From contig JAXDML010000010.1 in the NCBI GenBank assembly GCA_034666125.1, positions 52,260 to 116,259 of the forward strand: 64,000 nucleotides of DNA, in the 5' to 3' direction. The notes under the pieces were generated by a model, which was given only the letters and a program-made list of their open reading frames with translations, did no database searches and had not been told where the DNA came from. Origin of the DNA: Candidatus Parcubacteria bacterium (GTDB taxonomy: Bacteria > Patescibacteriota > Minisyncoccia > Phycocordibacterales > Phycocordibacteraceae). The translations under genes were made by a program, and so were the position numbers. Of the stretch, positions 1 to 64,000 are shown piece after piece; position 1 is the first letter of the stretch, and each line of letters opens with the position of its first letter.

Positions 1-325
1 GTCGTTCGCGAAGCTCATGGCGCTTGTGGGGGAGGGAACGCTTTCCTCGCGTGGCGCGAAGGATACGCTCCTCTATATGCATGAGAAGGGAGGGGATCCG
101 GAAGACGTGGCGCGCGCCGAAGGGCTTATCCAGGTGAACGATACCGAAGCGCTTCGCGAAGCGGTGCGCACGGTCATACGCGAGCACGAGGCGGTGGCTG
201 CAGAGTATCGGTCGGGGAAGGACGCCGCGCTCCAATTCCTCGTAGGGCAGTCGATGAAGGCTACCCGAGGGGCGGGGAATCCGGGAGCCATAAAAGATCT
301 CCTGATTGAAGAGCTGAGCAAGTAG
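1..325 (+). CDS. gatB: Asp/Glu-tRNA amidotransferase subunit B, C-terminal (GatB/YqeY) part; 5' end lies outside the window
   Basis: Frame 2 is open from base 2. Translation ...FAKLMALVGEGTLSSRGAKDTLLYMHEKGGDPEDVARAEGLIQVND...KATRGAGNPGAIKDLLIEELSK matches the conserved GatB C-terminal tail. Stop TAG at 323-325. Confidence 0.8.
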   Translation, partial: SFAKLMALVGEGTLSSRGAKDTLLYMHEKGGDPEDVARAEGLIQVNDTEALREAVRTVIREHEAVAAEYRSGKDAALQFLVGQSMKATRGAGNPGAIKDLLIEELSK

Positions 326-381
326 AAAAAGAGTGCAGATTCCGCTTTTGGATTACGCGAAGCGGAATCTGCACTCTTTTT
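326..381. terminator. Perfect 22-bp inverted repeat hairpin (aaaaagagtgcagattccgctt / aagcggaatctgcactcttttt), loop 12 nt; bidirectional intrinsic terminator after gatB
   Basis: Read directly: 326-347 pairs with 360-381. The A-run and T-run are built into the stem ends, so it can terminate on either strand. Confidence 0.65.
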
Positions 382-385
382 CTAC

Positions 386-1324
386 ATGTTGATATCTATT
401 CTATTCGAGACGAGAAACCCTTATACTACATGTATGGATGAACTTACTATCGGAGACAAGATCTACATCTCGTCCAAGCGTGCAGCAGCGATTACGGGCT
501 ACGCTAAAGACTATGTGGGCCAGCTATGCCGGGAAGGGCATGTAGAGGCGAAAATGGTTGGCCGAAGCTGGTACGTGCTCGAAACAAGCATACGTGAGCA
601 TCGCTTCGGAAAGACGGAGGAAAAGCTCCCTGGCGCCGCCGAACAGGACGCGGAGAACGCAAGGATCGCCGCAGCGACCGGTGCGCTTATCGATGTCACC
701 GATGCCGTTGTTTCGCATATGCCGGAAACCTGGGAAGCGTCGAGGTATCTGCCGGAAGAGGCGCCAAGGATGCCCGAGTTGGCGCCTCCTGCTCCCGTAC
801 TCGAGGCCCGTGAAACTATGCAGACATTAGATATGTCGGAAAGCCGGGAATCGCTTGCGGAAATGCAGGCCGCCTGGAAAGCATGGTTCGAGGGTGAACG
901 CGAGCCGCTTTTGGAATCTCCTGAGGTGATTGACGCCAGGGAAGAAGAAAGGGAAGAAGAAAGGGAAGAAGAGGTGATCGAAGACGAGCCGGAGCTTCCT
1001 GAGGCTTCAGAGGAAGCCGTACCGGTGATGGTCCACAGAATTCCCGAGGAACGTCCGCAGACCATCGAAAGGCCCCAAAGGGCGGCCGTTCGGCCTCAGC
1101 TTTTTCAGCAGCCTGTTGCCGCCACGCCGCCACGCCGCGCGCGTCGTCCAAAGTCACGCAAGAACAGCGGATCAGGTTCGAATCTCGTCGTCGTAGCCCT
1201 TATGGTCGCCTTTGCCGGGATAGTTATCTCAATCGGGATCATAGGCTCGGGATTCGCGGACACCTATGTGCAAAGCAACGCCATTACGAAGTTTCTCGGA
1301 GGCACGAGTTCTATAAGTAAGTAG
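386..1324 (+). CDS. Membrane-tethered HTH protein: N-terminal excisionase/MerR-like HTH (HTH_17-like), acidic EEREEEREEE repeat, Pro/Arg-rich linker, C-terminal TM anchor; probable true start ATG 434 (MDELTIGDK)
   Basis: 'ISSKRAAAITGYAKDYVGQLCREGHVEAKMVGRSWYVLETSIREH' fits the excisionase-family HTH consensus. Hydrophobic stretch LVVVALMVAFAGIVISIGIIGSGF near the C-terminus, preceded by RRARRPKSRK. N-terminus is paralogous to the N-terminus of the giant ORF at 1839. Confidence 0.6.
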   Translation: MLISILFETRNPYTTCMDELTIGDKIYISSKRAAAITGYAKDYVGQLCREGHVEAKMVGRSWYVLETSIREHRFGKTEEKLPGAAEQDAENARIAAATGALIDVTDAVVSHMPETWEASRYLPEEAPRMPELAPPAPVLEARETMQTLDMSESRESLAEMQAAWKAWFEGEREPLLESPEVIDAREEEREEEREEEVIEDEPELPEASEEAVPVMVHRIPEERPQTIERPQRAAVRPQLFQQPVAATPPRRARRPKSRKNSGSGSNLVVVALMVAFAGIVISIGIIGSGFADTYVQSNAITKFLGGTSSISK

Positions 1325-1397
1325 TTCTATATTGCATTTCTTGTCTCGGCTATACAAGAAAACGAAGGAATCATACAGATTGGTGCATTAAGTTGGA

Positions 1398-1425
1398 AAA
1401 AGCAGAAGCATTCGCTTCTGCTTTC
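1398..1425 (+). terminator. Hairpin aaaagcagaagc-attc-gcttctgctttc followed by T-rich tract; candidate terminator of the 386..1324 gene
   Basis: Inverted repeat gcagaagc/gcttctgc at 1402-1421, read directly. Confidence 0.4.
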
Positions 1426-1838
1426 CTCGTTCCACTCACCCGAAAGTGACGCTGTAAGGAGCGTAAAGGCTTCGAAGAGAATTGCAGCATGCAATAAATC
1501 GCTCCGGCCTATGAGTCACGTCACGCGGAGAAGGGCTCATTTGCTTTATCCTGCGCTGTGTGGACAAGGGTATCCAAGGCTCCGCTTTTTCAAAATCTCT
1601 ATTTGCTTCGACTTCATGAAGCGCGGGACATTTTTTGTTCGAGCCTAAACAATCCGGAACAGGTCATAGCTCGGAAGATTTTTCTCAAATTTTGATCCTC
1701 GATTGCTCCAAAAAGCTCATTTTCGAGGATTGCAACATCGACACGCAAGTGCGGCAGACTTATCCCCAAACGAGCTCAAAAATCCTTAGTCGATTGCCGT
1801 TATACCAAGCTATTATTTAGGTAAATCGGATATCCGAC

Positions 1839-4800
1839 ATGTCCTCGCTCCTTACTAACGATCTCATCTCAACGAAAGAGGCCTCGATCATTTCGGGATA
1901 CAATCCCGATTACCTCGCGCGTCTTTGTCGTGCCGGAGTGATTGCCGGAAAGAGGATCGGACGCACCTGGTGTCTCGAGCGAACGTCGCTCGACACGTTC
2001 ATTCGAACGCAACAAGCGCATAAGCAGGAGATTGCGCATACGCTTTCGGAAACGCGGAGCCGTGAATACCGCGAGGCGCATCAGGAGCCTGTCACTCCGG
2101 GAGTTCCTTCAGCAGAAAAAGCTGCTCCTGCCGCGTACGTGCCGCTCGTGCCCGCTCGAAGGAGTGTTCCGATACACCTGCGTCCCGGCTTCGCCTTCGC
2201 TCTCGCGCTCTGGGTGGTCGCTTTGAGCGGATATGCGTCGGTCTCGGACGCTTTTATAGGTACGGCACGGGATGCAGGCCGGCTTGCATACGATCTTGCG
2301 GTGGTGCGGGCCATAACGTACGACGGGCCGGCAGTATTCCTCGCCTCACGCGACGAGCCGGCGCCTAACGTGCCCGACCTGCATATTCCCGATCAGGACG
2401 TTCTTGTCGCGGAAGCCGCGCAGGTAGCGGCAAGCGATGTCACGCTTCCGGACATGGCTACGCGCCATAACGAATCGCGCAGCGCCGCAACGTTGGCGGG
2501 ATCGGTCGGCGCGTCGCGCATCGCTGCCGTATCGGCTTTCTTCCGTACGCCCGGCGCTTCGTTCGCGATGTTGCGCGATACCGGCGTCGGCGCATACGTG
2601 CGCATGGGAGCATCGATCGAGCGTTTCGCGCATGACACGCTCGTGCAGTATGCGACGACGGTTGAATCTGCCGGAGCGGATTCGCTCGAGCTCGCTTCCG
2701 CCGCGCGCGACATGGCCGCCTTCGCGCCCGCGCGCGCGGAGGCGATACGCATCGCGTACGAACGCGGCATCTATGCTTGGGTCGAAAGGACGCCGGATGT
2801 CGCACGCGGGATCACCGAGAGGACGCTCGCGCTCGGCGACGCGCTCGGGGGCGGGGCGACGCTCGCGCCAAACGTCGTCGGGAACGCGTCGCGCGATGTC
2901 GCGATCGCCGTGGCTGCGGGCATTGCCACTCCTACGCGAGGCCCTGTCGATAGCACGACGCCGACCGGGATAGCTGCTGCTTCCGACGCGCATCTCGCTG
3001 CGGGAGTCGCGGCCGCACCGGCAGCGCTCGTGCGCAGCCTGGAGCAGTCGGTCTTCTCCGCCGTGCGCGCCGCGCATATCGCGCTCACGGGAGGCGTACG
3101 CTTGCTTGCCGGTCTTTTCGACGACCTCTCCGTGGCGCTTACGTCTGCCCCCGAGAGGATCGTGACGATACTCACCCCGGCCGCATCCGGTCCAGGCGCC
3201 TATACCGCCACTACCACGAACACGACGTACGTCGACCGGTTCATCGGGGACACGACCGTCGTACGTAACTACTACCCGCAGACGTTCCTCGGGGGCGTGA
3301 GCCGGGAGGAGATAGACGCGCGGTTCACCGCCTTCGACAGCCTCATGCGCCGGAATATCGAATCTGCGCTCCGAAGACGGGGCGGAGGAGGGGGCGGCGG
3401 AGGCGGAGGCGGCAGCATTTCTCTGAATGATCCCACCTTCACGGGTACCCTCACGACGGACGACGCGGTCGTGAACAATAACCTTTCGGTAGGGAACGAT
3501 ACGACCATTGGCGGGAACCTGGATGTCGGCGGCGACGCGAATGTCACCGGCACGCTCACCGTGGGGTCCTTCAGCGTCTCGAACCTTTCGGCGAACAATA
3601 CGGTCGTGGCACCCCGCTTCATCGGCACGTCCACGAGCGAAGCGTCGGTATTCCCGAACATCATCGCGACGACGTCGGTCACGGACAACGCGACGTCCAC
3701 GAACCTGTACGCGACGAACTTCGGCATCGGGAACTCGTACTTCACGTCGCTCCTCGGCAACGGCCTCGTGAACACGGGAGGCATGCTGTCAGTATCGACC
3801 TCGTCGCTCGCGAGCGGATTCTTCCAGAACGGCGGGAACGCCTTCGGCGTCCCCGCCGTTCTCGGCACGACCGACAATCAGCCGCTCTCGCTCATCACGA
3901 ACAACACGACGGCTGCGACCATCCTCGGGAACGGCAATGTCGGCATCGGCACGACGTCGCCCTTTACCAAGCTCTCGGTCGGCGGCGATGCGTACGTCGG
4001 CGGGAACGTGACCGCGACCGGCACGGCGACCGTGCAGGGCCTTTCGATCGGATCGCTTTCCGGGTTCCTCAAGGCGACCGCCGGCACGGTGGCGACCTCG
4101 CTCGTGTCGCTCGCCTCCGACATCACGGGCACGCTTCCGGTCGGGAACGGCGGCACGGGCTCGACTTCGCTCACCGGACTCCTCGTCGGCAACGGCGCGA
4201 GCCCGGTGCAGACGGCATCGGTCACCGCGCCGCTCGTACTCACCGGCACGACGCTTTCCATAAACCAGGCGAACGCGTCGCAGGACGGTTATCTTTCTTC
4301 GACCGACTGGAACACTTTCAACAACAAGATCGCCTCGACCTCGCTTTCGGGTGGCACGGGCATCTCGTACAACCCCGCGACCGGCGTCATCACGAACACG
4401 GGCGTCACGTCGACGACAGGCGACTGGACCGGCACCTTCGACGGGCAGGAGGGAAGCTACTATCTCGCGAACTCGTTCAGTACGACCTCCGCCGCGTACT
4501 TCCTCTCGCAGAACGGCGGCTCGGCATTCTCGACCACTTCGGCCAATTACTGGCTCTCCACGAAATCCACGTCCGACCTTGCCGAGGGCTCGAACCTGTA
4601 CTACACCGACGGACGCGTAAATACGTTCATCAATGGATCTTCCACGATCCCAAAGACATACACGAATAACGTATTCACAGGCGGAAATACGTTCACGAAC
4701 GCCAGTTCCACCGATCTCTACGTAGCAAACACCTTCCGCGGCGCCGGCCTCACTGCCTGCAACACTTCGGCCAGCAAGCTTCTCTATGACGCCGTTACCG

Positions 4801-7800
4801 GCCAATTCAACTGCGGCGCGGATGCGGGAGCGGGCGGCGGTATCACTGCCATCGGTGCCCAGTACTCGCCATATCAGACAGGCTCAACCCAGACCTTCGC
4901 GACCACGAGCGACACGAACATAGGCCTCGTGATCACGTCGGCGGGCGACACCCATACCTTCACCCCGACCTTCACGGGCACGCTTGCGGTGCCCCGCGGC
5001 GGTACGGGAAGCAGCACGCTCTCCGGCATCCTTCTTGGCAATGGTGCGGGCCCCGTACAGACGCTCGGTATCGGTCCGGGACTCGCGCTTGCGGGCGGAA
5101 CGCTCTCCGTTTCCACGACTTCCTTCTCCGGTCCCGGCTCGAATTTCAATGCGGACCTCCTGGATGGCCAGGACGGGACCTACTACCTGGACCGCGCCAA
5201 CCATACCGGTACTCAAACCGCTTCGACCATCAGCGACTTCAATGCTGCAGTGAATACGTATATACACGGATCGACCACTATCCCGAAGACGTATACCGCG
5301 AACACCTTCACGGCCACGCAAACGTTCGGAAATCTCGTTGCGACGAATGCCACCACCACCTCCCTCGGCCTGAACAGCGAAACCTTCACCGACCTCACCG
5401 GTTCGGGACTTCTCAACGTCGGCGGTACTTTGACGCTGGACCGCACCGGGGACTGGACCGGCACGCTCGACGGACAGGAAGGCGCATACTACCTCGCCCG
5501 CGCGAATCACACGGGGACGCAACTCGCGTCGACCATCAGCGATTTCTCCACGACCGCCCGGGGGCTTTTCGCCGCCACCTATCCAATTCAATACGACAGC
5601 GGCACGGGCTTGTTCAACCTCGCTTTCGGCACCACTACCTCGAATACCTGGGCGGGCACGCAGACCTTCAACAACCTCGTCGCCACCAACGCGACCACGA
5701 CCAGCTTCGGCATCAACGGGGAGACCTTCACCGATCTGACGGGCTCGGGACTATCGAACGTCGGAGGGGTCCTCACGGTCTCCACATCCTCGCTCGCGAA
5801 CCTGAATGCCGATCTCCTCGATGGGCTCGACTCCACGTATTTCCTCGCGAACTCCTTCTCGACCACGTCCGCGAACCACTGGCTCACGACCAAGTCGACC
5901 ACGAACCTCGCTGAAGGATCGAACCTCTACTACACCGACGCACGGGTGAATAGCTATATACACGGCTCGACGACAATACCGAAGACCTATACGAACAATA
6001 CGTTCACTGGCACCCAGACCTTCAACAACCTCGTCGCCACGAACGCCACGACCACCTCGCTCGCCGTGGGCACGGACTACATCACCGACCTTACGGGCTC
6101 GGGCCTCACCATCACCGGAAATGCGCTCACATTGGATCGCACCGGGGACTGGACCGGTACGTTCGACGGCCAGGAAGGTACCTATTATCTAAACCGAGCG
6201 AATCACAGCGGTACGCAGCTCGCTTCCACGATCAGCGACTTCTCCGAAGCCACCGACGACCGCGTCGCCGTCCTCATACAAAACGGCACTGGCATCTCAT
6301 GGTCATACAACGACGGGGCGAACACTTTCACGCCGACGGTCACGCTCGCGCCGTTTACGACCACGAATCTCGCTGAGGGCAGCAATCTGTATTACACGGA
6401 CGGACGCGTTGCCTCGTACATCAACGCTTCCACCACCATATTGAACGACTCTACCGAAGCGGGACTTGAGACCTTCCTCACCGATGTCGCGAATGTCTTC
6501 ACCAACAACGATGGCGCGCTCTCAGACGACGACCTCAGCAATAATTCGATAGAGGATCTCTCCGACGTCGCCGCGATGACCGAGAACTATGGCGACCTCC
6601 TCGGGTGGAACGGTACGACCTGGACGGACTTCGCGACGAGTTCGCTAGGACTTATTACTTCAGCGGTCCAGAATATCGGTCCCGCCGGCCAAACTGCGGA
6701 CGGCCCCACGGTCACCTTCGCCACTACCACCTCAACCACCAACGGCATCACTTCGGCCCTCACCGTCACTGGCTCGGGAGATACCCTCACGTTCACCCCG
6801 TCGCAATCAGGAACCTTAACGGTTCCGGGCGGCGGCACCGGCGCCTCCTCCTTCACCGCCGGGAATCTCATATATGGCGCAGGCACCGGCGCGCTTCAAA
6901 GCGTCGCGACCTCCTCGGTCTCAAGCGGCACCGGCATCTCCTTCACTGGAACCCCTGGCGCGCTTGTCGGCGGAACGCCGCTCACGATCAGCAATACCGG
7001 CGTGCTCTCCTTCAACGGACGCACGGGAGCTGTTACACCGCAGTCAGGCGATTACACGACGACCATCGTGGCCGAAGGCACGAACCTTTACTACACCGAC
7101 GCACGGGTGAACAGCTACATACACGGCTCGACGACAATACCGAAGACCTATACCGCGAACACCTTCACTGCGCTTAATACATTCAGTGCGGGCGCTTCGA
7201 CTACCCAACTCACCGCTACTGGCAACGCGTATCTCGCGACGGCGGGAGGGAACGTAAGCGTCGGCGGCACTACTGCAAGCGAGAAGCTCACCGTCACCGG
7301 CAACATACTCTCGAGCAATCTTGCAGGCGTCGGCAACCGGTGCGTATACGCCGATCTCAACGGCGTCCTGCGCGTGGCGGCAGACAACTGCGGTCTCGCA
7401 GGCGCAGGCGGCGACGACCTGGGCAATCACATCGCTACGCAGAACATCCAGCTCAACAACAACTGGCTCTCGAACGACGGAGGAAGCGAAGGCGTCAGCA
7501 TAGATAACAGCGGAAACGTGACTATGTCCGGCGATGCTTCGGCGGCATCGTTCACCCGCGGCGGCGATACGATCACCGATTTCACGGGTACGGGACTTAC
7601 GGTGATAAGCGGCGCGCTCACCGTCTCGACCTCGTCGCTTGCGAACCTGAATGCCGATCTTTTGGATAGCCTTGATTCGACGTATTTCCTTGCCAATTCC
7701 TTCAGCACTACTTCCGCCAACTACTGGCTTACCACCAAGGATACCGACGATCTCGCGGAGGGAAGCACCAACCTCTACTACACCGACGGCCGCGTGAACA

Positions 7801-10800
7801 CCTTTATCGCGGGTTCCACTACCATCCCGAAGACCTACACGAACAACACATTCGGAGGCACCCAGACCTTCAACAACCTTCTCGCCACGAACGCTACGAC
7901 CACCAGCTTCGGCATCAACTCCGAGACCTTCACCGACCTCACTGGTTCAGGACTCCTCAACGTCGGCGGCACTTTGACGCTGGACCGCACGGGAAACTGG
8001 ACGGGGACGTTCGACGGGCAGGAAGGAACCTACTACCTCGCACGCGCGAATCACACGGGGACCCAACTCGCGTCGACCATTAGTGACTTCAACGATGCGG
8101 TCGCCAACTATGTCAACGCTTCCTCGACTATCCTCAACGACTCCACCGAAGCTGGCCTCGAAGCTTTCCTCACGGACGTCACGAACGTATTCACGAACAA
8201 CGACGGCGCGCTCAACGACGACGATTTGACCAACAATTCGATCGAAGACCTCTCTGATGTCGCGACCATGACCGAGAACTATGGCGATCTCTTGTACTGG
8301 AACGGTACCGCATGGGCAGACATTGCGACGAGTTCCTTGGGACTCCCAACCGCGAGCATCACGAACATCGGCCCTACCGGCCAGATGGCCGACGGTCCGA
8401 ATGTGACGCTTGCGACTTCAACGAGCGCATTCAACGGCCTCACTTCTTCGCTCACCATCACAGGAAGCGGCGATACTCTTACCTTCGTTCCGGCACTCTC
8501 CGGCACCCTCAACAACGCTGGCCTCACTAACTCCACCGTCTCGTACGGCGGCGTGACGCTTTCTCTCGGTGGAAGCGATGCAACTCCGGCCTTCGACCTG
8601 ACCGATGCGACGAACCTTCCGATCGTCGGCGGCACGACCGGTACTCTGACGGTCCCGCGCGGCGGCACGGGCCAGGTTTCGTTCACCGCCAGCAACCTTA
8701 TATATGGAGCAGGTACGGGGGCACTCCAAAGCGTCGCTACTACCACCGTCTCAGCAACCGGGCCCCTCTCCTTCACCGCGAATCCCGTCGTCATCGGCGC
8801 ATCCCCGATCACGCTCTCTCTGGGGACGGTCGATATATCGTCGAATACGAACCTCGCGGCGACGTATCCGATCGTTCTCACCGGGGATACGCTCTCCCTC
8901 GCCTTCGGCACCACCACCTCGAACACCTGGGCGGGTACCCAGACGTTCAACAACCTCGTCGCGACGAACGCCACGACAACATCCCTCGGCCTTAACGGCG
9001 AAACCTTCACCGACCTCACTGGCAGCGGCCTCTTGAACGTCGGTGGCACTTTGACGTTGGACCGCACCGGCGACTGGACGGGGACGTTCGACGGGCAGGA
9101 GGGAAGTTATTACTTAAATCGTGCCAACCATACTGGTACTCAAGCTGCTTCCACGATCAGCGACTTCTCCGAAGCCACCGACGACCGTGTCGCCGTCCTC
9201 ATACAAAACGGTACTGGTATCAGCTGGTCATACAACGATGGCGCGAACACCTTCACGCCGACCGTGACCCTCGCACCGTTCACTACCACGAACCTCGCGG
9301 AAGGCACGAATCTCTACTACACCGATGCACGGGTGAATTCCTTCGTGCACTCTTCGACCACCATCCCGAAAACCTACACTGCGAACACCTTTACGGGAGC
9401 ACAGACGTTTAACGGCGGACTCACCCTCGGAACCTTGAACGGCCCGCTGCAAGCGAACAACGGAATTGTCTCTGCCACAACCAGCATTGGCGTTCTGTAT
9501 GGAGGAACCGGCCTCACTATCGCGCCGACGTACGGACAGCTTTTGGTAGGGAATTCAAGCGGAGGGTACACCCTTACCTCAACCTCTTCACTCGGGCTTA
9601 TCACCCAGGCAGTCCAAAACATCGGCCCGGCAGGGCAGATGGCCGACGGGCCGAACGTCACGTTCGCTACTTCGACTGCGTCCTTTAACGGCCTTACCCA
9701 GGGCATAACCATCACCGGAAGCGGTGACACCATCACGTTCACGCCATCCCTGTCGGGTACTCTCGGTGTCGGCGGGGGAGGCACCGGCGCTGCCTCCTTT
9801 GCGTACGGTCTCGTGCTTTCTCCGGGAGGCACCGGAGCCCTCACCAATATAGCGACTTCCTCCCTCGGCCTCCTCACAACGAACGTCGCCGAAGGAAGCA
9901 ATCTGTACTTCACCGATGAACGCGTCGACGACCGCGTCGCCGTCCTCATACAAAACGGTACGGGCATCTCCTGGAGCTACAACGACGGTGCCAACGCCTT
10001 TACGCCGACCGTGACCTTGGCGCCCTTTACGACGACCAATCTCGCAGAAGGCAGCAATCTGTATTATACGGATGCACGTGTCGCCTCATATATAAACGCC
10101 TCCACCACCATACTCAACGACTCCACAGAAGCTGGTCTTGAAGCCTTCCTCACGGACGTCACGAACGTGTTCACCAACAACGACGGTACCTTAGCCGATG
10201 ACGATCTCACCAACAACAGCATCGAAGACTTGAGTGACGTCGCGGCAATGACCGAGAACTATGGCGATCTCCTCTATTGGAACGGCAGTGCGTGGGCGGA
10301 TATCGCCACTTCCTCGCTCGGACTCCTCTCCACAGCCGTCACTAACATCGGTCCTGCGGGCCAGATGGCGGACGGCCCCACAGTCACCTTCGCCACCACC
10401 ACCTCGACCACCAACGGCATCACCTCGGCGCTCACCATCACGGGTTCGGGAGATACCCTCACCTTTACTCCGTCGCAGTCGGGAACTCTCACTGTTCCTG
10501 GAGGCGGCACGGGAGCCACCTCCTTCACCGCCGGGAACCTCGTCTATGGCACGGGAACCGGCGCACTTCAGAGCGTGGCGACGACGACTCTCTCGGGAAA
10601 TTCCCAGATCGCGCTCTCTCAGCCAGTGGTCGTGATCGGCGCGTCACCTTCTGTCCTCTCTATCACCGCCGACTCCATCGGAGACGCGCAGCTCGCCTTC
10701 AACACCGGGCAGAACCTGACGACCGCGTCGAGCCCGACGTTCGCGAGCCTTACGCTCACGAATCCGCTCGCGGTAACCTCAGGCGGTACCGGGTGGGCGG

Positions 10801-13800
10801 CCATACAGGCAGGTGCGATCCCGTATGGAAACGGTACGGGAGCGCTTGCGACCACGACTGCGGGCACCAACGGAAATATCCTCGCCCTCTTGAACGGCAT
10901 TCCGACCTGGACCTCGACCTCGACATTCCTGCTTGAGACGGAAGTCGATACCGAAGCCGAACTCGAGACGCTCCTCACCGATGTTACGAACGTCTTCACG
11001 AACAACGACGGCGCTCTTGCTGACGACGACCTCACTAATAACTCCATCGAAGACCTCTCGGACGTCGCCGCCATGACCGAGAACTATGGCGACCTGCTCT
11101 ATTGGAACGGAACCGCGTGGGCGGATATCGCCACTAGTTCCCTCGGCCTCGTGACAAGCGCGCTCACCTCGATCGGTCCGGCAGGGCAGCAACAGACCGG
11201 TCCTGCCATCACCCTCGCAAGCTCCACTGCAGGAACGGACTTCACCATCACCGCCGCAGGGAACACAGTGACGTTCAATCTCCCGACCGCTTCGGCTACG
11301 AATCGTGGCTTGCTATCAAGCGCCGATTGGTCGACCTTCAACGGCAAGGAGAACGTGCTTTCCTTCACCTATCCGCTGGTGCGCACGGTTAACAACATCT
11401 CCCTCGCCTTCGGCACGACGACCTCGAACACCTGGGCGGGCACCCAGACGTTCAACAACCTCGTCGCCACGAACGCAACCACGACTTCCTTCGCTATCGG
11501 AAGCGATTACATCACCGACCTCACAGGCTCCGGTCTCACGGTGACCGGAAACGCACTCACCCTCGACCGCACCGGCGACTGGACCGGTACCTTCGACGGC
11601 CAAGAAGGCACGTACTATCTCGCACGCGCCAATCACACCGGGACGCAACTGGCGAGTACGATCAGCGACTTCTCCGAAGCCACCGACGACCGCGTCGCCG
11701 TCCTCATCCAGAACGGCACCGGCATCTCGTGGAGCTACAACGACGGCGCGAACACGTTTACGCCGACCGTGACCCTCGCACCGTTCACCACAACCAACCT
11801 CGCGGAAGGCACGAACCTCTATTACACGGATGCACGGGTGAACAGCTATATCGCGGCCTCCACCACCATCCCGAAGACGTATACCTCTAATACGTTCACC
11901 GGGCTCCAGACCCTGAACGGAGGACTCACGCTCGGCACACTCAACGGCCCGCTCCAAGCGAACGTGGGCGTCGTCTCCGCAACGACCAGCATTGGCGTTC
12001 TGTATGGAGGAACCGGCCTCACTATCGCGCCGACGTACGGACAGCTCCTCGTGGGCAATGCCTCGGGAGGGTATACGCTGACGGCGACGTCGAGCTTGGG
12101 ACTGGCCTCCGCAGCGACCGCCTTCATCCAGAACGGCAACTCGTTCGGCGCGACCGCCGTACTTGGTACCAACGACGCGAACGACCTCCAGTTCGAGACG
12201 AGCGGTACGACGAAACTCACGATCCTCCAGAACGGCAACGTCGGCATCGGCACGACGACTCCGTCGAATCTTTTGCATGTCTTTTCTTCCTCCGCAAGCC
12301 CCCGTATTCGCGCAGAAACTTCACTCACGAGCGGATCGAGCGGATTTACCGCAGCAGGAGAAAGTACCACGGGTTTCGCGTCGTTCAGTTGGAATAATTC
12401 AGGCGCAGCGAATTCGACTTTCTTAACGTTACCGAATGCCGGACTCGTACGGGCAGGTTCAGGAGCATCCGGTGGGCTGGTTCTGGTCAATGAAAATACT
12501 TCCGCGCCCATTATCTTTGCGACGGGAGGAAGTTCCTTCAGCAACGAACGGTTGCGCATCGACAGCGCAGGCAATGTCGGTATCGGCACGACTACGCCGT
12601 TCACGATGCTTTCGGTAAATGGGAACATAGCAGGGAATCATCTCGTCCCGAACGGCGCCTACACGGATAACCTGTCTCCGTACGATCTCGGCGCGATCGG
12701 GAGCCGATGGAATGCGCTCTGGGCCGGAACGCTCAACATCGGCACAAGCACGTGGAGCATCAATAACGGGAGCGATGGAAGGCTCAGTGTGTTCGATGCG
12801 GCATCAGGCGGCGGCACTGAACGATTCTCAATACTTACGAACGGTAACGTCGGCATAGGCTCGACCACGCCATTCGCCAAACTGTCGCTTGCTGGGGGCA
12901 ATTTCTGGCAGACAGCCGGTGATCCGGTGATCGCAAGCAGTACTGACACGACCGCTGCGGTGAACGGAGTCTATGTCGCCGGCAGATATGCCTACCTGAC
13001 GCCGAACTCCGCGAGCCCCGGGCTCGTCATCATGGATGTTTCCAATCCGAGAAGTCCCGCTCAGGTCGGCTCAGCTAACACGACCGGTAACGCTAAGAGG
13101 GTCGTTGTTTCCGGAAGGTACGCCTACGTGCTCTCGGCTCGGCTACACATCTTCGACGTCACGAATCCGGCGAGCCCTTCCGCGGTGGGGAACTACAATC
13201 CCGGTGTCAACATACCGAACGACATATGGGTGTCGGGCAAGTACGCTTACCTCGCACGCAGTAACTTCAGCACGGGCGCCGGTTCCCTGGCCATCGTAGA
13301 CCTTTCGAATCCTGCACTCCCGATAGCGGTCAGTAGTATAAACTCTCCGGACAGCACACGGCCTTTCAATTCCATTTATGTATCGGGCAGATATGCCTAC
13401 GTCGGAACGACGGAAGTATCCGGCACCACGGGCAGGCTCTATATTTATGACATTTCGAATCCGACCGCACCGAGCCTTGTTGGAACCTTCAACGCGACCA
13501 ACCGCGTGACCGGCGTCTATGTTTCGGGCAGATATGCCTACTTATCAGGACTCGGAACGACGTCGGGGCTCGAGATCGTGGACGTTTCAAATCCCGCGTC
13601 CCCAGCGCTTGCCGGTTCCTTCAACACGGCGAATGACGCTATGCGCGTACAGGTGTCGGGCAACTACGCCTACATCGCCGAGGCCGGGACCACGGACGGT
13701 ATCGTCGTGGTCGACGTGTCGCAACCGGGCAGTCCAGTGCAGGTCGGGTCCTACACCACCGCCAATAGCGCCAATAACCTCTACGTGTCAGGCAAGTACA

Positions 13801-16800
13801 TCTACGTCGCGACCAACGGCACTACTGGCGGATTCCAGGTACTTGATGCGGGAGGAGCGCAGCTGCCGCTTGCAAGTATAGGAAATATAAATACCAACCT
13901 GCTTACAGTGGACGAGAACGCGAACTTCGGCGGCGAAATCTATGCGCAAGGCGGCATCAACGCCGGTATCTCCGGCATCTTCTCGCGTGGCACAATCTCC
14001 GCGTACGTCGCATCGTCGACTCAAACCAATCCCACGGTCGCCAACTTCATGGGTGGTTCGGTCGGCATCGGTACGACAACGCCATATGCGGCGCTTTCGG
14101 TGGTCGGGATCAACACCGCCGTGCCGACGCTCTCGATCAAACCGGCGGCGTCGCAAACAGCAAATATTCTCGACCTTTACACGTTCGGCTCACTTACGTC
14201 AGTCATCGATGCGGCGGGTAACTGGGGCATCAGTACCACCTCTCCCTGGAAAACGCTCTCGGTCGGTGGTGATTTTTCGCTCACTGGCGCGTTCTTTGAT
14301 AGTGGAGCATCCTCGGGGACGAACGGCATGGTGCTCCAGACCACCGGGTCGGGCACGCAATGGGTCGCCACTTCGTCGCTCGGCATCAGCGCCGGCCTCA
14401 CGGGCTCCGGCTGCTGCGGTCAGGTCGCGTATTGGAACGGTGCGAGTTCCCTTACCGGTGACGCGGCCTTCACGTTCGACGGCACGAACCTCTCGCTCGG
14501 TACCGGCCAGTACCTGGTCACCGATTCGGAAGGCGCTCCCGGCTACTCCTGGACGGGGGACACGACGACCGGCATATATCACGCGGGTGCCAGCACGATC
14601 GGCTTCTCGACCGGCGGGATCGAACGGATGCGCATAGACGGGAACGGCTATCTCGGCATATCGACGACATCGCCGGGACAGATGCTATCGGTGGAAGGAG
14701 ACGCATACATAAGCGGCGCCACGGTGATCGGGGATACCGGGCTTCCGCTCGTCGGTCCAGCGCTTACCGTGAACGGCTTTACGGGCATCGCTTCCTCATC
14801 GCCCTGGGGCCTGCTCTCGGTGAATCCGAACGCAATCGGTACCGCTCCCTCCTTCGTCGTCGGTTCCTCGAGCGCAACGAACTTCATTGTCGCGAACGGC
14901 GGCAGCGTGGGGATCGGTATGACGGCACCCTCATCGCGGTTCCAGGTGGCCGATATCAATAGGTTGTCGGGCACGTCGGTAAGTTCGGCCGGTTTTGGAA
15001 ACACGAATCTCTCGGTCTACACGACTGATGCAGCAGCTACCAACGTGGGAGCCGTCATTGGGCTCGGAGGAGCGAACCTATACGGCGGTCTGAAGGGCGC
15101 AAGTCAGAGCGGCACTTCAGCCGGATACCTTGGCTTCTATACGAATTCCTTCAGTATCATCACTGGGAACACGTTCGCAGAGCGAGCCCGTATAACGTCT
15201 AGCGGCCAGCTTGGCATCGGAACGACCACGCCGTTCGGCCTGCTGGCGGTCGCCGGGCCTATCGCTGGCAATCATATCATCCCGAATGGTCCATATACCG
15301 ATAATCTTTCTGCGTACGACCTTGGCGCAACCGGAAGCCGCTGGAACGCGCTGTGGGCCGGTACGGTCAATATCGGCACGAGTACCTGGAGCATCAATAA
15401 TGGCAGCGATGGACGACTATCGTTCTTCGACGCCGCATCGGGCGGCGGGAACGAGCGCCTCTCCCTGCTTACGAACGGGAATGTCGGCATCGGTACGACT
15501 AGTCCTGCGGCCCGTCTCGCCATTACAAGCAATGCAGCCATTACAAGCGATAGCATCGATACGTACTTAGCAAACACCGTGAATGCTGGAACTGTGTCGG
15601 GTACGGATCGACTTATTACTGGCAACTATACTACGCTTTCCCCTACAGTTACGCTTGAAGGCGCTACCCTAAGCGCTATCGCAAATAAAACACTAGTTAA
15701 TGCTGGAAACGTTACTCTTGGCAGTACCGCGCTCTCTGGTGTTTCAGGAAGTCTCATTGGAGACTCTATAGAAGTTACCGGGAGCCCCATATTTAACGAC
15801 CCGGATGGTAACGACGAGCTGAATGCCACGTTTATCGGAACCCAATCTTATGTCAACCTTGTACCCTCGGTTACCAGTGTCTCAGGCGGTAACCTAGCTT
15901 CGTATGGAGGATTGTTCACTAACTCTTCTTCCAACAGTAGCGGCAACCTTGGTGCCGGCGCGTACGGAGTTTCAGCGTTAGTAGGTGGCAACCCTCTTGT
16001 TAATGGATATCGTTACGGTTTTTATTCCACAGTTTCAGGTACATCTAACGAAAACACGGGTTACTGGGGAGCCGTTAGTGGAGGCACGGGTTCAAACTAC
16101 GGCTCAACTCTTATTGTCAGCGGTGGAGCCGTCAGTAATTACGGAAACTACGTGGGCATAAGCGGAGGTAATAACAATTACGGGTCGTATATATCCCTAC
16201 AAGCTAGTTCTACCAACTATGCGATTTATGCGACAGGTGGCGCGCAAAGCTATTTTTCTGGGAACGTCGGTATTGGTACCACCACTCCGTGGGCAACACT
16301 TGCGGTAAATCCAGTCGCTGGGGGAGCATCGAACGCTTTCGCCATCGGCTCTTCAACAGCTACGAGGTTCTTGGTGACTAACGGTGGAAATGTCGGTATC
16401 GGCACTACCACCCCAGGCACCCTCCTCTCGCTTGGAGACACCGGTGCGAACACAATCAATATTTCGGCTACGGCGACCTCGACATTCGGCAGCGGTATCA
16501 ACATCCGGACGGGCTGCTTTGCGGTGAACGGAGTGTGCGTCGGCGGAGGCGGAGGCGGGACGATAAACTCTGGAACGACCGGCCAGTTCCCGTACTACGC
16601 CGCGAACGGCACGACGCTCACGGCGACCTCGACGCTGCTCGTATCTACGGCATCGAACGTCGGTATCGGTACCACTACTCCTTCCGCACGACTCGCCATC
16701 ACGGGTACCGGTACGGGTACCGGACGAGCCTTCGCCATCGCGAACTCGTCCGACGCTGAACGGCTTTCGGTTCTCGATAACGGCAGTACCGCCATCATAA

Positions 16801-18953
16801 GCAGCTCGGCTACGGCATTCACTGTCGGTCCAAGCGGCGCGACGAATCCCGTGCTTACCTTAAACGCTTCCACGGGAAGCGGCGTGACCGGTATATCGAT
16901 AACCAACGGGACTACGGGTGGCACTACCGCTATCGTAGCGACCGATTCAGGCTCCAACTCGTCCCTAAGCATTAACCCGAAGGGAACCGGCACCCTTAAT
17001 TTGGGCACGACAAATACGGGTAACGTTGCTATAGGAAACAACTCAGCAGGGTCCAATATAAATGGATCCTCCGTCGCACTACGTGTAGCCGGCTCTGATC
17101 GTATAAGTCATATAGGATCTGCGGTCGCCTTTACAGTCACAACAGCCGCTACGGCGTCATCCATCCGCTATTCCTTTGCCGGTGCTGCAGATACGAACCT
17201 CACTGCCTCAACCGAAGCTCCAAGCACCTACTTCAATCTCGGCCAGACCCGTCAGCACGCGACTGGCGCGTTGACGCTTCAGCGCGACTTCCGCATCACG
17301 CCTTCCACGCACTCCTTCGCCGGCGCCTCGGCGCTGACGACCGCCGCTACTTTCGCCCTCGATTCCGGCCCCATCGGCAGCACGAACGCGACCATCAGCA
17401 CGTCGACCGCGCTCCTCATCGGCGGTGTTGGCAGCACCGCGCTTGCCAATACGACCAACGGCTACGGCCTCATGGTCTTCGCGCCGACCGGCGCCACCAA
17501 TAACTACGGCGCGTCGTTCGTGACCGGCAACGTCGGCGTTGGTACGACCTCGCCGTGGAGCAAGTTCTCGGTTACGGGTACCGGCGCCTGGGACGGTCTC
17601 GCGGGAACCGGCGATACGCTTCCGCTCTGTATCAATAACACTACGAAGGAGATCGTCGCGAAGGCGACTGGCGCGTGTACGACCGGCTCGGACGCCCGGC
17701 TGAAGGAGAACATCGTACCGCTGCGGGATTCGTACGGCCTTTCCTCGATCGATGCGCTCCGTCCGGTGGAGTTCGACTACAAGGACCCTTCGTTCGGTAC
17801 AGGTCACCAGGAAGGCCTCATCGCCCAGGAGGTCTTGAGCATCTTCCCGAATCTCGTGAGTACGTCGACGCCGACCAGATTCACGCCCGATGTGACCTAT
17901 ACCCTCAACTACCAGGGGCTCGTGATCCCGATGGTAAAAGCGATCCAGGAGCTGTCCGGACGTACCAGCGCGCTCTCGCTCGCCACGTCGACGCTGTCAG
18001 TGCGCCTTGGCGTGGTCGAAGCCGGCCTGGCTGACGCAAACGGAACCACGGTCGGACCTATAACAGCGACTACGCTGAGCGCAGATTCGGCCAACGTGCG
18101 CGGTACCGTACATGCCGCGCGCGTAACGGCTGACGCATTCATGAGCGCGCCGCGCTACTTCGCTCCGGATACGGAAGAATCGTTCGCGGTCGGCTCGACG
18201 ACCCAGATCGTGCACGCGCCGGCCGAAGCGCTCACGTCCTCCGGCGTCGATATCTATAAGCTCGCGACGTACAGCATCGCCCGTATCCAGTCGCTCGAAG
18301 GCCGTATGAGCGAGTTCGCCTCGCGCCTCGATCTTATCGATGCGCGTCTTGCCGCACTTGAGAGCCAGGCAGGCACTGGTCTCGGCGGGCTCTTCGCCGG
18401 CGCATTCGAAAACGTGGACGCGATCGTCGAGAACGGCATCGCGTACTTCAGGAACATCAAGATCGGCTCGCTCCTGGTCGCGAAGAACGACAACGGCACC
18501 TCCGCAGCCGGAGTAGGCACCATCCTGGAAGGGAATACCGTGGTCGAGATCGCGAACCCCCTCGCGCGTCCTTCAAGCAAGATATTCATCACCCTTACGT
18601 CGCCGCTCGAAGGCTCGTGGTACCTCTCCGACAAGGGAGACGGCAGCTTCCGCGTCAGACTTTCGCAAGCGCAGTCGTCGGACGTGACGTTCGACTATTT
18701 CATCGTCCAGACGGAAGGGAACGACCAGACGCCGCAACCGCCGCAGGAAGGGGACGAGCCTCCGCCACCTGACCCAGAGCCGAACCCAGAGCCGAACCCA
18801 GAGCCAGAGCCGACTCCGACACCAACCCCCGAGCCGGAACCAGAACCAACGCCCGATCCTGAGCCGGCTCCGAACCCAGAGCCGGAGCCGGAGCCGGAGC
18901 CCGAACCGACCCCGGAACCTGAACCTGCTCCGGAACCACCTCCCGCGCCCTAA
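1839..18953 (+). CDS. Giant (5704 aa) membrane-anchored surface fibre/adhesin: N-terminal HTH_17-like domain, single TM helix, Ala-rich stalk, poly-Gly, about 8 kb of tail-fibre-like tandem repeats, LVIVD beta-propeller, Peptidase_S74 intramolecular-chaperone autoprocessing domain, (EP)n tail
   Basis: Single uninterrupted ORF in the supplied six-frame track with strong GC3 codon bias. N-term 'LISTKEASIISGYNPDYLARLCRAGVIAGKRIGRTWCLERTSLDTFI' (HTH). TM 'GFAFALALWVVALSGYASV'. Repeated 'NVGIGTTTPxxxLSV', 'GGTG', 'LAEGSNLYYTDGRVN' motifs. Seven 'YAY...hhDVSNP' LVIVD repeats. 'TGSDARLKENIVPL' S74 motif. C-terminal PEPEPTP run. Confidence 0.85.
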   Translation: MSSLLTNDLISTKEASIISGYNPDYLARLCRAGVIAGKRIGRTWCLERTSLDTFIRTQQAHKQEIAHTLSETRSREYREAHQEPVTPGVPSAEKAAPAAYVPLVPARRSVPIHLRPGFAFALALWVVALSGYASVSDAFIGTARDAGRLAYDLAVVRAITYDGPAVFLASRDEPAPNVPDLHIPDQDVLVAEAAQVAASDVTLPDMATRHNESRSAATLAGSVGASRIAAVSAFFRTPGASFAMLRDTGVGAYVRMGASIERFAHDTLVQYATTVESAGADSLELASAARDMAAFAPARAEAIRIAYERGIYAWVERTPDVARGITERTLALGDALGGGATLAPNVVGNASRDVAIAVAAGIATPTRGPVDSTTPTGIAAASDAHLAAGVAAAPAALVRSLEQSVFSAVRAAHIALTGGVRLLAGLFDDLSVALTSAPERIVTILTPAASGPGAYTATTTNTTYVDRFIGDTTVVRNYYPQTFLGGVSREEIDARFTAFDSLMRRNIESALRRRGGGGGGGGGGGSISLNDPTFTGTLTTDDAVVNNNLSVGNDTTIGGNLDVGGDANVTGTLTVGSFSVSNLSANNTVVAPRFIGTSTSEASVFPNIIATTSVTDNATSTNLYATNFGIGNSYFTSLLGNGLVNTGGMLSVSTSSLASGFFQNGGNAFGVPAVLGTTDNQPLSLITNNTTAATILGNGNVGIGTTSPFTKLSVGGDAYVGGNVTATGTATVQGLSIGSLSGFLKATAGTVATSLVSLASDITGTLPVGNGGTGSTSLTGLLVGNGASPVQTASVTAPLVLTGTTLSINQANASQDGYLSSTDWNTFNNKIASTSLSGGTGISYNPATGVITNTGVTSTTGDWTGTFDGQEGSYYLANSFSTTSAAYFLSQNGGSAFSTTSANYWLSTKSTSDLAEGSNLYYTDGRVNTFINGSSTIPKTYTNNVFTGGNTFTNASSTDLYVANTFRGAGLTACNTSASKLLYDAVTGQFNCGADAGAGGGITAIGAQYSPYQTGSTQTFATTSDTNIGLVITSAGDTHTFTPTFTGTLAVPRGGTGSSTLSGILLGNGAGPVQTLGIGPGLALAGGTLSVSTTSFSGPGSNFNADLLDGQDGTYYLDRANHTGTQTASTISDFNAAVNTYIHGSTTIPKTYTANTFTATQTFGNLVATNATTTSLGLNSETFTDLTGSGLLNVGGTLTLDRTGDWTGTLDGQEGAYYLARANHTGTQLASTISDFSTTARGLFAATYPIQYDSGTGLFNLAFGTTTSNTWAGTQTFNNLVATNATTTSFGINGETFTDLTGSGLSNVGGVLTVSTSSLANLNADLLDGLDSTYFLANSFSTTSANHWLTTKSTTNLAEGSNLYYTDARVNSYIHGSTTIPKTYTNNTFTGTQTFNNLVATNATTTSLAVGTDYITDLTGSGLTITGNALTLDRTGDWTGTFDGQEGTYYLNRANHSGTQLASTISDFSEATDDRVAVLIQNGTGISWSYNDGANTFTPTVTLAPFTTTNLAEGSNLYYTDGRVASYINASTTILNDSTEAGLETFLTDVANVFTNNDGALSDDDLSNNSIEDLSDVAAMTENYGDLLGWNGTTWTDFATSSLGLITSAVQNIGPAGQTADGPTVTFATTTSTTNGITSALTVTGSGDTLTFTPSQSGTLTVPGGGTGASSFTAGNLIYGAGTGALQSVATSSVSSGTGISFTGTPGALVGGTPLTISNTGVLSFNGRTGAVTPQSGDYTTTIVAEGTNLYYTDARVNSYIHGSTTIPKTYTANTFTALNTFSAGASTTQLTATGNAYLATAGGNVSVGGTTASEKLTVTGNILSSNLAGVGNRCVYADLNGVLRVAADNCGLAGAGGDDLGNHIATQNIQLNNNWLSNDGGSEGVSIDNSGNVTMSGDASAASFTRGGDTITDFTGTGLTVISGALTVSTSSLANLNADLLDSLDSTYFLANSFSTTSANYWLTTKDTDDLAEGSTNLYYTDGRVNTFIAGSTTIPKTYTNNTFGGTQTFNNLLATNATTTSFGINSETFTDLTGSGLLNVGGTLTLDRTGNWTGTFDGQEGTYYLARANHTGTQLASTISDFNDAVANYVNASSTILNDSTEAGLEAFLTDVTNVFTNNDGALNDDDLTNNSIEDLSDVATMTENYGDLLYWNGTAWADIATSSLGLPTASITNIGPTGQMADGPNVTLATSTSAFNGLTSSLTITGSGDTLTFVPALSGTLNNAGLTNSTVSYGGVTLSLGGSDATPAFDLTDATNLPIVGGTTGTLTVPRGGTGQVSFTASNLIYGAGTGALQSVATTTVSATGPLSFTANPVVIGASPITLSLGTVDISSNTNLAATYPIVLTGDTLSLAFGTTTSNTWAGTQTFNNLVATNATTTSLGLNGETFTDLTGSGLLNVGGTLTLDRTGDWTGTFDGQEGSYYLNRANHTGTQAASTISDFSEATDDRVAVLIQNGTGISWSYNDGANTFTPTVTLAPFTTTNLAEGTNLYYTDARVNSFVHSSTTIPKTYTANTFTGAQTFNGGLTLGTLNGPLQANNGIVSATTSIGVLYGGTGLTIAPTYGQLLVGNSSGGYTLTSTSSLGLITQAVQNIGPAGQMADGPNVTFATSTASFNGLTQGITITGSGDTITFTPSLSGTLGVGGGGTGAASFAYGLVLSPGGTGALTNIATSSLGLLTTNVAEGSNLYFTDERVDDRVAVLIQNGTGISWSYNDGANAFTPTVTLAPFTTTNLAEGSNLYYTDARVASYINASTTILNDSTEAGLEAFLTDVTNVFTNNDGTLADDDLTNNSIEDLSDVAAMTENYGDLLYWNGSAWADIATSSLGLLSTAVTNIGPAGQMADGPTVTFATTTSTTNGITSALTITGSGDTLTFTPSQSGTLTVPGGGTGATSFTAGNLVYGTGTGALQSVATTTLSGNSQIALSQPVVVIGASPSVLSITADSIGDAQLAFNTGQNLTTASSPTFASLTLTNPLAVTSGGTGWAAIQAGAIPYGNGTGALATTTAGTNGNILALLNGIPTWTSTSTFLLETEVDTEAELETLLTDVTNVFTNNDGALADDDLTNNSIEDLSDVAAMTENYGDLLYWNGTAWADIATSSLGLVTSALTSIGPAGQQQTGPAITLASSTAGTDFTITAAGNTVTFNLPTASATNRGLLSSADWSTFNGKENVLSFTYPLVRTVNNISLAFGTTTSNTWAGTQTFNNLVATNATTTSFAIGSDYITDLTGSGLTVTGNALTLDRTGDWTGTFDGQEGTYYLARANHTGTQLASTISDFSEATDDRVAVLIQNGTGISWSYNDGANTFTPTVTLAPFTTTNLAEGTNLYYTDARVNSYIAASTTIPKTYTSNTFTGLQTLNGGLTLGTLNGPLQANVGVVSATTSIGVLYGGTGLTIAPTYGQLLVGNASGGYTLTATSSLGLASAATAFIQNGNSFGATAVLGTNDANDLQFETSGTTKLTILQNGNVGIGTTTPSNLLHVFSSSASPRIRAETSLTSGSSGFTAAGESTTGFASFSWNNSGAANSTFLTLPNAGLVRAGSGASGGLVLVNENTSAPIIFATGGSSFSNERLRIDSAGNVGIGTTTPFTMLSVNGNIAGNHLVPNGAYTDNLSPYDLGAIGSRWNALWAGTLNIGTSTWSINNGSDGRLSVFDAASGGGTERFSILTNGNVGIGSTTPFAKLSLAGGNFWQTAGDPVIASSTDTTAAVNGVYVAGRYAYLTPNSASPGLVIMDVSNPRSPAQVGSANTTGNAKRVVVSGRYAYVLSARLHIFDVTNPASPSAVGNYNPGVNIPNDIWVSGKYAYLARSNFSTGAGSLAIVDLSNPALPIAVSSINSPDSTRPFNSIYVSGRYAYVGTTEVSGTTGRLYIYDISNPTAPSLVGTFNATNRVTGVYVSGRYAYLSGLGTTSGLEIVDVSNPASPALAGSFNTANDAMRVQVSGNYAYIAEAGTTDGIVVVDVSQPGSPVQVGSYTTANSANNLYVSGKYIYVATNGTTGGFQVLDAGGAQLPLASIGNINTNLLTVDENANFGGEIYAQGGINAGISGIFSRGTISAYVASSTQTNPTVANFMGGSVGIGTTTPYAALSVVGINTAVPTLSIKPAASQTANILDLYTFGSLTSVIDAAGNWGISTTSPWKTLSVGGDFSLTGAFFDSGASSGTNGMVLQTTGSGTQWVATSSLGISAGLTGSGCCGQVAYWNGASSLTGDAAFTFDGTNLSLGTGQYLVTDSEGAPGYSWTGDTTTGIYHAGASTIGFSTGGIERMRIDGNGYLGISTTSPGQMLSVEGDAYISGATVIGDTGLPLVGPALTVNGFTGIASSSPWGLLSVNPNAIGTAPSFVVGSSSATNFIVANGGSVGIGMTAPSSRFQVADINRLSGTSVSSAGFGNTNLSVYTTDAAATNVGAVIGLGGANLYGGLKGASQSGTSAGYLGFYTNSFSIITGNTFAERARITSSGQLGIGTTTPFGLLAVAGPIAGNHIIPNGPYTDNLSAYDLGATGSRWNALWAGTVNIGTSTWSINNGSDGRLSFFDAASGGGNERLSLLTNGNVGIGTTSPAARLAITSNAAITSDSIDTYLANTVNAGTVSGTDRLITGNYTTLSPTVTLEGATLSAIANKTLVNAGNVTLGSTALSGVSGSLIGDSIEVTGSPIFNDPDGNDELNATFIGTQSYVNLVPSVTSVSGGNLASYGGLFTNSSSNSSGNLGAGAYGVSALVGGNPLVNGYRYGFYSTVSGTSNENTGYWGAVSGGTGSNYGSTLIVSGGAVSNYGNYVGISGGNNNYGSYISLQASSTNYAIYATGGAQSYFSGNVGIGTTTPWATLAVNPVAGGASNAFAIGSSTATRFLVTNGGNVGIGTTTPGTLLSLGDTGANTINISATATSTFGSGINIRTGCFAVNGVCVGGGGGGTINSGTTGQFPYYAANGTTLTATSTLLVSTASNVGIGTTTPSARLAITGTGTGTGRAFAIANSSDAERLSVLDNGSTAIISSSATAFTVGPSGATNPVLTLNASTGSGVTGISITNGTTGGTTAIVATDSGSNSSLSINPKGTGTLNLGTTNTGNVAIGNNSAGSNINGSSVALRVAGSDRISHIGSAVAFTVTTAATASSIRYSFAGAADTNLTASTEAPSTYFNLGQTRQHATGALTLQRDFRITPSTHSFAGASALTTAATFALDSGPIGSTNATISTSTALLIGGVGSTALANTTNGYGLMVFAPTGATNNYGASFVTGNVGVGTTSPWSKFSVTGTGAWDGLAGTGDTLPLCINNTTKEIVAKATGACTTGSDARLKENIVPLRDSYGLSSIDALRPVEFDYKDPSFGTGHQEGLIAQEVLSIFPNLVSTSTPTRFTPDVTYTLNYQGLVIPMVKAIQELSGRTSALSLATSTLSVRLGVVEAGLADANGTTVGPITATTLSADSANVRGTVHAARVTADAFMSAPRYFAPDTEESFAVGSTTQIVHAPAEALTSSGVDIYKLATYSIARIQSLEGRMSEFASRLDLIDARLAALESQAGTGLGGLFAGAFENVDAIVENGIAYFRNIKIGSLLVAKNDNGTSAAGVGTILEGNTVVEIANPLARPSSKIFITLTSPLEGSWYLSDKGDGSFRVRLSQAQSSDVTFDYFIVQTEGNDQTPQPPQEGDEPPPPDPEPNPEPNPEPEPTPTPTPEPEPEPTPDPEPAPNPEPEPEPEPEPTPEPEPAPEPPPAP
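3376..3411 (+). repeat. (GGN)11-12 codon run encoding poly-Gly inside the giant gene; slippage-prone
   Basis: ggcggaggagggggcggcggaggcggaggcggc read directly. Confidence 0.7.
4400..12100 (+). repeat. Zone of nested tandem coding repeats inside the giant gene (at least three families, 170-230 bp each, about 4-5 diverged copies per family)
   Basis: Family A (LNDSTEAGLEAFLTDVTNVFTNNDGAL..DDDL.NNSIEDLSDVAAMTENYGDLLYWNG..W.D.ATSSLGL) at about 6439-6655, 8141-8345, 10115-10325, 10957-11150. Family B (ETFTDLTGSGLLNVGGTLTLDRTGDWTGTFDGQEGSYYLARANHTGTQLASTISDF) at about 5380-5550, 6085-6250, 7920-8095, 8995-9170, 11510-11670. Family C (SEATDDRVAVLIQNGTGISWSYNDGANTFTPTVTLAPFTTTNLAEG.NLYYTD.RV) at about 6240-6420, 9165-9340, 9910-10085, 11655-11840. 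Confidence 0.8.
12610..12850 (+). repeat. Copy 1 of a duplicated 240-bp coding segment (IAGNHLVPNGAYTDNLSPYDLGAIGSRWNALWAGTLNIGTSTWSINNGSDGRLS...)
   Basis: Near-identical peptide recurs at 15245-15490. Confidence 0.7.
12955..13860 (+). other. LVIVD-repeat beta-propeller domain of the giant protein (7 blades)
   Basis: Repeats 'GRYAYLTP..GLVIMDVSNP', 'GRYAYVLS..LHIFDVTNP', 'GKYAYLAR..LAIVDLSNP', 'GRYAYVGT..LYIYDISNP', 'GRYAYLSG..LEIVDVSNP', 'GNYAYIAE..IVVVDVSQP', 'GKYIYVAT..FQVLDAGG'. Confidence 0.75.
15245..15490 (+). repeat. Copy 2 of the duplicated 240-bp coding segment (IAGNHIIPNGPYTDNLSAYDLGATGSRWNALWAGTVNIGTSTWSINNGSDGRLS...)
   Basis: See the copy at 12610-12850. Confidence 0.7.
17640..18010 (+). 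other. Peptidase_S74 / intramolecular chaperone autoprocessing domain (tail-spike and endosialidase C-terminal type)
   Basis: 'CTTGSDARLKENIVPLRDSYGLSSIDALRPVEFDYKD...GHQEGLIAQEVLSIFPNLV' contains the S-D-x-R-x-K-x-N-I hallmark. The predicted cleavage Ser is near codon 5284. Confidence 0.7.
18769..18950 (+). repeat. Low-complexity gagccN/gaaccN repeat encoding the (E/D/N/T-P)n tail PEPNPEPNPEPEPTPTPTPEPEPEP...
   Basis: Read directly. Confidence 0.8.
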
Positions 18954-19017
18954 CGCGTACCATAGATAGACCGGTGCCGTGCTACACTTTGCCCATATTC
19001 CTAGCCATTTTTAACGT

Positions 19018-20037
19018 ATGATCCGTGTCGCAATCAACGGTTTCGGGCGCATCGGACGCGCCTTCGTGCGCGAGGCGTGGAGTGATCCAGACATCACGCT
19101 CGTTGCCGTGAACGATCTCGGCTCGATCGAGAACCTCGCGTATCTCCTCAAATACGACACGGTGTACGGCCGCGCACCTTTCCCGGTGTCGGTTGCCGGC
19201 GGTTCGCTGGTCATCGACAACGAGCCAGTGAAGTTCCTGTCCGAGAAGGACCCTGCGGCGCTCCCGTGGAAGGAACTCAATATCGACGTGGTCGTGGAGT
19301 CGACCGGGTTCTTCGCCGAATACGAGAAGGCTAAAGCGCATATCGACGCTGGTGCGCGTCGCGTCGTCATCACCGCGCCTGTAAAGGACGAGTCACCGCT
19401 CGGCGCGACCGTTCTCATGGGACTCGACGAGGAGGGGGAGTCGGAGAAGTTCAAGACCTGCCCGATAACGAGCAACGCCTCCTGCACGACCAACTCCGCG
19501 AGCCCGGTCATCGCGATCATGGATGAGGCGATCGGCATCGAGAAGGCCATCCTCTCGACGACCCACGCGTATACCGCAAGCCAGTCGATCGTCGACGGAC
19601 CGTCGAAGAAGGACATGCGCGAGGGAAGGGCGGCAGCGCAGAACATCGTCCCGACCTCGACCGGCGCCGCCATCGCCGTTACGAAGGCGTATCCGTCCCT
19701 GGCCGGGAAGTTCGACGGCATCTCGCTGCGCGTTCCCGTTCCCGCAGGTTCCATGGCGGACATCACGTTCCTCGCGAAGCGTGATACGACCGCGGAAGAG
19801 GTGAACGATATCCTGCGGAAGGCAGCCTCGGACCCTCGGTGGAAAGGCATCTTCAGCGCGACCGACGAGGAGCTCGTCTCAAGCGACATCGTGGGACAGC
19901 GCTTCGCGTCGATCGCTGACCTCTCCATGACGCGCGTCGTGGACGGGAACCTGGTGAAGGTGCTCGCCTGGTATGACAACGAGGCGGGATATACCCACAC
20001 GCTCGTCGAGCACGTGCGGAAAGCGGGGAAAGCCTAG
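19018..20037 (+). CDS. gap: Glyceraldehyde-3-phosphate dehydrogenase
   Basis: 'MIRVAINGFGRIGRAFVREA...SNASCTTNSASPV' (catalytic Cys motif); full-length 339 aa. Confidence 0.95.
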   Translation: MIRVAINGFGRIGRAFVREAWSDPDITLVAVNDLGSIENLAYLLKYDTVYGRAPFPVSVAGGSLVIDNEPVKFLSEKDPAALPWKELNIDVVVESTGFFAEYEKAKAHIDAGARRVVITAPVKDESPLGATVLMGLDEEGESEKFKTCPITSNASCTTNSASPVIAIMDEAIGIEKAILSTTHAYTASQSIVDGPSKKDMREGRAAAQNIVPTSTGAAIAVTKAYPSLAGKFDGISLRVPVPAGSMADITFLAKRDTTAEEVNDILRKAASDPRWKGIFSATDEELVSSDIVGQRFASIADLSMTRVVDGNLVKVLAWYDNEAGYTHTLVEHVRKAGKA

Positions 20038-20079
20038 CGTTCACTGTTCCTACACGCCGTATCCGCTCTACTCATCCTA

Positions 20080-20589
20080 ATGACTGATCCTGTGACCCAA
20101 CCCAAGCAGATCGTATTCATCGCCGCCGACCATGCGGGCTTCCGCCTCAAGGAGGCGCTCAAGGAGCACCTGGCGATATTGGGGCAGGACGTGCGCGATT
20201 GCGGCGCATTCGAACCCGACCCGGAAGACGATTACCCGGACTTCATGACGCCGCTCGCAAAGTCGGTGGCGGAGACTCCTGGCGCGTACGGCGTCATGTG
20301 CGGCGGCAGCGGGCAGGGGGAGGCCATGTGCGCGAACCGCGTATCCGGCGTCCGCGCCGCCGTCTTCTATGGACCTATCTCCGCGAAGGAGGTACTCGAC
20401 CGCGAAGGCGGGTTCTCTGAGGACGGATACGACGCCGTGCGGCTGTCCCGTCGCCACAACAACGCGAACGTCCTTTCCTTGGGCGCACGATTCGTTTCCA
20501 TACTCGAAGCGACCGAAGCCCTCCGCATCTTCCTTTCCACCGAATACACGGCCGACCCGCGCCACGTGCGGCGGCTGGGGAAGTTCTAA
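20080..20589 (+). CDS. rpiB: Ribose-5-phosphate isomerase B
   Basis: 'IVFIAADHAGFRLKEALKEHL...GVMCGGSGQGEAMCANRVSGVRAA' matches RpiB/LacAB family motifs. Confidence 0.9.
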   Translation: MTDPVTQPKQIVFIAADHAGFRLKEALKEHLAILGQDVRDCGAFEPDPEDDYPDFMTPLAKSVAETPGAYGVMCGGSGQGEAMCANRVSGVRAAVFYGPISAKEVLDREGGFSEDGYDAVRLSRRHNNANVLSLGARFVSILEATEALRIFLSTEYTADPRHVRRLGKF

Positions 20590-20622
20590 ACCTAGGAAGT
20601 GCGTTGCTAGTACACTAAAGAC

Positions 20623-20874
20623 ATGTCGGAGGTTCAATTCACAGAGGAGTCCTTCCATACAAGCACTAAAAAGAAGCCTTCTCGCGGCCTTACCGCGCTC
20701 CTTATCCGTGCCGGCTTTGCGAAAGACGAGCGTCAGGCAGGCATGCTCATGCTCGTGGTAGCGGCTATCTGCATCGTTGCGGCGATAGCCTTCATCGCGC
20801 TCTCCACCGGCGGCCCAGGGCCGCTTTCCCCGGAGGAGCGGCGTCAGCTCGAGGAATCGACGCGCCCTCGCTAG
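20623..20874 (+). CDS. Small single-pass membrane protein, unknown function
   Basis: Hydrophobic segment MLMLVVAAICIVAAIAFIALS. Stop overlaps the start region of the pilin gene (TAG 20872-20874, ATG 20877). Confidence 0.4.
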   Translation: MSEVQFTEESFHTSTKKKPSRGLTALLIRAGFAKDERQAGMLMLVVAAICIVAAIAFIALSTGGPGPLSPEERRQLEESTRPR

Positions 20875-20876
20875 CC

Positions 20877-21374
20877 ATGGTCACGTTGCGCCAGCGCGGC
20901 TTCACCCTCATCGAACTCCTCGTAGTGGTAGCTATCATAGGTCTCCTGTCTTCGATCGTCCTCGCTTCGCTCAATGCGGCCCGGATAAAGGGAAGGAATT
21001 CAGCTGTGCAGCAGGAGATGCGCCAATTCGCGACCCTGCTCGAACTCGAGTTCGACGATACTAAGTCGTACAACGGCCTCAAGTGGACTTGGATGTATAC
21101 GCCTGCGGATTGCACGAACGCCTTCTCATCCGCGAGCCGCTACGTGGCGAACGCGCGAAGCATATGCGCGAACATCGTCTCGAACAGCCGTGCACTCTCG
21201 ATACAATCTCCGCAAAGCAATCCTACCGCCCAGATGGTGACCTATTCGATCATGGTGATGCTCAAGGACTCCGATATCTACTACTGCCGCGGAAGCAACG
21301 GCGCATCTTCATGGAACGTACCCATCTCGGGTCCGACGAACAACCCCGGCTGCTACAACGACCCCACGCTCTAA
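20877..21374 (+). CDS. Type IV pilin / pseudopilin (prepilin-type N-terminal cleavage-methylation domain)
   Basis: 'LRQRGFTLIELLVVVAIIGLLSSIVLASL' class III signal peptide; C-terminal Cys pair (YYC...GCYNDPT). Confidence 0.75.
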   Translation: MVTLRQRGFTLIELLVVVAIIGLLSSIVLASLNAARIKGRNSAVQQEMRQFATLLELEFDDTKSYNGLKWTWMYTPADCTNAFSSASRYVANARSICANIVSNSRALSIQSPQSNPTAQMVTYSIMVMLKDSDIYYCRGSNGASSWNVPISGPTNNPGCYNDPTL

Positions 21375-21426
21375 TACGCACCGCGTCCCGGATGCTTTGA
21401 AGTAAAAGCGCTATACTTCTTATGTT

Positions 21427-22140
21427 ATGGTTGCAATCATCCCTGCCATCCTGCCGACCTCGCGCGAAGACCTCGACGCGCGGCTTAACCGGCTCCACGG
21501 CATCACGGAGCGGGTGCAGATAGACGTCGTCGACGGGCGGTTCGTCACGCCCGCGTCCTGGCCCTATGCGCAGAAAGTGGACGTGCAAAAGCTCACGGAA
21601 GATTCGCTTCCCGAACTCGGCTCGTTCCGCTTCGAGATCGACCTCATGGCGGAAGAGCCTGAGAAGTCCATCGGTCCCTGGATACGGGCAGGAGCGACGC
21701 GCATCACGGTGCATGCTGAAACCACGCGGAGACTCCCCGACCTCATCCGCGACTTCCAGGTCACGTACGGGCATGACAAGGGCTTCGCGCCGGGGCTCAT
21801 CGCCTTCGGGCTCGCGATCAACCTCGCGACCGACACCTCGCTCATCGAGCCGTACCTCGACCAGTGCGACTACGTCCAGTTCATGGGCATCGCGCGGATC
21901 GGGAAGCAGGGCGAGCCGTTCGCTCCGGCAGTCCTCCCGAAGATCCATGCGTTCCATCGCAAGTACCCCGACATGCTCATACAGGTCGATGGCGGCGTAT
22001 CCCGCGAGACCGCGCCGCGCCTCCTTGCGGCCGGCGCGTCGCGGCTTATCGTGGGCTCCGATCTCTGGAACGCCCCTAACCTCGGACGCGAGATGAAGGA
22101 GCTCTGCGACATCGCGGAGACGCGCGGGCTCTACACGTAA
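21427..22140 (+). CDS. rpe: Ribulose-phosphate 3-epimerase family
   Basis: 'IPAILPT...RVQIDVVDGRFV' and 'IQVDGGVSRETAPRLLAAGASRLIVGS' resemble Rpe motifs. Confidence 0.75.
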   Translation: MVAIIPAILPTSREDLDARLNRLHGITERVQIDVVDGRFVTPASWPYAQKVDVQKLTEDSLPELGSFRFEIDLMAEEPEKSIGPWIRAGATRITVHAETTRRLPDLIRDFQVTYGHDKGFAPGLIAFGLAINLATDTSLIEPYLDQCDYVQFMGIARIGKQGEPFAPAVLPKIHAFHRKYPDMLIQVDGGVSRETAPRLLAAGASRLIVGSDLWNAPNLGREMKELCDIAETRGLYT

Positions 22141-22160
22141 CGCGTGGTATCCTTTCGTTG

Positions 22161-23018
22161 ATGGCCCTTACGGACTCCGAAGTACAGGCGCTCGAAGAAA
22201 GGGCGACAGCGATACGCGAGACGATACTCTCCATGCTCGTATCGGCGGGAAGCGGGCACACCGCAGGTCCGCTCGGCATGACCGACATCTTCACCGCCTT
22301 CTATTTCCATATCCTCGCCCACGATCCGAAGAGCCCTGACGATCCCTCACGCGACTATCTGATACTTTCGAACGGACACATCGCCCCGGTACGATACGCG
22401 ACGATGGCGCATGCGGGATACTTCCCGGTAGAGGAGTGCCAGACGCTCCGCAAGTTCGGCTCGCGCCTGCAGGGGCATCCGGAGCGCACCAAGCTCCCCG
22501 GGCTCGAGACCACGTCCGGGCCGCTCGGTTCAGGACTTTCGCAAGCCTCCGGTATCGCGTACGCGCTCCGCATGGACGACAAGAAAAACCGGGTGTATTG
22601 CTTGATGAGCGACGGCGAGCAGCAGGAGGGGAATACGTGGGAGGCCGCAATGTTCGCGGGAAAGTATAAGCTTTCGAATATGACGGCGGTCATGGACCGC
22701 AACAATATCCAGATCGACGGCATGACGGAGGACATCATGCCGCTCGAGTCCCTGCGCGCGAAATACGAGGCCTTCAACTGGCACGTGCTCGAGGTGAACG
22801 GACACGACATCCCGGCCTTCATCGCAGCGGTCGAAGAGTCGAAGGCCATCTATGAGAAGCCGACCCTCATCATCGCGCATACCATCCCCGGCAAGGGCGT
22901 GAAGGAGATCGAGTTCGACTATAGATGGCATGGCAAGCCGCCGTCTAAGGAAGAAGTCGTGCGGTTCTTGAAGGAAATTCGATCGCTGAAAGGCCGGGTG
23001 CCGGGAGAATATGCATAG
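22161..23018 (+). CDS. tkt: Transketolase, N-terminal (TPP-binding) subunit
   Basis: 'GSGHTAGPLGMTDIFTAFYF...LSNGHIAPVRYATMAHAGY...GHPE' is the TK N-terminal region; stop after about 286 aa. An upstream TTG at 22158 is also possible. Confidence 0.9.
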   Translation: MALTDSEVQALEERATAIRETILSMLVSAGSGHTAGPLGMTDIFTAFYFHILAHDPKSPDDPSRDYLILSNGHIAPVRYATMAHAGYFPVEECQTLRKFGSRLQGHPERTKLPGLETTSGPLGSGLSQASGIAYALRMDDKKNRVYCLMSDGEQQEGNTWEAAMFAGKYKLSNMTAVMDRNNIQIDGMTEDIMPLESLRAKYEAFNWHVLEVNGHDIPAFIAAVEESKAIYEKPTLIIAHTIPGKGVKEIEFDYRWHGKPPSKEEVVRFLKEIRSLKGRVPGEYA

Positions 23019-23412
23019 TATGGAAGCACTTGAGGACGAGATTCGCGAATACCTTGTCGAGCGCAAGTGGGACCAGCTCCGGCCCGGCGACCTCGCCAAA
23101 TCGGTCGCCATAGAGGCCGGGGAACTCCTGGAGCTGTTCCAGTGGGACAATCCGTCGCTTGCCGAAGTGAAGGCGAATCCGGAGCGTCTCGCGGAGATAC
23201 GGAAAGAACTTGCCGATGTCCTGCTCTACTGCCTCGATATAGCGGTGCTGCTTGAGTTTGATACGGTACAGGTCGTAAAGGACAAGCTTGAGAAAGTGAG
23301 GCACAAGTATCCTGCAGCGCTCTTCAAGGATCGCGCGGAGGGGACCGACGCCGGTACCGAGGATATTTATTGGCAGATAAAAAGAGAGCACCGCCAAAAA
23401 GGAACATCATGA
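23011..23412 (+). CDS. MazG-like nucleotide pyrophosphohydrolase domain protein
   Basis: 'EYLVERKWDQ...SVAIEAGELLELFQW...LADVLLYCLDIAVLLEFD' is a small all-alpha MazG/NTP-PPase-like fold. Overlaps tkt-N by 8 nt and tkt-C by 3 nt. Confidence 0.6.
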   Translation: MHSMEALEDEIREYLVERKWDQLRPGDLAKSVAIEAGELLELFQWDNPSLAEVKANPERLAEIRKELADVLLYCLDIAVLLEFDTVQVVKDKLEKVRHKYPAALFKDRAEGTDAGTEDIYWQIKREHRQKGTS

Positions 23413-24398
23413 TCAGTCCCGCTGCAAAACTCGTCGAGAACGTTTTCGATAAGGATATAGAAAGGAAACCGACGCGCGACGGTTTCGGTCTCGGCACCGT
23501 GGAAGCGGGGAAAGCCGACCCGAACGTGGTCGTCCTTTGTGCCGACCTCAAGGAATCGACGCGCGCCGAGTGGTTCGAGAAGGAGTTCCCGGACCGCTTC
23601 GTCGAGATGGGAGTGGCCGAGCAGAATATGGCGACCGTAGCCGCAGGCATGGCTGCGGTCGGGAAGATACCTTTTATAGCGTCGTACGCGGCCTTCAGTC
23701 CCGGACGCAACTACGAGCAGATACGCACGACCATCGCGTTGAACGACGTGCCGGTGAAGGTCTGCGGCATGCACGCGGGCGTGTCGGTGGGTCCCGACGG
23801 CGCGACCCATCAGATGCTCGAGGATGTCGGCATGATGCGCATGCTGCCGAATATGGTCGTCATCAATCCCGGAGATGCTGAGGAGGCGAGGAAGGCCGTA
23901 GTCGCTGCAGCGAAGCATCCGGGTCCCGTGTACCTACGGTTCGGGCGTTCGGGGGTGCCGGTCTTCACGACTGCCGATACGCCGTTCGAGATAGGGAAGG
24001 CGCTCACGCTCTGGGAGGACGAAAGACCGAAGGTGGCGCTCCTTTCGACCGGCGGACTTTCATACGCGGCGGTCCAGGCGGCGCGCGCGCTGAGCGCGGA
24101 CGGCGTCGGTGCCATCGTACTGCACGTGCCGACCATCAAGCCTCTCGACGAGGAAGCGGTCATAGCTGTCGCGAAGCGCGCAGGAAAGGTCGTCACCATC
24201 GAGGAGCACCAGACCATGGGCGGCTTCGGGAGTGCGGTCAGCGAACTCCTATCAGAGAAGTTTCCCGTACGCATCAAACGGCTCGGCATCGACGACCAGT
24301 TCGGTCAGTCGGGAGAGCCAGACGAGCTTCTCGCCCACTATGGGCTTTCGGCTCCGGGTATCGTCGAAGAGGCGCAGAAACTGATACGAAATGCTTAA
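23410..24398 (+). CDS. tkt: Transketolase, C-terminal (pyrimidine-binding plus C-terminal domain) subunit
   Basis: 'DGFGLGTVEAGKADPNVVVLCADLKESTRAEWFEKEFPDRFVEMGVAEQNMATVAAGMAAVGKIPF...GPDGATHQMLEDVGMMRMLPNMVV'. Start chosen at ATG 23410 (MISPAAKL); the ORF is open from 23370. Confidence 0.9.
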
Positions 24399-24595
24399 GC
24401 GCCATATCAGTATCTATATGGGTGCGCTCCTTATAACGGTTTTGGGTGCCGCAGCGACAGTAGCGATTACACGCACGGCAGCAGAGGTCGATTCTTTTAT
24501 GTATACGGATACATATTTTGCGCCTACAGGCGAAGGGTCCGAGAGTGCTGAATAGTCGAGTTCGAAACCTACTCTCTCAACAAATAAACAGAAGA

Positions 24596-24635
24596 CCGCC
24601 CACCGAGAAAGGGGACCCGGTGGGTCGGCTTTCTG
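24596..24635. terminator. Stem-loop (cccaccg/cggtggg, 12-nt loop) with T-rich flank on the minus strand; likely terminator of minus gene 24668..24901, possibly also of the tkt operon
   Basis: Read directly; the minus-strand reading is followed by tcttctgtttatttg. Confidence 0.4.
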
Positions 24636-24667
24636 CGATGAGCGGGTGCTCAGCGACTTTGGCTTCC

Positions 24668-24901
24668 TTAGCCGAGATTCGTTCTTCCTGCCTCGCGACC
24701 GAGCATAAGGAGGAACGCGACGACTGCGATAATGATCAGGTTGGCGATCCAGTCCCATTGCAGCCACAGGTGAAGAAGGGCGGCGTTGGCCAGCAGCAGG
24801 GCGGCGAAAATCACGAACGTGTGCCACCTCACTTCACCAAGGAACCGCATGGAAAGGGCGGACAGGGCCAGAGCCCAGAGGTAGAGGTAATAGGGGTACA
24901 T
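24668..24901 (-). CDS. Small two-TM membrane protein, unknown function
   Basis: 77 aa, two hydrophobic helices (YLYLWALALSALS...; ANLIIIAVVAFLLML). Followed by a minus-strand hairpin plus T tract. No homology recognised. Confidence 0.35.
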   Translation of the reverse strand: MYPYYLYLWALALSALSMRFLGEVRWHTFVIFAALLLANAALLHLWLQWDWIANLIIIAVVAFLLMLGREAGRTNLG

Positions 24902-25040
24902 CCCAGCCTCCTCACATTCGAGTTTCAGAACGTCATCACCATATCAATACTCTCAACTCTTGTCTACGACAAGAAGGCGGGATGTCTTTGGGAAGTTCCA
25001 ACATCGTCCCAGACTGCCAGCAATAAGTTAGAATTTCTGA

Positions 25041-25508
25041 ATGCGTTCAGTGGAATCTCTAATAGATCCAGAGAAATATCAGGTATTTCTTATGAGTTGC
25101 CCGGCGAGTTTGCCGCTTAGCTTTGCGGTACACCCGTGGTTTGTAGTTAATAGGAAGGGAGAAGTCTCACGTTGGGAAGTCACCTGGCGACCGACAATGC
25201 GTTCAACAGAAAAGTCATGGACTCATCTTAGGCGCAATATGCTGCCTCCGTTCTATGGGCTTCGCATCCTTCGTTCTTGGGAGAGATGCCGATGGAAGGG
25301 TAAGCTGCTTGATTTTATCGAAGGAGACGAATCGTCTTTGGCAGCACGTATGGTTAAAAGTATTGAAGAGTCTTCAACTACCTACCCGAACAAAGATACC
25401 TATTCTTTTACCGGTCCCAACAGCAACACGTATATTCAGTGGATCCTTGATCAGTTCCCGGAGGCGCATATGAACCTTCCCTGGAATTCGTTCGGCAAGT
25501 CCTGGTGA
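25041..25508 (+). CDS. Conserved protein of unknown function, 155 aa (paralog of 27265..27738)
   Basis: Shares 'YQVFLM...HPWFVVN.KG.VSRW...LPPF.G..IL......GPNSNTY.QW.LDQFPE..L.LPWN.FGK' with the second copy. Confidence 0.6.
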   Translation: MRSVESLIDPEKYQVFLMSCPASLPLSFAVHPWFVVNRKGEVSRWEVTWRPTMRSTEKSWTHLRRNMLPPFYGLRILRSWERCRWKGKLLDFIEGDESSLAARMVKSIEESSTTYPNKDTYSFTGPNSNTYIQWILDQFPEAHMNLPWNSFGKSW

Positions 25509-25538
25509 ACAACCCGCAAGACTCCCGGCTACTTCGCA

Positions 25539-26375
25539 CTAAGCGGTTGTCGTAGATTGAGGTTCTACTTCAACCGACAAAGCCAGATGGTCCGAGCCGG
25601 AGGCGACGGTCTCTGCATGAACCCTGGTCCAGTGCGGCGATATGAAAATATGGTCGAGGGCTCTCTGAAGAAATCTAGGAAGGAAGACTGGGCAGGTCAG
25701 TTTCTCATCCGGGTCTGCAGATACGAGCCCTAACAACCTGAAGCTGGGGTTTGCATACAGTGCGGTTTCATTCTCATTCCAATCGCCCGCAAGGACGGCC
25801 TCATTTCCGAGTGCACGCTCCTTCGTAGTCATCTCTGCGATATACGCGAGCTGTTTGACGAACATGGCGGGATTCCGGTAAGTGAGGTGCACGCCGAATA
25901 TAGTTAGCGGTCTTGCCTTTAGGCGAATGCCCGCCATGCCGGCTCCGCCTCCCATGCTTGGGCGCTGGGGCATGGAACACGGAATGATCTCGCCCGGCTC
26001 TTTCGTTGCGACCACGATGGAAATGGTCGTGCCGGGGTAATGCTCGCTTAAACCCCATGCGATGGTCTGGAATCCCATAGCACGAAGCTCTCTTTCGATG
26101 CGCTCGTGGTACAGCTCGTATAGCGCCTCGTTAAGTATCAAGATATCCGGTGCTATACGCTGTATAAGCTCTAAATACGGGTCAAGATACTGATGCTTCT
26201 TCACATAGGCGATCCGCTTCCCCTTCGATATGCGGGAACTCCTGCCGCGCAGGAAAGGGAAGAACTCATACGTCAGTACGCCCCATCCATGCATGTGCAG
26301 ATGGCGCTTAAGGTTCGTGGCAAACCGATCCATGCCGGTGAAGCCGAAGGCAGTATTGATCGTCAGGATCTTCAT
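25539..26375 (-). CDS. Endonuclease/exonuclease/phosphatase (EEP) family protein
   Basis: 'DILILNE' (N-terminal catalytic Glu motif), 'GDWNE', 'SDHLAL' (catalytic His motif). 278 aa, no signal peptide. Confidence 0.75.
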   Translation of the reverse strand: MKILTINTAFGFTGMDRFATNLKRHLHMHGWGVLTYEFFPFLRGRSSRISKGKRIAYVKKHQYLDPYLELIQRIAPDILILNEALYELYHERIERELRAMGFQTIAWGLSEHYPGTTISIVVATKEPGEIIPCSMPQRPSMGGGAGMAGIRLKARPLTIFGVHLTYRNPAMFVKQLAYIAEMTTKERALGNEAVLAGDWNENETALYANPSFRLLGLVSADPDEKLTCPVFLPRFLQRALDHIFISPHWTRVHAETVASGSDHLALSVEVEPQSTTTA

Positions 26376-26387
26376 AGAAGCTAACCG

Positions 26388-27221
26388 CTAAGGACTTATT
26401 AGTTCCGATACGACTGCTAAGTGATCGGATCCGAACGATCTGTAGTGCGTATCGGATGCGCGCCATCCGGGAGGCAGGAATACGTGGTCGTAGTCGAACC
26501 GGAGGAACGTGGGCCCGAGGAGCGTAGTCGGTTGCTTGGTAACGGTCGATAATCCCAGCGCCCTGAATGAAGGAATGCGATCGAGGCCTTTCGCACGTTG
26601 GTTGAAGTCGCCCGCAAGGATGCATATTCGACCGTTGCTCCCTTCGGTCTTGTAGATGCCGATCAGGTCTTGAACCTGGCGTTCCGATAGGCTGCGTAGG
26701 CCCACGGTCAGATGCGCACCGACGATAGTCACCGCTTGTTTTTCAAGCCTCAATCCCGAGATGCCGGCACCGCCTGAGATCTGCTGGAGCTGCGTCATCG
26801 TCGGCGCGAATCCATCATCAAGGCACGGTAGGCGTGAAGCGACCACGGCCGTAGCCGTAAGGTGGGGAGGCTGCAAACTCTTGCCCCAACCGATATGAGC
26901 GAATCCTAACTCCTCAAGTCCTTTTCTCAAAGGTTCCTCGTGGATCTGATGCAGGATCTCGGTCAGTACGACGATGTCTGGCTTTTCTTCCGCAATGAGC
27001 GCAAGCACGGGACGTACTGTGCTATGCGCGGAGAAGAAGGCGATACCTTTCCGACCTGGCCCCGTATTGTAATTGAAAATACTCCCGAACCGGCCGCTGG
27101 TGAGTAGGTAGGGAAATATCTTCCAACCATAAAGCTTGATGAGCGAAGATAAACATCGGACCACTGAATCCGAACCCGGGATCCCGAGCGCGATATTCGC
27201 GGTCATGATCTTCAATGACAT
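26388..27221 (-). CDS. EEP family protein, paralog of 25539..26375
   Basis: 'DIVVLTE', 'GDFNQ', 'SDHLAV'. Start chosen at M9 (MSLKIMTANIALG) by alignment to the paralog; the ORF is open to 27245. Confidence 0.75.
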   Translation of the reverse strand: MSLKIMTANIALGIPGSDSVVRCLSSLIKLYGWKIFPYLLTSGRFGSIFNYNTGPGRKGIAFFSAHSTVRPVLALIAEEKPDIVVLTEILHQIHEEPLRKGLEELGFAHIGWGKSLQPPHLTATAVVASRLPCLDDGFAPTMTQLQQISGGAGISGLRLEKQAVTIVGAHLTVGLRSLSERQVQDLIGIYKTEGSNGRICILAGDFNQRAKGLDRIPSFRALGLSTVTKQPTTLLGPTFLRFDYDHVFLPPGWRASDTHYRSFGSDHLAVVSELISP

Positions 27222-27264
27222 GGAAAGATAGTAACACCGAGCCAACAGTTGCTATGCTGGAAAC

Positions 27265-27738
27265 ATGGACGGAAAAGCGGCAGAAAAGCTCCTTAGACCG
27301 GATCGATATCAGGTCTTTTTGATGATAGGCCGATCACAGGTCCTCTTCGCACCGCACCCCTGGTTTGTAGTGAATAAGAAGGGAATCGTATCCCGCTGGG
27401 CGATCGGTCTCAGGACTATGAGGAGAAATCCCCGGTGGGGTTACATAAACAAAGACGCCCTCCCTCCTTTCGCGGGCGTCCCGATACTTTGGCCGATCTG
27501 GAAAAGTACGCTGGTGGGATACGTTGAAGGAGGGGAGGGCTCCTTAGCGGCGCGAATGATAGAGCGCATTGAGGGCTCCTATGAATCTTATCCGTACCGC
27601 GATAGGTACACTCTCACCGGCCCCAACAGCAACACGTACGTACAATGGCTTCTCGATCAATTTCCGGAGTCGGGACTCAAGCTTCCATGGAACGCGTTCG
27701 GGAAAGGGTATAGAAGGTTCGGAGCCCCCGTGACGTAG
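27265..27738 (+). CDS. Conserved protein of unknown function, 157 aa (paralog of 25041..25508)
   Basis: See 25041..25508; diverges from the second EEP gene. Confidence 0.6.
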   Translation: MDGKAAEKLLRPDRYQVFLMIGRSQVLFAPHPWFVVNKKGIVSRWAIGLRTMRRNPRWGYINKDALPPFAGVPILWPIWKSTLVGYVEGGEGSLAARMIERIEGSYESYPYRDRYTLTGPNSNTYVQWLLDQFPESGLKLPWNAFGKGYRRFGAPVT

Positions 27739-27759
27739 AAGCCGCGCTATACTTTATGT

Positions 27760-28161
27760 ATGGAAGAGAAAAAGCCGGCGGAACGCTTCTCGGTCGTTAA
27801 GCGCGCGAAGAGCTTTACCCACGCCGGGCGAGGTCTTTGGATCTTCGTGCGAACGACGCACAACGCTTGGGTGCACCTCTTCGTCCTGGTCTTGGCGATA
27901 CTGCTCGGGATCTATTTCCACATTTCGTACATCGACTGGATGCTCCTTATTTTTGCAGGTGGCATGGTACTTGCCGCCGAAGCGTTCAATACGGCGATCG
28001 AAATAGATATCGATCTGACCTCGCCCGAATATCATCCCTATGCACGGGACACCAAGGATGTTGCCGCTGGCGCCGTCCTTATCTCGGCAGTGACCGCCGC
28101 GCTGATAGGCGTCGGCATATTCGGCCACTACTTCGTCGACCTCCTGGGCGGACTGCACTAA
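27760..28161 (+). CDS. dgkA: Diacylglycerol kinase / undecaprenol kinase family (prokaryotic DgkA)
   Basis: Three TM segments and 'EAFNTAIEIDIDL', 'AKDTKDVAAGAVL'-like motifs typical of DgkA. Confidence 0.7.
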   Translation: MEEKKPAERFSVVKRAKSFTHAGRGLWIFVRTTHNAWVHLFVLVLAILLGIYFHISYIDWMLLIFAGGMVLAAEAFNTAIEIDIDLTSPEYHPYARDTKDVAAGAVLISAVTAALIGVGIFGHYFVDLLGGLH

Positions 28162-28194
28162 GGGAGAATGTCGTTTGGGCGAGTTAGCGAGTAT

Positions 28195-29187
28195 CTAGAA
28201 CTCCGAAAGCCTATACTCCGGCGGCGCGGCATGCAGATATCCTTCGAGCTGCGCGCGCGTAAGCAGTCCCTTCTGCGCGCCGACCTCCTGCACTACGGCC
28301 ATGGAATTGACCGGTCCCCAGAGGAGCGCTTCCTCGAGCGGCACGCTTGCGGCAATCGCGCTCGTGACGGTGGATGCGAATGCGTCTCCCGCACCCGTGC
28401 GCTCATAGGGTCCTCGCACGTCCGGATACATCGGAATGCGCAGCCGCTTATTTCCCGCAAGCGCATACGCGCCGTTGGTGCCGTCGGTGATGACGACGAT
28501 GGCGGGACCCAGGTCGCGGATGCCTTGCAGAAGCATCTCGATCGGGGGGACGGACGATAGCTCAAGGATACGTGCCGCCTCCTCCTTGTTGCAGAAGAAA
28601 AGGTCCGTTCGTTTGTATAACGGCAGGAGTGCGTCCACGCCGAGCTTCATCTGGAACGTGCCCGGCTGGAAGGCGAGGCGCGTGTTCGGCACGGTGTCGA
28701 GGAGACGCATAAGAGCCTGGTGATAGGGGAGAGAATTCGCGGCGAGTGAAGAGAGGTAGATCCACTTCGGCTCGTGGTCGAGGACGGGCACCTGATACGA
28801 GAATTCCTCGTGCTTCACGAGGATCGTGCGCTCGTTGCCGTACCAGAGGACGTAGTGGTAGTTCGTTAACTTGCCGCGCTCGGTGACCATGTAGTCCGTG
28901 CGGACGCCTTCGCGGGCGAGTACGTCGAGGCACTCCGGTCCGTACCGGTCGTCGCCCACGTACGCGCGGAGCGCCGACGTAAGACCAAGCCTCGCAGCCG
29001 CCACCGCCGCGTTCGAGGCGTTCCCGACCGCAGGCACCAGGGTTGCGCTCTCATAAGGGATCTTGTCGCCGAAGCGCATGCAGATCGTACAGGTGCCCGC
29101 GTCCATATTGCAGTGCGTCTCCGCGTCTTTAAGCTTGATGAAGGGCTCGGTGACAATGTCGCCAATGGCCAGAAAATCGAGTTCCAT
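28195..29187 (-). CDS. PfkB-family carbohydrate kinase (ribokinase-like)
   Basis: 'GAGDAFASTV' C-terminal PfkB signature. Start chosen at ATG (MELDFLAIGD) to avoid overlap with fba; the ORF is open to 29355. Confidence 0.75.
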   Translation of the reverse strand: MELDFLAIGDIVTEPFIKLKDAETHCNMDAGTCTICMRFGDKIPYESATLVPAVGNASNAAVAAARLGLTSALRAYVGDDRYGPECLDVLAREGVRTDYMVTERGKLTNYHYVLWYGNERTILVKHEEFSYQVPVLDHEPKWIYLSSLAANSLPYHQALMRLLDTVPNTRLAFQPGTFQMKLGVDALLPLYKRTDLFFCNKEEAARILELSSVPPIEMLLQGIRDLGPAIVVITDGTNGAYALAGNKRLRIPMYPDVRGPYERTGAGDAFASTVTSAIAASVPLEEALLWGPVNSMAVVQEVGAQKGLLTRAQLEGYLHAAPPEYRLSEF

Positions 29188-29239
29188 GTTCGCAGTATAG
29201 CAGCGAAGCCCGCTTCCATATGCGCTATACTCTCCGTAC

Positions 29240-30235
29240 ATGCTTGACCTTTCAGATATCGCACAGCGGCTTGTTGCGCCAGGGAAGGGAATCTTAGCTG
29301 CCGATGAAAGCGACGAGAGCGCAGACAAGCGGCTTGCCTCGTACGGCATAGGCAAGGGAGAGGAAATGCACCGGAAGTTCCGGGAGCTCTTTCTCGATAC
29401 TCCCGAGATCGAAGACTATCTTTCGGGAGTCATTCTCTATAAAGAGACGCTGTACCAGAAGGACGACCAGGGTATTCGCTTCGAGGAAGGGCTGCGCGCG
29501 CGCGGCATCCTCCCCGGCATCAAGGTGGACGAGGGTCTCGAACCCTTCCCGGAGAGCCCGAAGGAGTCCATCACGAACGGGCTGCTCGGACTTTCCGACC
29601 GCCTCCTTATATATAAGATGAAGCACGATACGGGCTTCACTAAGTGGCGCGCGGCCATAACCATCGAGGGCGATTCGCTCCCGACCCAGCAGGCCATACA
29701 CGAGAACGCGAAGCGCCTCGCCGCGTATGCCCAGTGCGTGCAGCACGCCGGCATGGTGCCCATACTCGAGCCGGAGGTGCTCTTGGAAGGGAAGCACAGC
29801 CGCGTGCGCTCGCGCGAAGTGCTCACGAACGTGCTCGAGACCCTGGTGGCCGCGCTCGAGGACCGCGCGGTGGACATGAGCGCCGTCATCGTGAAGACGG
29901 CGATGGCCATCTCCGGGAACAAGAGCGGGCGCATGGATGCGCCCGAGGAGGTCGCGCAGGATACCGTCGCCGCGCTCATGGAGGCCGTGCCCGCGCAGGT
30001 CCCCGGCATCGTGTTCCTGTCGGGCGGACAGACCCCCGACCAGGCGACCCGGAACCTTGCAGCGATAACCAGGGAAGCGCGCGCGAAGCATGCGCCCTGG
30101 CCCCTCACCTTCAGCTACTCGCGCGCGCTCCAGGACGAGGCGCTGGCTATATGGAAAGGGAAGGACGAGAACGTCCCTGCCGCGCGCGAAGCATTCCTCG
30201 CACGCCTCAAGCAGGTCGCCGAGGCGATTGCCTAA
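29240..30235 (+). CDS. fba: Fructose-bisphosphate aldolase, class I
   Basis: 'APGKGILAADESDESADKRL' class I aldolase N-terminal motif; 331 aa. Confidence 0.85.
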   Translation: MLDLSDIAQRLVAPGKGILAADESDESADKRLASYGIGKGEEMHRKFRELFLDTPEIEDYLSGVILYKETLYQKDDQGIRFEEGLRARGILPGIKVDEGLEPFPESPKESITNGLLGLSDRLLIYKMKHDTGFTKWRAAITIEGDSLPTQQAIHENAKRLAAYAQCVQHAGMVPILEPEVLLEGKHSRVRSREVLTNVLETLVAALEDRAVDMSAVIVKTAMAISGNKSGRMDAPEEVAQDTVAALMEAVPAQVPGIVFLSGGQTPDQATRNLAAITREARAKHAPWPLTFSYSRALQDEALAIWKGKDENVPAAREAFLARLKQVAEAIA

Positions 30236-30250
30236 CAGGCTACAGACTTG

Positions 30251-30270
30251 CCCGAAAGCGCGCTTTCGGG
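30251..30270. promoter_or_regulatory. Perfect palindrome cccgaaagcgcgctttcggg between fba and rplY (hairpin/attenuator or terminator without U tract)
   Basis: Read directly. Confidence 0.3.
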
Positions 30271-30285
30271 CATACTCTCCCAATC

Positions 30286-30933
30286 ATGACCATTACGCTC
30301 AACGCTACGAAGCGCCAGGAGATCGGCAGGGCTTCCCGGAAACTCGCCGCTGACGACCGGATGCCGGCCATCGTATACGGGCCGAAACAGAAGGCCGAAG
30401 CCATAACGCTCTCGGTTCCGGAATTCAAGAAAGTGCTCCGCGACGCGGGAGAGTCCTCCGTCATAGAACTCAAGGGCTTGGGCAGCACGCTCCAGGTGCT
30501 CATCCACGAAGTGGACCGCGACCCGGTGACGACCATACCGCGCCACGCCGACCTGTACGCCATCGAGAAAGGCGCGAAGGTGGAAGTGGCGGTGCCGCTC
30601 ACGTTCGCCGGCGAATCCTTCGCAGTAAAGACCGGCGCCAACCTGGTGAAGGTCATGCACGAGCTTCCGATCGAGGCAGAAGCTGCGGATCTCCCGCACG
30701 AGATCGAGGTGGATATTTCAGTATTGAATGCCGTAGGCGACCAGATACACGTAAAGGACCTCAAGCTGCCCAAGGGAGTCATCGCGCAAGTGGAGGAAGA
30801 CGAGGTCGTCGCGCTCATCCAGGAAGTCGAGGTAGAGGCCGAGGAGGAGACCGCCGCGCCGGACATGGCCGCCATCGAGGTGGAGCAGAAGGGCAAGGAA
30901 GAGGGAGCGGAGGAGAAGAAGGAGGGAGAATAG
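30286..30933 (+). CDS. rplY: Ribosomal protein L25 / general stress protein Ctc with acidic C-terminal tail
   Basis: 'MTITLNATKRQEIGRASRKLAADDRMPAIVYGPKQKAEAITL' L25 N-terminus. In-frame ATG at 30286 within the longer artefactual ORF 29644..30933. Confidence 0.85.
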   Translation: MTITLNATKRQEIGRASRKLAADDRMPAIVYGPKQKAEAITLSVPEFKKVLRDAGESSVIELKGLGSTLQVLIHEVDRDPVTTIPRHADLYAIEKGAKVEVAVPLTFAGESFAVKTGANLVKVMHELPIEAEAADLPHEIEVDISVLNAVGDQIHVKDLKLPKGVIAQVEEDEVVALIQEVEVEAEEETAAPDMAAIEVEQKGKEEGAEEKKEGE

Positions 30934-30945
30934 CCTATACGTGCT

Positions 30946-30985
30946 GAAGCGAAAAGCCGCGGGTTCACCCACGGCTTTTCGCTTC
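30946..30985 (+). terminator. Hairpin gaagcgaaaagccg-N12-cggcttttcgcttc after rplY
   Basis: Perfect 14-bp stem read directly. Confidence 0.5.
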
Positions 30986-31028
30986 ATGAAGTAAATCCGG
31001 TCCGTTTTGCGGCGTCTGATATACTGAC

Positions 31029-32387
31029 ATGCATATGTTATTTGTTCGCCGGCACCCGCTCCTCGCTGCTGCTGCGCTCGGTACCATCCTTCTTTCCGTA
31101 GCGCTCGTGACGCCGCTTTTCACGAATGCGCAGGTCGCCACGGGCGAGCGCAGAGCCGAACTTCAGCGGCAGTTGAACGAGATAGAGGCGCAGATACGGC
31201 AGACCGATACCGTCATCACGGGACTCCAGGGTGAGGGCATGTCCCTGCAGCGCGACATCAACGTCCTCGACGGACAGATCAAGAAGACCCGCCTCCAGAT
31301 ACAGGCGACCGACATCGCCATCTCGGCGCTCTCCGAGAATATCGTGCTCCACTCGAGCGCGATCAATACCCTGACGGACCAGCTTGGCGAACAGAAGGAA
31401 GGGCTCGCCGAGATCATCCGCCAGACCCAGCACTATGACGATTACTCGCTCATCGAGGTGGTCCTCTCGACCGAGGATGTATCGGAGTTCTTCGGTGACC
31501 TCGATTCCTTCGCGAGCCTGAAGACAGCCATCGGGGAGTCGTCGCGCGTGCTTGCGAGCACGCGCTCCGCGACGGAAGTCGAGAAGGACGGGCTTGAGAC
31601 GCAGCGAAGCCAGCAGGAGGAGCTCCGCCAGCTGCGCGTTCTCGAGGAAGCGCAGGTGAAGCGGCAGGAAGCGGAAAAGGCGCGGCTCTTGTCGCTCAAT
31701 AAGAACGAGCAGGCGCGGTACCAGGGCACCCGGTCGGCGCTCGAGCGTTCGGCCGCGCAGATCCGCGCGGAGCTGTTCGGCCTTGCCGGAGGCGGCGGCG
31801 CCATCCCGTTCGGAACCGCGTACGAGCACGCGAAGACCGCATCGCGCATCACGGGAGTCCGCCCGGCGATGATACTCGCCATCCTCTCGCAGGAGTCGGA
31901 CCTCGGCCGCAACGTCGGCCAGTGTTACATTACGAGCCTCGTAACGGGCGACGGGAAGGGGAAGAATACCGGCACGCCGTTCTCGGGCACGATGAAGGTG
32001 CCGCGCGATACCGTACCGTTCGAGCGCATCATGAATGCGCTCGGCCGCGACTGGTCGACCACCCCGGTCTCATGTCCTCAGCCAGGCGGGTACGGCGGAG
32101 CCATGGGCCCGACCCAGTTCATCCCGTCAACGTGGGCAGTCTACGAGCCGCGCATCAGGAGTTCGCTCGGCGTCGCCGCGACCGACCCTTGGAATCCGCT
32201 TCATGCCATCGTCGCCACCGGCCTCTACCTGGCCGACGTCGGAGCCGCAGGCGGCTCCGAGCACACCGCAGCCGCGAAATACTACGCGGGAGGCAACTGG
32301 GCTTCGGCAGGACAGGTCTACGCCGGAAGCGTCATGAGCAAGGCCGCCGCCTTCCAGGCCGATATCGATACCCTCGAAGGAGAATAG
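31029..32387 (+). CDS. Secreted coiled-coil protein with C-terminal lytic-transglycosylase-like (MltB/SLT-like) domain
   Basis: Signal peptide; about 250 aa heptad-rich region; 'ILSQESDLG...GAMGPTQFIPSTW' resembles family-3 lytic transglycosylase motifs. Confidence 0.55.
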   Translation: MHMLFVRRHPLLAAAALGTILLSVALVTPLFTNAQVATGERRAELQRQLNEIEAQIRQTDTVITGLQGEGMSLQRDINVLDGQIKKTRLQIQATDIAISALSENIVLHSSAINTLTDQLGEQKEGLAEIIRQTQHYDDYSLIEVVLSTEDVSEFFGDLDSFASLKTAIGESSRVLASTRSATEVEKDGLETQRSQQEELRQLRVLEEAQVKRQEAEKARLLSLNKNEQARYQGTRSALERSAAQIRAELFGLAGGGGAIPFGTAYEHAKTASRITGVRPAMILAILSQESDLGRNVGQCYITSLVTGDGKGKNTGTPFSGTMKVPRDTVPFERIMNALGRDWSTTPVSCPQPGGYGGAMGPTQFIPSTWAVYEPRIRSSLGVAATDPWNPLHAIVATGLYLADVGAAGGSEHTAAAKYYAGGNWASAGQVYAGSVMSKAAAFQADIDTLEGE

Positions 32388-32423
32388 GAGCGCGCTAAAA
32401 CACCTAACTACGGCCTTGTCCAC

Positions 32424-32443
32424 ACAGGGCGCCCTGTTTTTCT
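32424..32443 (+). terminator. Hairpin acagggcgccctgt followed by tttttctt
   Basis: Read directly; after the 31029..32387 stop. Confidence 0.5.
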
Positions 32444-32467
32444 TGGCCTCTCCCGTATGGGTGTATC

Positions 32468-33430
32468 ATGAGCCTATATATGGATACCCCTACAACCATT
32501 ACCCCCGCCGCAAGCCAGCATTCGAAATTCCCCCTCACTCCTATCCAGCGCCGCTCGCTCGCCATCGTCGTTCTCATCGCCGCAGTCGCCCTCATCGGAT
32601 ACTTCGCCTACCGTCACTGGCAGGGATCACAACTGGTCCCTGCGGGCCAGATGGTCACGATCGCGTCCGACGGTCTCCCGCTCGCCGCGATGCAGCGGAT
32701 CGATTTGGAAGACGGATCGCTCGTGCCGCTCAATACCGAAGGGCAGGGAACGGCGGTCGTCCTGGACGCCGCGCATACCGATGCCAAGGGCTACTACCTC
32801 ATAGGGGATCCCGGCTTCAGCCGTTCGAATCTGTACCGCCAGGACCGTGAGAATCCGGGCGTAGGACTCGAGGAACTCACGCACTCGACGACCCTCAAGT
32901 TCGATCTGGCATACGACGATCTTTCGGGCGTCGCCGCGTACGTGTCCGTGCCGGAAGCCGGTGGGGACGGCCATATAACGGTATGGAGCCCGCTCACGAA
33001 GAAGGAAACGGACATCGGCGCCGGCATGCATCCGGTCCTGCTTCCGGGCGGATTCTTCGTCGTCCTCGAGCGGGACGGGAAGGTGATGTCCGTAAATGTA
33101 GAGACAGGGGAGGCCTACGAGCTGCTTTCGCTCGCGCCGGACGCGGTCTTCGCGGTCGACGCTCAGAATATGAAACTCGCGCTGTACGTTCCGGCCCTAG
33201 GGACGATCCAGCAGTTCTCGATAGCCAACAGCGTCGGGGCGAGCTTCGAGTCCGCCATCCAGGCGCCGTCCGCGCCCGGCGAGATGGCGTTCTCGGGCGG
33301 GGCGCTCGTGACCGGCACTATCGACGCCGGGACCGGCGAGCTCGTCCTCGCGCGGGGCGACGAGACGTTCCGGGTACATCCGCCCGCGCCGTTGCCGGGC
33401 GATTACAAGCTTTCGATACTCCATGACTAA
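32468..33430 (+). CDS. Membrane-anchored hypothetical protein (N-terminal TM, extracytoplasmic beta-rich domain)
   Basis: TM 'LAIVVLIAAVALIGYFAY'; no recognisable family. Confidence 0.45.
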   Translation: MSLYMDTPTTITPAASQHSKFPLTPIQRRSLAIVVLIAAVALIGYFAYRHWQGSQLVPAGQMVTIASDGLPLAAMQRIDLEDGSLVPLNTEGQGTAVVLDAAHTDAKGYYLIGDPGFSRSNLYRQDRENPGVGLEELTHSTTLKFDLAYDDLSGVAAYVSVPEAGGDGHITVWSPLTKKETDIGAGMHPVLLPGGFFVVLERDGKVMSVNVETGEAYELLSLAPDAVFAVDAQNMKLALYVPALGTIQQFSIANSVGASFESAIQAPSAPGEMAFSGGALVTGTIDAGTGELVLARGDETFRVHPPAPLPGDYKLSILHD

Positions 33431-35720
33431 GACCCACGTTATCTCTTCGACACGGCGCTTGCTGCCTTTTGCTCTCGTATTCGCTTTCGGACTTTTCCTA
33501 TGCGTGGCGTATGCACACGCGCAGGGCGGTAAGAACGTCTCCCTTAACGCGAATCCTCCATCGAGCTCGCCGGGCGCTCCGGTCACCCTCTCGTGGAGCG
33601 CCTCGCCCCCGATGGACCCCGTGACTGGCGAGACTCCCAATTGCGTCGGGACCGGCTTCTCGACCGGAGGCGCACGAAACGGGAGCGTGACAGTCAACCC
33701 TACGGTGACGACGACCTATAGCGTGAACTGCTACAGCATCACCAGAACCGCGACGGTGACCATCTCGAGCAATCCGCCTACGGTCAGCATGTCCGCGAAT
33801 CCGACCTCCTTGATATACGGCAATTCGGCCACCCTTTCGTGGTCTTCGACCAACGCGACGTCATGCACCAATGTCGTCGACCAGCACACCGGACAGGCCT
33901 ATGCGACGAATGGCGCGACGAGTGGATCGGTATCGGTAACGCCGAGCGCCAGCGCGAGCAGCAACCGAACCTACAGCATCACCTGCAGCGGTTCCGGCGG
34001 AAGCATAGGGACGCAAGTGACTATAACCACTCAGCACGGCGCAGGCGTGCAGCTCTACGTGAACCCGTCCTCGATCCAGACCGGCAACTCGGCAAGCCTC
34101 GCCTGGTCGTCGCAGTACGCCACGTCCTGCACCGGCACGAACTTCTCGACCGGGGGAGCGACATCCGGCAACGTGTCCGTCTCGCCGACCCAGACGACGA
34201 CCTATTCCGTCACCTGCACCGGAAATCAGGGCAGTACGGCCTCCGACTCGAAAGTGCTCGGCGTCAACGCGCCGCCCATCGGCGTGAGCTGTTCCGTAAA
34301 CCCGTCGCCCGGCCGGGTCAACCAGCCGGTCACCTGGTTCGCAAGCGCGTGGGGCGGCACCTCGCCGTATTCGTACTCATGGATCGGCGACCTGCTCACC
34401 GGCCTCACGGGTTCGAGCGTCCAGGCCACCTATGACTCACCCGGCAGCAAGAACGCCATCGTCGAGGTGACCGACTCCTCGTCGACCGGCGCGAGTGGCT
34501 GGGCTTCGGCCTCGTATGACAATCAGCGCTGCACCGGACCCGCGATCGACAGTGACTCGTTCACGCAGGATGGCGGTACGACAGGCAATGCGAGCGGCGT
34601 CGCGAAGTCCTGGGCGCGGTCCAAGATCAACGATCCGAACTTCGGCCCGGCTGACTTCCATGTGAATCCCCAGAACTACTGCATGCAGGCGCACACGGCA
34701 CAGGGCTGCAACCCGAACGGGACCGGCTTCGGCGCCGGTACCTGTCCGCACAGCGTTGAGGTGTCGCTCCATAGCGGCAACGGTCGCCGCGCCACGAACT
34801 CCTCGGACTATCAGGTCGTGAACGGGTGGACCGTCGATAAGTACTGGGGAGTGGTCATATACGACGGTACGCAGACATCTTCCAGCGCGCAGACTGTGAG
34901 CTACCAGTGCCCGGTCCTCACGGTCAACCCCCCGGACGCGCCCACGGCGACCCTGTCGGCGAACCCGATCTCGGTCGTGCAGGGGAGTTCCTCCACGCTC
35001 ACCTGGTCGTCGACCAATGCGACGTCCTGCAGCATCGACCATGGCGTCGGCTCGGTGACTCCCAACACGACCGGCACCAGCTCGGTCACGCCCGCCGCGA
35101 CCACGCTCTATACGCTCACCTGCAACGGGACCGGGGGTACGGCCACTGCGGCGGTGACCGTTTCGGTGACCACGACTCCGGAAGATCCGGAAGACCCAGA
35201 TGATCCGGGCCCGCTTCTTTCCTGTGCGGTATCGAGCCAGAGCGTGAACGTCGGCCAGTCGGTAACGTATACCGCTTCGGGAGCTTCGGCACCCTATATC
35301 TGGACGCCTGCGGACGGCGTCGGCAGCTACGGCACCGGAGATACGGCGAACCGCACGTTCACCGGCGTCGGCAGCTTCGGTATGACCGTGTCGAAATCCG
35401 GCTATACGAGCGGCAACTGTCCGGTCGTAGCCGTCGGTCCGGTCGCTTGCGGCACCGCCGATGTCACCATCACCGCAAGTCCCAACCGCGTCCGCGAAGG
35501 CCAGACATCAACCATCTCCTGGACCGCGTCGAAGGTCGACTCTTCCTGCACCATCACCGGTCCGGGCGTGAGCCAGGCCCTGGGCACCTCCTGCGCCCTT
35601 CAGAGCGGCCAGGCCACGCCGACCATCTCCAAACAGAGCGTATATACGATCAGGTGCGACGACGGGGAAGCGAGCGCGCAAGCGATCGTGAACCTCATCC
35701 CGAAGTTCATCGAGTTCTAG
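33423..35720 (+). CDS. Secreted cell-surface protein with about 7 Ig-like repeat domains ('SA/SVNP...G.S.TLSWSS.NATSCT...TTTYS..C.G' repeats)
   Basis: Signal peptide LLPFALVFAFGLFLCVAYAHAQG. Repeated about 90-aa modules, each with a conserved Cys pair. Confidence 0.65.
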   Translation: MTKTHVISSTRRLLPFALVFAFGLFLCVAYAHAQGGKNVSLNANPPSSSPGAPVTLSWSASPPMDPVTGETPNCVGTGFSTGGARNGSVTVNPTVTTTYSVNCYSITRTATVTISSNPPTVSMSANPTSLIYGNSATLSWSSTNATSCTNVVDQHTGQAYATNGATSGSVSVTPSASASSNRTYSITCSGSGGSIGTQVTITTQHGAGVQLYVNPSSIQTGNSASLAWSSQYATSCTGTNFSTGGATSGNVSVSPTQTTTYSVTCTGNQGSTASDSKVLGVNAPPIGVSCSVNPSPGRVNQPVTWFASAWGGTSPYSYSWIGDLLTGLTGSSVQATYDSPGSKNAIVEVTDSSSTGASGWASASYDNQRCTGPAIDSDSFTQDGGTTGNASGVAKSWARSKINDPNFGPADFHVNPQNYCMQAHTAQGCNPNGTGFGAGTCPHSVEVSLHSGNGRRATNSSDYQVVNGWTVDKYWGVVIYDGTQTSSSAQTVSYQCPVLTVNPPDAPTATLSANPISVVQGSSSTLTWSSTNATSCSIDHGVGSVTPNTTGTSSVTPAATTLYTLTCNGTGGTATAAVTVSVTTTPEDPEDPDDPGPLLSCAVSSQSVNVGQSVTYTASGASAPYIWTPADGVGSYGTGDTANRTFTGVGSFGMTVSKSGYTSGNCPVVAVGPVACGTADVTITASPNRVREGQTSTISWTASKVDSSCTITGPGVSQALGTSCALQSGQATPTISKQSVYTIRCDDGEASAQAIVNLIPKFIEF

Positions 35721-35760
35721 GGCGTTTGCGGGGAAGCGGCTCATTTGCTATAGTCGCCGG

Positions 35761-36015
35761 ATGAAGAAAGACATCCATCCAGCCGATCATCGCCTGGTCA
35801 TCTTCGAGGACATGTCCTCGGGAAAGCAGTTCCTGGTAGGCTCGACTATCAAGACGAAGGAGACCGGCACCTTCGAAGGCAAGGAGTATCCGAAGGTCGT
35901 TGTCGAGATCTCCTCGGAATCCCATCCGTTCTATACCGGCGAGGACCGCACTCTCGACAAGACCGGACGCGTCGAGCGCTTCAAGCAGCGCGCCTCGAAG
36001 GCAGGGAAGAAATAA
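35761..36015 (+). CDS. rpmE: Ribosomal protein L31
   Basis: 'MKKDIHPADHRLVIFEDMSSGKQFLVGSTIKT...HPFYTGE' matches L31. Confidence 0.9.
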   Translation: MKKDIHPADHRLVIFEDMSSGKQFLVGSTIKTKETGTFEGKEYPKVVVEISSESHPFYTGEDRTLDKTGRVERFKQRASKAGKK

Positions 36016-36031
36016 AAGAAGAGTAGAACGC

Positions 36032-36065
36032 AAAAAGCCGCAGGTTGCGGCTTTTTGCGTTTTCG
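36032..36065 (+). terminator. Intrinsic terminator aaaaagccgcaggttgcggctttttgcgtttt after rpmE
   Basis: GC stem plus U tract read directly. Confidence 0.75.
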
Positions 36066-36216
36066 TGAGACACGAGCCACCTCAACTCTCATCAAGAATT
36101 AATGGAGACTAGGGCGGCTCCGAGCCCGCCGGCACGTAGTCACTATAAGAAATGCATGGTTATAGAATCTTGCCCGGAACATAGGTAAAAGCTGAGTTTT
36201 TGTTACTATTTACTGC

Positions 36217-37149
36217 ATGGAATACTCTCCAGAATTCAAGTCGAACCATAAGACCGCGTACCTTGCGGAGGAATACGAACGCCTCGAGCGGGACGTGCAG
36301 GGCGGTCGCACCGCGGCCGGCGGTGACGCGGTGCTGCTCGAACTCGCGGAAGAGGACGCTGAACGCGCGGAGACGCGCAAGAAGGAGATACTCGAAGAGA
36401 TAGCGCAGATCCTCAGCAAGGATAAGGAAGAGGAGTCGTTGCCGAAGGCGGTCGTGCTCGAGTTCCGCGCGGGGGCAGGCGGGGACGAAGCAAGCCTGTT
36501 TGCCGCGGAACTCCGCGATATGTACCAGAAATACGCCGAAGGAAAGAAGTGGAAGGTGCGCATGGTGGACGACGCGACGCTCGAGATAGAAGGCGCTGAC
36601 GCGTACACGGCGCTGCGCTATGAGACCGGCGTGCACCGCGTGCAGCGCACCCCCGTGACCGAGAAGATGGGACGCATCCACACTTCTACGGCCTCCGTCG
36701 CCGTACTGCCCATACGTACGAAGCCGAAGTTCGAGATCAATCCGGCCGACATCGAGATGGAATTCTCGCGTTCCGGAGGCGCGGGCGGCCAGAACGTGAA
36801 CAAGATCGAGAGCGCGGTCAGGCTCATCCATAAGCCGACGGGCATCGATGTACGCTCGACGAGCGAACGATCGCAGCTCGGCAACCGCGAGAAGGCCATG
36901 AGTATCCTCGCCGCGAAGCTCGAGACCTTATATGAAGAGGAAGAGGCGAAGAAGCACGCCGACCTCAGAAGTGGCCAGATCGGCACCGCCGACCGCTCCG
37001 AGAAGATACGCACCTACAACTTCCCGCAGGATCGCGTCACGGACCACCGCATCAAGGAATCCTGGCACAACCTGCCGAAGATCATGCTCGGCGCGATCGA
37101 TCCGATCGTAGAGGCGCTCGCCGCAGCGGGGAAGGAGAGCGCTAAATAA
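36217..37149 (+). CDS. prfA: Peptide chain release factor 1 (short form)
   Basis: '[26 protein letters not shown]' GGQ motif; 'TPVTE' tripeptide motif of PxT type indicates RF1. Confidence 0.85.
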
Positions 37150-37193
37150 CGAGATTCGAAACCTCGTCTCCCAGCAACCTTAAATAAGTATTC

Positions 37194-37223
37194 AAGGACT
37201 AGAACGGATCCGTTCTAGTCCTT
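37194..37223. terminator. Perfect palindromic hairpin aaggactagaacggatccgttctagtcctt between convergent prfA and the PhnB-like gene
   Basis: Read directly; overlaps the minus-gene stop by 2 nt. Confidence 0.55.
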
Positions 37224-37698
37224 AACCCCGTCGCGCTGCGTCAATAGCGGCTACGTCGATTTTCTTCATGGTCATCATCGCTTTAAAAGCGCGTTCTGCT
37301 TCTGCGCCACCAAGAGCAAGTGCCTCAATCAGCGTACGCGGCGTGATCTGCCATGATACTCCCCAGCGGTCCTTGCACCATCCACACTCACTCTCCTTAC
37401 CGCCATTCCCAACAATCGCGTTCCAATAGCGATCCGTCTCTTCCTGGTCTTCCGTTGCGATCTGAAAGGAAAATGCCTCACTTTGAGTAAACGTAGGGCC
37501 GCCATTCAGACCGATACAAGGAATTCCACAGACGGTGAACTCCACTGTTAGCACGTCGCCCTTCTTGCCACCCGGAAAGTCACTGGGAGCATGAAAAACA
37601 GCATTTACTTTACTATCAGGAAATGTAGCGGCGTAAAAACTCGCCGCGTCTTCCGCATCCTTATTAAACCAGAGGCAAATGGTATTTTTGGGTATCAT
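37222..37698 (-). CDS. PhnB-like / 3-demethylubiquinone-9 3-methyltransferase-domain (VOC superfamily) protein
   Basis: 'ICLWFNKDAEDAASFYAATFP...VLTVEF.V.G' N-terminal signature of the PhnB-like family. Confidence 0.6.
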   Translation of the reverse strand: MIPKNTICLWFNKDAEDAASFYAATFPDSKVNAVFHAPSDFPGGKKGDVLTVEFTVCGIPCIGLNGGPTFTQSEAFSFQIATEDQEETDRYWNAIVGNGGKESECGWCKDRWGVSWQITPRTLIEALALGGAEAERAFKAMMTMKKIDVAAIDAARRG

Positions 37699-37809
37699 GT
37701 TAGGTTATGTTTCCTTAAGTATAGCAATAAAAGTTCTAGCCTTGTCTCAGAGGACCAGGAATCAGGCCCATATTTGCAGGCCAATTAAGCCTGTGGTATC
37801 TTCTTTGGT

Positions 37810-38523
37810 ATGACTACCGATACTTCGGCCAAAGCCGATGGGGGGATTGGCGTTGACCGTCTTTTCGAGACGGGCGCTCACTTCGCGCAGGTGAAGAGCC
37901 GCCGCCATCCTTCCATGAAGCCCTTCGTGATCGGCACGAAGTCCAAGGTCGAGATATTCGACCTCCAGAAGACCGACGAGCAGCTCGCGAAGGCGAAGCA
38001 GGCGATGGGAGCGCTCGCGCGTGACGGCAAGACCGTACTCTTCGTGGGCGGGAAGCGCGAGGTCTCCGACAGCGTTCGTGAAGCCGCTCGCCGCATCGGA
38101 CAGCCGTATGTCGCCGGCCGCTGGCTCGGCGGGACCCTCTCGAACTTCGTCGAGATCAAGAAGCGCATCGATCGCCTGTCCGACCTGACGCAGAAACGCG
38201 AATCCGGCGAGCTCGCGAAGATTTACACCAAGCTCGAGCGTGTCTTCATCGACCGCGAGATCACCCGCCTCGAGGAGCGCCTTGGTGGTATCGCCGCTCT
38301 CGCAAAGCGCCCGGACGCCATGGTCATCGTGGATACGAAGCACGAGGCGCATGCGTCGAAGGAGGCGCGCGACGCCGGCATCCCGGTCATCGGCATCATG
38401 AGCTCCGATTGCGATCTTACCGACGCGGCATTCCCGATCGTAGTGAACGACGCGTCGCGCGCGACCGTCAAGCTCGTGCTCGACGAGCTCGCAACGGCCT
38501 TCGAGACGGGCAGCAAGGCCTAA
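37810..38523 (+). CDS. rpsB: Ribosomal protein S2
   Basis: 'AHFAQVKSRRHPSMKPFVIGTKSKVEIFDLQKT...VLFVGGKRE' S2 family. Confidence 0.9.
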   Translation: MTTDTSAKADGGIGVDRLFETGAHFAQVKSRRHPSMKPFVIGTKSKVEIFDLQKTDEQLAKAKQAMGALARDGKTVLFVGGKREVSDSVREAARRIGQPYVAGRWLGGTLSNFVEIKKRIDRLSDLTQKRESGELAKIYTKLERVFIDREITRLEERLGGIAALAKRPDAMVIVDTKHEAHASKEARDAGIPVIGIMSSDCDLTDAAFPIVVNDASRATVKLVLDELATAFETGSKA

Positions 38524-38577
38524 TTTCCGTACGGGCAGCGGGGCAATTTACGTAATCAAACCTTAAGCACTTTCGAC

Positions 38578-39159
38578 ATGGACATCTCAATGGACGCAGT
38601 GAAGGGACTCCGCGACAGGACGGGCGTTTCCGTCATGCAGTGCCGCAAGGCTCTGGAGGAAGCGGGAGGCGACCTTGAGAAGGCAGAGGTGATCCTCAGG
38701 AAGAAGAGCGGCGCGGCTGCCGACAAGAAGTCCGATCGGGACCTGGGAGCCGGCGCGGTCGCCACGTATGTCCATGGCGGCGAGATCGGCGCGATGGTGC
38801 TCCTTTCCTGCGAGACCGACTTCGTTGCGCGCAACGAGGAGTTCCCGCAGCTCGCGCGCGAGATAGCCATGCAGGTCGCCGCGAGCAACCCCACCTACCT
38901 CAACGAGTCCGATATCGCCGAGGACGCGCAAGCGGCAGCGAAGTCCGTATTCATGGAGGAAGTGAAGGACAAGCCCGCCGCCATGCAGGAGAAGATCCTG
39001 GAAGGGAAGATGGCGAGCTACTTCAAGGACCAGGTCCTCATGAACCAGCCGTATATCAAGGACGAATCGAAGACTGTCCGCGATCTCATTACGGAAGCCT
39101 CCCAAAAGTTTGGAGAGCGTGTTGAAGTCACCAAGTTCGCACGTTTTTCAGCGCGCTAG
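38578..39159 (+). CDS. tsf: Elongation factor Ts (short form)
   Basis: 'VKGLRDRTGVSVMQCRKALEEAGGDLEKAEVILRKKS' UBA-like N-terminus plus EF-Ts core. Confidence 0.85.
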   Translation: MDISMDAVKGLRDRTGVSVMQCRKALEEAGGDLEKAEVILRKKSGAAADKKSDRDLGAGAVATYVHGGEIGAMVLLSCETDFVARNEEFPQLAREIAMQVAASNPTYLNESDIAEDAQAAAKSVFMEEVKDKPAAMQEKILEGKMASYFKDQVLMNQPYIKDESKTVRDLITEASQKFGERVEVTKFARFSAR

Positions 39160-39242
39160 AAGCGGCCGGTGCGCATACCGTCGCCCCACCAGGATGTCAG
39201 TATGCGCGCCGGTCGCGTCTGGTGATACAATAGTCCGAACGT

Positions 39243-39671
39243 ATGCCGTATCTCATCAGTATCCTCGTCGCAGGGGCCCTGTTCTTGGCCTTTCTCCTGC
39301 TGACCGCGTATGAGGCGAGACGGGGTAGTCGTTTCTTCGCGACGTTCCGCTATAGGCTCGACTCGAAAGTGTCCCGCGCTCAGTTCCTCGTCGAGCACAT
39401 CGACTGGGGCGCGCTCACCGCGCATCTGACCCGCACCTCGCTCAATACGGTGGCTCACGACGCCGCGCATGGCACGCTTATCGGGGTCCGTGCCGTGGAG
39501 CGCAACCTCACGCGCGCCGTGAGCGTCCTGCGCACGCGGCGCGAAAATACCGCCCCGCCTCCCCGCATAGCGACGGCCGGTGAAGACGCGCCGCGTTCCG
39601 CCCCCGACGTGCTTCTCTCGCAGAGAGCTCATACGATGGGCGACATCGTGCGAAAGGAAGGGGAGGGGTAA
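39243..39671 (+). CDS. Hypothetical membrane-anchored protein
   Basis: N-terminal TM 'LISILVAGALFLAFLLLTAY'; no family recognised. Confidence 0.4.
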   Translation: MPYLISILVAGALFLAFLLLTAYEARRGSRFFATFRYRLDSKVSRAQFLVEHIDWGALTAHLTRTSLNTVAHDAAHGTLIGVRAVERNLTRAVSVLRTRRENTAPPPRIATAGEDAPRSAPDVLLSQRAHTMGDIVRKEGEG

Positions 39672-39690
39672 ACTACGTACATAGACACTT

Positions 39691-39763
39691 GCCGGTGTAG
39701 CTCAGTTGGTAGAGCAGCTGTTTTGTAAACAGCAGGTCGTGGGTTCGAACCCCTCCGCCGGCT
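39691..39763 (+). tRNA. tRNA-Thr (anticodon UGU)
   Basis: Cloverleaf folded by hand: acceptor gccggtg/cgccggc (one G-U pair), D arm gctc-agttggta-gagc, anticodon arm gctgt-ttTGTaa-acagc, T arm gtggg-ttcgaac-ccctc (one U-U mismatch), discriminator T. CCA is not encoded. Confidence 0.8.
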
Positions 39764-39788
39764 CCGGTTTTCCCATAAGGACGGCGCA

Positions 39789-40346
39789 TTGCCCCAAGCC
39801 ACGGTATGGGCATATACTTTATCCATGACAGCCATGGAGCACGCGCTTGGCCGCCTGCCCGCCGACTCCGGCAAAGGCGAGGCGTTGCCCGCACGACTCG
39901 AGACGGCTTTACGGGAACTCCGGGAACGGCTGCTCGCCCGGTATCCGCGTCAGTTCACGAGGGAAGAGGCCGTTCCCGAAGACCTCGTTGAGGACGAGGA
40001 AGACGATGACACGATGGAGAGCGACGACGGTCCGACAGCCTTACCCGAGGAGCGGGAAATGGTCGTCCTTGAGGCTGAGGAGATCCTGGAAGACAGGATG
40101 AAGCGCTTCGCGGGACTCATGGCCATGCTCGCGCCCGGGCTGCTCTTCACGAATCTGCTCGTGCGGCTTACGCAGGGAGGCCCCGACTCCTCTCAGCTTG
40201 GCGCGCTCTTTAATATGGGAACGGTCGGAGGCGCAGCGGTCGCTACGATCCTTGCGGTAACGAACATGATGAAGGCGGACCGGGTATACGAGACCATCGA
40301 TCCTAATGATCCGGACGATATCGCGCGGCTCTCCGCGAAGATTTGA
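39789..40346 (+). CDS. Hypothetical protein with acidic central stretch and C-terminal hydrophobic segment
   Basis: ORF only; possible real start at ATG 39825 (MTAMEHALG). Confidence 0.4.
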   Translation: MPQATVWAYTLSMTAMEHALGRLPADSGKGEALPARLETALRELRERLLARYPRQFTREEAVPEDLVEDEEDDDTMESDDGPTALPEEREMVVLEAEEILEDRMKRFAGLMAMLAPGLLFTNLLVRLTQGGPDSSQLGALFNMGTVGGAAVATILAVTNMMKADRVYETIDPNDPDDIARLSAKI

Positions 40347-40348
40347 CT

Positions 40349-40471
40349 ATGGACCAGAACGACTACACGCTCATCGCCAAGGAGCTCGACGAGAAGCTCT
40401 CGCTTGAGCAGAAGCTGGAACTCATCGCGGAATTGAATGCGCTTCTTGACGGACCTGGAACCAGGGACTAA
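40349..40471 (+). CDS. Possible small helical protein (40 aa: MDQNDYTLIAKELDEKLSLEQKLELIAELNALLDGPGTRD)
   Basis: ATG 3 nt after the preceding stop; below the length cutoff of the ORF track, found by reading. Confidence 0.25.
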   Translation: MDQNDYTLIAKELDEKLSLEQKLELIAELNALLDGPGTRD

Positions 40472-41157
40472 CGCCGGAGCGGGGTCGTGAATGTCGAGGT
40501 AGACGTGGTCGCGAAGAAGTTCTTCGGAAAGTTGAGCTTGAACTCGTCGACCTCCGTGAAGCCGTACGTACGCACGCCGTCGATGACGAAGGCCGGGAAC
40601 CTCGGTTCCACCTTCTCGACCGCGATGAGCGTCTTGAGCGCGCCCAGGTCGAGATTGTAGTCGAAGGAGTAGACGCGCAGATCGGGGTTGGTCTCATGGA
40701 GATACGAGAGCGCGTAGCTCGCGCGGTCGCAGTCGTCGCACGCGCCGGTCTCGTTCGAATAGAAATACAGCGCGACGGTCGGGTCGAGGTCGCAGGCCTC
40801 CGCAAGGCGCTTCGTGAGGAGATAGTCGCGTATCTGTACGAGCGTGTACTGCTTCCTGAGCTGGATCACCTGATCGTTGTCGTTCCCGAGCTGGGTCTCG
40901 GCGAAGGCGAGCCGGTCGCCGAGGTCCGTCATCTCGCGCGAGAGGGTATTGCCCTCGGAAAGGTTCGCGCAGGAGGTCTCTTCAAGAAGCGCGAATTGCG
41001 TCTCGATGGAAAGGGTGTCGGTCGCGAGGCGGGTCTGGAGGTCGTTCAGCTGGGCGACGCGTTTCCGATCGAGGTAGTTGATCGCGTAGATGACGCTGCC
41101 GATGATGGCAAGCGTGATGACCAGGGCGATGACGGCGTTCCGGGCGGGCAGTGACAT
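40468..41157 (-). CDS. Membrane-anchored thioredoxin-fold (CxxC) protein, DsbA/TlpA-like
   Basis: N-terminal TM; 'ETGACDDCDRASY' CxxC followed about 45 aa later by 'RFPAFVIDG' (cis-Pro-like motif). Confidence 0.45.
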   Translation of the reverse strand: MSLPARNAVIALVITLAIIGSVIYAINYLDRKRVAQLNDLQTRLATDTLSIETQFALLEETSCANLSEGNTLSREMTDLGDRLAFAETQLGNDNDQVIQLRKQYTLVQIRDYLLTKRLAEACDLDPTVALYFYSNETGACDDCDRASYALSYLHETNPDLRVYSFDYNLDLGALKTLIAVEKVEPRFPAFVIDGVRTYGFTEVDEFKLNFPKNFFATTSTSTFTTPLRR

Positions 41158-41180
41158 ATATCTATCAGTTTAGGGGAATT

Positions 41181-42422
41181 CTAACGCCAAGGGCGCTTGG
41201 TGCCTAGGGCGACGTCCTTGAGGGACCTGAGGAGCCATAGGGGAGCGATGAGGCGGAAGATGAGCGTATACGCGAGGATGCCCGTGAAGAGCTTCGCCGG
41301 AGTGTTCGACACTCTCTTTCCGATGATGATGAACAGGATGATGCCGGCGCTCGAAACGATGGCGAGGACCGAAAGGACGGAGAGCGGTATGAAGAACCAC
41401 TCGTGCGGTATCTGGGAGAAGGTGTAGGAAAAGGGGATGCCGCGGTGCACGAGGTATCCCTGGACGACATCGTCCACGATCGAGAATATGAGCATGCCGA
41501 AGAGTACGATGCCTCCCAGGATCGCCAAGAAGCCGAGCGGAAGGACCATGAGGCCGAGCACACCGAAGCGGGGATTGGCGATCATGCCGCGGTAGTCGAA
41601 GGCCACGTTCCGGAGAAAGCCCGACGTCCAGCGGGTGCGCTGCTTGATGAGGCCGCGTACGCTCGCGGGGACCTTGGTGTACACGCGGGCTTTAGGCGCG
41701 TTCTCGATCCAGTACCCTTCGCGCTGCAGGCGGAGCGCCATCTCCATGTCCTCGGTCTGATGCCCGAACCGGAAGCCGCCGACCTTGAGCACGATGGCTC
41801 GGCGATAGAGGGAGAACGGCCCCGGGGTCACGTAGATGCCGTTCACGGCCGACATAACGTGCCGGAGCGCGATGCCGAGGATATATTCGACGTGCTGCAT
41901 GACCTCGAGCGGCTTCTTGGGGTCGTGGACGGACATGGCGACGGTCGCCGCCGCCACGCGCGGGTCGTCGAAGCAGGAGATGATCTCGCGCAGCGCGCTC
42001 TTCTCGACGTACGAATCGGCGTCGAGGCAGCCGACCAGTTCGGCATCCTTCGCGTATTCGATGCCGGTGTTGAGCGCGGCGTGCTTCCCGCCGTTCAGCT
42101 GGTGGATGATCTTCACGCGCGGATGGTCCGCGAACGCCTCGTCGAGGATCTCGCCCGAACGGTCGGTCGAGCCGTCGTTCACGACGATGATCTCAAGCCT
42201 GTCCTCGGGATAGTCGAGGGTGAGGAGGGACTCGACGTTCCCCTTGATGGTCGGCTCCTCGTTCCAGCAGGGGACGATCATCGCGACGTGGGGCGTGCGG
42301 GTGCTCAACGGGCGGGCGCGGCGCTCCCGGGCGGGGCCCGAAAGGAAGGTCAGCAGGACGAAGACCTCGAAGTAGAGGCCTATGAAGAGGAGCCCGTAGA
42401 TGAGCACTTCGATGCCACCCAT
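41181..42422 (-). CDS. Family-2 processive glycosyltransferase (cellulose-synthase/PgaC/NodC-like), membrane-integrated
   Basis: 'MIVPCWNEEPTI...VVNDGSTDRS', 'GCLDADSY', 'QRTRWTSGFL' (QxxRW) and flanking TM helices. Start chosen at M24 (MGGIEV) to avoid overlap with pheS; the ORF is open to 42491. Confidence 0.8.
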   Translation of the reverse strand: MGGIEVLIYGLLFIGLYFEVFVLLTFLSGPARERRARPLSTRTPHVAMIVPCWNEEPTIKGNVESLLTLDYPEDRLEIIVVNDGSTDRSGEILDEAFADHPRVKIIHQLNGGKHAALNTGIEYAKDAELVGCLDADSYVEKSALREIISCFDDPRVAAATVAMSVHDPKKPLEVMQHVEYILGIALRHVMSAVNGIYVTPGPFSLYRRAIVLKVGGFRFGHQTEDMEMALRLQREGYWIENAPKARVYTKVPASVRGLIKQRTRWTSGFLRNVAFDYRGMIANPRFGVLGLMVLPLGFLAILGGIVLFGMLIFSIVDDVVQGYLVHRGIPFSYTFSQIPHEWFFIPLSVLSVLAIVSSAGIILFIIIGKRVSNTPAKLFTGILAYTLIFRLIAPLWLLRSLKDVALGTKRPWR

Positions 42423-42483
42423 GATGGGGAAAGTATAGCAAAATAAGGTGTTTTTTCCATGGAGTACGGTATATTCTGGAGAT

Positions 42484-43215
42484 ATGGCCAACGGACGTCT
42501 TCACCCCCTGACCGCCGCTACCCGCGAGATCGCGGACATCTTCGGACGCATGGGCTTCGGTATCGCGGAAGGGCCGGAACTCGAGGACGAGTGGCACAAC
42601 TTCACGGCGCTCCGCATTCCCGAGGACCATCCGGCCCGCGACATGCAGGACACCTTCTGGACAAAGGAAGAGCCTTCCCGCGTCCCGCGCACGCATACGT
42701 CACCGACCCAGATCCGGTATATGGAGGAACAGATGAAGAAGGGAATGCCGCCGCCGTACCGCATCATCGTGCCCGGCAAGGTCTTCCGCAACGAGGCGAC
42801 CGACGCGACCCACGAGGCGCAGTTCTATCAGAACGAGGGACTGGCGGTGGGAGAGGGCATCACGCTCGCGCACCTCAAGGGAACGCTCGACCGATTCTTC
42901 AGGGACTATATCGGCGAGAGCGCGCAGGTGCGCTTCCGCCCGAGCTACTTCTCGTTCACCGAGCCGTCGGTGGAAGTCGACGTGTGGTACGAAGCGCCGG
43001 GTAAAGAAGGCAAATGGCTCGAGGTCATGGGCGCGGGCATGGTGCATCCCGACGTCTTGCGAAACGCCGGAGTTGACCCTGAGAAATACCAGGGTTTCGC
43101 CTTCGGCGTGGGCATCGAGCGGCTCGTCATGATTAAGCACGGCGTAACCGATATCCGAGGCTTCCACTCGGGTGATATCCGCTTCGTGCACGCCTTCGAC
43201 ACGACCGTGCAGTAG
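42484..43215 (+). CDS. pheS: Phenylalanine--tRNA ligase alpha subunit (catalytic core only)
   Basis: 'HPARDMQDTFW', 'FRPSYFSFTEPSVEVDVW', 'GAGMVHPDVL...GFAFGVGIERL' class II motifs. An alternative GTG start at 42448 is possible. Confidence 0.85.
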   Translation: MANGRLHPLTAATREIADIFGRMGFGIAEGPELEDEWHNFTALRIPEDHPARDMQDTFWTKEEPSRVPRTHTSPTQIRYMEEQMKKGMPPPYRIIVPGKVFRNEATDATHEAQFYQNEGLAVGEGITLAHLKGTLDRFFRDYIGESAQVRFRPSYFSFTEPSVEVDVWYEAPGKEGKWLEVMGAGMVHPDVLRNAGVDPEKYQGFAFGVGIERLVMIKHGVTDIRGFHSGDIRFVHAFDTTVQ

Positions 43216-43223
43216 CTAATCAT

Positions 43224-43559
43224 ATGGAAAACGTTTCTTACCAGGATTTCCTTAACGTTGAGCTGAGAGCCGGGACCATTCTCGAAGTCCAAGACTTTCC
43301 CGAGGCTCGACATCCCGCGTTAAAGCTGCAGGTCGATTTTGGCGAGTTCGGTATCAAATGGTCGAGTTCGCAGATCACCACCCTTTACGCGAAGGAAGAT
43401 CTCGTTGGCAGGCAGATCATCGGGGCGGTCAATCTAGGCGACAAGAAGGTCGGGGCTTTCACGTCTGAATTCCTCACCACGGGATTCAAGGACGCTGACG
43501 GGAATATCGTGCTTGCCCAGCCCGATCGACCGGTACCGAACGGCGAGAAGCTCCTCTAA
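43224..43559 (+). CDS. Stand-alone tRNA-binding domain protein (Trbp111/CsaA/PheT-B1-like)
   Basis: 'FLNVELRAGTILEVQDFPEARHPALKLQVDFGE...IGAVNL' matches the tRNA_bind OB-fold. Stop TAA 43557-43559 is 2 nt before the pheT start. Confidence 0.7.
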   Translation: MENVSYQDFLNVELRAGTILEVQDFPEARHPALKLQVDFGEFGIKWSSSQITTLYAKEDLVGRQIIGAVNLGDKKVGAFTSEFLTTGFKDADGNIVLAQPDRPVPNGEKLL

Positions 43560-43561
43560 CC

Positions 43562-45457
43562 ATGAAAGTCTCCCGTAACTGGCTGCAGAAGTTCTTCGAA
43601 GCGCCTCTGCCGGAGGCAGAGGCGCTCGCGGGCGCCCTTACCTTCCACTCCTCGGAAGTCGAAGAGATCCAGGGAGACGTGCTCGACGTGAAGGTGCTTC
43701 CCGACCGCGCCTGCTACATGCTCTCGCACCGCGGCGTCGCAAGCGAGGTTGCCGCCGCGCTCGACATCCCAATGAAGGACGACCCGCTGGCAGCGCCCTT
43801 GCCTGCATGGCCGACCACGGAACAACTTGAACTAACGATACGCATTGACGGCTGCCTGCGCCACCTGGGAGCATTGGTCAGAGGAGTGAGGGTCGGGCCG
43901 TCTCCCGATTGGTTACGGAAAGCGCTCGAATCCGTGGGACAGCGTTCCGTAAACAACATCGTGGACGCTACCAACTACGTGACGCTCAATATGGGTCAGC
44001 CGCTCCACGCGTTCGACGCTTCGAAGATCGGATCGGATCGTGGGATACTCCGCGTAGGAGTGCGCGACACCCTGGAGGGAGAATCGATACAGGTTCTCTC
44101 CGGAGAGACCTACGTCCTTCCCGAAGGAACGCTCGTGATCTGCGAGGGCGTCGACGGAAAACTGCTTGATATCGCGGGCATCAAGGGAGGCATGGCATCG
44201 GCGATAACGGAGCAGACGACGGATCTGTTCATATCGGTCGCGAATTTCGACGGTACGTCCATACGGCGCGCGGCACAGGCACTGAAGCTCTTTACCGACG
44301 CGTCTGCGCGTTTCCAGAACCGCCCGTCATCGGAGCTCGTCGCGTACGGCATGCGGGACGTCCTCAGCCTCATTAGGGAAGTCGCGGGAGGTGAGGTGGT
44401 CGGCGTGACGGATCAATATCCGGCTCCCGAGAGCATGCCCCGCTTGAGCGTGTCCCTGGAGCGCATAAACAAGGTTCTCGGCACGGCGTACGCCGCTTCC
44501 GACGTGACCGGCGCTCTGGATCGGCTCGGCATCCCGCATACGCTGGAAGGCGAGACATTCCATGTCACGCCGCCATTCGTGCGTTGCGACCTCCGCATCC
44601 CGGAAGACATAGCCGAGGAGGCGGGGCGCGTACTCGGGTATGAGCACGTGCCGCCGACGCTACTCCCGGCTTCGGACGGTGCGCCCGACCAGCTTCGCCA
44701 GCGCGGCATCGAACGCATCAAGGACCTGTTGCTTGAGCGCGGGTACGTGGAGATACTCACGCCGTCGTTCGCGAAAGCGGGGGAAATAGAGCTTGCGAAC
44801 CCGCTTCAGATGGATCGTCCATATCTGCGCCCGGACCTGGCGGGGAATATGCGCGACGCGCTCAGGCGCGCGCGCTACGAGGCGCCGCGCACCCTCGGTC
44901 CCGAGCCGTCTCTCAAGCTTTTCGAGATAGGGACGGTCTTTGCGAGCGCGGGTGAAAGCCTGTCGCTCGCGCTTGGGTACGAGTCGCTTACCGGCAAGAC
45001 GTCGAAGCTTATCCTGGATGACGACATCGACGCGCTTATGGAAACGATGCCGGATGCCGGATTCGCGAAGTCCGTGCTGCACGACGGAACCGTCGCCGAG
45101 CTTTCGCTTGCAGACGTGAATCTTGGGTCTCTCGGAGAAGGGTACGAGCCAAAGCGTCTCATACTGGGTCCGTATCGGCCCTATTCGATCTACCCGTTCG
45201 CGCTTCGCGACATCGCCGTCTGGACGACCGAGGTAACGGAAGAATCGGAGGTTGCGCTTCTGATACAGAAGGAGGCCGGAGAGCTGCTCCTGCGTATGGA
45301 TCTGTTTGATAGGTTCGATAAGGACGGGCGCACGTCGTACGCGTTCCGTCTCGTCTTCGAGGCTCCCGACCGCACGCTTTCAGATGCCGACCTCGATCCG
45401 GTCATGGAACGCATCACCGCCGCCCTGAACTCCCGCGATGGGTGGGAGGTGCGCTGA
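43562..45457 (+). CDS. pheT: Phenylalanine--tRNA ligase beta subunit lacking the internal tRNA-binding (B1-type) domain
   Basis: 'MKVSRNWLQKFFEAPLP...' resembles the bacterial PheT N-terminus, which then proceeds directly to the B3/B4 and B5 regions. C-terminal FDX-ACB-like region present. Confidence 0.85.
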   Translation: MKVSRNWLQKFFEAPLPEAEALAGALTFHSSEVEEIQGDVLDVKVLPDRACYMLSHRGVASEVAAALDIPMKDDPLAAPLPAWPTTEQLELTIRIDGCLRHLGALVRGVRVGPSPDWLRKALESVGQRSVNNIVDATNYVTLNMGQPLHAFDASKIGSDRGILRVGVRDTLEGESIQVLSGETYVLPEGTLVICEGVDGKLLDIAGIKGGMASAITEQTTDLFISVANFDGTSIRRAAQALKLFTDASARFQNRPSSELVAYGMRDVLSLIREVAGGEVVGVTDQYPAPESMPRLSVSLERINKVLGTAYAASDVTGALDRLGIPHTLEGETFHVTPPFVRCDLRIPEDIAEEAGRVLGYEHVPPTLLPASDGAPDQLRQRGIERIKDLLLERGYVEILTPSFAKAGEIELANPLQMDRPYLRPDLAGNMRDALRRARYEAPRTLGPEPSLKLFEIGTVFASAGESLSLALGYESLTGKTSKLILDDDIDALMETMPDAGFAKSVLHDGTVAELSLADVNLGSLGEGYEPKRLILGPYRPYSIYPFALRDIAVWTTEVTEESEVALLIQKEAGELLLRMDLFDRFDKDGRTSYAFRLVFEAPDRTLSDADLDPVMERITAALNSRDGWEVR

Positions 45458-45459
45458 AT

Positions 45460-46059
45460 ATGGATTCCCTCACCGTACTCTTTTTCGGCAGGCCCGGCTC
45501 AGGCAAGGGGACTCAGATGCGCTCCCTGCATAAGCATCTTGTAGGAAAGAAGGTTGGCGAAATAGTGCCGTTTGAATGGGCACCGCTGATCCGTTCCTTC
45601 ACAGAAGGGGATTCGAGGATACAGCGCCAGGCTAAGACCGCTATTGATAAGGGGGAAAGGCTTCCCCTTTTCCTCGCTCCGACCCTCTGGCTCCCGGTTT
45701 TCGAGTCCACGCCAGAGAACGCACATTTGCTCGTTGACGGGGTTCCCCGTCACAAGATAGAAGGCGAGCTATTTCACTCGTTGCTCAGTTTTTATAGGGG
45801 TACGCGAGTGGACGTCATTAATCTCGAAGTTCCGGAACAAATATCCCGATTACGTTTACAGCAACGTGGGGAAGCAGAGGGAAGGTCGGATGACCTTACC
45901 GAGGAGTCCATACAGAAACGCCTCGATTGGTTCGTTACCGATACGCTCCCGCTCCTCGATTTCTTTAGGCAGAACGCACTATACCGAGTACATGATATAG
46001 ACGGGACTCAAGGTCGAGACGATGTCGCACAAGCAATTAAAGACTCCGTACTCCCTTAG
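45460..46059 (+). CDS. adk: Adenylate-kinase-family nucleoside monophosphate kinase (short-LID variant)
   Basis: P-loop 'FFGRPGSGKGTQ', 'LLVDGVPRH', 'RSDDLTEESIQKRLDWF'. Start ATG 45460 (MDSLTVLFF). Confidence 0.6.
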   Translation: MDSLTVLFFGRPGSGKGTQMRSLHKHLVGKKVGEIVPFEWAPLIRSFTEGDSRIQRQAKTAIDKGERLPLFLAPTLWLPVFESTPENAHLLVDGVPRHKIEGELFHSLLSFYRGTRVDVINLEVPEQISRLRLQQRGEAEGRSDDLTEESIQKRLDWFVTDTLPLLDFFRQNALYRVHDIDGTQGRDDVAQAIKDSVLP

Positions 46060-46538
46060 CGAGAAAGCTCTTTCTCAAGGCCGCTAAGGTCAGCGTAGAT
46101 AGCGTCGAAGCCTTCAGAGACTTCGGGTGGTTCGGTCCTCATCTTCTCCTCCATCCACTGCATGACCTTAAGAGGAACGACACGATCCCTGGCTACGTTC
46201 CGTTCCTGTGCTACGGCAAATGAAACGTCGAACAGCACTCCAACTATCCGGTTAGCGTTATGGTCGCGGAGGAAATCGATCATCGATTTTCGCTTCCACC
46301 TCTCAAGGAACGTGGCATCCAGGACTACTCCCTGACCCGCTCCGAGAGCTTCCGCAGTACGAAGATTCGCTTCTTCCCAGACAGCTTTCTGGTCCGAATG
46401 GTCCCGCGCATCGCCTAGATGCTCTTCCCGGATCTCGTCCCGATTGATGTACGCAAGACCGTACTTTTCGGCTAGCGGCTTCAAGAAGGTCGTCTTTCCA
46501 GAACCCGGGAGCCCGATGGCCATGATGGCGATCCTCAT
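46056..46538 (-). CDS. P-loop kinase (AAA_33/zeta-toxin-like or polynucleotide-kinase-like ATP-binding protein)
   Basis: 'IAIMAIGLPGSGKTTFLKPL' Walker A; 'VVLDATF' Walker B-like. Confidence 0.5.
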   Translation of the reverse strand: MRIAIMAIGLPGSGKTTFLKPLAEKYGLAYINRDEIREEHLGDARDHSDQKAVWEEANLRTAEALGAGQGVVLDATFLERWKRKSMIDFLRDHNANRIVGVLFDVSFAVAQERNVARDRVVPLKVMQWMEEKMRTEPPEVSEGFDAIYADLSGLEKELSR

Positions 46539-46585
46539 TAGGTCAGAGGATACCACGCTTGACTTGCGGCCTACATTAGCTTTAC

Positions 46586-47344
46586 ATGAAGAGCGGGGAG
46601 GCCTTTAAGAAAGGGACTCAAGTCATGCATCCATACGCTGATCCTACGGTGATCATGTGGTGGGTGCGTCATCCACACAGCGTCGCCATCCAAGACGATA
46701 CCTATTACGGTGATGGGTGCGACATCACCAAGCGCGGAAAGAAGCAGCTTATGCGACTGGGCAGGGAGATCGAGCGCTTGCGCCCCGACCTTATCCTGTG
46801 CAGTCCGGCACTACGGTCCGTGAGGGTCGTACAAGAGTCGGACATCCACTTGTGTGACCGCTTGCGGCGAGAACCCGCTGTCGGGGAGTGGCCGCGTGCG
46901 ACCTGTATGCTCGGAAAGCCGAATTCGAGCGAAGAGGTGATGGCTTATCTGGAGAGCCGGATCAAGCGGTTCGGTCCCGGTCAGGAGGTGTTGCCGGGCG
47001 AGGAATCGTTCGAGCAGACATGCGAGCTCATGGGGGACATCTCCGAAAAGCTCGTCCTCCAGGGCGCACCCATCCGCGCAAAGCATAAGCGTCCTGCCAG
47101 GATCATCATCCAATCGCACGGGAATCGCGGGCGCCAGTTCTTCGCATGGGCGCTTGCAAACGGCGATCCTGAGCTCTTCAGGGGACTGTTCCATCTGTTC
47201 TATAACAAGATCGGCATCGATCCGACCGGCATCATGCCACCGCTCTGGTACGGCCGGTTCTTCCGCGGAGGAGACCTGGGCTGGAATTCCGACTGGGGTT
47301 CGGTCCGGCATCTTCCGCAAAACTTGCGCGACAGCGCGATCTGA
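46586..47344 (+). CDS. Histidine phosphatase superfamily protein (phosphoglycerate-mutase-like)
   Basis: 'IMWWVRHPHS' RHG-type catalytic motif near the N-terminus; 'IIIQSHGN' second His motif. Confidence 0.55.
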   Translation: MKSGEAFKKGTQVMHPYADPTVIMWWVRHPHSVAIQDDTYYGDGCDITKRGKKQLMRLGREIERLRPDLILCSPALRSVRVVQESDIHLCDRLRREPAVGEWPRATCMLGKPNSSEEVMAYLESRIKRFGPGQEVLPGEESFEQTCELMGDISEKLVLQGAPIRAKHKRPARIIIQSHGNRGRQFFAWALANGDPELFRGLFHLFYNKIGIDPTGIMPPLWYGRFFRGGDLGWNSDWGSVRHLPQNLRDSAI

Positions 47345-47346
47345 AA

Positions 47347-47384
47347 GGGGCCCCTCCGCATCGCGCGCGGCGGGGCCTTTTCAT
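47347..47384 (+). terminator. GC-rich stem-loop followed by ttttcatat
   Basis: ggcccc/ggggcc stem read directly. Confidence 0.35.
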
Positions 47385-47388
47385 ATAG

Positions 47389-48141
47389 CTAGGGCTGGTC
47401 GAGCTGACACCAATACGCCCAGCGCTGCCGCTTGCCGGTCTTCCGCTTTATGAGCTTGCCGCCGCAGTGCGGACAGGTACCACGGCCGTGAGCTTTCAGA
47501 TTCTTGCGGAGGATGAACTTTTTCCGCCATCGGTAGAATTGCTTCGAAAAGGCGCGCGTCTCGGTAATGATCTCGCGGAGCTTTTCGGGAGGAAGTGCGC
47601 CGACCCGCAGGGTCGGCGCCGTCCGCGTTATCGACAGGACTTCGTTCTTGATGATATTGCCCACGCCCGCGAAGACATCCTGGTCGAGCAGCACGTCGGC
47701 GATCTCCTCGTCGGGCATCGCGCGTACGCGCTCGTATGCCGCCTCCGCATCCCACTTCGCGTGCATGATGTCGCGGGTGAAGTCGTACTCGCGCTTCGCG
47801 TTCCTGGACTCGATGACCTTCACCGAGCAACTGAAGGCGAGGAACTGCCCGTTCGGGAAGGCGAGCGCAAGCCGCGGCTCCCGCGCCCGGCGGTAGTCTC
47901 CCGTGACCCATACTCCTTCCACTTCCGCCTCGAACGTGCCGAAGAGCATGAAATGGATGCGGATGGCGAAGTCGTCGAACTGGAATACGAGATGCTTGCC
48001 CCAGCTGAAGATGTCCTTCACCTCCTTGCCGGCCAGGCCGGCCGACTCAACGGCCTTCGTATTGCCTGAGGCGGTCTCTACGACCTGTTTCCTGAACGGT
48101 CTGAGCTGTTCCTGAGCAAGGAATAGGGAGGGGCCTTCCAT
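47389..48141 (-). CDS. Fpg/Nei-family DNA glycosylase with C-terminal zinc finger
   Basis: H2TH 'LLDQDVFAGVGNIIKNEVL'; zinc finger 'CPHCGGKLIKRKTGKRQRWAYWCQ'. N-terminus reads M-E-G-P rather than M-P-E. Confidence 0.7.
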   Translation of the reverse strand: MEGPSLFLAQEQLRPFRKQVVETASGNTKAVESAGLAGKEVKDIFSWGKHLVFQFDDFAIRIHFMLFGTFEAEVEGVWVTGDYRRAREPRLALAFPNGQFLAFSCSVKVIESRNAKREYDFTRDIMHAKWDAEAAYERVRAMPDEEIADVLLDQDVFAGVGNIIKNEVLSITRTAPTLRVGALPPEKLREIITETRAFSKQFYRWRKKFILRKNLKAHGRGTCPHCGGKLIKRKTGKRQRWAYWCQLDQP

Positions 48142-48238
48142 GCTCATCAGTATAAAAGGCAAAGAAAAAGCTGGGGTGAAGACAAAACGATAGCCGCCTC
48201 GGGTGAGGAAGCGGCTATCGCTCCCGTCCCTCGGACGG

Positions 48239-48553
48239 CTATATAGGGTTGAGGAGCTCGCCGCTGAATTGGCCGGTGAGCTCGACGGTGCTCCCCTCAG
48301 GCCTCAGGCGCAGCCATTGAGAGTGGCCTACAGTCTTGCGCAACGGCTGCATGTTGCGGCCGGCGAAGTTGTTCGGACACTGGCCGTATTGCCGATGCTC
48401 CGTATCTTCCATCGGTTTCCCGCACCCACAATTGTCGGGAACCTCCTCGGTCGACGCGACGACGAATGGACCGGGTCCGAATGCCGCGAGCGTGACGGAA
48501 CAGACCTTTTCCGGGTCCCAATCGACACGTTGGCCTTTTCTAAAAATGTGCAT
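48239..48553 (-). CDS. Hypothetical small Cys-containing protein
   Basis: ORF only; fills the fpg-gyrB gap. Confidence 0.3.
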   Translation of the reverse strand: MHIFRKGQRVDWDPEKVCSVTLAAFGPGPFVVASTEEVPDNCGCGKPMEDTEHRQYGQCPNNFAGRNMQPLRKTVGHSQWLRLRPEGSTVELTGQFSGELLNPI

Positions 48554-48617
48554 TTCGTGGCCCTCCAGACCGGTTTGAGGCGGCAGTATCCGCGAGTTGA
48601 TCCTGGGTATATTATAG

Positions 48618-50837
<2,220 letters not shown>

Positions 50838-50853
50838 GGTAATTCCCGAAAAT

Positions 50854-50895
50854 ATGAAGAGAGGCCGGCTCCTTAAGGAGTCGGCCTCTCTTCAT
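50854..50895. terminator. Near-perfect 20-bp palindrome atgaagagaggccggctcctt/aaggagtcggcctctcttcat between convergent gyrB and the 50903..51679 gene
   Basis: Read directly; one mismatch. Confidence 0.65.
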
Positions 50896-50902
50896 TCTGA
50901 AA

Positions 50903-51679
50903 TTAGCTCTCGATATCAACCTGCGCGGAGTCGCTGTTGTTGTTCTCGTTGCTTTCGCCCACGTCGCGGCCGCTGTCGACCGTGATGCGCGCCGTGCGGT
51001 TGTTGCCCGAGCGGGGCTCCGTGAAGCAGAGGGTGTAGTCCACGCGGTCGCCGGCACCGAGGGAGCGCTGATTCGATACCGTCCGCGAGAGAGCCGGAGA
51101 AGTGGGGAGGTCATATTCGAAGTCCCACTGGCCCGACGTGTTGGTACCGGCGTTGCGGACCTGGAACTGGATGCCTCCGTTCTCACCGTCAGGCACTTCG
51201 TTGCCGCGACGGAAGGAGGATACGCGGTCGCTCGTGCAGTATCCGACGGCGGTGATCTCGACGGTAAGGTCCGCACGGCCGTAGGGTGCCTGGGGCGGTA
51301 CCGTGACCGGTACGGTGACAGTACTCGGCTGGGTGTACGTGACAGTGCGCGTAGTAGCTGCAGGCGCCGCCGTGTATGTGGGAGTTACCGTAACGACGCT
51401 TGTCTCCGTCGACGTCGCGACGGGTTCGAAGGGAACGGATGTCTCCGTGACGACTACTACGGCTTCCGGTTCAGGCGCTTCCTCCGCCGGAGTAAAGACC
51501 GAAGAGAAGGAGACGGCGCCCGTGCCGAGGCGGTTGAGCGCGACGGGTACGAAGCGCGCCGCGTATATGGCGAGCCCGATGCCGATAAGGATAAGGACGA
51601 TGAAGCCCACGATCGCAAGGGCGCTGAGCGCCGCCTGCCGGCGGGGGGTCTTGTCAGTGGTCGTGGTGGTGATTTCCAT
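50903..51679 (-). CDS. Membrane-anchored surface protein with Thr/Val-rich linker and C-terminal beta-sandwich (CARDB-like?) domain
   Basis: TM 'ALAIVGFIVLILIGIGLAIYAA'; TVT-rich linker; C-terminal region of Asn/Gly-rich beta character. Confidence 0.45.
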   Translation of the reverse strand: MEITTTTTDKTPRRQAALSALAIVGFIVLILIGIGLAIYAARFVPVALNRLGTGAVSFSSVFTPAEEAPEPEAVVVVTETSVPFEPVATSTETSVVTVTPTYTAAPAATTRTVTYTQPSTVTVPVTVPPQAPYGRADLTVEITAVGYCTSDRVSSFRRGNEVPDGENGGIQFQVRNAGTNTSGQWDFEYDLPTSPALSRTVSNQRSLGAGDRVDYTLCFTEPRSGNNRTARITVDSGRDVGESNENNNSDSAQVDIES

Positions 51680-51802
51680 AATGGGTACTGTGTACCACGG
51701 CTCGTCTGGCGTGTCAAGAGGTAGGTCGAAGGCCTTGCTTTACGCCATATTTCGGGTTGCTATTAGAGAACCTTGACAAGGGGTCAATAGTAGTGTAAAT
51801 AT

Positions 51803-52480
51803 ATGCAAGACCATATGGCACATCACGGACACAACCAGGCAGGGCACCGGAAAGCTTCCGGGGTCGCGAGCAAGACGTGGGGCAGGAAGTGGAGCTTCCT
51901 GGGCGTTTTCCTGTTCATGCTCTTCGCGACCACGGGGGTCCTTGGCGCGCTTGACCTGCTTCCTGAGGGAGGTACGGTAGCGGTAGAGAACGGGGACTCG
52001 CTCTCGGCTTCGGCGTCGCTCGCCCTCGAGGATACCGAGAAGCCGACGAGGATCGAGATCCCGTCCATCGACCTTTCGGTCACGGTCGCGAATCCGACCA
52101 AGACCGACGTGGCGACGCTCGATGCCGCGCTCCTTAACGGGGTCGTGCGGTACCCGACCTCCGCCGACCTCGGCGAGAAAGGGAACGTCATCATCTTCGG
52201 CCACTCGAGCTACCTGCCCATCGTCCGTAACGAAGCCTTCAAGGCCTTCAACGACATACAGAAACTGAAGAAGGGCGAACGCATCCTCGTCACGGGGAAC
52301 GACCGCACCTATGTCTACGAAGTGGAAAGCGTGAAGGAGGCGGACGCCGAGGAGGACGCTATCCCGCTTTCGGTCACGGGCAGCAAGCTCACCCTTGCGA
52401 CCTGCGACTCCTTCGGGACCAAGTCCGACCGGTTCATCGTCGTCGCCAATCTTGTCGAGAGCTACCCGGCCGGGAACTAA
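51803..52480 (+). CDS. Sortase-family transpeptidase
   Basis: N-terminal TM; 'VIIFGHSSY' His region; 'LTLATCDSFG' TLxTC catalytic Cys motif. Confidence 0.65.
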   Translation: MQDHMAHHGHNQAGHRKASGVASKTWGRKWSFLGVFLFMLFATTGVLGALDLLPEGGTVAVENGDSLSASASLALEDTEKPTRIEIPSIDLSVTVANPTKTDVATLDAALLNGVVRYPTSADLGEKGNVIIFGHSSYLPIVRNEAFKAFNDIQKLKKGERILVTGNDRTYVYEVESVKEADAEEDAIPLSVTGSKLTLATCDSFGTKSDRFIVVANLVESYPAGN

Positions 52481-52627
52481 CGTTCCTGGACGGATAGCTC
52501 GCTGCAAATCAAATGCATCGGGAAGTCGGATCGCGCAAGCGGTAGCGGCCAAAGATCTTCATAAGACCAGAACTGCACGACCTAGTGCAGCCTAAACCTA
52601 AACCCAGCCGCATTGGCGGCACAGCAC

Positions 52628-52633
52628 AAGGAG
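52628..52633 (+). promoter_or_regulatory. Shine-Dalgarno AAGGAG 8 nt upstream of ATG 52641
   Basis: Read directly. Confidence 0.5.
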
Positions 52634-52640
52634 AAGTCCG

Positions 52641-53729
52641 ATGAGGAAACTCGTCAACGCTCTGCTGACGCCGCTGGTGGCGTTCGCTCTGATCATCACT
52701 TCGTTCATCGCCCCGACGGCCAGTCTGGCCCAGTCGTACCGTTCGCTCGACGCCTATCCGGCGATCTGCCGTTCGGTGATGACCGAGCAGCGCATGCACG
52801 GTACCGCCATGTATCGCGGTGCCGACAACCCCGCTCAGCTTGCCGAGGTCATCCAGGCTTCCCTGGATGACGACGAGACGGGCATGACCCGCGTCCGCGC
52901 AAAGCCGGGCGATCAGGCGTTCGCGCGCCCGATCGACTGGTTCTGCACGCTCAAAGCGGTCGACTCGCGGGCGGCCAACCTCAATTCGGTCGCCGACCTG
53001 CCGGCCTATATGCGCACGCTCGTTGCGGCCAACCCGCCGCAGGGCCGCGTGTGGTCGGCATGCATCACGCAGGCGGGGGTTCTCCTCCACTGCATGCTGC
53101 GTCATTACGAACCCAACGAGAAAGTCTGGGTCAATCCCCAGACCGCTGTGGGCGTGATGCAGGGCAACTGCGCGAACACCATCGAAGGGCCCGAAGTCCC
53201 GAACGTCTGCTACGTCTTCGAGCACAATTACTACCAGCAGCGCGACGTGCGGTGGTTCGAAAGGGGCAATACGACCTACGCCCTGGTCTCGACCCACATG
53301 TCCCTCACGGAGCAGCAGATGCGCCGCGTTTACGCGGACGATTGCTACTTCGTCGAGGACGAGACCGGCCGATACAAGCCCCGGCCGGACTGCCCGTTCC
53401 TGTTCTGCCCGCCCGGCAGCACGTGGCCGAACCTCGCGCTTGCGCGGGCGGTCGGGCTGCCGGCCAGCCCGCCGGACACCACGATCCATTATTGGCTGGC
53501 GAACGGAAGAGGCCGCCTGTCGGTCCCGCTGTGGGCGGCGCGCATTCTCGCGCAAGACAATGGGGAGGTTATCCCCTGCGTCTACACCGTCGACTATTTC
53601 GTTTCGGTGGCGGGTTTCGAGCGTTGGAGAGCGTTCGCGCGCTTCGACCGGGCTCGGGGGCCTCAAATTCGGCCGACGCTCCGCGCCGGTCGCTACAGCG
53701 AGGTTTTCCAAGGGCGCGTCAGCTACTAG
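52641..53729 (+). CDS. Secreted Cys/Trp/Tyr-rich protein of unknown function
   Basis: Signal peptide 'LLTPLVAFALIITSFIAPTASLAQS'; 12 Cys; no family recognised. Confidence 0.55.
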   Translation: MRKLVNALLTPLVAFALIITSFIAPTASLAQSYRSLDAYPAICRSVMTEQRMHGTAMYRGADNPAQLAEVIQASLDDDETGMTRVRAKPGDQAFARPIDWFCTLKAVDSRAANLNSVADLPAYMRTLVAANPPQGRVWSACITQAGVLLHCMLRHYEPNEKVWVNPQTAVGVMQGNCANTIEGPEVPNVCYVFEHNYYQQRDVRWFERGNTTYALVSTHMSLTEQQMRRVYADDCYFVEDETGRYKPRPDCPFLFCPPGSTWPNLALARAVGLPASPPDTTIHYWLANGRGRLSVPLWAARILAQDNGEVIPCVYTVDYFVSVAGFERWRAFARFDRARGPQIRPTLRAGRYSEVFQGRVSY

Positions 53730-53859
53730 GTCGCGGTTCTGGCAACGGGGAGGGGGTGGCGGGTCTTCGGATCCGCCACCACCACCTCTTTTTGTACGCC
53801 GCGGAAGCGGCAGAGGAATTCATTATCACAAGATTATCCGAAGCGTTACTTCAAAAAAT

Positions 53860-55611
53860 ATGACCATCGTAAATGACTCAATCGCATACGCAAAGACTCG
53901 CCCGATCGCTGTCGGCGTGTTCACCATTGTCGCCGTACTTGCGGTAGGCTTCGGTATCGGGATGGTGGGCGGCGTAGTGAACGTCGGGAAGGCCGACGCG
54001 TGTTGCGTGCTTCCTCCGACTCCGCCACCCCCACCCCCTCCTCCGCCACCCCCGCCACCCCCACCCCCTCCTCCGCCAATCCCGACTCCGCCGCTACCCC
54101 CGACCCCGCCTGAGGAGGATGAGGGCCGCTGTATCTCTCTTTCCGCTTCCCGTTCCGTTATCACGGCACCCGGTCAGGCAGTCGTCCTTACCTGGTCCAC
54201 CGAAGACGTCGATTCGATCAGCATCAATAACGGCGTCGGCACCGTTTCGCCTACCTCGGGAGGCTCGGTCACCGTGTACCCGACCGGAGATACGACCTAT
54301 GTCGCGACCGTAGAAGGCGGCGACCAGAACGATAACTGCCGTGCAAGCGTACGCCTTGAGACGGTGGTCATCACTGATGAACCTCGCTGCGTCGACCTGT
54401 CGATCAGCAAGAGCCGCATCGAGGAAGGGGAGTCGGTCATTCTTTCCTGGGCGACCCGGAACGCGAGCTCCATCAGCATCAATAACGGCGTCGGTTCCGT
54501 GACTCCGGTATCGAGCGGCTCCGTTACGGTCCGTCCCACCCGCGATACCACGTACGTCGCCACCGTACCCGGCGCACCGTACAACCCGGACTGCGAAGTG
54601 ACCGTCCGTATCGACGAGGATGAGGACGAACCGCGCGAACGCGACCATGATCGCGATGATCATGACCGCGAACGTGAGCGTCCCGAAGTCTTCATCGGTT
54701 CGGAGGAACGCCCGAACGAGCCACCGCTCGCGAGCGTCTACCTCTCCGAGATCCCGTATACCGGCCTTGACCTCGGTCCCGCAGGCACCGTCGTGTACTG
54801 GACCATGCTCGTTCTCTGGAGCGGTGCCGCAGCGTACCTGGTCCTCTTCAACTTCCTGCCGTACCTCTTCCGCCGCGCAGCCACCGACGCCCTCGCCGAG
54901 TCCGGTCATCTGCCCGGATGGGGCCCTGCAGCATCCGCCGCACCTGCCGCGGCACCGATCGCGCGCTCCGCGCCTTCGGCACCCGCACCGGCCGTGCACC
55001 AGGCAGCGCATCGCGCAGCCGTCGTGACCGCGCTCCCGCAGCGCTCCGTGGCGGCAGCACCGGCCCCTGCATCGTCCCGCGTGTACTCGCCCCATGAAGG
55101 ATTCCGCTCCTTCGCCTCGAGCGGCTCGCTCACCATCGACGACATCGTGAAGGGCCTGTCCCGCGAGTCGGGCATGGAACTCGAGATCGCGCCCGTAGCG
55201 CCGAGCGCGCCTGTAGAGGCCATCGCTCCCGTAGCAAAAGCCGCTCCTGCGCCCGCGCGTGCCGTAAAGAACGCGACCGAGTACGCTGACGATATCCCCG
55301 GCTTCATCGAGGCGCTCATCAGCGGCGACCGCGACCATGTCTTCGGGACCGTCCGGAATGTCACGAAGCAGGGCGGCAACTCCGAGGAATTCCTCTCCGA
55401 AGCCGTCTGCGCGCTCGACGACGCGTACCGTGCCCGCACCGAAGGCGCCGACGTGCATCCCGAGATCGCCCGCGTGACGAAAGAGTGCCATACGTCCTTC
55501 CTCGAGAAGCTCGTAGCCTCGCTCGCGACCGCGCTCGACTCGAGCTACTCGGCAGGCATGACCGGCACGAAGCTCGCGCTCACCCGCGCGCTCGCCGTAG
55601 TCAACGGATAA
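53860..55611 (+). CDS. Bitopic/dual-TM surface protein: N-terminal TM, poly-Pro stalk, two Ig-like repeat domains (same type as in 33423..35720), acidic stretch, 'IPYTG' plus TM plus RR segment, Ala/Pro-rich region and C-terminal cytoplasmic domain
   Basis: In-frame ATG 53860 (MTIVNDS) inside the longer artefactual ORF 53440..55611. 'LTWSTEDVDSISINNGVGTVSPTSGGSVTVYPTGDTTYVATV' x2. Confidence 0.55.
   Translation: MTIVNDSIAYAKTRPIAVGVFTIVAVLAVGFGIGMVGGVVNVGKADACCVLPPTPPPPPPPPPPPPPPPPPPPIPTPPLPPTPPEEDEGRCISLSASRSVITAPGQAVVLTWSTEDVDSISINNGVGTVSPTSGGSVTVYPTGDTTYVATVEGGDQNDNCRASVRLETVVITDEPRCVDLSISKSRIEEGESVILSWATRNASSISINNGVGSVTPVSSGSVTVRPTRDTTYVATVPGAPYNPDCEVTVRIDEDEDEPRERDHDRDDHDRERERPEVFIGSEERPNEPPLASVYLSEIPYTGLDLGPAGTVVYWTMLVLWSGAAAYLVLFNFLPYLFRRAATDALAESGHLPGWGPAASAAPAAAPIARSAPSAPAPAVHQAAHRAAVVTALPQRSVAAAPAPASSRVYSPHEGFRSFASSGSLTIDDIVKGLSRESGMELEIAPVAPSAPVEAIAPVAKAAPAPARAVKNATEYADDIPGFIEALISGDRDHVFGTVRNVTKQGGNSEEFLSEAVCALDDAYRARTEGADVHPEIARVTKECHTSFLEKLVASLATALDSSYSAGMTGTKLALTRALAVVNG
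54010..54115 (+). repeat. Poly-Pro-coding CCN tract containing a direct duplication of about 30 bp (ccacccccaccccctcctccgcca x2)
   Basis: Read directly. Confidence 0.7.
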
Positions 55612-55630
55612 TCGAGCCTTTATCAACGAC

Positions 55631-55662
55631 GAAAGCCGCCGGCCCTAGGGCCGGCGGCTTTC
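55631..55662. terminator. Perfect 15-bp inverted repeat gaaagccgccggccc/gggccggcggctttc between convergent 53860..55611 and thrS
   Basis: Read directly. Confidence 0.65.
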
Positions 55663-55673
55663 GCGTTACGCCC

Positions 55674-57419
55674 CTACTTCCTTCCGAGTACCTCCTCCGT
55701 GATCCGCTTGATGAAGGCCGTGACCTTCATCGCGTCGAGCTTGCCCTCGTCGCGGCTCTCGACCGAGACCGTACCGTCCGACGTCTCCTGGTCGCCCACG
55801 ACGAGCAGGTACGGGATCTTCTCGTGCTTGGCATTGCGAATCTTCTTGCCGAGCGACTCGCTTGCATCGTCGACTTCGACGCGTACGTTCACGGCCTTGA
55901 GCATAGCTTCGACTTCCTCCGCGTACCCGTTGTGCTTATCGGAGACCGGAAGTATCCGGGCCTGCACGGGAGAGAGCCAGGCGGGGAAGTTGCCGGCCGT
56001 ATGCTCGATATAGACCGAAAGGAAACGTTCAAGCGAGCCCGCGATGGCGAGGTGAGTCATAACCGGTGTCTCGTCCGAACCGTCTTCTGCCGTATAGGTG
56101 AGACCGAAGCGGGCGGGTTGTACGAAGTCGAGCTGCGCGGTCGCCAGCTGGTGCTCCCGGCCGATGGCGTCGATCGCCATGAAGTCGATCTTGGGGCCAT
56201 AGAACGCCGCTTCGCCCTCGGCGATAAAGTAGTCGAAGCCCCCGCCTTTAGCTATGAGCTCAAGCTTCTCCTCCGCTTCCTTCCATAGCGACTCCTCGCC
56301 AAGGTACTTTTCCGGCGCCTTGAGGTCTCGGAACGAAAGACGCGCGCGGAAGTCCATGCCCATGGTCTTATAGAAGGCGAGAACCATTTCCATGATCGAG
56401 CGATACTCCTCTTCGATCTGGTCGCGTCTGCAAAACACATGGCTATCGTCCTGCGTGATCGAGCGCACACGGGAGATTCCGGCGAGCTCGCCCTTCTTCT
56501 CGTCACGGTAGACGGTCGTGGTCTCGAGATAGCGAATGGGTAGGTCGCGGTAGCTTCTGGGCTGGCCGGCGTAGATCTGCGTATGATGCGGGCAGTTCAT
56601 CGGCTTCAGAACGAACTCGTCGCTCGTCTCCTGGCTCTTTACGAGGAAAAGCTCGTCACCGAACTTGTCCCAGTGACCGGACGTCTTGTAGAGATCGGTC
56701 TTCGTGATATGCGGTATCCAGACCTTCTTGAATCCGCGAGCAATTCGCAGTTCCTGAGAGTACGTATGTATTTCCTCACGAAGAATGGTGCCCTTGGGCG
56801 TAAAGAGAGGAAGGCCCGACCCAACGAGCTCCGAGAACGTAAAGAGGTCGAGCTCCTTCCCGATCTTCCGGTGGTCGCGCTTCTTCGCTTCCTCCTGTTG
56901 TGTCTCATATGCCTCAAGGTCCTCCTTCGTGCCGAAGGCGAGACCGTAGATACGGGTGAGCATCGCGTTCTTCTCGTCGCCGCGCCAGTACGCGCCCGCA
57001 ATGCGGTCGAGCTTGAATGAGTCGGAAGCGATCTCCTTGGCCGGGTTCTCGCTGTGTCCGCCGCGGCAGAGGTCCCAGTAGTCGCCCGATCGGTAGAAGG
57101 TGAGCGTCTGCCCGTCCTTCGAGAACTCCTCTATAAGCTCGTGCTTATAGGGGTTGTCCGGATATTCGTCCTTGGCCTGTTCCGGGGAGAGCTCGAAGCG
57201 CTCGAAGGAGGTCCAGGTCGGAAGGAGCCGGCGCATCTCCTTCTCGAGGGCGGGGAAGTCCTTCTCGGAGATGGCATTCGTCGGGAACTCGAAGTCGAAA
57301 TAGAAGCCGTCGTCGATAGCGGGACCGATGGTCCGTTTCGCGTCCGGGCGAAGCGTAAGCACCGCTGCGGCTAGAAGATGCGCGAGCGTGTGGCGTCTGT
57401 GTTCAAGTTCCTGGTCCAT
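55674..57419 (-). CDS. thrS: Threonine--tRNA ligase (lacking the N-terminal TGS domain)
   Basis: 'HRRHTLAHLLA' editing-domain His motif; class II catalytic core and anticodon-binding domain; 581 aa. Confidence 0.9.
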   Translation of the reverse strand: MDQELEHRRHTLAHLLAAAVLTLRPDAKRTIGPAIDDGFYFDFEFPTNAISEKDFPALEKEMRRLLPTWTSFERFELSPEQAKDEYPDNPYKHELIEEFSKDGQTLTFYRSGDYWDLCRGGHSENPAKEIASDSFKLDRIAGAYWRGDEKNAMLTRIYGLAFGTKEDLEAYETQQEEAKKRDHRKIGKELDLFTFSELVGSGLPLFTPKGTILREEIHTYSQELRIARGFKKVWIPHITKTDLYKTSGHWDKFGDELFLVKSQETSDEFVLKPMNCPHHTQIYAGQPRSYRDLPIRYLETTTVYRDEKKGELAGISRVRSITQDDSHVFCRRDQIEEEYRSIMEMVLAFYKTMGMDFRARLSFRDLKAPEKYLGEESLWKEAEEKLELIAKGGGFDYFIAEGEAAFYGPKIDFMAIDAIGREHQLATAQLDFVQPARFGLTYTAEDGSDETPVMTHLAIAGSLERFLSVYIEHTAGNFPAWLSPVQARILPVSDKHNGYAEEVEAMLKAVNVRVEVDDASESLGKKIRNAKHEKIPYLLVVGDQETSDGTVSVESRDEGKLDAMKVTAFIKRITEEVLGRK

Positions 57420-57444
57420 AAGTCTTAAGTATAGCGTTACTAAA

Positions 57445-57479
57445 ACGAAATACCCCCGCGCTTGGCGGGGGTATTTCGT
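57445..57479 (-). terminator. Perfect 15-bp hairpin acgaaatacccccgc/gcgggggtatttcgt downstream of dnaE, T-rich on the minus strand
   Basis: Read directly. Confidence 0.55.
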
Positions 57480-57573
57480 GCGTGACGTAGGACCACCGCC
57501 GGAGGCGCTAGGGGGTAGTGGTCGTCGTGGTCACGAAAGCCATGGGGAAAGTATAGACCCGTCGTATTTTCTG

Positions 57574-60500
57574 TCAAAGCGCCTTGAGGTTCTCGAGCGC
57601 GAGGGTGGTCTCGCCGTTCCGGATGGATACCGCTCCCTTGATGAGCACGCAGGTCCCGGAAACGACCGCGCGCGCCTGCTCCTTGTACAGCTTCGGGAAG
57701 ATGACCGCCTCGATGGAACCGGTCTTATCCTCGAAGGTCACGAAGGCCATCTTCTCGCCGCTCTTGGTGAGGTACGTCTTCACTTCGGTGATGAGCGCCG
57801 GGAGGATGACCGGGAATCCGGGGCGCGGTTCCGCGAGGATGCCTCCGATGGTCGCCGTGGCCTTCATGCGGGTCTCTTCGTGCACGTCGAGCGGATGCCC
57901 GGACACGTAGATGCCGAGGAGCTCCTTTTCCCAGGCGAGCTTGTCGGCTGCGGACGTTTCCTGGCCGGAGGCGGCGGGAAGATGGAGCGTGGGCGCCATG
58001 GCCATGGCCCCGAACAGCGACTCCTGTGCCGCCGCCTGCGTGGCATCCCGGTGAAAGGCGAGCTGCATCTCGATGTTGTCGAGCAGGTACGTGCGGTCGC
58101 CGAAACGGTCGAGCGCGCCGCATTTGGTGAGCGATTCGAGCGATTTTCGGTTCAAGCTCTTCGCCGCGACGCGCGACAGGAATTCGGAAAGCGTCGCGTA
58201 CGGACCGTTCTTCACGCGTTCGTCGAGGATGGCATGCGATACGCCCTCGCCGAAGTTCTTGATGGAGGATAGACCGAACCGTATGGCGCCTGCCTTGTTG
58301 CCTTCCATCGGCACCACGGTAAAGTCCGTACCGCTCTCGTTCACGTCGGGCGGCAGCAGGGGGATCCGGAGGCGCTCGCATTCGGCGGAGAAGTTCGCGA
58401 TGGCGTCGGTATCGCCCGAATCCGCAGTCAGCACCGCAGCCATGTACTCGACCGGATAGTTCGCCTTCATGTACGACGTCTGGTACGCGACCTTGCCGTA
58501 GCAGGCGGCGTGGGCCTTGTTGAAGCCGTACGCGGCGAAGGGCTCGATGAGCTTCCAGATCTTCTCGCTCTTGGCCGGGGGGAGCCCTCCGTGCTCCTTG
58601 AAGCCCTCCATGAGCTTCTCCTTCTGCGCGGCCATCTCTGCCGGGATCTTCTTGCCCATGGCCTTGCGGAGCGTATCGGCCTCGAGCCACGAGTACCCGC
58701 CGAGCGTGATGGCCGTCAGGAGCACGTCGTCCTGGTACACCAGGAGGCCGTATGACGTGTCGAGATACTCCTTCATGCGGTCATCGATAAAGTTGACGAG
58801 CGCCGGATTATGCTTGCGCTCGATATAGGCGGGAATGGTTTCCATCGGGCCGGGGCGGTACAGGGCGACCATGGCGTTGATGTCGTGGATGGTCGTGGGT
58901 TTGAGCTCCTTCAGGTACCGGGTCATCCCCGATCCGTTCAGCTGGAACGTGCCCTCGGTCTCGCCACGCGCGAGCATGGCGAAGGTCCGCGCGTCGTCGA
59001 GCGGCACGTTCTCGATGTCGATATCAGTGCCGAGCGTCTCCTTCACGCGCGCGACGGCATCCGAAAGTATGGAAAGGTTCTTGATGCCGAGGAAGTCGAA
59101 CTTGAGGAGCCCCACGCCGCCGTATTCGTCGGTGATCGAGTACATGTCGTACTGCGTGATGAGCTTCCCGGTGCCCTTGGGATCGGGCTGGAGAGGCGTC
59201 CACTCGATGAGCGGAGTAGGGGAGATGACGACGCCGGCGGCGTGCACGCCGACGTGCCGCACGCAGCCCTCGATGCGGCGCGCGAGCTGGAGGACCTCGC
59301 GGGCATCCTCGTCCTCGTCATACAGTGCCTTGAGATCCGGCTCAATCTCGAGGGCCTTGTCGATGGTCATCGGAAAGCCCTGGGAGCCGATGGGAATGAG
59401 CTTCGCGATGCGGTCGCCCACGCCATACGAGTGCCCGAGCGCGCGCGATACGTCGCGCACGGCAGCGCGCGCCATGAGGGTCCCGAAGGTACCGATCTGC
59501 GCGACATTCTCGTCCCCGTACTTCTGCTTCACGTACCGGATCATGTCGTCGCGGCGGTTGTCGGCCATGTCCATGTCGATATCCGGGGCCTTCGGGCGCT
59601 CGGGATTCAGGAAGCGCTCGAACGGAAGCTTGTACTCGATCGGATCCACGTTCGTGATGCCCGTAAGGTACGACACGATGGAGCCCGCAGCCGAGCCGCG
59701 GGTGGTCGTGAGGATCCCTTCCTCCTTCGCGTGATTGAGCAGGTCCGAGACGACCAGGAAGTATCGGGCGAATCCCTTGCCTTCGATGATGTTCAGCTCG
59801 TATTCGATGCGTTCTTCCACCTCGGGGGTCTTTTCCATGTTTCGCGTCTCGAGCCCCGCGTACGTCTTCGCGCGCAATTCGTCGCCATGGGTCTTAAAAC
59901 CTTTGCCAAGCGGCACGTTCGGGAATGTCCACCTCCCGAGCTCGAAGGTGACGTTGCAACGGGCCGCGATATCGCCGCTGGCCCCGACCGCGCCCGGCAC
60001 GTGCCCGAACCAGCGGTCGATGTCCTCGACGCCGACGAACGAGAAGTCCTCGTCCTCGTTCCCACCCGTGCTCGTGCTCCCGTAGCGGATGCGTCGCATC
60101 ACTTCCGTCGCCTCGCGGTCGTCGGGCTTCACGTAGTAGACGTCATGCTGCGCGAGGAGCGGCACCTTCGCGCGAGTGCCGATCTCGATGATCCTTTCCA
60201 TGCGGTCCATGTGCCCCGGTACCTTCGGGTGATGCGTTATCTCCAGGAAAAGATTGTCGGGGCCCATGATGACCATGTATTCGGCGAGTGCGGCCGCGGC
60301 GCCGTCAGCGTCGCCCGCAGCCAGCAGCTTCGCCACGTCGCCGGCGAAGGACGGCATGATGGCGATGAGCCCCCCCTTATGCTCGCGCAGGAGCTCCCGG
60401 TCAATGCGCGGCCTCTCGAAAAAGCCTTCTATGTGAGCCTTGCTCACGAGCGCAAGCAGGTTCTTGTACCCCGCGATATTCTCCGCGAGGAGCACGATGC

Positions 60501-60762
60501 GCGAGTACTTCGCGTCGTGAACCGGATCCTTGTCGAAGCGGGACCGCGGCGCCATATGCAGATCGACTCCGAGTATGGGCTTGATCCCGCGCTTCTCTGC
60601 CGCCTTATAGAACTCGATGGCGCCGTGCATGTTCCCGGTGTCGGTGAGCCCGACGGCGTCCATGCCCTGCGCCACGGCGGCATCCACCAGCTCGTCCACC
60701 TTCGGCAGAGCCTCGAGGAAGCTGTAGTGGCTGTGGGTGTGGAGGTGGACGAAGCGCGACAT
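57574..60762 (-). CDS. dnaE: DNA polymerase III alpha subunit
   Basis: PHP 'FVHLHTHSHYSFLEALPKVDELV'; polymerase core and C-terminal OB region; 1062 aa. Confidence 0.9.
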   Translation of the reverse strand: MSRFVHLHTHSHYSFLEALPKVDELVDAAVAQGMDAVGLTDTGNMHGAIEFYKAAEKRGIKPILGVDLHMAPRSRFDKDPVHDAKYSRIVLLAENIAGYKNLLALVSKAHIEGFFERPRIDRELLREHKGGLIAIMPSFAGDVAKLLAAGDADGAAAALAEYMVIMGPDNLFLEITHHPKVPGHMDRMERIIEIGTRAKVPLLAQHDVYYVKPDDREATEVMRRIRYGSTSTGGNEDEDFSFVGVEDIDRWFGHVPGAVGASGDIAARCNVTFELGRWTFPNVPLGKGFKTHGDELRAKTYAGLETRNMEKTPEVEERIEYELNIIEGKGFARYFLVVSDLLNHAKEEGILTTTRGSAAGSIVSYLTGITNVDPIEYKLPFERFLNPERPKAPDIDMDMADNRRDDMIRYVKQKYGDENVAQIGTFGTLMARAAVRDVSRALGHSYGVGDRIAKLIPIGSQGFPMTIDKALEIEPDLKALYDEDEDAREVLQLARRIEGCVRHVGVHAAGVVISPTPLIEWTPLQPDPKGTGKLITQYDMYSITDEYGGVGLLKFDFLGIKNLSILSDAVARVKETLGTDIDIENVPLDDARTFAMLARGETEGTFQLNGSGMTRYLKELKPTTIHDINAMVALYRPGPMETIPAYIERKHNPALVNFIDDRMKEYLDTSYGLLVYQDDVLLTAITLGGYSWLEADTLRKAMGKKIPAEMAAQKEKLMEGFKEHGGLPPAKSEKIWKLIEPFAAYGFNKAHAACYGKVAYQTSYMKANYPVEYMAAVLTADSGDTDAIANFSAECERLRIPLLPPDVNESGTDFTVVPMEGNKAGAIRFGLSSIKNFGEGVSHAILDERVKNGPYATLSEFLSRVAAKSLNRKSLESLTKCGALDRFGDRTYLLDNIEMQLAFHRDATQAAAQESLFGAMAMAPTLHLPAASGQETSAADKLAWEKELLGIYVSGHPLDVHEETRMKATATIGGILAEPRPGFPVILPALITEVKTYLTKSGEKMAFVTFEDKTGSIEAVIFPKLYKEQARAVVSGTCVLIKGAVSIRNGETTLALENLKAL

Positions 60763-60802
60763 GGGTACAGGATACCAAATTGAGAACTGCTATAGTTTTC
60801 GG

Positions 60803-61402
60803 ATGAGATTCGTACTCGGCGTGGACGAGGCGGGACGGGGCCCGTTGGCCGGGCCGGTCGCCGTGGGGACGGTATGCGTGCGTAAGGATTTCGATATCCC
60901 TACGGCCTTCCCGGGACTCAACGATTCGAAGCAACTGACGGAGAAGAAACGGGAGAAGCTCTTCGAGCTCCTGCTTGAACGCGTCGTCGCAGACGACGCG
61001 TCATACCACGTCGAGCTCGTAGGCCACGACGTCATCGATAAGCGCGGCATCGTGCACGCCGTACGGCGTGGCGTCGAGAAGGGGATACGGAAGCTCCTGC
61101 CGGAACCCGCAGAGGGCAAGATATGGCTCGATGGCGCGCTCCGCGCGCCCGACACATACGAACAGGAAACCGTCATCAGGGGAGACTCCCTCATCCCGGC
61201 CATCATGCTCGCTTCGGTCGCCGCGAAGGTCACGCGCGACCGCTACATGACGCGGCTGGCGGAGCGCTACCCGCTCTACGGCTTCGAGCGCCACAAAGGC
61301 TACGGCACCTCAGCGCATTACGACGCGCTCCGCGCACACGGACTCTGCGACCTCCATCGCCGCAGTTTCATCCATCTGGCCGAGCCCGCCGTTGTCCGAT
61401 AA
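60803..61402 (+). CDS. rnhB: Ribonuclease HII
   Basis: 'LGVDEAGRGPLAGPVAVGTV' catalytic DEAGRG motif. Start ATG 60803 (MRFVLGVDE) within the ORF open from 60737. Confidence 0.85.
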   Translation: MRFVLGVDEAGRGPLAGPVAVGTVCVRKDFDIPTAFPGLNDSKQLTEKKREKLFELLLERVVADDASYHVELVGHDVIDKRGIVHAVRRGVEKGIRKLLPEPAEGKIWLDGALRAPDTYEQETVIRGDSLIPAIMLASVAAKVTRDRYMTRLAERYPLYGFERHKGYGTSAHYDALRAHGLCDLHRRSFIHLAEPAVVR

Positions 61403-61448
61403 GAAGCCGAATTTCCTTTTTATACGGCCCTGTGCTACGGTGGGACGC

Positions 61449-61820
61449 ATGTCAGTACGAATGCGCCACACCAGTTCCCATACCAAGAACCGCAGGAGCC
61501 ACCATGCCCTGAAGGCTACGAACCTCGTGAAGGACAAGGAGAGCGAAGCTCTCCGCCTTCCGCATCGCCTGGACGAATCCACGGGCATGTACCGCGGCAA
61601 GCAGATCGTCCCGACCGACGAGCTGAAGCGCCGCGAGGAGCGCATGAAGAAGCGCCGGAGCGCGAAGGAGAACCCTTTGACCGAAGGCGTCCGCGAGCCG
61701 GTGCACGCCACCGAAGACCCGATCGCCGCGCCGAAGGCGCCGAGCAAGGAAGGCCTTCTCGGCCGTTTCACCAAGGGCCGCGCGAAGGCGCGCTCCGGTT
61801 TCGGCGGGAACGCCGGATAG
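61449..61820 (+). CDS. rpmF: Ribosomal protein L32 with about 65-aa basic/acidic C-terminal extension
   Basis: 'MSVRMRHTSSHTKNRRSHHALK...ESTGMYRGKQIV' aligns with the E. coli L32 motifs RRSHDAL and GYYRGRKV. Confidence 0.75.
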   Translation: MSVRMRHTSSHTKNRRSHHALKATNLVKDKESEALRLPHRLDESTGMYRGKQIVPTDELKRREERMKKRRSAKENPLTEGVREPVHATEDPIAAPKAPSKEGLLGRFTKGRAKARSGFGGNAG

Positions 61821-61940
61821 TGGCTATACGCATACGTTCGAGCGAAGCGCGGCCGTACGGCCGCGCTTCGCTATGCACATACGGGTGCAGTTGCGCCTTT
61901 GCGCTTAATCCTGGTACTCTATGCGCACAGCTCTTTCCAT

Positions 61941-62849
61941 ATGGCCAACCGCCACCTTGCACGTTCCGTAGTCCTTCAGACGCTCTTCGAGTGGGATACG
62001 ACGCATGCCGATGAGGCGGGGGTGAACGAGATCCTCGCCCGGAACGTCGAAGAGTTCGGCGGCGATGATTCGGACCGGCCATTCACGGAAGCTCTCCTTT
62101 CGGGCGTCATCAGCAAGCGCCCGGACCTCGACCTCGTCATCACGAAGGCCGCGCCCGACTGGCCGCTCGAGAAGATCGCGCCCGTGGATCGTAATATTCT
62201 AAGGATCGGGCTTTTTGAATTGCTTTTCGCCGACCGCGCGCAAGTGCCTGCGAAGGTCGCCATCAACGAAGCCATCGAGCTTGCGAAGGTGTTCGGCGGC
62301 GATTCGTCGGGACGCTTCGTCAACGGAGTCCTCGGCGCCGTGTACAAGGAGATGGGCGAGCCCGGCAAGGACGAGAAGGGGAAGAAGGACCGCGTGCGCC
62401 GCGAGGACCTGCCGCTCGAGAAATTGGGAGGCGCCATCGTGTACGCCGAGCACGAGGGCCAGTACTATCTCGCGCTCGTGCACGATGTCTTCGGCCGGTG
62501 GACGCTGTCCAAGGGCCATATCGAAGAGGACCCGAGCCCGGAGGAGGGAGTGAAGCGCGTGGTGATGGAGGAGCTCGGGATCGCGTCAACGGTCGAGGAG
62601 ATGGTCGGCGAGAACGAGTACGTCGCCTCGCACCCGGAAAAAGGGAAGATCCGGAAGCACGTCTGGTTCTTCCTCGTGCATGCGGAGTTCGAGACGCTGA
62701 CCCTGAAGAAAAGCGGTGGGCTCGACGACGCCAAGTGGTTCCGCCTCACCGACATCCTCGACCTCAATTTCTATGACGACATGCTCCCCATCGTGACCGC
62801 CGCAGTGCAGAAGCTCCTCGACAAGGCCCGCGCGAAGTCCGTGGCATGA
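61941..62849 (+). CDS. nusB: NusB antitermination factor fused to a C-terminal NUDIX hydrolase domain
   Basis: NusB: 'ARSVVLQTLFEWD', 'PAKVAINEAIELAKVFGGDSSGRFVNGVLG'. NUDIX-like box 'GHIEEDPSPEEGVKRVVMEELGI'. Start chosen at ATG 61941 (MANRHLAR); the ORF is open from 61899. Confidence 0.7.
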   Translation: MANRHLARSVVLQTLFEWDTTHADEAGVNEILARNVEEFGGDDSDRPFTEALLSGVISKRPDLDLVITKAAPDWPLEKIAPVDRNILRIGLFELLFADRAQVPAKVAINEAIELAKVFGGDSSGRFVNGVLGAVYKEMGEPGKDEKGKKDRVRREDLPLEKLGGAIVYAEHEGQYYLALVHDVFGRWTLSKGHIEEDPSPEEGVKRVVMEELGIASTVEEMVGENEYVASHPEKGKIRKHVWFFLVHAEFETLTLKKSGGLDDAKWFRLTDILDLNFYDDMLPIVTAAVQKLLDKARAKSVA

Positions 62850-62882
62850 TTTTGAATTAGGGCGGATTCGAGTTCCGTTGAC

Positions 62883-62958
62883 CGCGCCTTCACACAAAGC
62901 CGTCTCTGGACGGCTTTGTGACGATAAAAAGAAGACAGGACGCGTGACGACGTCCTGT
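62883..62958. terminator. Two hairpins (cacaaagccgtc/gacggctttgtg and caggacg/cgtcctg) flanking a T/A run between convergent nusB-NUDIX and the minus gene
   Basis: Read directly. On the minus strand the second hairpin is followed by tcttcttttta. Confidence 0.45.
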
Positions 62959-64000
62959 CAGAGTTCGGAAGCAAGCTCAGGATAAGCGCTCCTGAGTAAC
63001 TCCCGAAGCGAGAGCCCAACGTTCTTGCTGGAGAGCATTCCAGCTAGCCCATATTTTCTGAATAGTGAAGGGGTAACTAAAGGAGAAAGAGGCGATATCT
63101 CCAGATGTTCATCAAGCAGCCACATGGTAGCTAATGCGGCCGTCACCCTTCCCTCGCTGCCCACCCACTTACCTTGGGTGCAGAAGCTCCACGGAAGAAA
63201 CTTATCAGGATAGACAAGGCGCAGGATAGGTTCAGGAGACCCATACGCCTTTATAATTGCCTCAAGACCGTGCTCACTAAAAGCCCGTCTTGTCAGGGTG
63301 GTTTCTAGCCGTCTGTCCCAAATCTCTCCCGCAGTGAGGGTTAACATCGGTATTCCGAGCTTTTCCTCAACAAGCCACCGAGTTGCCCTGATCACATTCT
63401 CTTTCAAGTCGAAATAACCCTTAGGCGTTTTTGCAAACTCCCATGGGTGATATCGATTCGGAAATGCTTGATTCAGATACGCAAATCTATCCCGTCCGAA
63501 CAGTGAAGTCAGGGGACTGAATAAACCTGCGTTCTCAAAGAAACTCCTAGTAAGCAATTTCGGATACTCTTCAGGAGGGCGGCCGGTTTCCCTCAATGCG
63601 TTCTGCAAGGACTCAACCGCTCGCTCCAGATTCCAGTAGTTTCGTGGGGCACGCACCATGTGATGGCCAAGAAATCTCTTTTCCGGGAATGCGAATTTGA
63701 TGGCGTCAAACGGTGAGCTGTGGAAGAAAACCTGGAGCCACCCCCCAAGCCCGTGTTCTTTGAACGTCACTTGTCCGATTTTCCGGGGAGCCTCGTCCGG
63801 GGTTATACCAAGGACTTTAACTAATACGAAAACCACCAGCCTATGGCTTTCTGGGGTCCTGTGCCTGTACGCATTCTCCTTGGCTTGTCTCAGAACTGCT
63901 TGCGGATCGATTTGTTCTCGATCTCCCGCAAGCAAAACGTAGAGCTGATTTTGCTCAAGCCAGGAGGGAATCTCTTCGGGAGTCACGTCCCAAAGCACTT
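62958..64000 (-). CDS. Hypothetical protein (lower-GC gene; N-terminus may extend beyond the window)
   Basis: ORF 346 aa running to the window edge; no family recognised. Confidence 0.5.
   Translation of the reverse strand, partial: VLWDVTPEEIPSWLEQNQLYVLLAGDREQIDPQAVLRQAKENAYRHRTPESHRLVVFVLVKVLGITPDEAPRKIGQVTFKEHGLGGWLQVFFHSSPFDAIKFAFPEKRFLGHHMVRAPRNYWNLERAVESLQNALRETGRPPEEYPKLLTRSFFENAGLFSPLTSLFGRDRFAYLNQAFPNRYHPWEFAKTPKGYFDLKENVIRATRWLVEEKLGIPMLTLTAGEIWDRRLETTLTRRAFSEHGLEAIIKAYGSPEPILRLVYPDKFLPWSFCTQGKWVGSEGRVTAALATMWLLDEHLEISPLSPLVTPSLFRKYGLAGMLSSKNVGLSLRELLRSAYPELASEL

What the first reader, a model, noticed from the sequence alone, without database searches (positions are those of the whole stretch)
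386..1324. Paralogous small HTH-TM protein immediately upstream of the giant gene
The 312-aa protein has the same HTH_17-like N-terminus as the giant protein (compare ISSKRAAAITGYAKDYVGQLCREGHVEAKMVGRSWYV with ISTKEASIISGYNPDYLARLCRAGVIAGKRIGRTWCL). It then has an EEREEEREEE acidic repeat and a tail-anchor TM 20 residues from the C-terminus. Two tandem membrane-tethered HTH genes, one minimal and one gigantic, suggest a partner, decoy or dimerisation relationship. These HTHs typically dimerise.
Basis: seen in the sequence. Interest (0 to 1): 0.6.

Follow-up and report, generated by a model that had tools for sequence, protein, structure and literature searches.

The report
Membrane-tethered HTH gene pair, small plus giant
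A small membrane-anchored protein and the 5,704-residue surface-fibre protein next to it share a DNA-binding-type head domain. The two genes sit together in hundreds of Parcubacteria species with conserved DNA motifs around them, so they look like an undescribed regulatory or tethering module for the giant gene.

Summary
The small gene is real, but it starts at ATG 434 (296 aa), not 386.

**Topology.** Both proteins place this domain in the cytoplasm ahead of a single membrane helix.

**Synteny.** The pair is almost obligatory.
- Starting from the small gene (genomes of different species), about 72 of 80 loci have the giant gene 260-1000 bp downstream.
- Starting from the giant gene (metagenome contigs), 70 of 71 loci with enough upstream DNA have the small gene upstream.

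**Conserved DNA motifs at the locus.**
- An "S box" (CGAGACRAGA) lies in the small gene's promoter and, inverted, just after its stop codon. A third copy sits inside obg, held constant at synonymous codon positions.
- Before the giant ATG lies the block TAATTCGGATATCCGAC, with a DnaA-box-like TTATCCMCA further upstream.

**Best reading (inferred, not shown).** Two membrane-tethered DNA-binding paralogs with different specificities act on their own locus. A heterodimer or decoy model has no specific support, because the characterised relatives BldC and λ Xis bind DNA as head-to-tail multimers rather than as symmetric dimers. I found no description of this pair in the literature.

The parts
326..381 (+). 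gatB terminator hairpin (arms 330-345 and 362-377, followed by a T run). It separates gatB from the small gene.
   Evidence: Read directly from the sequence. ATG 386 lies immediately after it.
406..415 (+). S box CGAGACGAGA in the small-gene promoter, at -28..-19 from ATG 434.
   Evidence: One of only two exact CGAGACRAGA matches in the 64-kb window. It is conserved as c.AG.C.AGAaa at the same position in 81 loci. Exact matches: 30/81 and 19/66 in the two locus sets.
422..427 (+). -10 box TATACT of the small gene, at -12..-7 from the A of ATG 434. This implies a leaderless mRNA.
   Evidence: TATA.T is conserved at this position in 81 loci. The same TATACT-N6-9-ATG layout occurs at many other genes in the window.
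434..1324 (+). Small gene, corrected CDS: 296 aa, S-type HTH-TM protein.
   Evidence: More than 1,500 full-length homologues, all unnamed ('hypothetical'); every organism label among the hits is Parcubacteria, Paceibacterota or Patescibacteria.
434..610 (+). S-type winged HTH domain (aa 1-59).
938..972 (+). 12-nt tandem repeat (AGGGAAGAAGAA x2.9) encoding the REEE repeats inside the acidic linker.
   Evidence: The linker (aa 61-230) has 43 D/E against 16 K/R, pI 4.3.
1181..1252 (+). Transmembrane helix (aa 250-273), preceded by the basic juxtamembrane stretch PRRARRPKSRK.
   Evidence: Best 19-mer hydropathy 2.94. The juxtamembrane segment has 7 K/R and 0 D/E. AF2 models a helix at 250-271.
1253..1321 (+). 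Conserved 23-residue extracytoplasmic tail (..ADxY..NPIxxFLGGTSxxxK).
   Evidence: Alignments (G273 and G290 invariant).
1336..1362 (.). Inverted S box (the minus strand at 1339-1348 reads CGAGACAAGA) within an imperfect palindrome TTTCTTGTCTCGGCTATACAAGAAA, 12 nt after the stop codon.
   Evidence: Exact inverted box in 59/79 and 50/68 loci. The first arm is invariant even in loci where no hairpin can form.
1399..1424 (+). Probable intrinsic terminator of the small gene (11-bp perfect stem AAAGCAGAAGC/GCTTCTGCTTT).
   Evidence: I4. Comparable GC-rich hairpins follow the S box in other loci.
1760..1768 (+). TTATCCCCA box (DnaA-box-like, TTATCCMCA) upstream of the giant-gene promoter.
   Evidence: Only match in the window. 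TATCCMCA is present in 70/72 and 78/80 loci. Usually one per intergenic region; density 1.82 per kb against 0.09 per kb in the background.
1811..1816 (+). -10-like hexamer TATTAT of the giant gene (consensus TAnnAT at -28..-23 from the ATG).
   Evidence: Position-wise conservation in 69 loci. It predicts a leader of about 16 nt.
1821..1838 (+). Conserved block (T)AAATCGGATATCCGAC abutting the giant ATG. It contains the palindrome TCGGATATCCGA (1826-1837).
   Evidence: Unique in the window. TCGGN4CCGA is present in 55/72 and 56/80 loci. The full TCGGWTATCCGA has 0 matches in 544 kb of flanking DNA.
1839..18953 (+). Giant gene (5704 aa). Order: G-type HTH (aa ~8-58), conserved helix, TM (aa ~117-135), repeat-rich extracellular region, LVIVD beta-propeller, Peptidase_S74 intramolecular chaperone, Pro-rich tail.
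   Evidence: Identical to MEA2701859.1, a 'hypothetical protein' of a Candidatus Parcubacteria MAG.

Best explanation
**What it is.** The small gene and the giant gene form a two-gene module that recurs across many Paceibacteria (Parcubacteria) species and is not described in the literature I searched. Each protein starts with a paralogous winged-helix domain of the excisionase/BldC/MerR-like class. In each, that domain stays in the cytoplasm, tied to the membrane by one transmembrane helix.
- The small protein is C-tail-anchored through a roughly 190-residue acidic, mostly disordered linker.
- The giant protein has a signal-anchor helix followed by about 5,500 extracellular residues of fibre-like surface protein.

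**How it most likely works.** I infer that both heads bind DNA, with different specificities, at conserved sites in their own locus.
- The nearly invariant S-type head would recognise the S box CGAGACRAGA. This box occurs in the small gene's promoter spacer, inverted in its 3' region, and inside obg.
- The G-type head would recognise the TCGG-N4-CCGA / TATCC elements at the giant gene's transcription and translation start.
- The outcome would be feedback control of the small gene and of the very costly giant gene. It could also hold this chromosomal region at the membrane, where the giant protein must be inserted and exported.

**Shown:** paralogy, fold class, topology, obligatory synteny, and conservation and locus-specificity of the motifs.

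**Inferred:** that the heads bind DNA at all, which head binds which motif, and the regulatory outcome.
For: **Paralogy**
-.

**Fold**
- pLDDT is above 90 for aa 1-58.

**Topology**
- A basic stretch precedes the TM in both proteins.

**Synteny**
- The order secA-obg-gatB-small-gap-giant is seen in L001, L003 and L005.
- About 72 of 80 species-level loci contain both genes. The reciprocal search gives 70 of 71.

**Two separate lineages**
- Own-profile scores separate cleanly from cross-profile scores.

**Cis elements**
- The only two exact S boxes in 64 kb flank the small gene.
- In an independent metagenome set, S-box hits cluster at three positions only: about -1.9 kb in obg, the promoter, and the 3' end of the small gene.
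- In obg the H-L-V-S codons are CAT / CTC or CTT / GTC / TCG in 67/68, 68/68, 64/65 and 67/68 species. Neighbouring His, Val and Ser codons are mixed. This is nucleotide-level selection.
- The first arm of the 3' S box is invariant even where no hairpin can form. It is therefore a sequence-specific site and not a generic terminator.
- The block before the giant ATG is conserved in about 60 of 72 species and has no match in 544 kb of flanking DNA.

**Protein and site conservation run in parallel**
- S HTH: 82% identity, with near-invariant S boxes. G HTH: 55% identity, with a more variable palindrome.
Against: - No DNA-binding test is possible with these tools.
- The assignment of the S head to the S box and the G head to the palindrome rests only on proximity and on parallel conservation.
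- The outer TCGG/CCGA is invariant and the central 4 nt vary. That pattern fits an RNA hairpin (-4.2 kcal/mol) at the 5' end of a roughly 16-nt leader as well as it fits a protein operator.
- Some 3' S-box copies keep arm complementarity through double changes or G-U pairs (L016, L075, L031, L067). This hints at an RNA-level role.
- TTATCCACA is the classical DnaA box, so DnaA and not these proteins may bind it.
- The promoter copy of the S box is only moderately conserved (exact in 30/81 and 19/66 loci).
- Pfam HTH_17 is below threshold for both proteins.
- Characterised members of this fold class often read DNA shape rather than a strict consensus (PMC11963761).
Confidence: 0.5

Rival explanations
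1. Partner, decoy or heterodimer model. The small protein's HTH pairs with or titrates the giant protein's HTH, and that protein-protein contact is the point of the pairing.
For: - The pairing is almost obligatory.
- Both heads are held at the same membrane face.
- Relatives of this fold make wing-to-HTH contacts between neighbouring protomers when assembled on DNA (PMC11963761). Mixed S/G filaments on DNA are therefore conceivable.
Against: - BldC, one of the two closest folds, is monomeric off DNA, and no MerR-type coiled coil is present.
- The S and G heads are distinct lineages with different recognition-helix residues.
- Two different motif sets are conserved at the two genes.
- No evidence of contact was obtained, because no multimer prediction tool was available.
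Confidence: 0.1
2. Protein-adaptor model (RodZ-like). The cytoplasmic wHTH domains do not bind DNA. They dock onto a conserved cytoplasmic partner such as a cytoskeletal, Sec/SRP or divisome component, positioning the giant fibre. Other factors serve the conserved DNA motifs: DnaA at TTATCCMCA, an mRNA-stabilising 5' hairpin at the giant leader, and RNA elements at the S boxes.
For: - The HTH / basic juxtamembrane / TM layout is that of RodZ (my own knowledge).
- The extreme conservation of the S head (82%) would also fit a universal protein partner.
- The giant leader can form a hairpin about 3-4 nt from the predicted 5' end. A 17-kb mRNA would benefit from protection against 5'-end-dependent decay.
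- Some 3' S-box palindromes show compensatory or wobble changes.
- TTATCCACA is the DnaA-box consensus.
Against: - Every close structural neighbour is a DNA binder.
- There is no RodZ-type (Xre) HTH or DUF4115 match.
- The S box is locus-specific and lies in untranscribed promoter DNA in one of its three copies.
- The first arm of the S box is invariant where no hairpin exists.
- The hairpin is weak (-4.2 kcal/mol).
Confidence: 0.2
3. Signal-transducing membrane-bound transcription factor. The small protein works like a ToxR/CadC-type or proteolytically released regulator. Its conserved 23-residue external tail senses the state of the giant fibre or of the envelope or host contact, and this changes what its HTH does at the promoters of the small and giant genes.
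For: - The external tail and the region around the TM are conserved (G271, G273, G290 and NPIxxFLGGTS).
- Conserved cytoplasmic motifs (TWExPxY, MQxAWKEWF) could be an interaction or processing region.
- The gene is linked to a surface protein.
Against: - The tail is very short for a sensor.
- No protease or partner gene is conserved beside the pair.
- Nothing distinguishes this from plain autoregulation. It is a refinement of the best explanation more than an alternative to it.
Confidence: 0.15
4. Adjacent paralogues with no functional coupling. The two genes simply derive from an old tandem duplication of an HTH-TM cassette.
For: - Tandem paralogues are common.
- The genes have separate promoters, with a terminator between them.
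Against: - Adjacency, order, orientation and a 260-1200 bp gap are kept across loci whose small proteins are only 30-45% identical. There is one exception in 71 loci in the reciprocal test.
- This is far beyond what neutral retention of gene order would give in these streamlined genomes.
Confidence: 0.05

Closest known systems
BldC (Streptomyces), phage and ICE excisionases (Pukovnik Xis, lambda Xis, Tn916 Xis, RdfS): HTH_17 / MerR-like minimal winged-helix proteins
   Different: Those proteins are small soluble proteins of 50-90 aa. Many are tied to integrases or mobile elements. Here the domain is fused to a long acidic linker plus a C-terminal TM, or to a TM plus a 5,500-aa surface fibre. 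The genes sit in a fixed housekeeping neighbourhood (secA-obg-gatB). The Pfam threshold is not reached.
ToxR / CadC / TcpP-type membrane-bound one-component transcription regulators
   Same: Bitopic, N-in topology with a cytoplasmic N-terminal winged-helix DNA-binding domain, a linker, one TM and an outside portion. This is the working principle I propose: a DNA-binding head that acts while tethered to the membrane.
   Different: They use a different wHTH class (OmpR/PhoB-type Trans_reg_C). They carry a sizeable periplasmic sensor domain. There is no paired giant paralogue.
RodZ
   Same: N-terminal HTH, basic juxtamembrane segment, a single TM, cytoplasmic head.
   Different: RodZ has an Xre-type HTH that binds MreB rather than DNA, and a periplasmic DUF4115 domain. 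Neither is detected here.
RacA / Noc (proteins that tether specific chromosomal sites to the cell envelope)
   Same: RacA's N-terminal domain is a MerR-like wHTH and is among the structural matches. The idea that several copies of a short motif in one region are used to hold DNA at the membrane matches the three S boxes spread over about 2.8 kb.
   Different: RacA reaches the membrane through DivIVA and binds about 25 sites near the origin. Noc uses an amphipathic helix. Here the tether would be an integral TM, and the sites are confined to a single locus.

Membership tests
Pfam HTH_17 (PF12728) | Score at or above the Pfam gathering threshold (27 bits). | tested here: not met
   18.9 bits (small) and 20.0 bits (giant N-terminus). 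A few homologues carry a precomputed PF12728 hit (P0039, P0088, P0110; 'weak' on the L003 giant).
Excisionase/BldC-type minimal winged helix (MerR-like superfamily) | Fold: N-terminal beta strand(s), helix-turn-helix, beta-hairpin wing, C-terminal helix, about 50-60 residues. | tested here: met
MerR-family transcription regulators (sensu stricto) | A long C-terminal coiled-coil dimerisation helix and an effector-binding region directly after the wHTH. | tested here: not met
   After residue 59 comes a low-confidence acidic linker with only short helices (68-81, 135-154, 163-177), then a TM. There is no MerR Pfam or NCBIfam hit.
Recombination directionality factor / excisionase (functional class) | Encoded in a mobile element next to a cognate integrase. 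| tested here: not met
   The chromosomal context secA-obg-gatB-small-giant is conserved in the loci whose genes were listed, and the obg motif lies about 1.8-1.9 kb upstream in 68 of the genome loci. No integrase was found among the genes called in those three loci or among the annotated ORFs of the 64-kb window.
RodZ | Xre-type HTH (HTH_25) plus the periplasmic DUF4115 domain. | tested here: not met
   Pfam and NCBIfam scans give only HTH_17/excise-type weak hits. The external part is only 23 residues.
ToxR/CadC-like membrane-bound regulators | OmpR/PhoB-type wHTH (Trans_reg_C) and a periplasmic sensor domain. | tested here: not met
   No Trans_reg_C hit. The N-in bitopic topology is shared, so it may work like one without being a member.
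Tail-anchored membrane proteins | A single TM within about 30 residues of the C-terminus, with no N-terminal signal sequence. | tested here: met
   TM at aa 250-273 of 296 with a 23-residue tail. The N-terminus is a folded, basic (pI 8.9) HTH domain.
Sequence-specific DNA-binding protein | Demonstrated binding to a defined DNA site. | not testable with these tools
   Only indirect support: the fold class and locus-specific conserved motifs.

The most novel reading that the evidence does not exclude
**A self-tethering giant gene.**

- The G-type HTH is the first part of the 5,704-aa protein to leave the ribosome. It would bind the operator at its own transcription and translation start while transcription and translation are still coupled.
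- The signal-anchor helix would then insert into the membrane. The 17-kb gene would stay held at the membrane for co-transcriptional, co-translational export, and further initiation would be blocked.
- The small paralogue would pre-position the locus by clamping the three S boxes (obg, its own promoter, its own 3' end) to the membrane through its long acidic linker.

This would be a dedicated, locus-specific chromosome-to-membrane tether built into a secreted protein and its partner.
Probability: 0.15. Interest if true: 0.85.

Novelty: new variant of a known kind. Interest (0 to 1): 0.65.

Why it matters
- Giant surface proteins are a hallmark of ultra-small, host-dependent CPR bacteria. How such costly genes are controlled and exported is unknown.
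- Here a giant fibre protein carries a DNA-binding-type domain on its cytoplasmic end. It is always accompanied by a small membrane-anchored paralogue, with lineage-wide conserved DNA sites. One of these sites is maintained by selection on synonymous codon positions inside an essential GTPase gene.
- This gives a concrete, testable handle on gene regulation in organisms that cannot yet be grown or manipulated: two roughly 60-residue domains and three short DNA motifs.
- It would also add the excisionase/BldC fold to the small set of DNA-binding domains known to work while tethered to a membrane.

Tried and rejected
- **Word-indexed search with the giant N-terminus.** It found one hit only and was uninformative. 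The exhaustive representative search replaced it.
- **Exact look-ups.** The small protein (296-aa or 312-aa form) is not in the 15-billion-protein collection, and the giant protein has no encoding contig on record. The source annotation of the small gene could therefore not be seen.
- **Rfam on the whole window.** Only one tRNA was found, so there is no known RNA family in the 515-nt gap.
- **Profile search against PDB sequences.** Only spurious TM or low-complexity matches came up.
- **PHROGs.** Only weak excisionase hits for the giant N-terminus.
- **Literature.** No paper describes this pair. The giant-gene preprint (10.1101/2023.11.21.568195) has no mention of 'HTH' or 'helix-turn-helix' in its main text.
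- **oriC idea for the long AT-rich gap.** Rejected: there is usually exactly one DnaA-box-like site per gap.
- **3' S box as just the terminator.** Rejected: the first arm is invariant where no stem exists, and a separate GC-rich terminator follows.
- **Leaderless start as a special feature of the small gene.** Rejected: it is the norm in this genome.
- **S box as a general promoter element.** Rejected for this window: there are only two exact copies in 64 kb.
- **Co-variation between palindrome variants and G-type recognition-helix residues.** I looked by eye and saw no clean pattern.
- **afdb50 fold library.** It was unavailable.
Full report
**1. The observation**

The window is from a Parcubacteria/Paceibacteria (CPR) genome of about 60% GC.
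- The giant protein is identical to MEA2701859.1, a 'hypothetical protein' of a Candidatus Parcubacteria MAG on a 252,821-bp contig.
- The neighbours are housekeeping genes: gatB, gap, rpiB, rpe, split transketolase, rpsB, tsf, pheST, gyrB, dnaE.

ORF 386..1324 exists, but the true start is ATG 434, giving 296 aa.
- Every aligned homologue starts at the equivalent Met, as M(D/N)E(L/V/I)....
- A conserved S box (406-415) and a -10 box (422-427) lie between the two ATGs.
- ATG 386 abuts the gatB terminator.

The N-terminal similarity to the giant protein is significant.
- BLASTP gives 39% identity over 66 aa, E 9e-11, and E 2e-9 against all 5,704 residues with nothing else significant.
- A profile of the small-protein domain hits only these two ORFs in the six-frame translation of the window.

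- The REEE repeat is encoded by a perfect 12-nt tandem repeat at 938-972.
- The TM helix is aa 250-273, followed by 23 residues. It is preceded by a stretch with 7 K/R and no acidic residue, so the HTH is cytoplasmic.
- The giant protein has its own TM at about aa 117-135, after a basic PARRSVPIHLR segment.

**2. What the domain is**

Pfam HTH_17 is below threshold for both proteins (18.9 and 20.0 bits against 27). NCBIfam 'excise' is weak.

An AlphaFold2 model built on 108 homologues gives pLDDT 91-97 for residues 1-58, with the order b-b-a-a-b-b-a.
- Foldseek agrees.
- All of these neighbours are DNA-binding domains.

In this class BldC is a monomer in solution and multimerises head-to-tail only on DNA, and RdfS forms head-to-tail oligomers (PMC11963761). 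The MerR coiled coil is absent.

**3. The family and the pairing**

The small protein has more than 1,500 full-length homologues of 243-374 aa among those listed. None has a name, and every organism label is Parcubacteria, Paceibacterota or Patescibacteria.

Conservation is very uneven: 82% mean pairwise identity in the HTH against 31% elsewhere. Outside the HTH there are short conserved motifs: TWExPxY, (L)xDMQxAWKEWF, IDAREE, the juxtamembrane basic patch, the TM, and the external tail ..ADxY..NPIxxFLGGTSxxxK.

Gene neighbourhoods of three homologues all read secA-obg-gatB-small-gap-giant. Their giant genes encode 5,746 aa, 8,258 aa and a product cut at 2,417 aa by the contig end. All three giants begin with the same HTH.

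Larger samples give the same picture.
- In 80 loci from genomes of different species, nearly every locus with enough downstream DNA has a long ORF starting with the G-type HTH 260-1000 bp after the small gene.
- The two HTH types separate cleanly. S scores 108-139 bits and G 74-149 bits on their own profiles, and 24-55 bits on the other.
- In the reciprocal test, I started from the giant N-terminus in an independent metagenome collection. 70 of the 71 loci with enough upstream DNA carry the small gene 264-1202 bp upstream. The exception (L108) has unrelated upstream DNA.
- An exhaustive search with giant aa 1-135 finds 1,909 representative proteins at E<=1e-3 (392 at E<=1e-10), with lengths up to 7,275 aa. 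In the listed hits the match begins within about 125 residues of the N-terminus, and where it begins later there are usually two matched stretches, consistent with a tandem HTH (L060).

The giant protein itself carries an LVIVD beta-propeller and a Peptidase_S74 intramolecular-chaperone domain. From what is known of the Peptidase_S74 family in phage tail fibres and endosialidases, I infer that it is a trimeric, membrane-anchored surface fibre.

**4. Conserved DNA around the two genes (found in passing, but bearing on mechanism)**

*(a) The S box, CGAGAC(G/A)AGA(T).*
- In the window, the only two exact matches in 64 kb flank the small gene: 406-415 on the plus strand, at -28..-19 from the start, and 1339-1348 on the minus strand, 12 nt after the stop.
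- Across loci the inverted 3' copy is exact in 59/79 and 50/68. The promoter copy is looser.
- A third copy lies inside obg, about 1.8-1.9 kb upstream and outside this window. The codons for H-L-V-S are CAT / CTC or CTT / GTC / TCG in 67/68, 68/68, 64/65 and 67/68 species. The same amino acids a few codons away use mixed synonymous codons: His CAC 41 / CAT 27; Val GTA 25 / GTG 12 / GTC 3; Ser TCG 9 / TCA 7. This shows selection on the nucleotide sequence itself.
- In the independent metagenome set, S-box hits fall at those three positions and almost nowhere else.
- The 3' copy is often part of an imperfect palindrome. However, its first arm is invariant even in loci where no stem can form, and a separate GC-rich terminator follows (window 1399-1424). 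It is therefore a sequence-specific site and not just a terminator.
- A few loci keep arm complementarity by double changes or G-U pairs (L016, L075, L031, L067). An RNA-level role cannot be excluded.

*(b) The giant-gene promoter.*
- Directly before the ATG lies TAATTCGG(A/T)TATCCGAC (window 1821-1838; palindrome 1826-1837).
- It is preceded by a TAnnAT -10 box at -28..-23, a CCGAAAT-like box, and a TTATCC(A/C)CA box.
- TCGGN4CCGA is present in 55/72 and 56/80 loci. TATCCMCA is present in 70/72 and 78/80. TCGGWTATCCGA has no match in 544 kb of flanking sequence.
- The outer TCGG/CCGA is fixed and the central 4 nt vary. This fits either a two-half-site operator or a small RNA hairpin (-4.2 kcal/mol) 3-4 nt from the predicted 5' end of a roughly 16-nt leader.
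- TTATCCACA is the DnaA-box consensus. There is normally one per gap, so this is not an origin.

*(c) Leaderless transcripts.*
- Most genes in the window have TATACT 6-9 nt before the ATG and no Shine-Dalgarno sequence.
- The small gene's leaderless layout is therefore ordinary here, and the giant gene's conserved leader is the exception.

**5. Mechanism**

*Shown:*
- Two paralogous excisionase/BldC-type heads.
- Both heads cytoplasmic and membrane-tethered.
- Obligatory adjacency of the two genes.
- Two distinct, locus-specific sets of conserved DNA motifs.

*Inferred (confidence about 0.5):*
- The heads bind DNA. S recognises the S boxes and G recognises the TCGG-N4-CCGA / TATCC elements.
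- This gives feedback control of both genes and possibly holds the locus at the membrane.

*Support for the S/G assignment is only indirect:*
- Proximity of each head to its candidate site.
- A parallel between protein and site conservation. The S head and S boxes are nearly invariant, while the G head and the palindrome are more variable.

*Rivals:*
- HTH-HTH partner or decoy model: 0.1.
- RodZ-like protein adaptor, with the motifs served by DnaA and RNA structures: 0.2.
- ToxR-like or proteolytically released signal transducer, which refines the best model more than it competes with it: 0.15.
- No functional coupling: 0.05.

**6. Comparison with known systems, and novelty**

- The domain belongs by fold to the MerR-like/excisionase winged-helix superfamily, although it does not reach the Pfam HTH_17 threshold.
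- It fails the defining features of MerR regulators (no coiled coil), recombination directionality factors (no integrase or mobile element), RodZ (wrong HTH class, no DUF4115) and ToxR/CadC (wrong HTH class, no sensor domain).
- It works most like a ToxR-type membrane-bound DNA binder or a RacA/Noc-type chromosome tether.
- I found no description of the pair in the literature searched. All database names are 'hypothetical protein'.
- I rate it a new variant of a known kind, with interest 0.65.
- The most novel reading not excluded is a giant gene that tethers itself to the membrane through the first domain of its own product, helped by the small paralogue (probability about 0.15).

Noticed in passing
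Loci L001-L086, about 1.8-1.9 kb upstream of the small gene (inside obg; not in the window, which starts in gatB): The obg codons for H-L-V-S are fixed as CAT CTC/CTT GTC TCG in 64-68 of 65-68 species, while neighbouring codons for the same amino acids vary freely. The fixed stretch is an inverted S box (ATCTCGTCTCG), followed by ..ACAAGA, which resembles the palindrome after the small gene. This is nucleotide-level selection inside an essential gene.
   Followed up: partly
window 1760-1838: The giant-gene promoter block is conserved across about 70 species: a TTATCCMCA (DnaA-box-like) site, a CCGAAAT-like box, a TAnnAT -10 box, then TAATTCGGWTATCCGAC directly before the ATG. In a minority of loci GAC is followed by CTG, TTG or no obvious start codon, so the giant gene's start may be non-canonical there.
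   Followed up: partly
window, starts of rpe (21427), dagK (27760), fba (29240), SLT (31029), gyrB (48714), thrS (57419) and others: A (GC)TATACT -10 box lies 6-9 nt upstream of the ATG with no Shine-Dalgarno sequence. Leaderless or near-leaderless mRNAs appear to be the rule in this genome.
   Followed up: no
window 1325-1838 and equivalent gaps in other loci: The gap between the small and giant genes is unusually long for a streamlined genome (median 597 nt). It is AT-rich (38% GC against 55% in the flanks). Apart from the elements at its two ends, it is not conserved in sequence.
   Followed up: partly
window 1839-18953: The giant protein has a run of 11 glycines at about aa 525-535, long near-identical internal repeats, a Peptidase_S74 autoprocessing chaperone domain about 370 residues before the C-terminus, and a PEPEPTP-type proline-rich tail. 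The coding strand has strongly negative GC skew (about -0.16 from 4 to 12 kb).
   Followed up: no
L060:5163-5582 and proteins P0126, P0130, P0181: Some giant homologues carry two G-type HTH domains in tandem at the N-terminus.
   Followed up: no
window 434-1324: Neither the 296-aa nor the 312-aa form of the small protein is present as an exact sequence in the 15-billion-protein collection, although the adjacent giant protein is. The small gene may have been missed or called with another start in the source annotation.
   Followed up: partly
record titles of L015, L016, L024, L029, L031 and others: Many contigs carrying this Paceibacteria-type locus are labelled 'uncultured Candidatus Saccharibacteria', and one is labelled 'Bacillota bacterium'. 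These are probably mislabelled or mis-binned MAGs.
   Followed up: no
window 25539-27245 (- strand): Two adjacent paralogous Exo_endo_phos (EEP) family genes of 278 and 285 aa.
   Followed up: no
window 32468-35720 and 52641-55611: Several sizeable ORFs (320, 765, 362 and 723 aa) have no Pfam match. A sortase gene (51803-52480) and a CARDB-domain gene (50903-51679, minus strand) lie next to the second group, which suggests another surface-protein cluster.
   Followed up: no
L008 and L027 (same MAG, RYN_391): Two copies of the obg-gatB-small region occur in one MAG. The second small protein is 50% identical to the query over its N-terminal half only. This could be strain heterogeneity or a true second paralogue. 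A subfamily with a divergent C-terminal half also appears (P0034, P0041, P0047, P0062, P0072).
   Followed up: no

Follow-up and report, generated by a model that had tools for sequence, protein, structure and literature searches.

A conserved Patescibacteria locus joins an excisionase-type helix-turn-helix to a giant predicted surface fiber, next to a small paralogous partner

The DNA analyzed here is a 64-kb stretch from Candidatus Parcubacteria bacterium (the window), in which a giant open reading frame and a small gene upstream of it lie between gatB and gap, and of which the rest consists of housekeeping genes. The locus is arranged as follows:

17-325: 3′ end of gatB, confirmed
406-417, + strand: 12-mer CGAGACGAGAAA, in the conserved promoter region of the small gene
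434-1324, + strand: small partner gene; its frame opens at 386 and the conserved start, MDELTI, lies at 434
1336-1360, + strand: conserved hairpin TTTCTTGTCTCGGCTATACAAGAAA, directly past the small-gene stop
1399-1428, + strand: strong terminator-like hairpin (-18.4 kcal/mol, z -5.07)
1760-1817, + strand: promoter-like region of the giant gene
1760-1768: Box A, TTATCCCCA, resembling a DnaA box
1812-1817: -10-like TATTAT in the giant-gene promoter region
1818-1838, + strand: Box B, TAGGTAAATCGGATATCCGAC, abutting ATG 1839; candidate operator or 5′-UTR element
1826-1837: perfect 12-bp palindrome TCGGATATCCGA inside Box B
1839-18953, + strand: giant ORF, 5704 aa (NCBI MEA2701859.1, "hypothetical protein", Candidatus Parcubacteria bacterium)
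19018-20037: gap, confirmed

As the original prediction stated, the giant ORF is a single uninterrupted frame, with 5704 codons and zero internal stops, and its GC content (about 0.58-0.65) is host-like. A TAG stands in frame at 1818, and the first start codon after it is ATG 1839, which precedes the helix-turn-helix (HTH) rather than lying far downstream of it; orthologs start at the same position, with the pattern M..LL..LIST.EAS. The ORF had been placed between gatB and gap, and both genes are present, but gatB is not its direct neighbor, as the gene at 386/434-1324 intervenes. This small paralogous HTH-TM gene between gatB and the giant ORF, together with the conserved synteny, the Patescibacteria-wide spread and the palindrome-bearing motif at the giant gene's start codon, had been overlooked.

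The small partner is a protein of ~300 aa with an HTH of the same type, a ~180-aa acidic linker, a TM helix ending in GSGFA and 26 aa outside. It is a paralog of the giant protein's N-terminal module (module HMM, E 3.7e-15), and the motif G-S/T-G-Y/F-A at the TM end is common to both proteins. Its exact sequence was absent from the protein collection searched; its family comprises at least 1523 clusters at 90% identity. In 24 of 29 genomes, gatB is followed by the small gene and then by the giant gene, and the small gene also stands beside the giant one at loci L030-L032. In our reading, the two-gene locus is conserved and vertically inherited in Patescibacteria. A gene call of 53 aa in the L030-L032 gap was rejected, being unconserved and running across a terminator hairpin.

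The 29 genome loci, obtained with a 7-sequence alignment as query, carry Patescibacteria-type labels or "uncultured bacterium", the sole exception being a weak match labeled "uncultured archaeon". An exhaustive profile search with aa 1-145 against representatives of 50%-identity clusters returned 4152 representatives at E≤1e-3, 844 at E≤1e-10 and 16 at E≤1e-30; a word-indexed homolog search gave zero matches for aa 1-145 and one for aa 1-500. Among the 149 best relatives (the giant protein excluded), 58 have at least 1000 aa and 15 at least 4000 aa, the longest reaching 7275 aa, and the C-terminal region is common to 23 of the best representatives and the S74 region to 13. The bodies that follow the HTH+TM module vary widely in length and content, and the search results indicate that the giant architecture is widespread in Patescibacteria rather than a one-off. 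The original prediction had not seen this exact architecture described, which is apparently right as far as the limited full-text literature searches and keyword look-ups extend. An assembly chimera or a repeat collapse could in principle have produced a false giant ORF, with the HTH matched by chance, given that the source is a metagenome-assembled genome, that the body is repetitive and that the HTH score of the single sequence lies under the Pfam cutoff. However, the same N-terminal module recurs in dozens of independent assemblies, on proteins of 2000-7275 aa, many with the common C-terminal region, and the HTH is backed by family matches and a structure model. In addition, the internal DNA repeat copies found in the giant ORF are just 60-82% identical, so collapse is unlikely, and we regard an artifact of either kind as very improbable.

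Along the giant protein, the following features were assigned:

1866-2012, + strand: aa 10-58, excisionase/MerR-type winged HTH, cytoplasmic (Pfam HTH_17, AF2 and fold matches)
1980-2084, + strand: aa 48-82, long cytoplasmic alpha-helix (AF2, conservation)
2184-2243, + strand: aa 116-135, single hydrophobic segment (TM anchor or signal-peptide h-region)
2274-3413, + strand: aa 146-515, Ala-rich juxtamembrane region, conserved in close relatives only
3636-12188, + strand: aa ~600-3450, Thr/Gly/Ser/Asn-rich fiber body of diverged repeats
13140-13868, + strand: aa ~3768-4010, LVIVD beta-propeller (Pfam LVIVD, E 4e-51, 7 stretches)
14217-15542, + strand: aa ~4127-4568, phage tail-fiber-family region (PHROG 9942, 1.4e-18; PHROG 18345, 1.3e-13)
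17688-17858, + strand: aa 5284-5340, Peptidase_S74 intramolecular chaperone (Pfam, E 8.4e-13)
18495-18707, + strand: aa ~5553-5623, small C-terminal beta-sandwich, family-conserved
18756-18950, + strand: Pro/Glu-rich tail after the beta-sandwich

An HTH of the HTH_17 type had been proposed within the first 60 codons. Pfam HTH_17 (PF12728) matches the giant protein alone at aa 10-58 (profile positions 2-50 of 51) with E 2e-4 and 22 bits, below the 27-bit cutoff, and TIGR01764 (excisionase) matches with E 2e-3; on single-sequence score the proposal thus falls short, but the family and the AF2 model uphold it. All 40 of 40 aligned family N-termini match HTH_17 (E≤0.01, best E 1.4e-9), and a match is also precomputed for relatives. 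The AF2 model of aa 1-150 has a pLDDT of 97-98 across aa 10-80 and a beta-alpha-alpha-beta-beta fold (E9-11, H12-19, H23-32, E37-40, E43-47) continuing into the long helix. The closest PDB matches of the HTH (aa 7-58, by profile and Foldseek) are TraN, Xis, RdfS, BldC and RacA, with a Foldseek probability of 1.00 for TraN, Pukovnik Xis, RdfS and BldC. Family evidence, together with the predicted fold, makes the excisionase-type assignment a solid one. TraN (pIP501) / AM32 also offers a parallel in its internal HTH dimer, which may be compared with the tandem double HTH of some family members; in contrast to the present protein, TraN, Xis, RdfS, BldC and RacA are soluble, without a fused TM or extracellular body.

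The HTH carries the family signature ..S.KEAS..SGY..DYL.RLCR.G.I.G...GR.W, conserves basic residues on its recognition helix and wing, of which R28 and R31 are nearly invariant, and has a core net charge of about +3. Even in very divergent genomes, and from one paralog to the other, the HTH surface hardly changes. The long helix that follows has a conserved face (S50, L51, F54, Q58, K62, L69, R73, E76, Y77) and is joined to the hydrophobic segment by a 33-aa linker (aa 83-115) that is disordered in the AF2 model. We put the chance that this HTH binds nucleic acid at about even; the invariant surface would also fit a conserved protein partner.

Hydropathy gives one strong peak at aa 117-135, where AF2 places a helix (116-135), with arginines at aa 107-108 and 115 upstream and an Asp downstream. 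The single TM helix predicted to follow the HTH agrees with this peak, the modeled helix and the positive-inside pattern. Family members average 2.25 K+R before the segment vs 1.00 after it, which supports an N-in topology, and a hydrophobic segment follows the HTH in 130 of the 150 best family members. The segment nevertheless resembles a cleavable signal peptide no less than an anchor: basic residues precede an 11-12 aa h-core and then G/S-G/S-A-Y/A-A-A, the giant-protein segment ends in SGYAS with an AxA-like motif that is conserved in the family, and an A.A motif follows the segment in 70 of 135 family members vs 42.8 ± 4.5 in shuffles. Because the h-core is short and the A-x-A-like c-region enriched, signal peptidase could cut the HTH off the fiber.

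Past the segment, about 5500 residues comprise fiber repeats, the LVIVD propeller, tail-fiber-like modules and an intact S74 self-cleaving chaperone. A Gly run (3381-3413) closes the Ala-rich juxtamembrane region. In the fiber body, aa ~600-3450 gave zero Pfam matches at cutoff, and the repeats are up to 90% identical as protein copies and 60-82% identical as the DNA copies found. The propeller region additionally matches Pfam Beta_propel (1.8e-5) and NCBIfam choice_anch_B (2.3e-13, below its cutoff), and GNVGIGTT motifs are repeated within aa ~4127-4568. The extracellular part had been described as ending in LVIVD and S74 domains; both are found, but LVIVD lies in the last third and not at the end. 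The S74 domain (Pfam cutoff 22 bits) has its dyad, Ser5284 and Lys5289, in place within SDARLK; the motif occurs in 14 family members, and S/D/R/L/K are invariant in an 8-sequence alignment. Ser5284 lies 421 residues from the C-terminus, and self-cleavage is predicted to free these last 421 aa. About 360 residues extend beyond the Pfam S74 match. The AF2 monomer model of the C-terminal region, built from the 8-sequence alignment, is poor (pLDDT 48.5), and the S74 match and the small beta-sandwich alone were used from it; by Foldseek, this region matches the MyRF ICA (7dc3) best (E 6e-5), and 3gw6 and tailspikes also match. A YadA-type C-terminal membrane anchor had zero Pfam match in the giant protein.

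These features are shared in part with endosialidase-type S74 tail fibers and spikes and with bacterial "tail fiber domain-containing" proteins, which have the same Ser/Lys dyad and GNVGIGTT-type repeats and to which the PHROG and 3gw6/tailspike matches lead. In contrast to the phage fibers, the giant protein is chromosomal and in a core-gene context, carries HTH+TM where those have a virion-attachment domain, exceeds them 5- to 10-fold in length, and continues for the ~360 residues past S74 that include the beta-sandwich and Pro/Glu tail. To our knowledge, MYRF is the only characterized protein in which a DNA-binding domain, a TM and an S74/ICA domain occur together, and its ICA domain is the top fold match noted above. 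However, the MYRF ICA lies in the cytoplasm between the DNA-binding domain and the TM, and its cleavage releases a transcription factor, whereas here S74 is on the outside, some 5150 residues past the TM, and cleavage there cannot set the HTH free. The giant protein is very probably a surface fiber, and we infer that the fiber is trimeric and serves adhesion.

Of the 25 compared regions, the window's among them, 24 keep Box B, although these intergenic regions otherwise barely align; the outer TCGG/CCGAC of Box B are nearly invariant and its center is variable. There is one copy per locus, rarely two, and one exact copy in the 64 kb. About 100 of 120 exact metagenome matches are unrelated coding sequence, and every copy found in this promoter-like context precedes a family HTH ORF. 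With a single exact copy in the window and most metagenome matches in unrelated coding sequence, Box B was rejected as a general regulon motif. As an RNA hairpin, the palindrome is no more stable than shuffles (z -0.53), which weakens the case for a stable RNA hairpin and slightly favors a protein-binding site; with its invariant stem and a 4-nt loop that alone varies, Box B would fit a small 5′-terminal RNA hairpin just as well. A sigma-28-like or leaderless -10 element was rejected by inspection only, the spacing and the four variable central bases being a misfit. At the small gene, a -10-like TATACT ends 6 nt upstream of ATG 434, and an inverted copy of the 12-mer CGAGACGAGAAA lies on the minus strand at 1337-1348, inside the 1336-1360 hairpin. 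The 1399-1428 hairpin sits between the small and giant transcription units, and analogous hairpins occur at other loci; in the small-to-giant intergenic gap, an Rfam scan gave zero matches and a sigma-70/terminator scan was uninformative. Box A, which we take to be the DnaA-box consensus, occurs once per locus, and an oriC in the AT-rich gap was rejected on that count.

We tentatively favor, at somewhat less than even confidence, a membrane-anchored trimeric fiber with a cytoplasmic HTH that, probably with that of the small partner, takes part in feedback on its own locus. The giant protein would be exported via its single N-terminal hydrophobic segment, aa 1-115 staying in the cytoplasm, and the ~5500-aa exterior would form a phage-tail-fiber-like trimer nucleated by the C-terminal S74 chaperone, which would then cut itself at Gly5283/Ser5284. 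The product would be a long surface fiber with the LVIVD propeller, most plausibly for host-cell or surface attachment. The HTH would most likely bind DNA, either jointly with the small partner's paralogous HTH or competing with it, at likely sites in the palindrome TCGGATATCCGA over the giant-gene transcription start or 5′ UTR and in the inverted 12-mers flanking the small gene, and the level of membrane-inserted N-terminal module could feed back on transcription of a very costly giant gene. The particular step in which the HTH binds Box B for feedback is the more doubtful part and less likely than not. A trimeric fiber would bring three HTHs together, whereas the palindrome points to a dimer; moreover, the HTH may be cut from the fiber by signal peptidase, and the C-terminal model is, as noted, poor. 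In a further reading that we consider a long shot, cleavage after the AYA-like motif would free the fiber and leave behind an HTH-TM remnant of ~133 aa, with the same architecture as the small partner; remnants and small partner would bind the palindrome and 12-mers, count exported fibers, and shut off or tether the 17-kb gene. If true, secretion would here be linked to transcription in a new way, one shared across Patescibacteria.

A serious rival, although on balance rather unlikely, is that the HTH is not a DNA binder but either a protein-interaction anchor like that of RodZ or the folded, unusually large n-region of a cleavable signal peptide by which giant substrates are brought to a secretion site, in the manner of the YSIRK, ESPR or KxYKxGKxW leaders on giant adhesins; what stays behind, an HTH-TM remnant, would resemble the small partner. 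In RodZ, an HTH in this cytoplasmic, TM-linked position binds a protein (MreB) rather than DNA, and RodZ resembles the giant protein in its ~80-aa HTH domain, basic juxtamembrane stretch and single TM; it differs in having an XRE-type HTH, DUF4115 and no fiber, and both XRE-type HTH (HTH_25) and DUF4115 were absent from Pfam scans of the giant protein and 40 family N-termini. The signal-peptide-like layout with its A.A motif enriched over shuffles, the same G-S/T-G-Y/F-A ending on the small-partner TM, the near invariance of the entire HTH and of one face of the next helix, and the diversity of the bodies headed by the same module all fit such a role, whereas the top structural matches of the fold are DNA-binding proteins, the basic residues of the recognition helix and wing are retained, and the conserved palindrome at the gene start would be left unexplained. 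The operator-like palindrome also counts in favor of one-component signaling of the ToxR/CadC kind, in which binding or tension on the fiber, such as upon host attachment, would alter how the HTH oligomerizes or how tightly it holds DNA and so switch a transcriptional program.

The ToxR/CadC logic was that of the original prediction, and the layout (HTH, single TM, exterior) does stand: like ToxR, TcpP and CadC, the giant protein has an N-terminal cytoplasmic domain of DNA-binding type, one TM, an extracytoplasmic remainder and no separate kinase, and in an ultra-small cell the chromosome is always close to the membrane. Against the analogy stands the HTH class, Pfam finding HTH_17 only, whereas those regulators pair an OmpR/PhoB-type winged helix (Trans_reg_C) with a small periplasmic sensor instead of a 5500-aa fiber and a possible signal-peptidase site. 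Furthermore, the sole motif found is at the gene's own start, with one exact copy in the window and every promoter-like metagenome copy preceding a family gene, and no regulon is visible; the disordered linker and the possible signal-peptidase site argue against mechanical coupling, a sensor-type domain was absent from the domain scans, and there is zero indication of a signal passing through the 5500-aa fiber. Host-attachment sensing of the ToxR kind is possible but unsupported, and we judge it unlikely. Less likely again is a chromosome-to-envelope tether, similar to RacA or a transertion lock, in which the HTH would bind the 5′ end of its own gene and fix locus and nucleoid at the export site. 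RacA is among the fold matches, in the module a long helix comes after the HTH, the gene has one dedicated site, at its own start, and the locus is conserved and core-like; however, the idea is purely inferential, a centromere-like array of sites is absent (each locus has one copy, rarely two), and what the small partner does would go unexplained.

Patescibacteria account for much of bacterial diversity, most of them living attached to other cells, and how their surfaces are built and controlled is still poorly understood. At 17 kb, the giant gene fills a considerable part of a likely very small genome; the locus joins a domain of DNA-binding type directly to a surface fiber and also has a partner protein and DNA motifs specific to the gene. 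If the HTH reads DNA, gene expression would be tied in a new way to envelope assembly or attachment; otherwise, the module would be a folded secretion leader or cytoplasmic anchor of a new class, serving giant proteins. In both cases, the analysis offers a first functional hypothesis for >800 module clusters (50% identity) and >1500 small-partner clusters (90% identity). The HTH-TM-fiber locus is a conserved, core-like and entirely unannotated system: its proteins are named "hypothetical", "HTH domain-containing" or "tail fiber domain-containing" in the databases, and "Trimeric autotransporter adhesin" is the source label of one relative (P0078) only.

The giant gene (1839-18953, + strand) comprises 5704 codons without an internal stop, as originally predicted. 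Its ATG at 1839 is the first start codon downstream of an in-frame TAG at 1818 and precedes the HTH, and orthologues share its starting residues, which answers the concern that the first ATG might lie far downstream of the HTH. Internal repeats are at most 90% identical as protein, and collapse of short reads is unlikely because identity among the DNA copies found is only 60-82%; the ORF is a real gene, and an artefactual explanation is very unlikely. The NCBI record MEA2701859.1 (Candidatus Parcubacteria bacterium, 253-kb contig) names its product 'hypothetical protein', and the gene's GC content, when computed, was host-like as claimed. Housekeeping genes surround it in the window (gatB, gap, rpiB, rpe, a split transketolase, pheT, gyrB, thrS and dnaE), so the proposed core setting between gatB and gap holds, except that a small HTH-TM gene intervenes after gatB. 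The transketolase is encoded as two + strand ORFs, 22158-23018 (N-terminal half) and 23370-24398 (pyrimidine-binding and C-terminal half). Between rpiB and rpe, three genes 3' of the giant ORF, is a pilin-like gene (20877-21374, + strand) with an N_methyl motif (E 6.5e-9). The sizeable ORFs at 33423-35720 (+), 52509-53711 (-) and 62958-63998 (-), of 765, 400 and 346 aa, match nothing in Pfam at 1e-5.

Taken alone, the giant protein scores 22 bits with Pfam HTH_17 (aa 10-58, E 2e-4), short of the cutoff of 27, and matches TIGR01764 'excise' at E 2e-3. Structure prediction, profile matches and sequence comparison gave the following features.

aa 9-11: beta strand (AF2 model)
aa 12-19 and 23-32: helices (AF2 model)
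aa 37-47: beta hairpin (AF2 model)
aa 48-82: long helix (AF2 model)
aa 83-115: low-confidence linker (AF2 model)
aa 116-135: hydrophobic helix (AF2 model)
aa 146-515: Ala-rich region, kept only in close relatives, with a Gly run behind it
aa ~600-3450: diverged repeats rich in Thr, Gly, Ser and Asn (composition, repeat comparison)
aa ~3770-4010: seven LVIVD stretches (E 4e-51) and a Beta_propel match (Pfam)
aa ~4127-4568: tail-fibre families (PHROG)
from Ser5284: Peptidase_S74 (E 8e-13), the Ser lying in SDARLK with Lys at +5
aa ~5553-5623: small beta-sandwich, confidently modelled (AF2)
extreme C-terminus: Pro/Glu-rich tail

The profile for an exhaustive HMMER search was built from aa 1-145 of the giant protein and its one close relative P0001; cluster representatives matching it number 4152 at E≤1e-3, falling to 844 at E≤1e-10 and 16 at E≤1e-30. 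In the top 150, the match spans residue 1 to ~135 and a hydrophobic segment follows the HTH in 130, lying further along (position ≥165) in 25 of these, tandem-HTH versions included; the 20 without it are mostly short fragments. The long HTH-TM proteins that had been proposed for searching are indeed found, 58 of the 149 best other than the window protein having at least 1000 aa and 15 at least 4000 aa, with a maximum of 7275 aa. HTH_17 is matched by all 40 aligned family N-termini (best E 1.4e-9), and the AF2 model from this alignment reaches pLDDT 97-98 over aa 10-80, with winged-HTH elements ahead of the hydrophobic helix; together these uphold the predicted domain, which belongs to the excisionase/MerR-type superfamily. 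Its top PDB matches are TraN/AM32, Pukovnik Xis, RdfS, BldC, RacA and MerR-type regulators. Across the 40 N-termini, (nearly) invariant residues include G20, Y21, D24, Y25, R28, R31, G41 and W44, a conserved stripe (L51, F54, Q58, K62, L69, R73, E76, Y77) runs along the long helix, and the mean net charge of the family HTH core is about +3. Some members (P0006-P0011, P0033-P0035, P0078 and others) carry two tandem HTH modules before a TM at ~165-235, an arrangement resembling the internal HTH dimer of TraN. One family match is weaker (40% identity, E 1e-15); it occurs on contig CAZERL010000008.1, in a bin labelled 'uncultured archaeon', probably a mislabelling.

The sole strong hydropathy peak of the entire protein, at aa 117-135, agrees with the single TM segment expected after the HTH, and it also has the look of a cleavable signal peptide. 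In the family, the core is short, 11-12 hydrophobic residues, with R/K ahead and G/S-G/S-A-Y/A-A-A/S behind; in the window protein the sequence is RPGF-AFALALWVVAL-SGYAS. Judged by charge, the HTH should be cytoplasmic, since K+R per 15 residues averages 2.25 ahead of the segment versus 1.00 behind. In 70 of 135 members, versus 42.8 ± 4.5 in shuffles, an A.A motif falls no more than 11 residues from the core. It looks like a signal-peptidase I site, but might just as well serve small-residue packing. The choice between anchor and signal peptide bears on every mechanism proposed for the giant protein.

The tail-fibre matches and the S74 domain with its SDARLK motif support the predicted phage-tail-fibre-like exterior, and Pfam gave no match reaching the cutoff over the repeat region. 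Both domains assigned to the end of the body, LVIVD and S74, are present, LVIVD lying not at the very end but within the last third. The SDARLK-type motif was found in 14 family members, with S, D, R, L and K invariant in an eight-sequence C-terminal alignment, and the C-terminal region is common to 23 of the top family representatives. The C-terminus is an S74 intramolecular-chaperone family member: the 421 residues from the serine to the end gave a poor AF2 model (pLDDT 48.5), and its top Foldseek matches were still the MyRF ICA (E 6e-5), the endosialidase chaperone 3gw6 and phage tailspikes.

Upstream lies a second gene with the same N-terminal module, accompanied by conserved DNA elements.

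386-1324, + strand: small partner gene (conserved start 434), an unannotated ~300-aa paralogue found with the family HMM
406-417, + strand: 12-mer CGAGAC(G/A)AGAAA in the promoter-like region of the small gene
1337-1348, - strand: inverted copy of the 12-mer, in a conserved hairpin (1336-1360) just past the small-gene stop
1399-1428: strong terminator-like hairpin (folding), 3' of the 12-mer hairpin

The small partner has no Pfam match at 1e-3 and carries the HTH module at E 3.7e-15 against the family HMM. It begins MDELTIGDKIYISSKRAAAITGYAKDYVGQLCREGHVEAKMVGRSWYV, continues through a strongly acidic linker of ~180 aa to RRARRPKSRK and a TM ending GSGFA, and exposes just 26 residues in the window protein, the conserved tail (..FLGGTS..K) measuring 23-36 aa among relatives. 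The order gatB, small gene, giant gene recurs at 24 of the 29 Patescibacteria genome loci, and also on independent JGI contigs. Homologues of the small protein form at least 1523 clusters at 90% identity, and all 120 listed are unnamed or called 'hypothetical protein'. Two JGI metagenome contigs (L030 and L031) encode an identical small protein, with called giant-gene lengths of 4246 and 3831 aa, implying strain-level variation in fibre length or assembly differences in repeats.

The small gene is preceded by a conserved promoter-like block, CGAGACGAGAAA..TATACT, whose -10-like TATACT ends 6 nt ahead of the ATG in the window (region 419-433, ATG at 434) and nearly all loci examined, which suggests a leaderless mRNA. 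The 12-mer hairpin shows compensatory changes between loci, and Rfam returned no match; the 12-mers bracketing the small gene may act as paired operators, as an antisense promoter or through 5'-3' RNA pairing. The gap between the two genes is unusually long, always 464-755 bp, is AT-rich and holds conserved DNA blocks. Box B, TAGTTAATTCGGATATCCGAC, runs up to the ATG of the giant gene; the window copy contains a perfect palindrome, TCGGATATCCGA, at 1826-1837, and in one clade Box B ends 10-18 nt ahead of a TTG start. Its outer TCGG/CCGAC is nearly invariant around four variable central bases. The start is preceded, at 22-28 nt, by a -10-like TAnnAT, and the short leader of the giant gene has no Shine-Dalgarno-like sequence. 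At the RNA level, Box B gains no stability over shuffled sequences (z -0.53). The exact element occurs once within the 64-kb window. Public metagenome contigs scanned for AATTCGGATATCCGAC gave at least 120 matches; a family HTH ORF was detected right behind it in 16 of those listed, a few more had the same upstream context, and ~100 of the 120 listed were unrelated sequence. Box A (yTATCCmCA) precedes Box B by 56 nt in most loci and by 66 nt in the window (1760-1768, TTATCCCCA; many relatives have TTATCCACA); it matches the DnaA-box consensus and could place the giant gene under DnaA-linked control. A replication origin is ruled out because Box A is single-copy.

We tentatively favour a HTH that would bind nucleic acid at the conserved sites of its own locus, providing feedback on a very costly gene, because the fold most closely matches structures of DNA-binding proteins, basic residues in it are conserved and the gene-specific palindrome occupies a repressor-like position. 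The main rival, a non-DNA role, is rather unlikely; RodZ proves that the HTH-TM layout can bind a protein, and the signal-peptide-like features point towards a folded secretion leader. The membrane-tethered regulator originally envisaged survives as an HTH-TM-exterior architecture, and its ToxR-like sensing of host attachment gained no specific support: no regulon and no sensor domain were found, the linker is floppy and the segment may be cleaved, making this reading improbable. It is also possible, with a slim likelihood, that the locus is tethered to the envelope in the manner of RacA. Alongside the favoured feedback role of the HTH, the exterior would assemble into a trimeric fibre, with the S74 chaperone nucleating its folding and then cleaving itself, since endosialidase-type fibres are known to work in this way; attachment would be its most plausible role.

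In manner of working, the closest likeness is to bitopic HTH proteins, although ToxR/CadC carry Trans_reg_C and RodZ an XRE HTH with DUF4115, whereas the giant protein has HTH_17 and lacks DUF4115. To our knowledge, MYRF is the only characterised protein joining a DNA-binding domain, a TM and S74. Its S74 is cytoplasmic and frees the DNA-binding domain, whereas that of the giant protein lies ~5150 residues outside the membrane and cannot free the HTH. Full-text literature searches and keyword look-ups in relevant papers found no description of the HTH-TM-giant-fibre architecture, consistent with its supposed novelty; new here is the fusion of a membrane-bound HTH protein to a phage-type fibre, each kind being known separately. 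Such proteins are widespread in Patescibacteria, with a conserved partner and cis elements, and relatives bear automatic names such as 'tail fiber domain-containing', 'DUF5011 domain-containing', 'trimeric autotransporter adhesin' and 'helix-turn-helix domain-containing'.

Follow-up and report, generated by a model that had tools for sequence, protein, structure and literature searches.

In this study, we propose that the repeats in the giant gene of the 64-kb window (the whole stretch of DNA that was analyzed) are the nucleotide shadow of old, in-frame protein modules of a fiber shaft, and that the allele at hand is very probably not an active hotspot of recombination or of assembly error. 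The gene product would be one surface fiber of 5,704 residues from a CPR bacterium of the Parcubacteria/Paceibacteria type. From N- to C-terminus it would consist of an HTH-like domain, one transmembrane helix, the shaft modules a-k, an LVIVD propeller, beta-helix segments and an S74 chaperone. The following features of the gene and its product carry this model:

1839..18953, forward strand: giant open reading frame of 5704 aa, uninterrupted (17.1 kb), holding every repeat discussed here
1866..2012, forward strand: HTH_17-like segment, aa 10-58, predicted cytoplasmic (PF12728, E=0.007, under the gathering score; phrog_19913, E=1e-5)
2187..2246, forward strand: predicted single membrane anchor, aa 117-136, the only strongly hydrophobic segment of 19-20 residues in a Kyte-Doolittle scan
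12966..13883, forward strand: LVIVD beta-propeller with seven blades, aa ~3710-4015 (Pfam LVIVD, E=8e-51; Beta_propel, E=3e-5)
17688..17858, forward strand: Peptidase_S74 intramolecular chaperone (PF13884, E=3e-13, above the gathering score)
18711..18950, forward strand: C-terminal tail, Pro/Glu-rich and of low complexity, with short tandem repeats

The protein has no N-terminal signal peptide; instead, the HTH_17-like segment, for which PF12728 is precomputed on many homologs, is followed by one hydrophobic helix. About 5,100 residues are predicted to be extracellular, and the shaft modules a-k are rich in Thr, Gly, Ser and Asn. The LVIVD family (PF08309) exceeds its Pfam threshold, with six stretches recognized by Pfam and seven blades by motif. 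SDxxxK occurs only once in the protein, as SDARLK (S5284-K5289, nt 17688-17705) at the start of the S74 domain, where it is the predicted self-cleavage site, and 420 residues lie C-terminal to the S74 serine. A motif search further returned 11 copies of [NGQKS]-x-G-[IV]-[GS]-T-x-x-P (GxVGIGTxxP; typically NVGIGTTTPxxxL). The C-terminal half matches tail-fiber PHROGs (phrog_9942, E=8e-29; phrog_18345, E=2e-21; phrog_1980, tail fiber, E=3e-8), and modules e, f, b and g match phage structural PHROG families. Sequence matches in the PDB comprise the Bdellovibrio MAT fiber Bd2133 (8ond, E=9e-7, phmmer) and 8ojn, while modules a-k have no PDB sequence match at all. When one b-g-h-i unit was modeled as a monomer with AlphaFold2, the mean pLDDT was 61.8 and the pTM 0.30, with only module h as a confident beta-meander; such a poor monomer model would be expected for an intertwined trimer, yet is no evidence for one.

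The repeats that a first-pass annotation had placed at 4400-12100 are indeed present. Direct repeats fill 4416-12104 inside the giant gene, and a stricter self-blastn of the whole window gave 47 off-diagonal matches in the gene versus 0 in each of five codon-shuffled versions. None of these 47 matches is an inverted copy, and the 64-kb window holds no module copies outside the giant gene. A repeat search distinguished 19 families of direct repeats. In a first self-blastn scan of the gene, the offset was a multiple of three in 57 of 58 off-diagonal HSPs; unit lengths are multiples of three, so that gain or loss of modules would keep the frame. The description of the array as tandem does not hold, since the copies are interspersed. 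Tandem Repeats Finder (period limit 500) detected no tandem array in 4400-12100 but only 9-12-bp trivia, and the sole local head-to-tail run consists of three diverged (c/j)-d units at 5276, 5618 and 5972, spaced by 342 and 354 bp and 63-67% identical.

The earlier count of three families of 170-230 bp with 4-5 copies each gives way to at least 11 module types (a-k) of 60-231 bp (20-77 aa) and 2-9 copies each in our module HMM map, which does confirm the interleaved order. The first part of the array reads e a a b c - h i - e c d e j d a b c d e f b g h i; after this first f b g h i, the middle part reads - b c - d a b c d e g h - i -, and the last part j d e f b c k h i b f b g h i - i - g h j d e f b c k. 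Several of these interspersed modules in a row make up composite duplications, the longest of which measures 685 bp. A separate duplication reported at 12.6 and 15.3 kb is real as well. The corresponding features are:

4416..12104, forward strand: module array, types a-k, 20-77 aa, from the module HMM map and per-module identities
5709..6242, forward strand: composite C1 (d-a-b-c-d-e), paralog of C2 (541-bp HSP, 73% nt identity, one indel)
7560..8090, forward strand: composite C2 (d-a-b-c-d-e), paralog of C1
6243..6914, forward strand: composite B1 (f-b-g-h-i), paralog of B2 (657-bp HSP, 79.6% nt identity)
9918..10586, forward strand: composite B2 (f-b-g-h-i), paralog of B1
8862..9599, forward strand: composite A1 (j-d-e-f-b-c-k), paralog of A2 (685-bp HSP, 78% nt identity)
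11367..12104, forward strand: composite A2 (j-d-e-f-b-c-k), paralog of A1
12579..12863, forward strand: copy 1 of the separate duplication, a GNVGIGTTTP...YDLG...RW segment in the beta-helix-type half
15213..15497, forward strand: copy 2 of the separate duplication, partner of 12579-12863

The array would have grown as segments of 0.5-0.7 kb were duplicated in frame and shuffled, as exemplified by j-d-e-f-b-c-k, f-b-g-h-i and d-a-b-c-d-e, with two copies each; unequal recombination or slippage would be the mechanism of duplication. At the protein level the two copies of a block remain alike: B1 and B2 share 90% of their amino acids (dS 1.04; dN/dS 0.08), and A1 and A2 88.5% (dS 0.87; dN/dS 0.15). 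The separate duplication spans 285 bp with 75% nucleotide and 83% amino acid identity at a dS of 1.6, and its same-codon use is 0.45 versus 0.43 expected.

The divergence between copies is much larger than the 80-90% identity initially assumed. Over 115 module pairs the median nucleotide identity is 70.8%, with 19% of the pairs at 80% or more and none at 90% or more; module f (80-87%) is the sole module within the assumed range, and the long composite pairs share 72-80%. Copies differ at 20-30% of their bases, third-position identity is 46-57% and dS between copies amounts to 0.87-2.1, and amino acid identity is 80-93%. Since amino acid identity is high while synonymous sites are almost randomized, the duplications are old and protein-constrained. 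Moreover, the frame is truly coding because its internal copies are under purifying selection (dN/dS 0.03-0.17). After the old duplications, this selection would have held the amino acid sequence, with synonymous sites drifting almost to randomness. Most of the 70-80% DNA identity would be what a conserved protein combined with codon bias alone gives.

Residues that are identical in both copies use the same codon in 45-59% of cases versus 43-44% expected from codon usage, and this excess of shared codons persists (z up to 4.6). Exact shared tracts longer than 30 bp are limited to six (62, 50, 41, 35, 35 and 33 bp), of which the two longest are:

9480..9541 = 11985..12046, forward strand: 62-bp exact tract, the longest, within module k, a candidate for short gene conversion
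6228..6277 = 11658-11707, forward strand: 50-bp exact tract spanning the e/f module junction, with a 41-bp version at 9147-9187

In synonymous-label shuffles, the 20 consecutive identical codons of the 62-bp tract have a P of 0.0002 and the 16 identical codons of the 50-bp tract a P of 0.0008, and runs of identical codons are significant in only 2-3 of 12 pairs. Both tracts are consistent with past short gene conversion and suggest that such events may have taken place occasionally. Given the excess of shared codons together with these tracts, the copies have not been fully independent in their evolution, and some recombination between them is therefore possible. However, because the copies have diverged and the longest exact tract is 62 bp, homologous recombination would find little substrate in this allele, and the risk of collapse during assembly is low. 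The latter risk, raised in the first-pass annotation, is not supported, since the longest exact repeat is below ordinary read length.

The giant gene is surrounded by chromosomal housekeeping genes (GatB, GAPDH, RpiB, Rpe, transketolase, ribosomal proteins, GyrB and DnaE), and relatives have the same order of GatB, small HTH gene, giant gene and GAPDH. The closest GAPDH matches (76-82%) come from Parcubacteria, Paceibacterota and Kaiserbacteria MAGs. Relatives carry giant genes at this syntenic locus that differ in length and content, with both S74 and non-S74 endings. The 12 kb downstream is collinear with relatives at 50-86% amino acid identity, whereas the giant gene itself yields scattered matches of 21-56% only, and no close relative of it was found in the protein, genome and metagenome collections searched. 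The locus is a hypervariable island within a conserved backbone, remodeled across species in module number, module order and tip domain.

Homologs of the gene product are giant proteins of Paceibacterota, Parcubacteria and Patescibacteria. In 120 of these homologs the same modules recur, but their number and order vary widely, and 19 of the 20 adjacent module pairs of the window gene recur in independent homologs. Internal 100-aa windows of at least 95% identity occur in 37 of the 120 homologs, which points to recent duplication there. The syntenic orthologues P0006 (3826 aa) and P0016 (3064 aa) share ~81% nucleotide identity at their termini and flank, but their arrays are built differently: P0006, and not P0016, contains a 446-bp in-frame duplication that is 100% identical and a 1152-bp duplication at 92%. 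Since the orthologues differ and one of them carries this identical 446-bp duplication, module turnover is real at the species level. The proposed in-frame gain and loss of modules thus stands over evolution, as witnessed by the 120 homologs and the orthologues, but not as a present-day hotspot of this allele.

An array that is currently active, in which unequal homologous recombination often changes the module number within populations and generates variants in fiber length or antigenicity, would fit the in-frame repeat offsets, the two significant runs of identical codons, the differing arrays of the orthologues with their fully identical duplication, and the near-identical internal repeats of 37 homologs. 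The exact tracts of 33 to 62 bp are also in its favor, as RecA minimal processing segments require tracts of about this size. Yet, no copy pair of this allele reaches 90% nucleotide identity, the copies are interspersed instead of tandem, and dS values of 0.9-2.1 with a nearly random codon choice at conserved residues imply that no duplication or homogenization has occurred for a very long time; we consider current activity unlikely. The same randomness, alongside 80-96% protein identity, might reflect selection for difference at the DNA level that, besides age, stabilizes a long repetitive gene against deletion, and family members with near-identical repeats seem to be in the minority. Age by itself would account for the pattern, however, and the remaining excess of shared codons is what simple decay predicts; we regard such selected diversification of codons as rather improbable.

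Repeat-rich giant genes are known to cause trouble in assembly, and an array that was collapsed, expanded or made chimeric by short-read assembly has to be considered. This assembly problem has been noted for giant genes in particular (10.1101/2023.11.21.568195). Here, the 17.1-kb frame is uninterrupted, the copies diverge by 20-30%, and the longest exact repeat, at 62 bp, stays below the length of ordinary reads and of larger assembler k-mers. In addition, every composite copy carries its own substitutions with a dN/dS well below 1, and independent homologs follow the same module grammar, so that an artifact is highly improbable. Surface fibers of CPR bacteria are known as targets of diversity-generating retroelements (DGRs), and the window protein could plausibly be an antigen or bind a receptor. 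The repeats could on these grounds act as cassettes, donor and acceptor, or be the target of a DGR, but such programmed variation appears highly unlikely: the 64-kb window is devoid of module copies outside the gene and of inverted copies, and no reverse transcriptase was found among the ~38 of its ORFs that were scanned with Pfam. Moreover, the differences fall at all codon positions under purifying selection and are not adenine-specific within one variable region. Old, protein-constrained modules thus remain our preferred explanation of the array.

The closest described relatives of this protein are the MAT (mosaic adhesive trimer) fibers of Bdellovibrio bacteriovorus, in particular their S74 subgroup (Caulton et al., 2024; PMC10769870), and phage tail fibers. 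In both, the S74 domain drives trimerization, after which it releases itself by cleavage at the serine of SDxxxK, the catalytic motif of S74 (PMC10769870). Similar to MATs, the window protein is a chromosomally encoded, phage-tail-fiber-like, predicted bacterial surface fiber with a C-terminal S74 chaperone/protease bearing SDxxxK, and it matches the solved Bd2133 fiber and 8ojn in sequence. Its putative beta-helix segments carry a recurring, capping-type motif of the V-G-x-G...P-x-x-x-L type, which has one residue more than the consensus V-G-G/N-pi-X-X-P-X-X-X-L published for the capping loops of the MAT beta-helix fiber (PMC10769870). The mosaic of swappable tips is mirrored by the S74 and non-S74 endings of the relatives. 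MATs start with a signal peptide followed by a conserved beta-rich N-terminal domain of ~130 aa and are displayed as homotrimers on the cell surface (PMC10769870), whereas the window protein has the HTH-like domain and one transmembrane helix in place of a signal peptide. It exceeds the ~1,000-aa MATs 5.7-fold in length, adds the 11-module a-k array and an internal LVIVD propeller, and continues for 420 residues after the S74 serine. In our case, the S74 domain and the predicted topology are what point to a homotrimer on the cell surface. We infer a trimeric, surface-exposed fiber with S74 self-cleavage and a role in attachment to a host or prey; Bdellovibrio is a predator with demonstrated prey invasion, whereas the window organism is a CPR bacterium.

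Phage tail fibers and tailspikes with Peptidase_S74, such as the K1F endosialidase and the T5 L-shaped fiber, have the S74 domain in common with the window protein, which also shares tail-fiber PHROG families on its C-terminal half and structural families on modules e, f, b and g. Mosaic exchange of modules is the classic mode of tail-fiber evolution. Unlike these proteins, the window protein is far longer and has a predicted N-terminal membrane anchor, and its gene does not reside in a phage or prophage but between housekeeping genes at a locus that is syntenic across species.

Streptococcal arrays of the Alp/Rib or M type are head-to-tail and nearly identical in DNA, hence unstable. Such contingency proteins, the model behind the first-pass annotation, resemble the window protein as surface proteins with in-frame repeat units, but its copies are interspersed, 10-50% diverged and lack long exact tracts. 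Giant1-5 of Apilactobacillus kunkeei (PMC12863079) and staphylococcal Embp (PMC9302970) are likewise several thousand residues long and built from repeated units, yet their folds and domains are unrelated, and one or two types of unit recur there in regular tandem instead of a combinatorial mix of 11. Positional homologues of Giant1-5 are reported to diversify via short intragenic recombination (PMC12863079), which would be comparable to the 50-62-bp conversion-like tracts of the window gene. The gene family of the window protein gains and loses modules over evolutionary time, though the allele in the window looks quiescent.

The giant gene, a single and uninterrupted open reading frame at 1839–18953 (+), codes for 5,704 residues of a predicted phage-tail-fibre-like surface protein. 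Self-comparison of the whole window gave 47 HSPs inside this gene, none of them inverted, against zero in each of five codon-shuffled versions and just two small unrelated repeats in the rest of the 64 kb, so that the repeats are real, far above chance and limited to the giant gene. Under the less strict self-blastn of the gene, the off-diagonal matches anticipated by the first-pass annotation amounted to 58 HSPs, 57 of which had an offset divisible by three. A repeat search of the window found 19 direct-repeat families at 3–17 kb, and a fragment-based protein self-scan placed the repeat-rich part at approximately aa 540–3480. Using HMMs built from eleven seed motifs, we resolved the flagged part into eleven module types, a–k, of 20–77 aa with 2–9 good copies each. 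Together they span aa 860–3422 (nt 4416–12104), nearly identical to the 4400–12100 proposed in the first-pass annotation. The additional duplication proposed at 12.6 and 15.3 kb is also present; it measures 285 bp (75% nucleotide and 83% amino acid identity) and belongs to a repeat class separate from a–k, made of GNVGIGTTTP-type segments in the distal half. The description of the array itself needed revision. Instead of tandem copies with about 80–90% identity in at least three families, there are 11 interspersed module types, Tandem Repeats Finder showing only 9–12-bp trivia in the region, and the 115 module pairs have a median identity of 70.8%, with at least 80% in 19% of them and at least 90% in none. 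Self-blastn in combination with the module map revealed three composite blocks (letters give module order), the long composite pairs sharing 72–80% nucleotide identity.

Composite blocks of the module array, from self-blastn and the module map
8862–9599 and 11367–12104: block j-d-e-f-b-c-k
6243–6914 and 9918–10586: block f-b-g-h-i
5709–6242 and 7560–8090: block d-a-b-c-d-e

The GC skew is −0.16 to −0.18 across 4000–12000 and close to 0 elsewhere, coinciding with a Thr/Gly/Ser/Asn-rich composition (T 19%, G 12%); it stems from the composition of the repeats and is not a replication signal. Outside the giant gene, direct repeats lie at 54214–54312 and 54469–54567 (99 bp, 74%) and at 25410–25498 and 27616–27704 (89 bp, 76%), the latter pair flanking two adjacent Exo_endo_phos paralogs on the minus strand (25539–26375 and 26388–27245).

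These copies arose by ancient duplication, and purifying selection on the protein has preserved them. Across twelve ungapped copy pairs, identity is 80–93% for amino acids, 72–80% for nucleotides and 46–57% for third positions, with a dS of 0.87–2.1, a dN of 0.06–0.17 and a dN/dS of 0.03–0.17 (Nei–Gojobori). We also compared same-residue codon pairs with the region's own codon usage, a same-codon test that needs no saturation correction. The same codon was used at 45–59% of same-residue sites where 43–44% is expected, and the 12.6/15.3-kb pair lies at expectation (0.45 versus 0.43). Such near-expected use implies that most of the DNA similarity reflects conserved protein sequence plus codon bias. 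The longest exact tracts between any two copies are 62, 50, 41, 35, 35 and 33 bp. When amino acid differences were kept fixed and the synonymous same/different labels alone were permuted, two runs of identical codons stood out, one of 20 in module k (P = 0.0002) and one of 16 spanning the e/f junction (P = 0.0008); a run of 13 codons was weaker (P = 0.009) and the nine other pairs were unremarkable. The 20- and 16-codon tracts are read as occasional short past gene conversion, not as ongoing homogenisation.

These data also bear on other origins of the array and on its presumed instability. Since no exact repeat is longer than 62 bp and a divergence of 20–30% separates the copies, an assembly artefact is rejected, and the warning that short-read assembly might collapse the array does not apply to this sequence. 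Variation by a DGR or by cassettes is considered very unlikely; no cassette or inverted-copy system is seen in the 64-kb window. The suggestion that arrays of this type allow modules to be gained and lost in frame holds for the family and at the scale of species, whereas for this allele the absence of recent duplication, the near-random synonymous sites, the few and short exact tracts and the interspersed order point to long-term stability.

At the family level, comparison of homologous sequences indicates that modules have been gained and lost over evolutionary time. Homologs of the array are proteins of 1.4–4.4 kaa, those with a named source coming almost all from Candidatus Paceibacterota, Parcubacteria or Patescibacteria MAGs, and many carry an HTH_17 N-terminus, S74 or LVIVD. 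No close relative of the giant gene was found in the protein, genome and metagenome collections searched, and its N-terminal 560 aa retrieved just one distant protein (35% identity) and no locus in genome or metagenome contigs. This HTH-like N-terminus is shared by many Paceibacterota homologs, for which NCBI uses the name 'helix-turn-helix domain-containing protein'. The 120 homologs examined contain matches to the eleven module HMMs in widely differing numbers and order, yet with a restricted grammar (b-c-k, d-e, g-h-i, f-b): of 121 conceivable adjacent pairs the family uses only 50, and 19 of the 20 present in the window are found elsewhere. Internal 100-aa windows at ≥95% identity were detected in 37 of the 120 homologs. 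In one giant homolog, P0021, 73% of the protein lies within such ≥95%-identity repeats; it contains six repeats of ~560 aa whose protein sequences are all but identical. Two further homologs, P0006 (3,826 aa) and P0016 (3,064 aa), are encoded at the locus of the window gene, upstream of a GAPDH 72% identical to that of the window. Between these two, nucleotide identity is ~81% at the termini and in the flank, but the arrays differ in construction. P0006, and not P0016, carries an in-frame duplication of 446 bp that is 100% identical (1801–2246 versus 2410–2855 of the gene at its locus, L001) and a second duplication of 1,152 bp at 92%; the identical P0006 sequence occurs on four contigs. Unlike the window's allele, those of P0006 and P0021 would be true recombination and assembly hazards.

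A giant open frame also precedes GAPDH in each of the six closest loci anchored on that gene, ranging from at least 515 up to at least 3,155 aa. Five of these frames match the window protein at only 30–56%, and the 515-aa frame of L006 has no match to it; collinearity, where present, is limited to the last ~400 residues. Tips vary at this position, with S74 in some relatives and a 'CDxWSF...F' ending in others. The downstream 12 kb (19018–32000), by contrast, is collinear with relatives (L003, L004, L005, L007 and L009) at 50–86% amino acid identity, against scattered matches of 21–56% in the giant gene, which makes the giant gene a hypervariable island in a conserved backbone. Its neighbourhood is made up of chromosomal housekeeping genes, with GatB, GAPDH, RpiB, Rpe, a split transketolase, a PfkB kinase, L25, S2, RF, PheT, GyrB, ThrRS, DnaE and NusB. 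A prophage tail fibre is therefore rejected, the context being both housekeeping and syntenic. The window and L001 have in common the arrangement GatB, small HTH gene, giant gene, GAPDH; the small gene of the window (386–1324) shares 41% identity with the 232-aa HTH_17 gene upstream of P0006. The closest GAPDH sequences (76–82% identity) are from Parcubacteria, Paceibacterota and Kaiserbacteria MAGs. Several smaller features accompany the giant gene.

Further features around the giant gene
17–325 (+): GatB C-terminal fragment, ahead of the small HTH gene
386–1324 (+): 312-aa frame directly upstream of the giant gene, resembling its HTH-like N-terminus
20877–21374 (+): 165-aa frame two genes past the giant gene, carrying a type IV pilin (N-terminal methylation) motif
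22158–23018 (+): N-terminal transketolase gene
23370–24398 (+): C-terminal transketolase gene, with a possible small frame between the two

Domain searches outline the following architecture.

Features of the giant protein (all encoded on the + strand)
aa 10–58: HTH_17-like segment (Pfam, sub-threshold)
aa 117–136: single, strongly hydrophobic, predicted transmembrane helix (hydrophobicity)
aa ~3710–4015: seven LVIVD blades (Pfam E = 8e-51 with a beta-propeller match; motif search)
near the C-terminus: Peptidase_S74, 'chaperone of endosialidase' (Pfam E = 3e-13)
aa 5284–5289: single SDxxxK motif (motif search)
eleven copies: GxVGIGTxxP motif (motif search)
nt 18711–18950: Pro/Glu-rich low-complexity tail (PEPEPT...) with 6–54-bp tandem repeats, ending the protein

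PHROG tail-fibre families match the distal half, and modules e, f, b and g have matches among phage structural families. NCBIfam gave a sub-threshold choice_anch_B match on the propeller and nothing else, and PF22632, listed for some homologs, was discarded as a spurious summed match (BphC_D1) with no passing stretch. A sequence search of the PDB found no relative of the a–k array; the segment directly after it matches the solved structure of the Bdellovibrio fibre Bd2133 (8ond, E = 9e-7) and 8ojn. An AlphaFold2 monomer of one b-g-h-i unit from a 22-sequence alignment was poor (mean pLDDT 61.8), module h being its sole confident part as a three-stranded meander, and neither supports nor contradicts an intertwined trimer. 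The HTH_17-like (excisionase/MerR-type) segment and the transmembrane helix (1866–2246 (+), aa 10–136) are fused to a predicted extracellular fibre of ~5,100 residues. The few cysteines in this extracellular part are closely paired (974/992, 1835/1851, 4893/4900 and 5264/5280), suggesting local disulfides, and the last pair lies just ahead of the predicted S74 cleavage serine. The Pro/Glu-rich tail is downstream of the predicted cleavage site; the syntenic proteins of L004 and L006 finish in tails of a similar kind.

Both 8ond and 8ojn belong to the mosaic adhesive trimers (MATs), phage-tail-fibre-like, surface-displayed trimers with recurring beta-helix capping loops and diverse tips; in B. 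bacteriovorus, 13 of 21 members have an S74 ending with the self-cleaving SDxxxK motif (PMC10769870). The giant protein resembles them in being an S74 fibre of MAT/tail-fibre type, but its source is a CPR bacterium and its length is 5.7 times greater; it has a predicted anchor of HTH-like domain plus transmembrane helix instead of a signal peptide, together with an internal propeller and a combinatorial shaft of 11 modules without solved relative. Modular repetition as such is nothing unusual in giant surface proteins; our literature searches found no paper on this Parcubacteria fibre family. From knowledge of related families we infer trimerisation, self-cleavage and surface display; S74 processing has been shown for Bd3182. 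Extrapolating roughly from the ~550 Å given for Bd3182 (922 aa; PMC10769870), the fibre would measure ~0.2–0.4 µm. The N-terminus would stay cytoplasmic with the single helix as anchor, while the ~5,100 residues would form an outward-pointing trimeric fibre, folding from the chaperone at the C-terminus; this chaperone would then self-cleave at S5284 and expose the tip; the a–k modules would act as length-setting shaft elements.

It is possible, though on balance doubtful, that the GatB–GAPDH locus encodes the fibre by which Kaiserbacteria-like Paceibacteria attach to their hosts, as the chromosomal equivalent of a phage tail fibre with a membrane anchor. Its shaft would draw on a common set of at least 11 short modules that combine under a restricted grammar, and in-frame recombination would re-compose the array between species; the hosts within reach of the episymbiont would then depend on fibre length and tip. 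Through its cytoplasmic HTH-like N-terminus, the fibre might be linked to DNA or signalling. For genome scanning, our data illustrate that 70–80% nucleotide repeats in a giant gene can be a pure by-product of conserved protein modules, and the same-codon test tells these apart from true recombination-prone arrays. To our knowledge, the host-contact machinery of Parcubacteria-type bacteria is essentially unknown outside Saccharibacteria. For such an uncultivated bacterium, the giant gene offers a candidate attachment fibre and a concrete target for trimer structure prediction, cryo-ET and host-range correlation.
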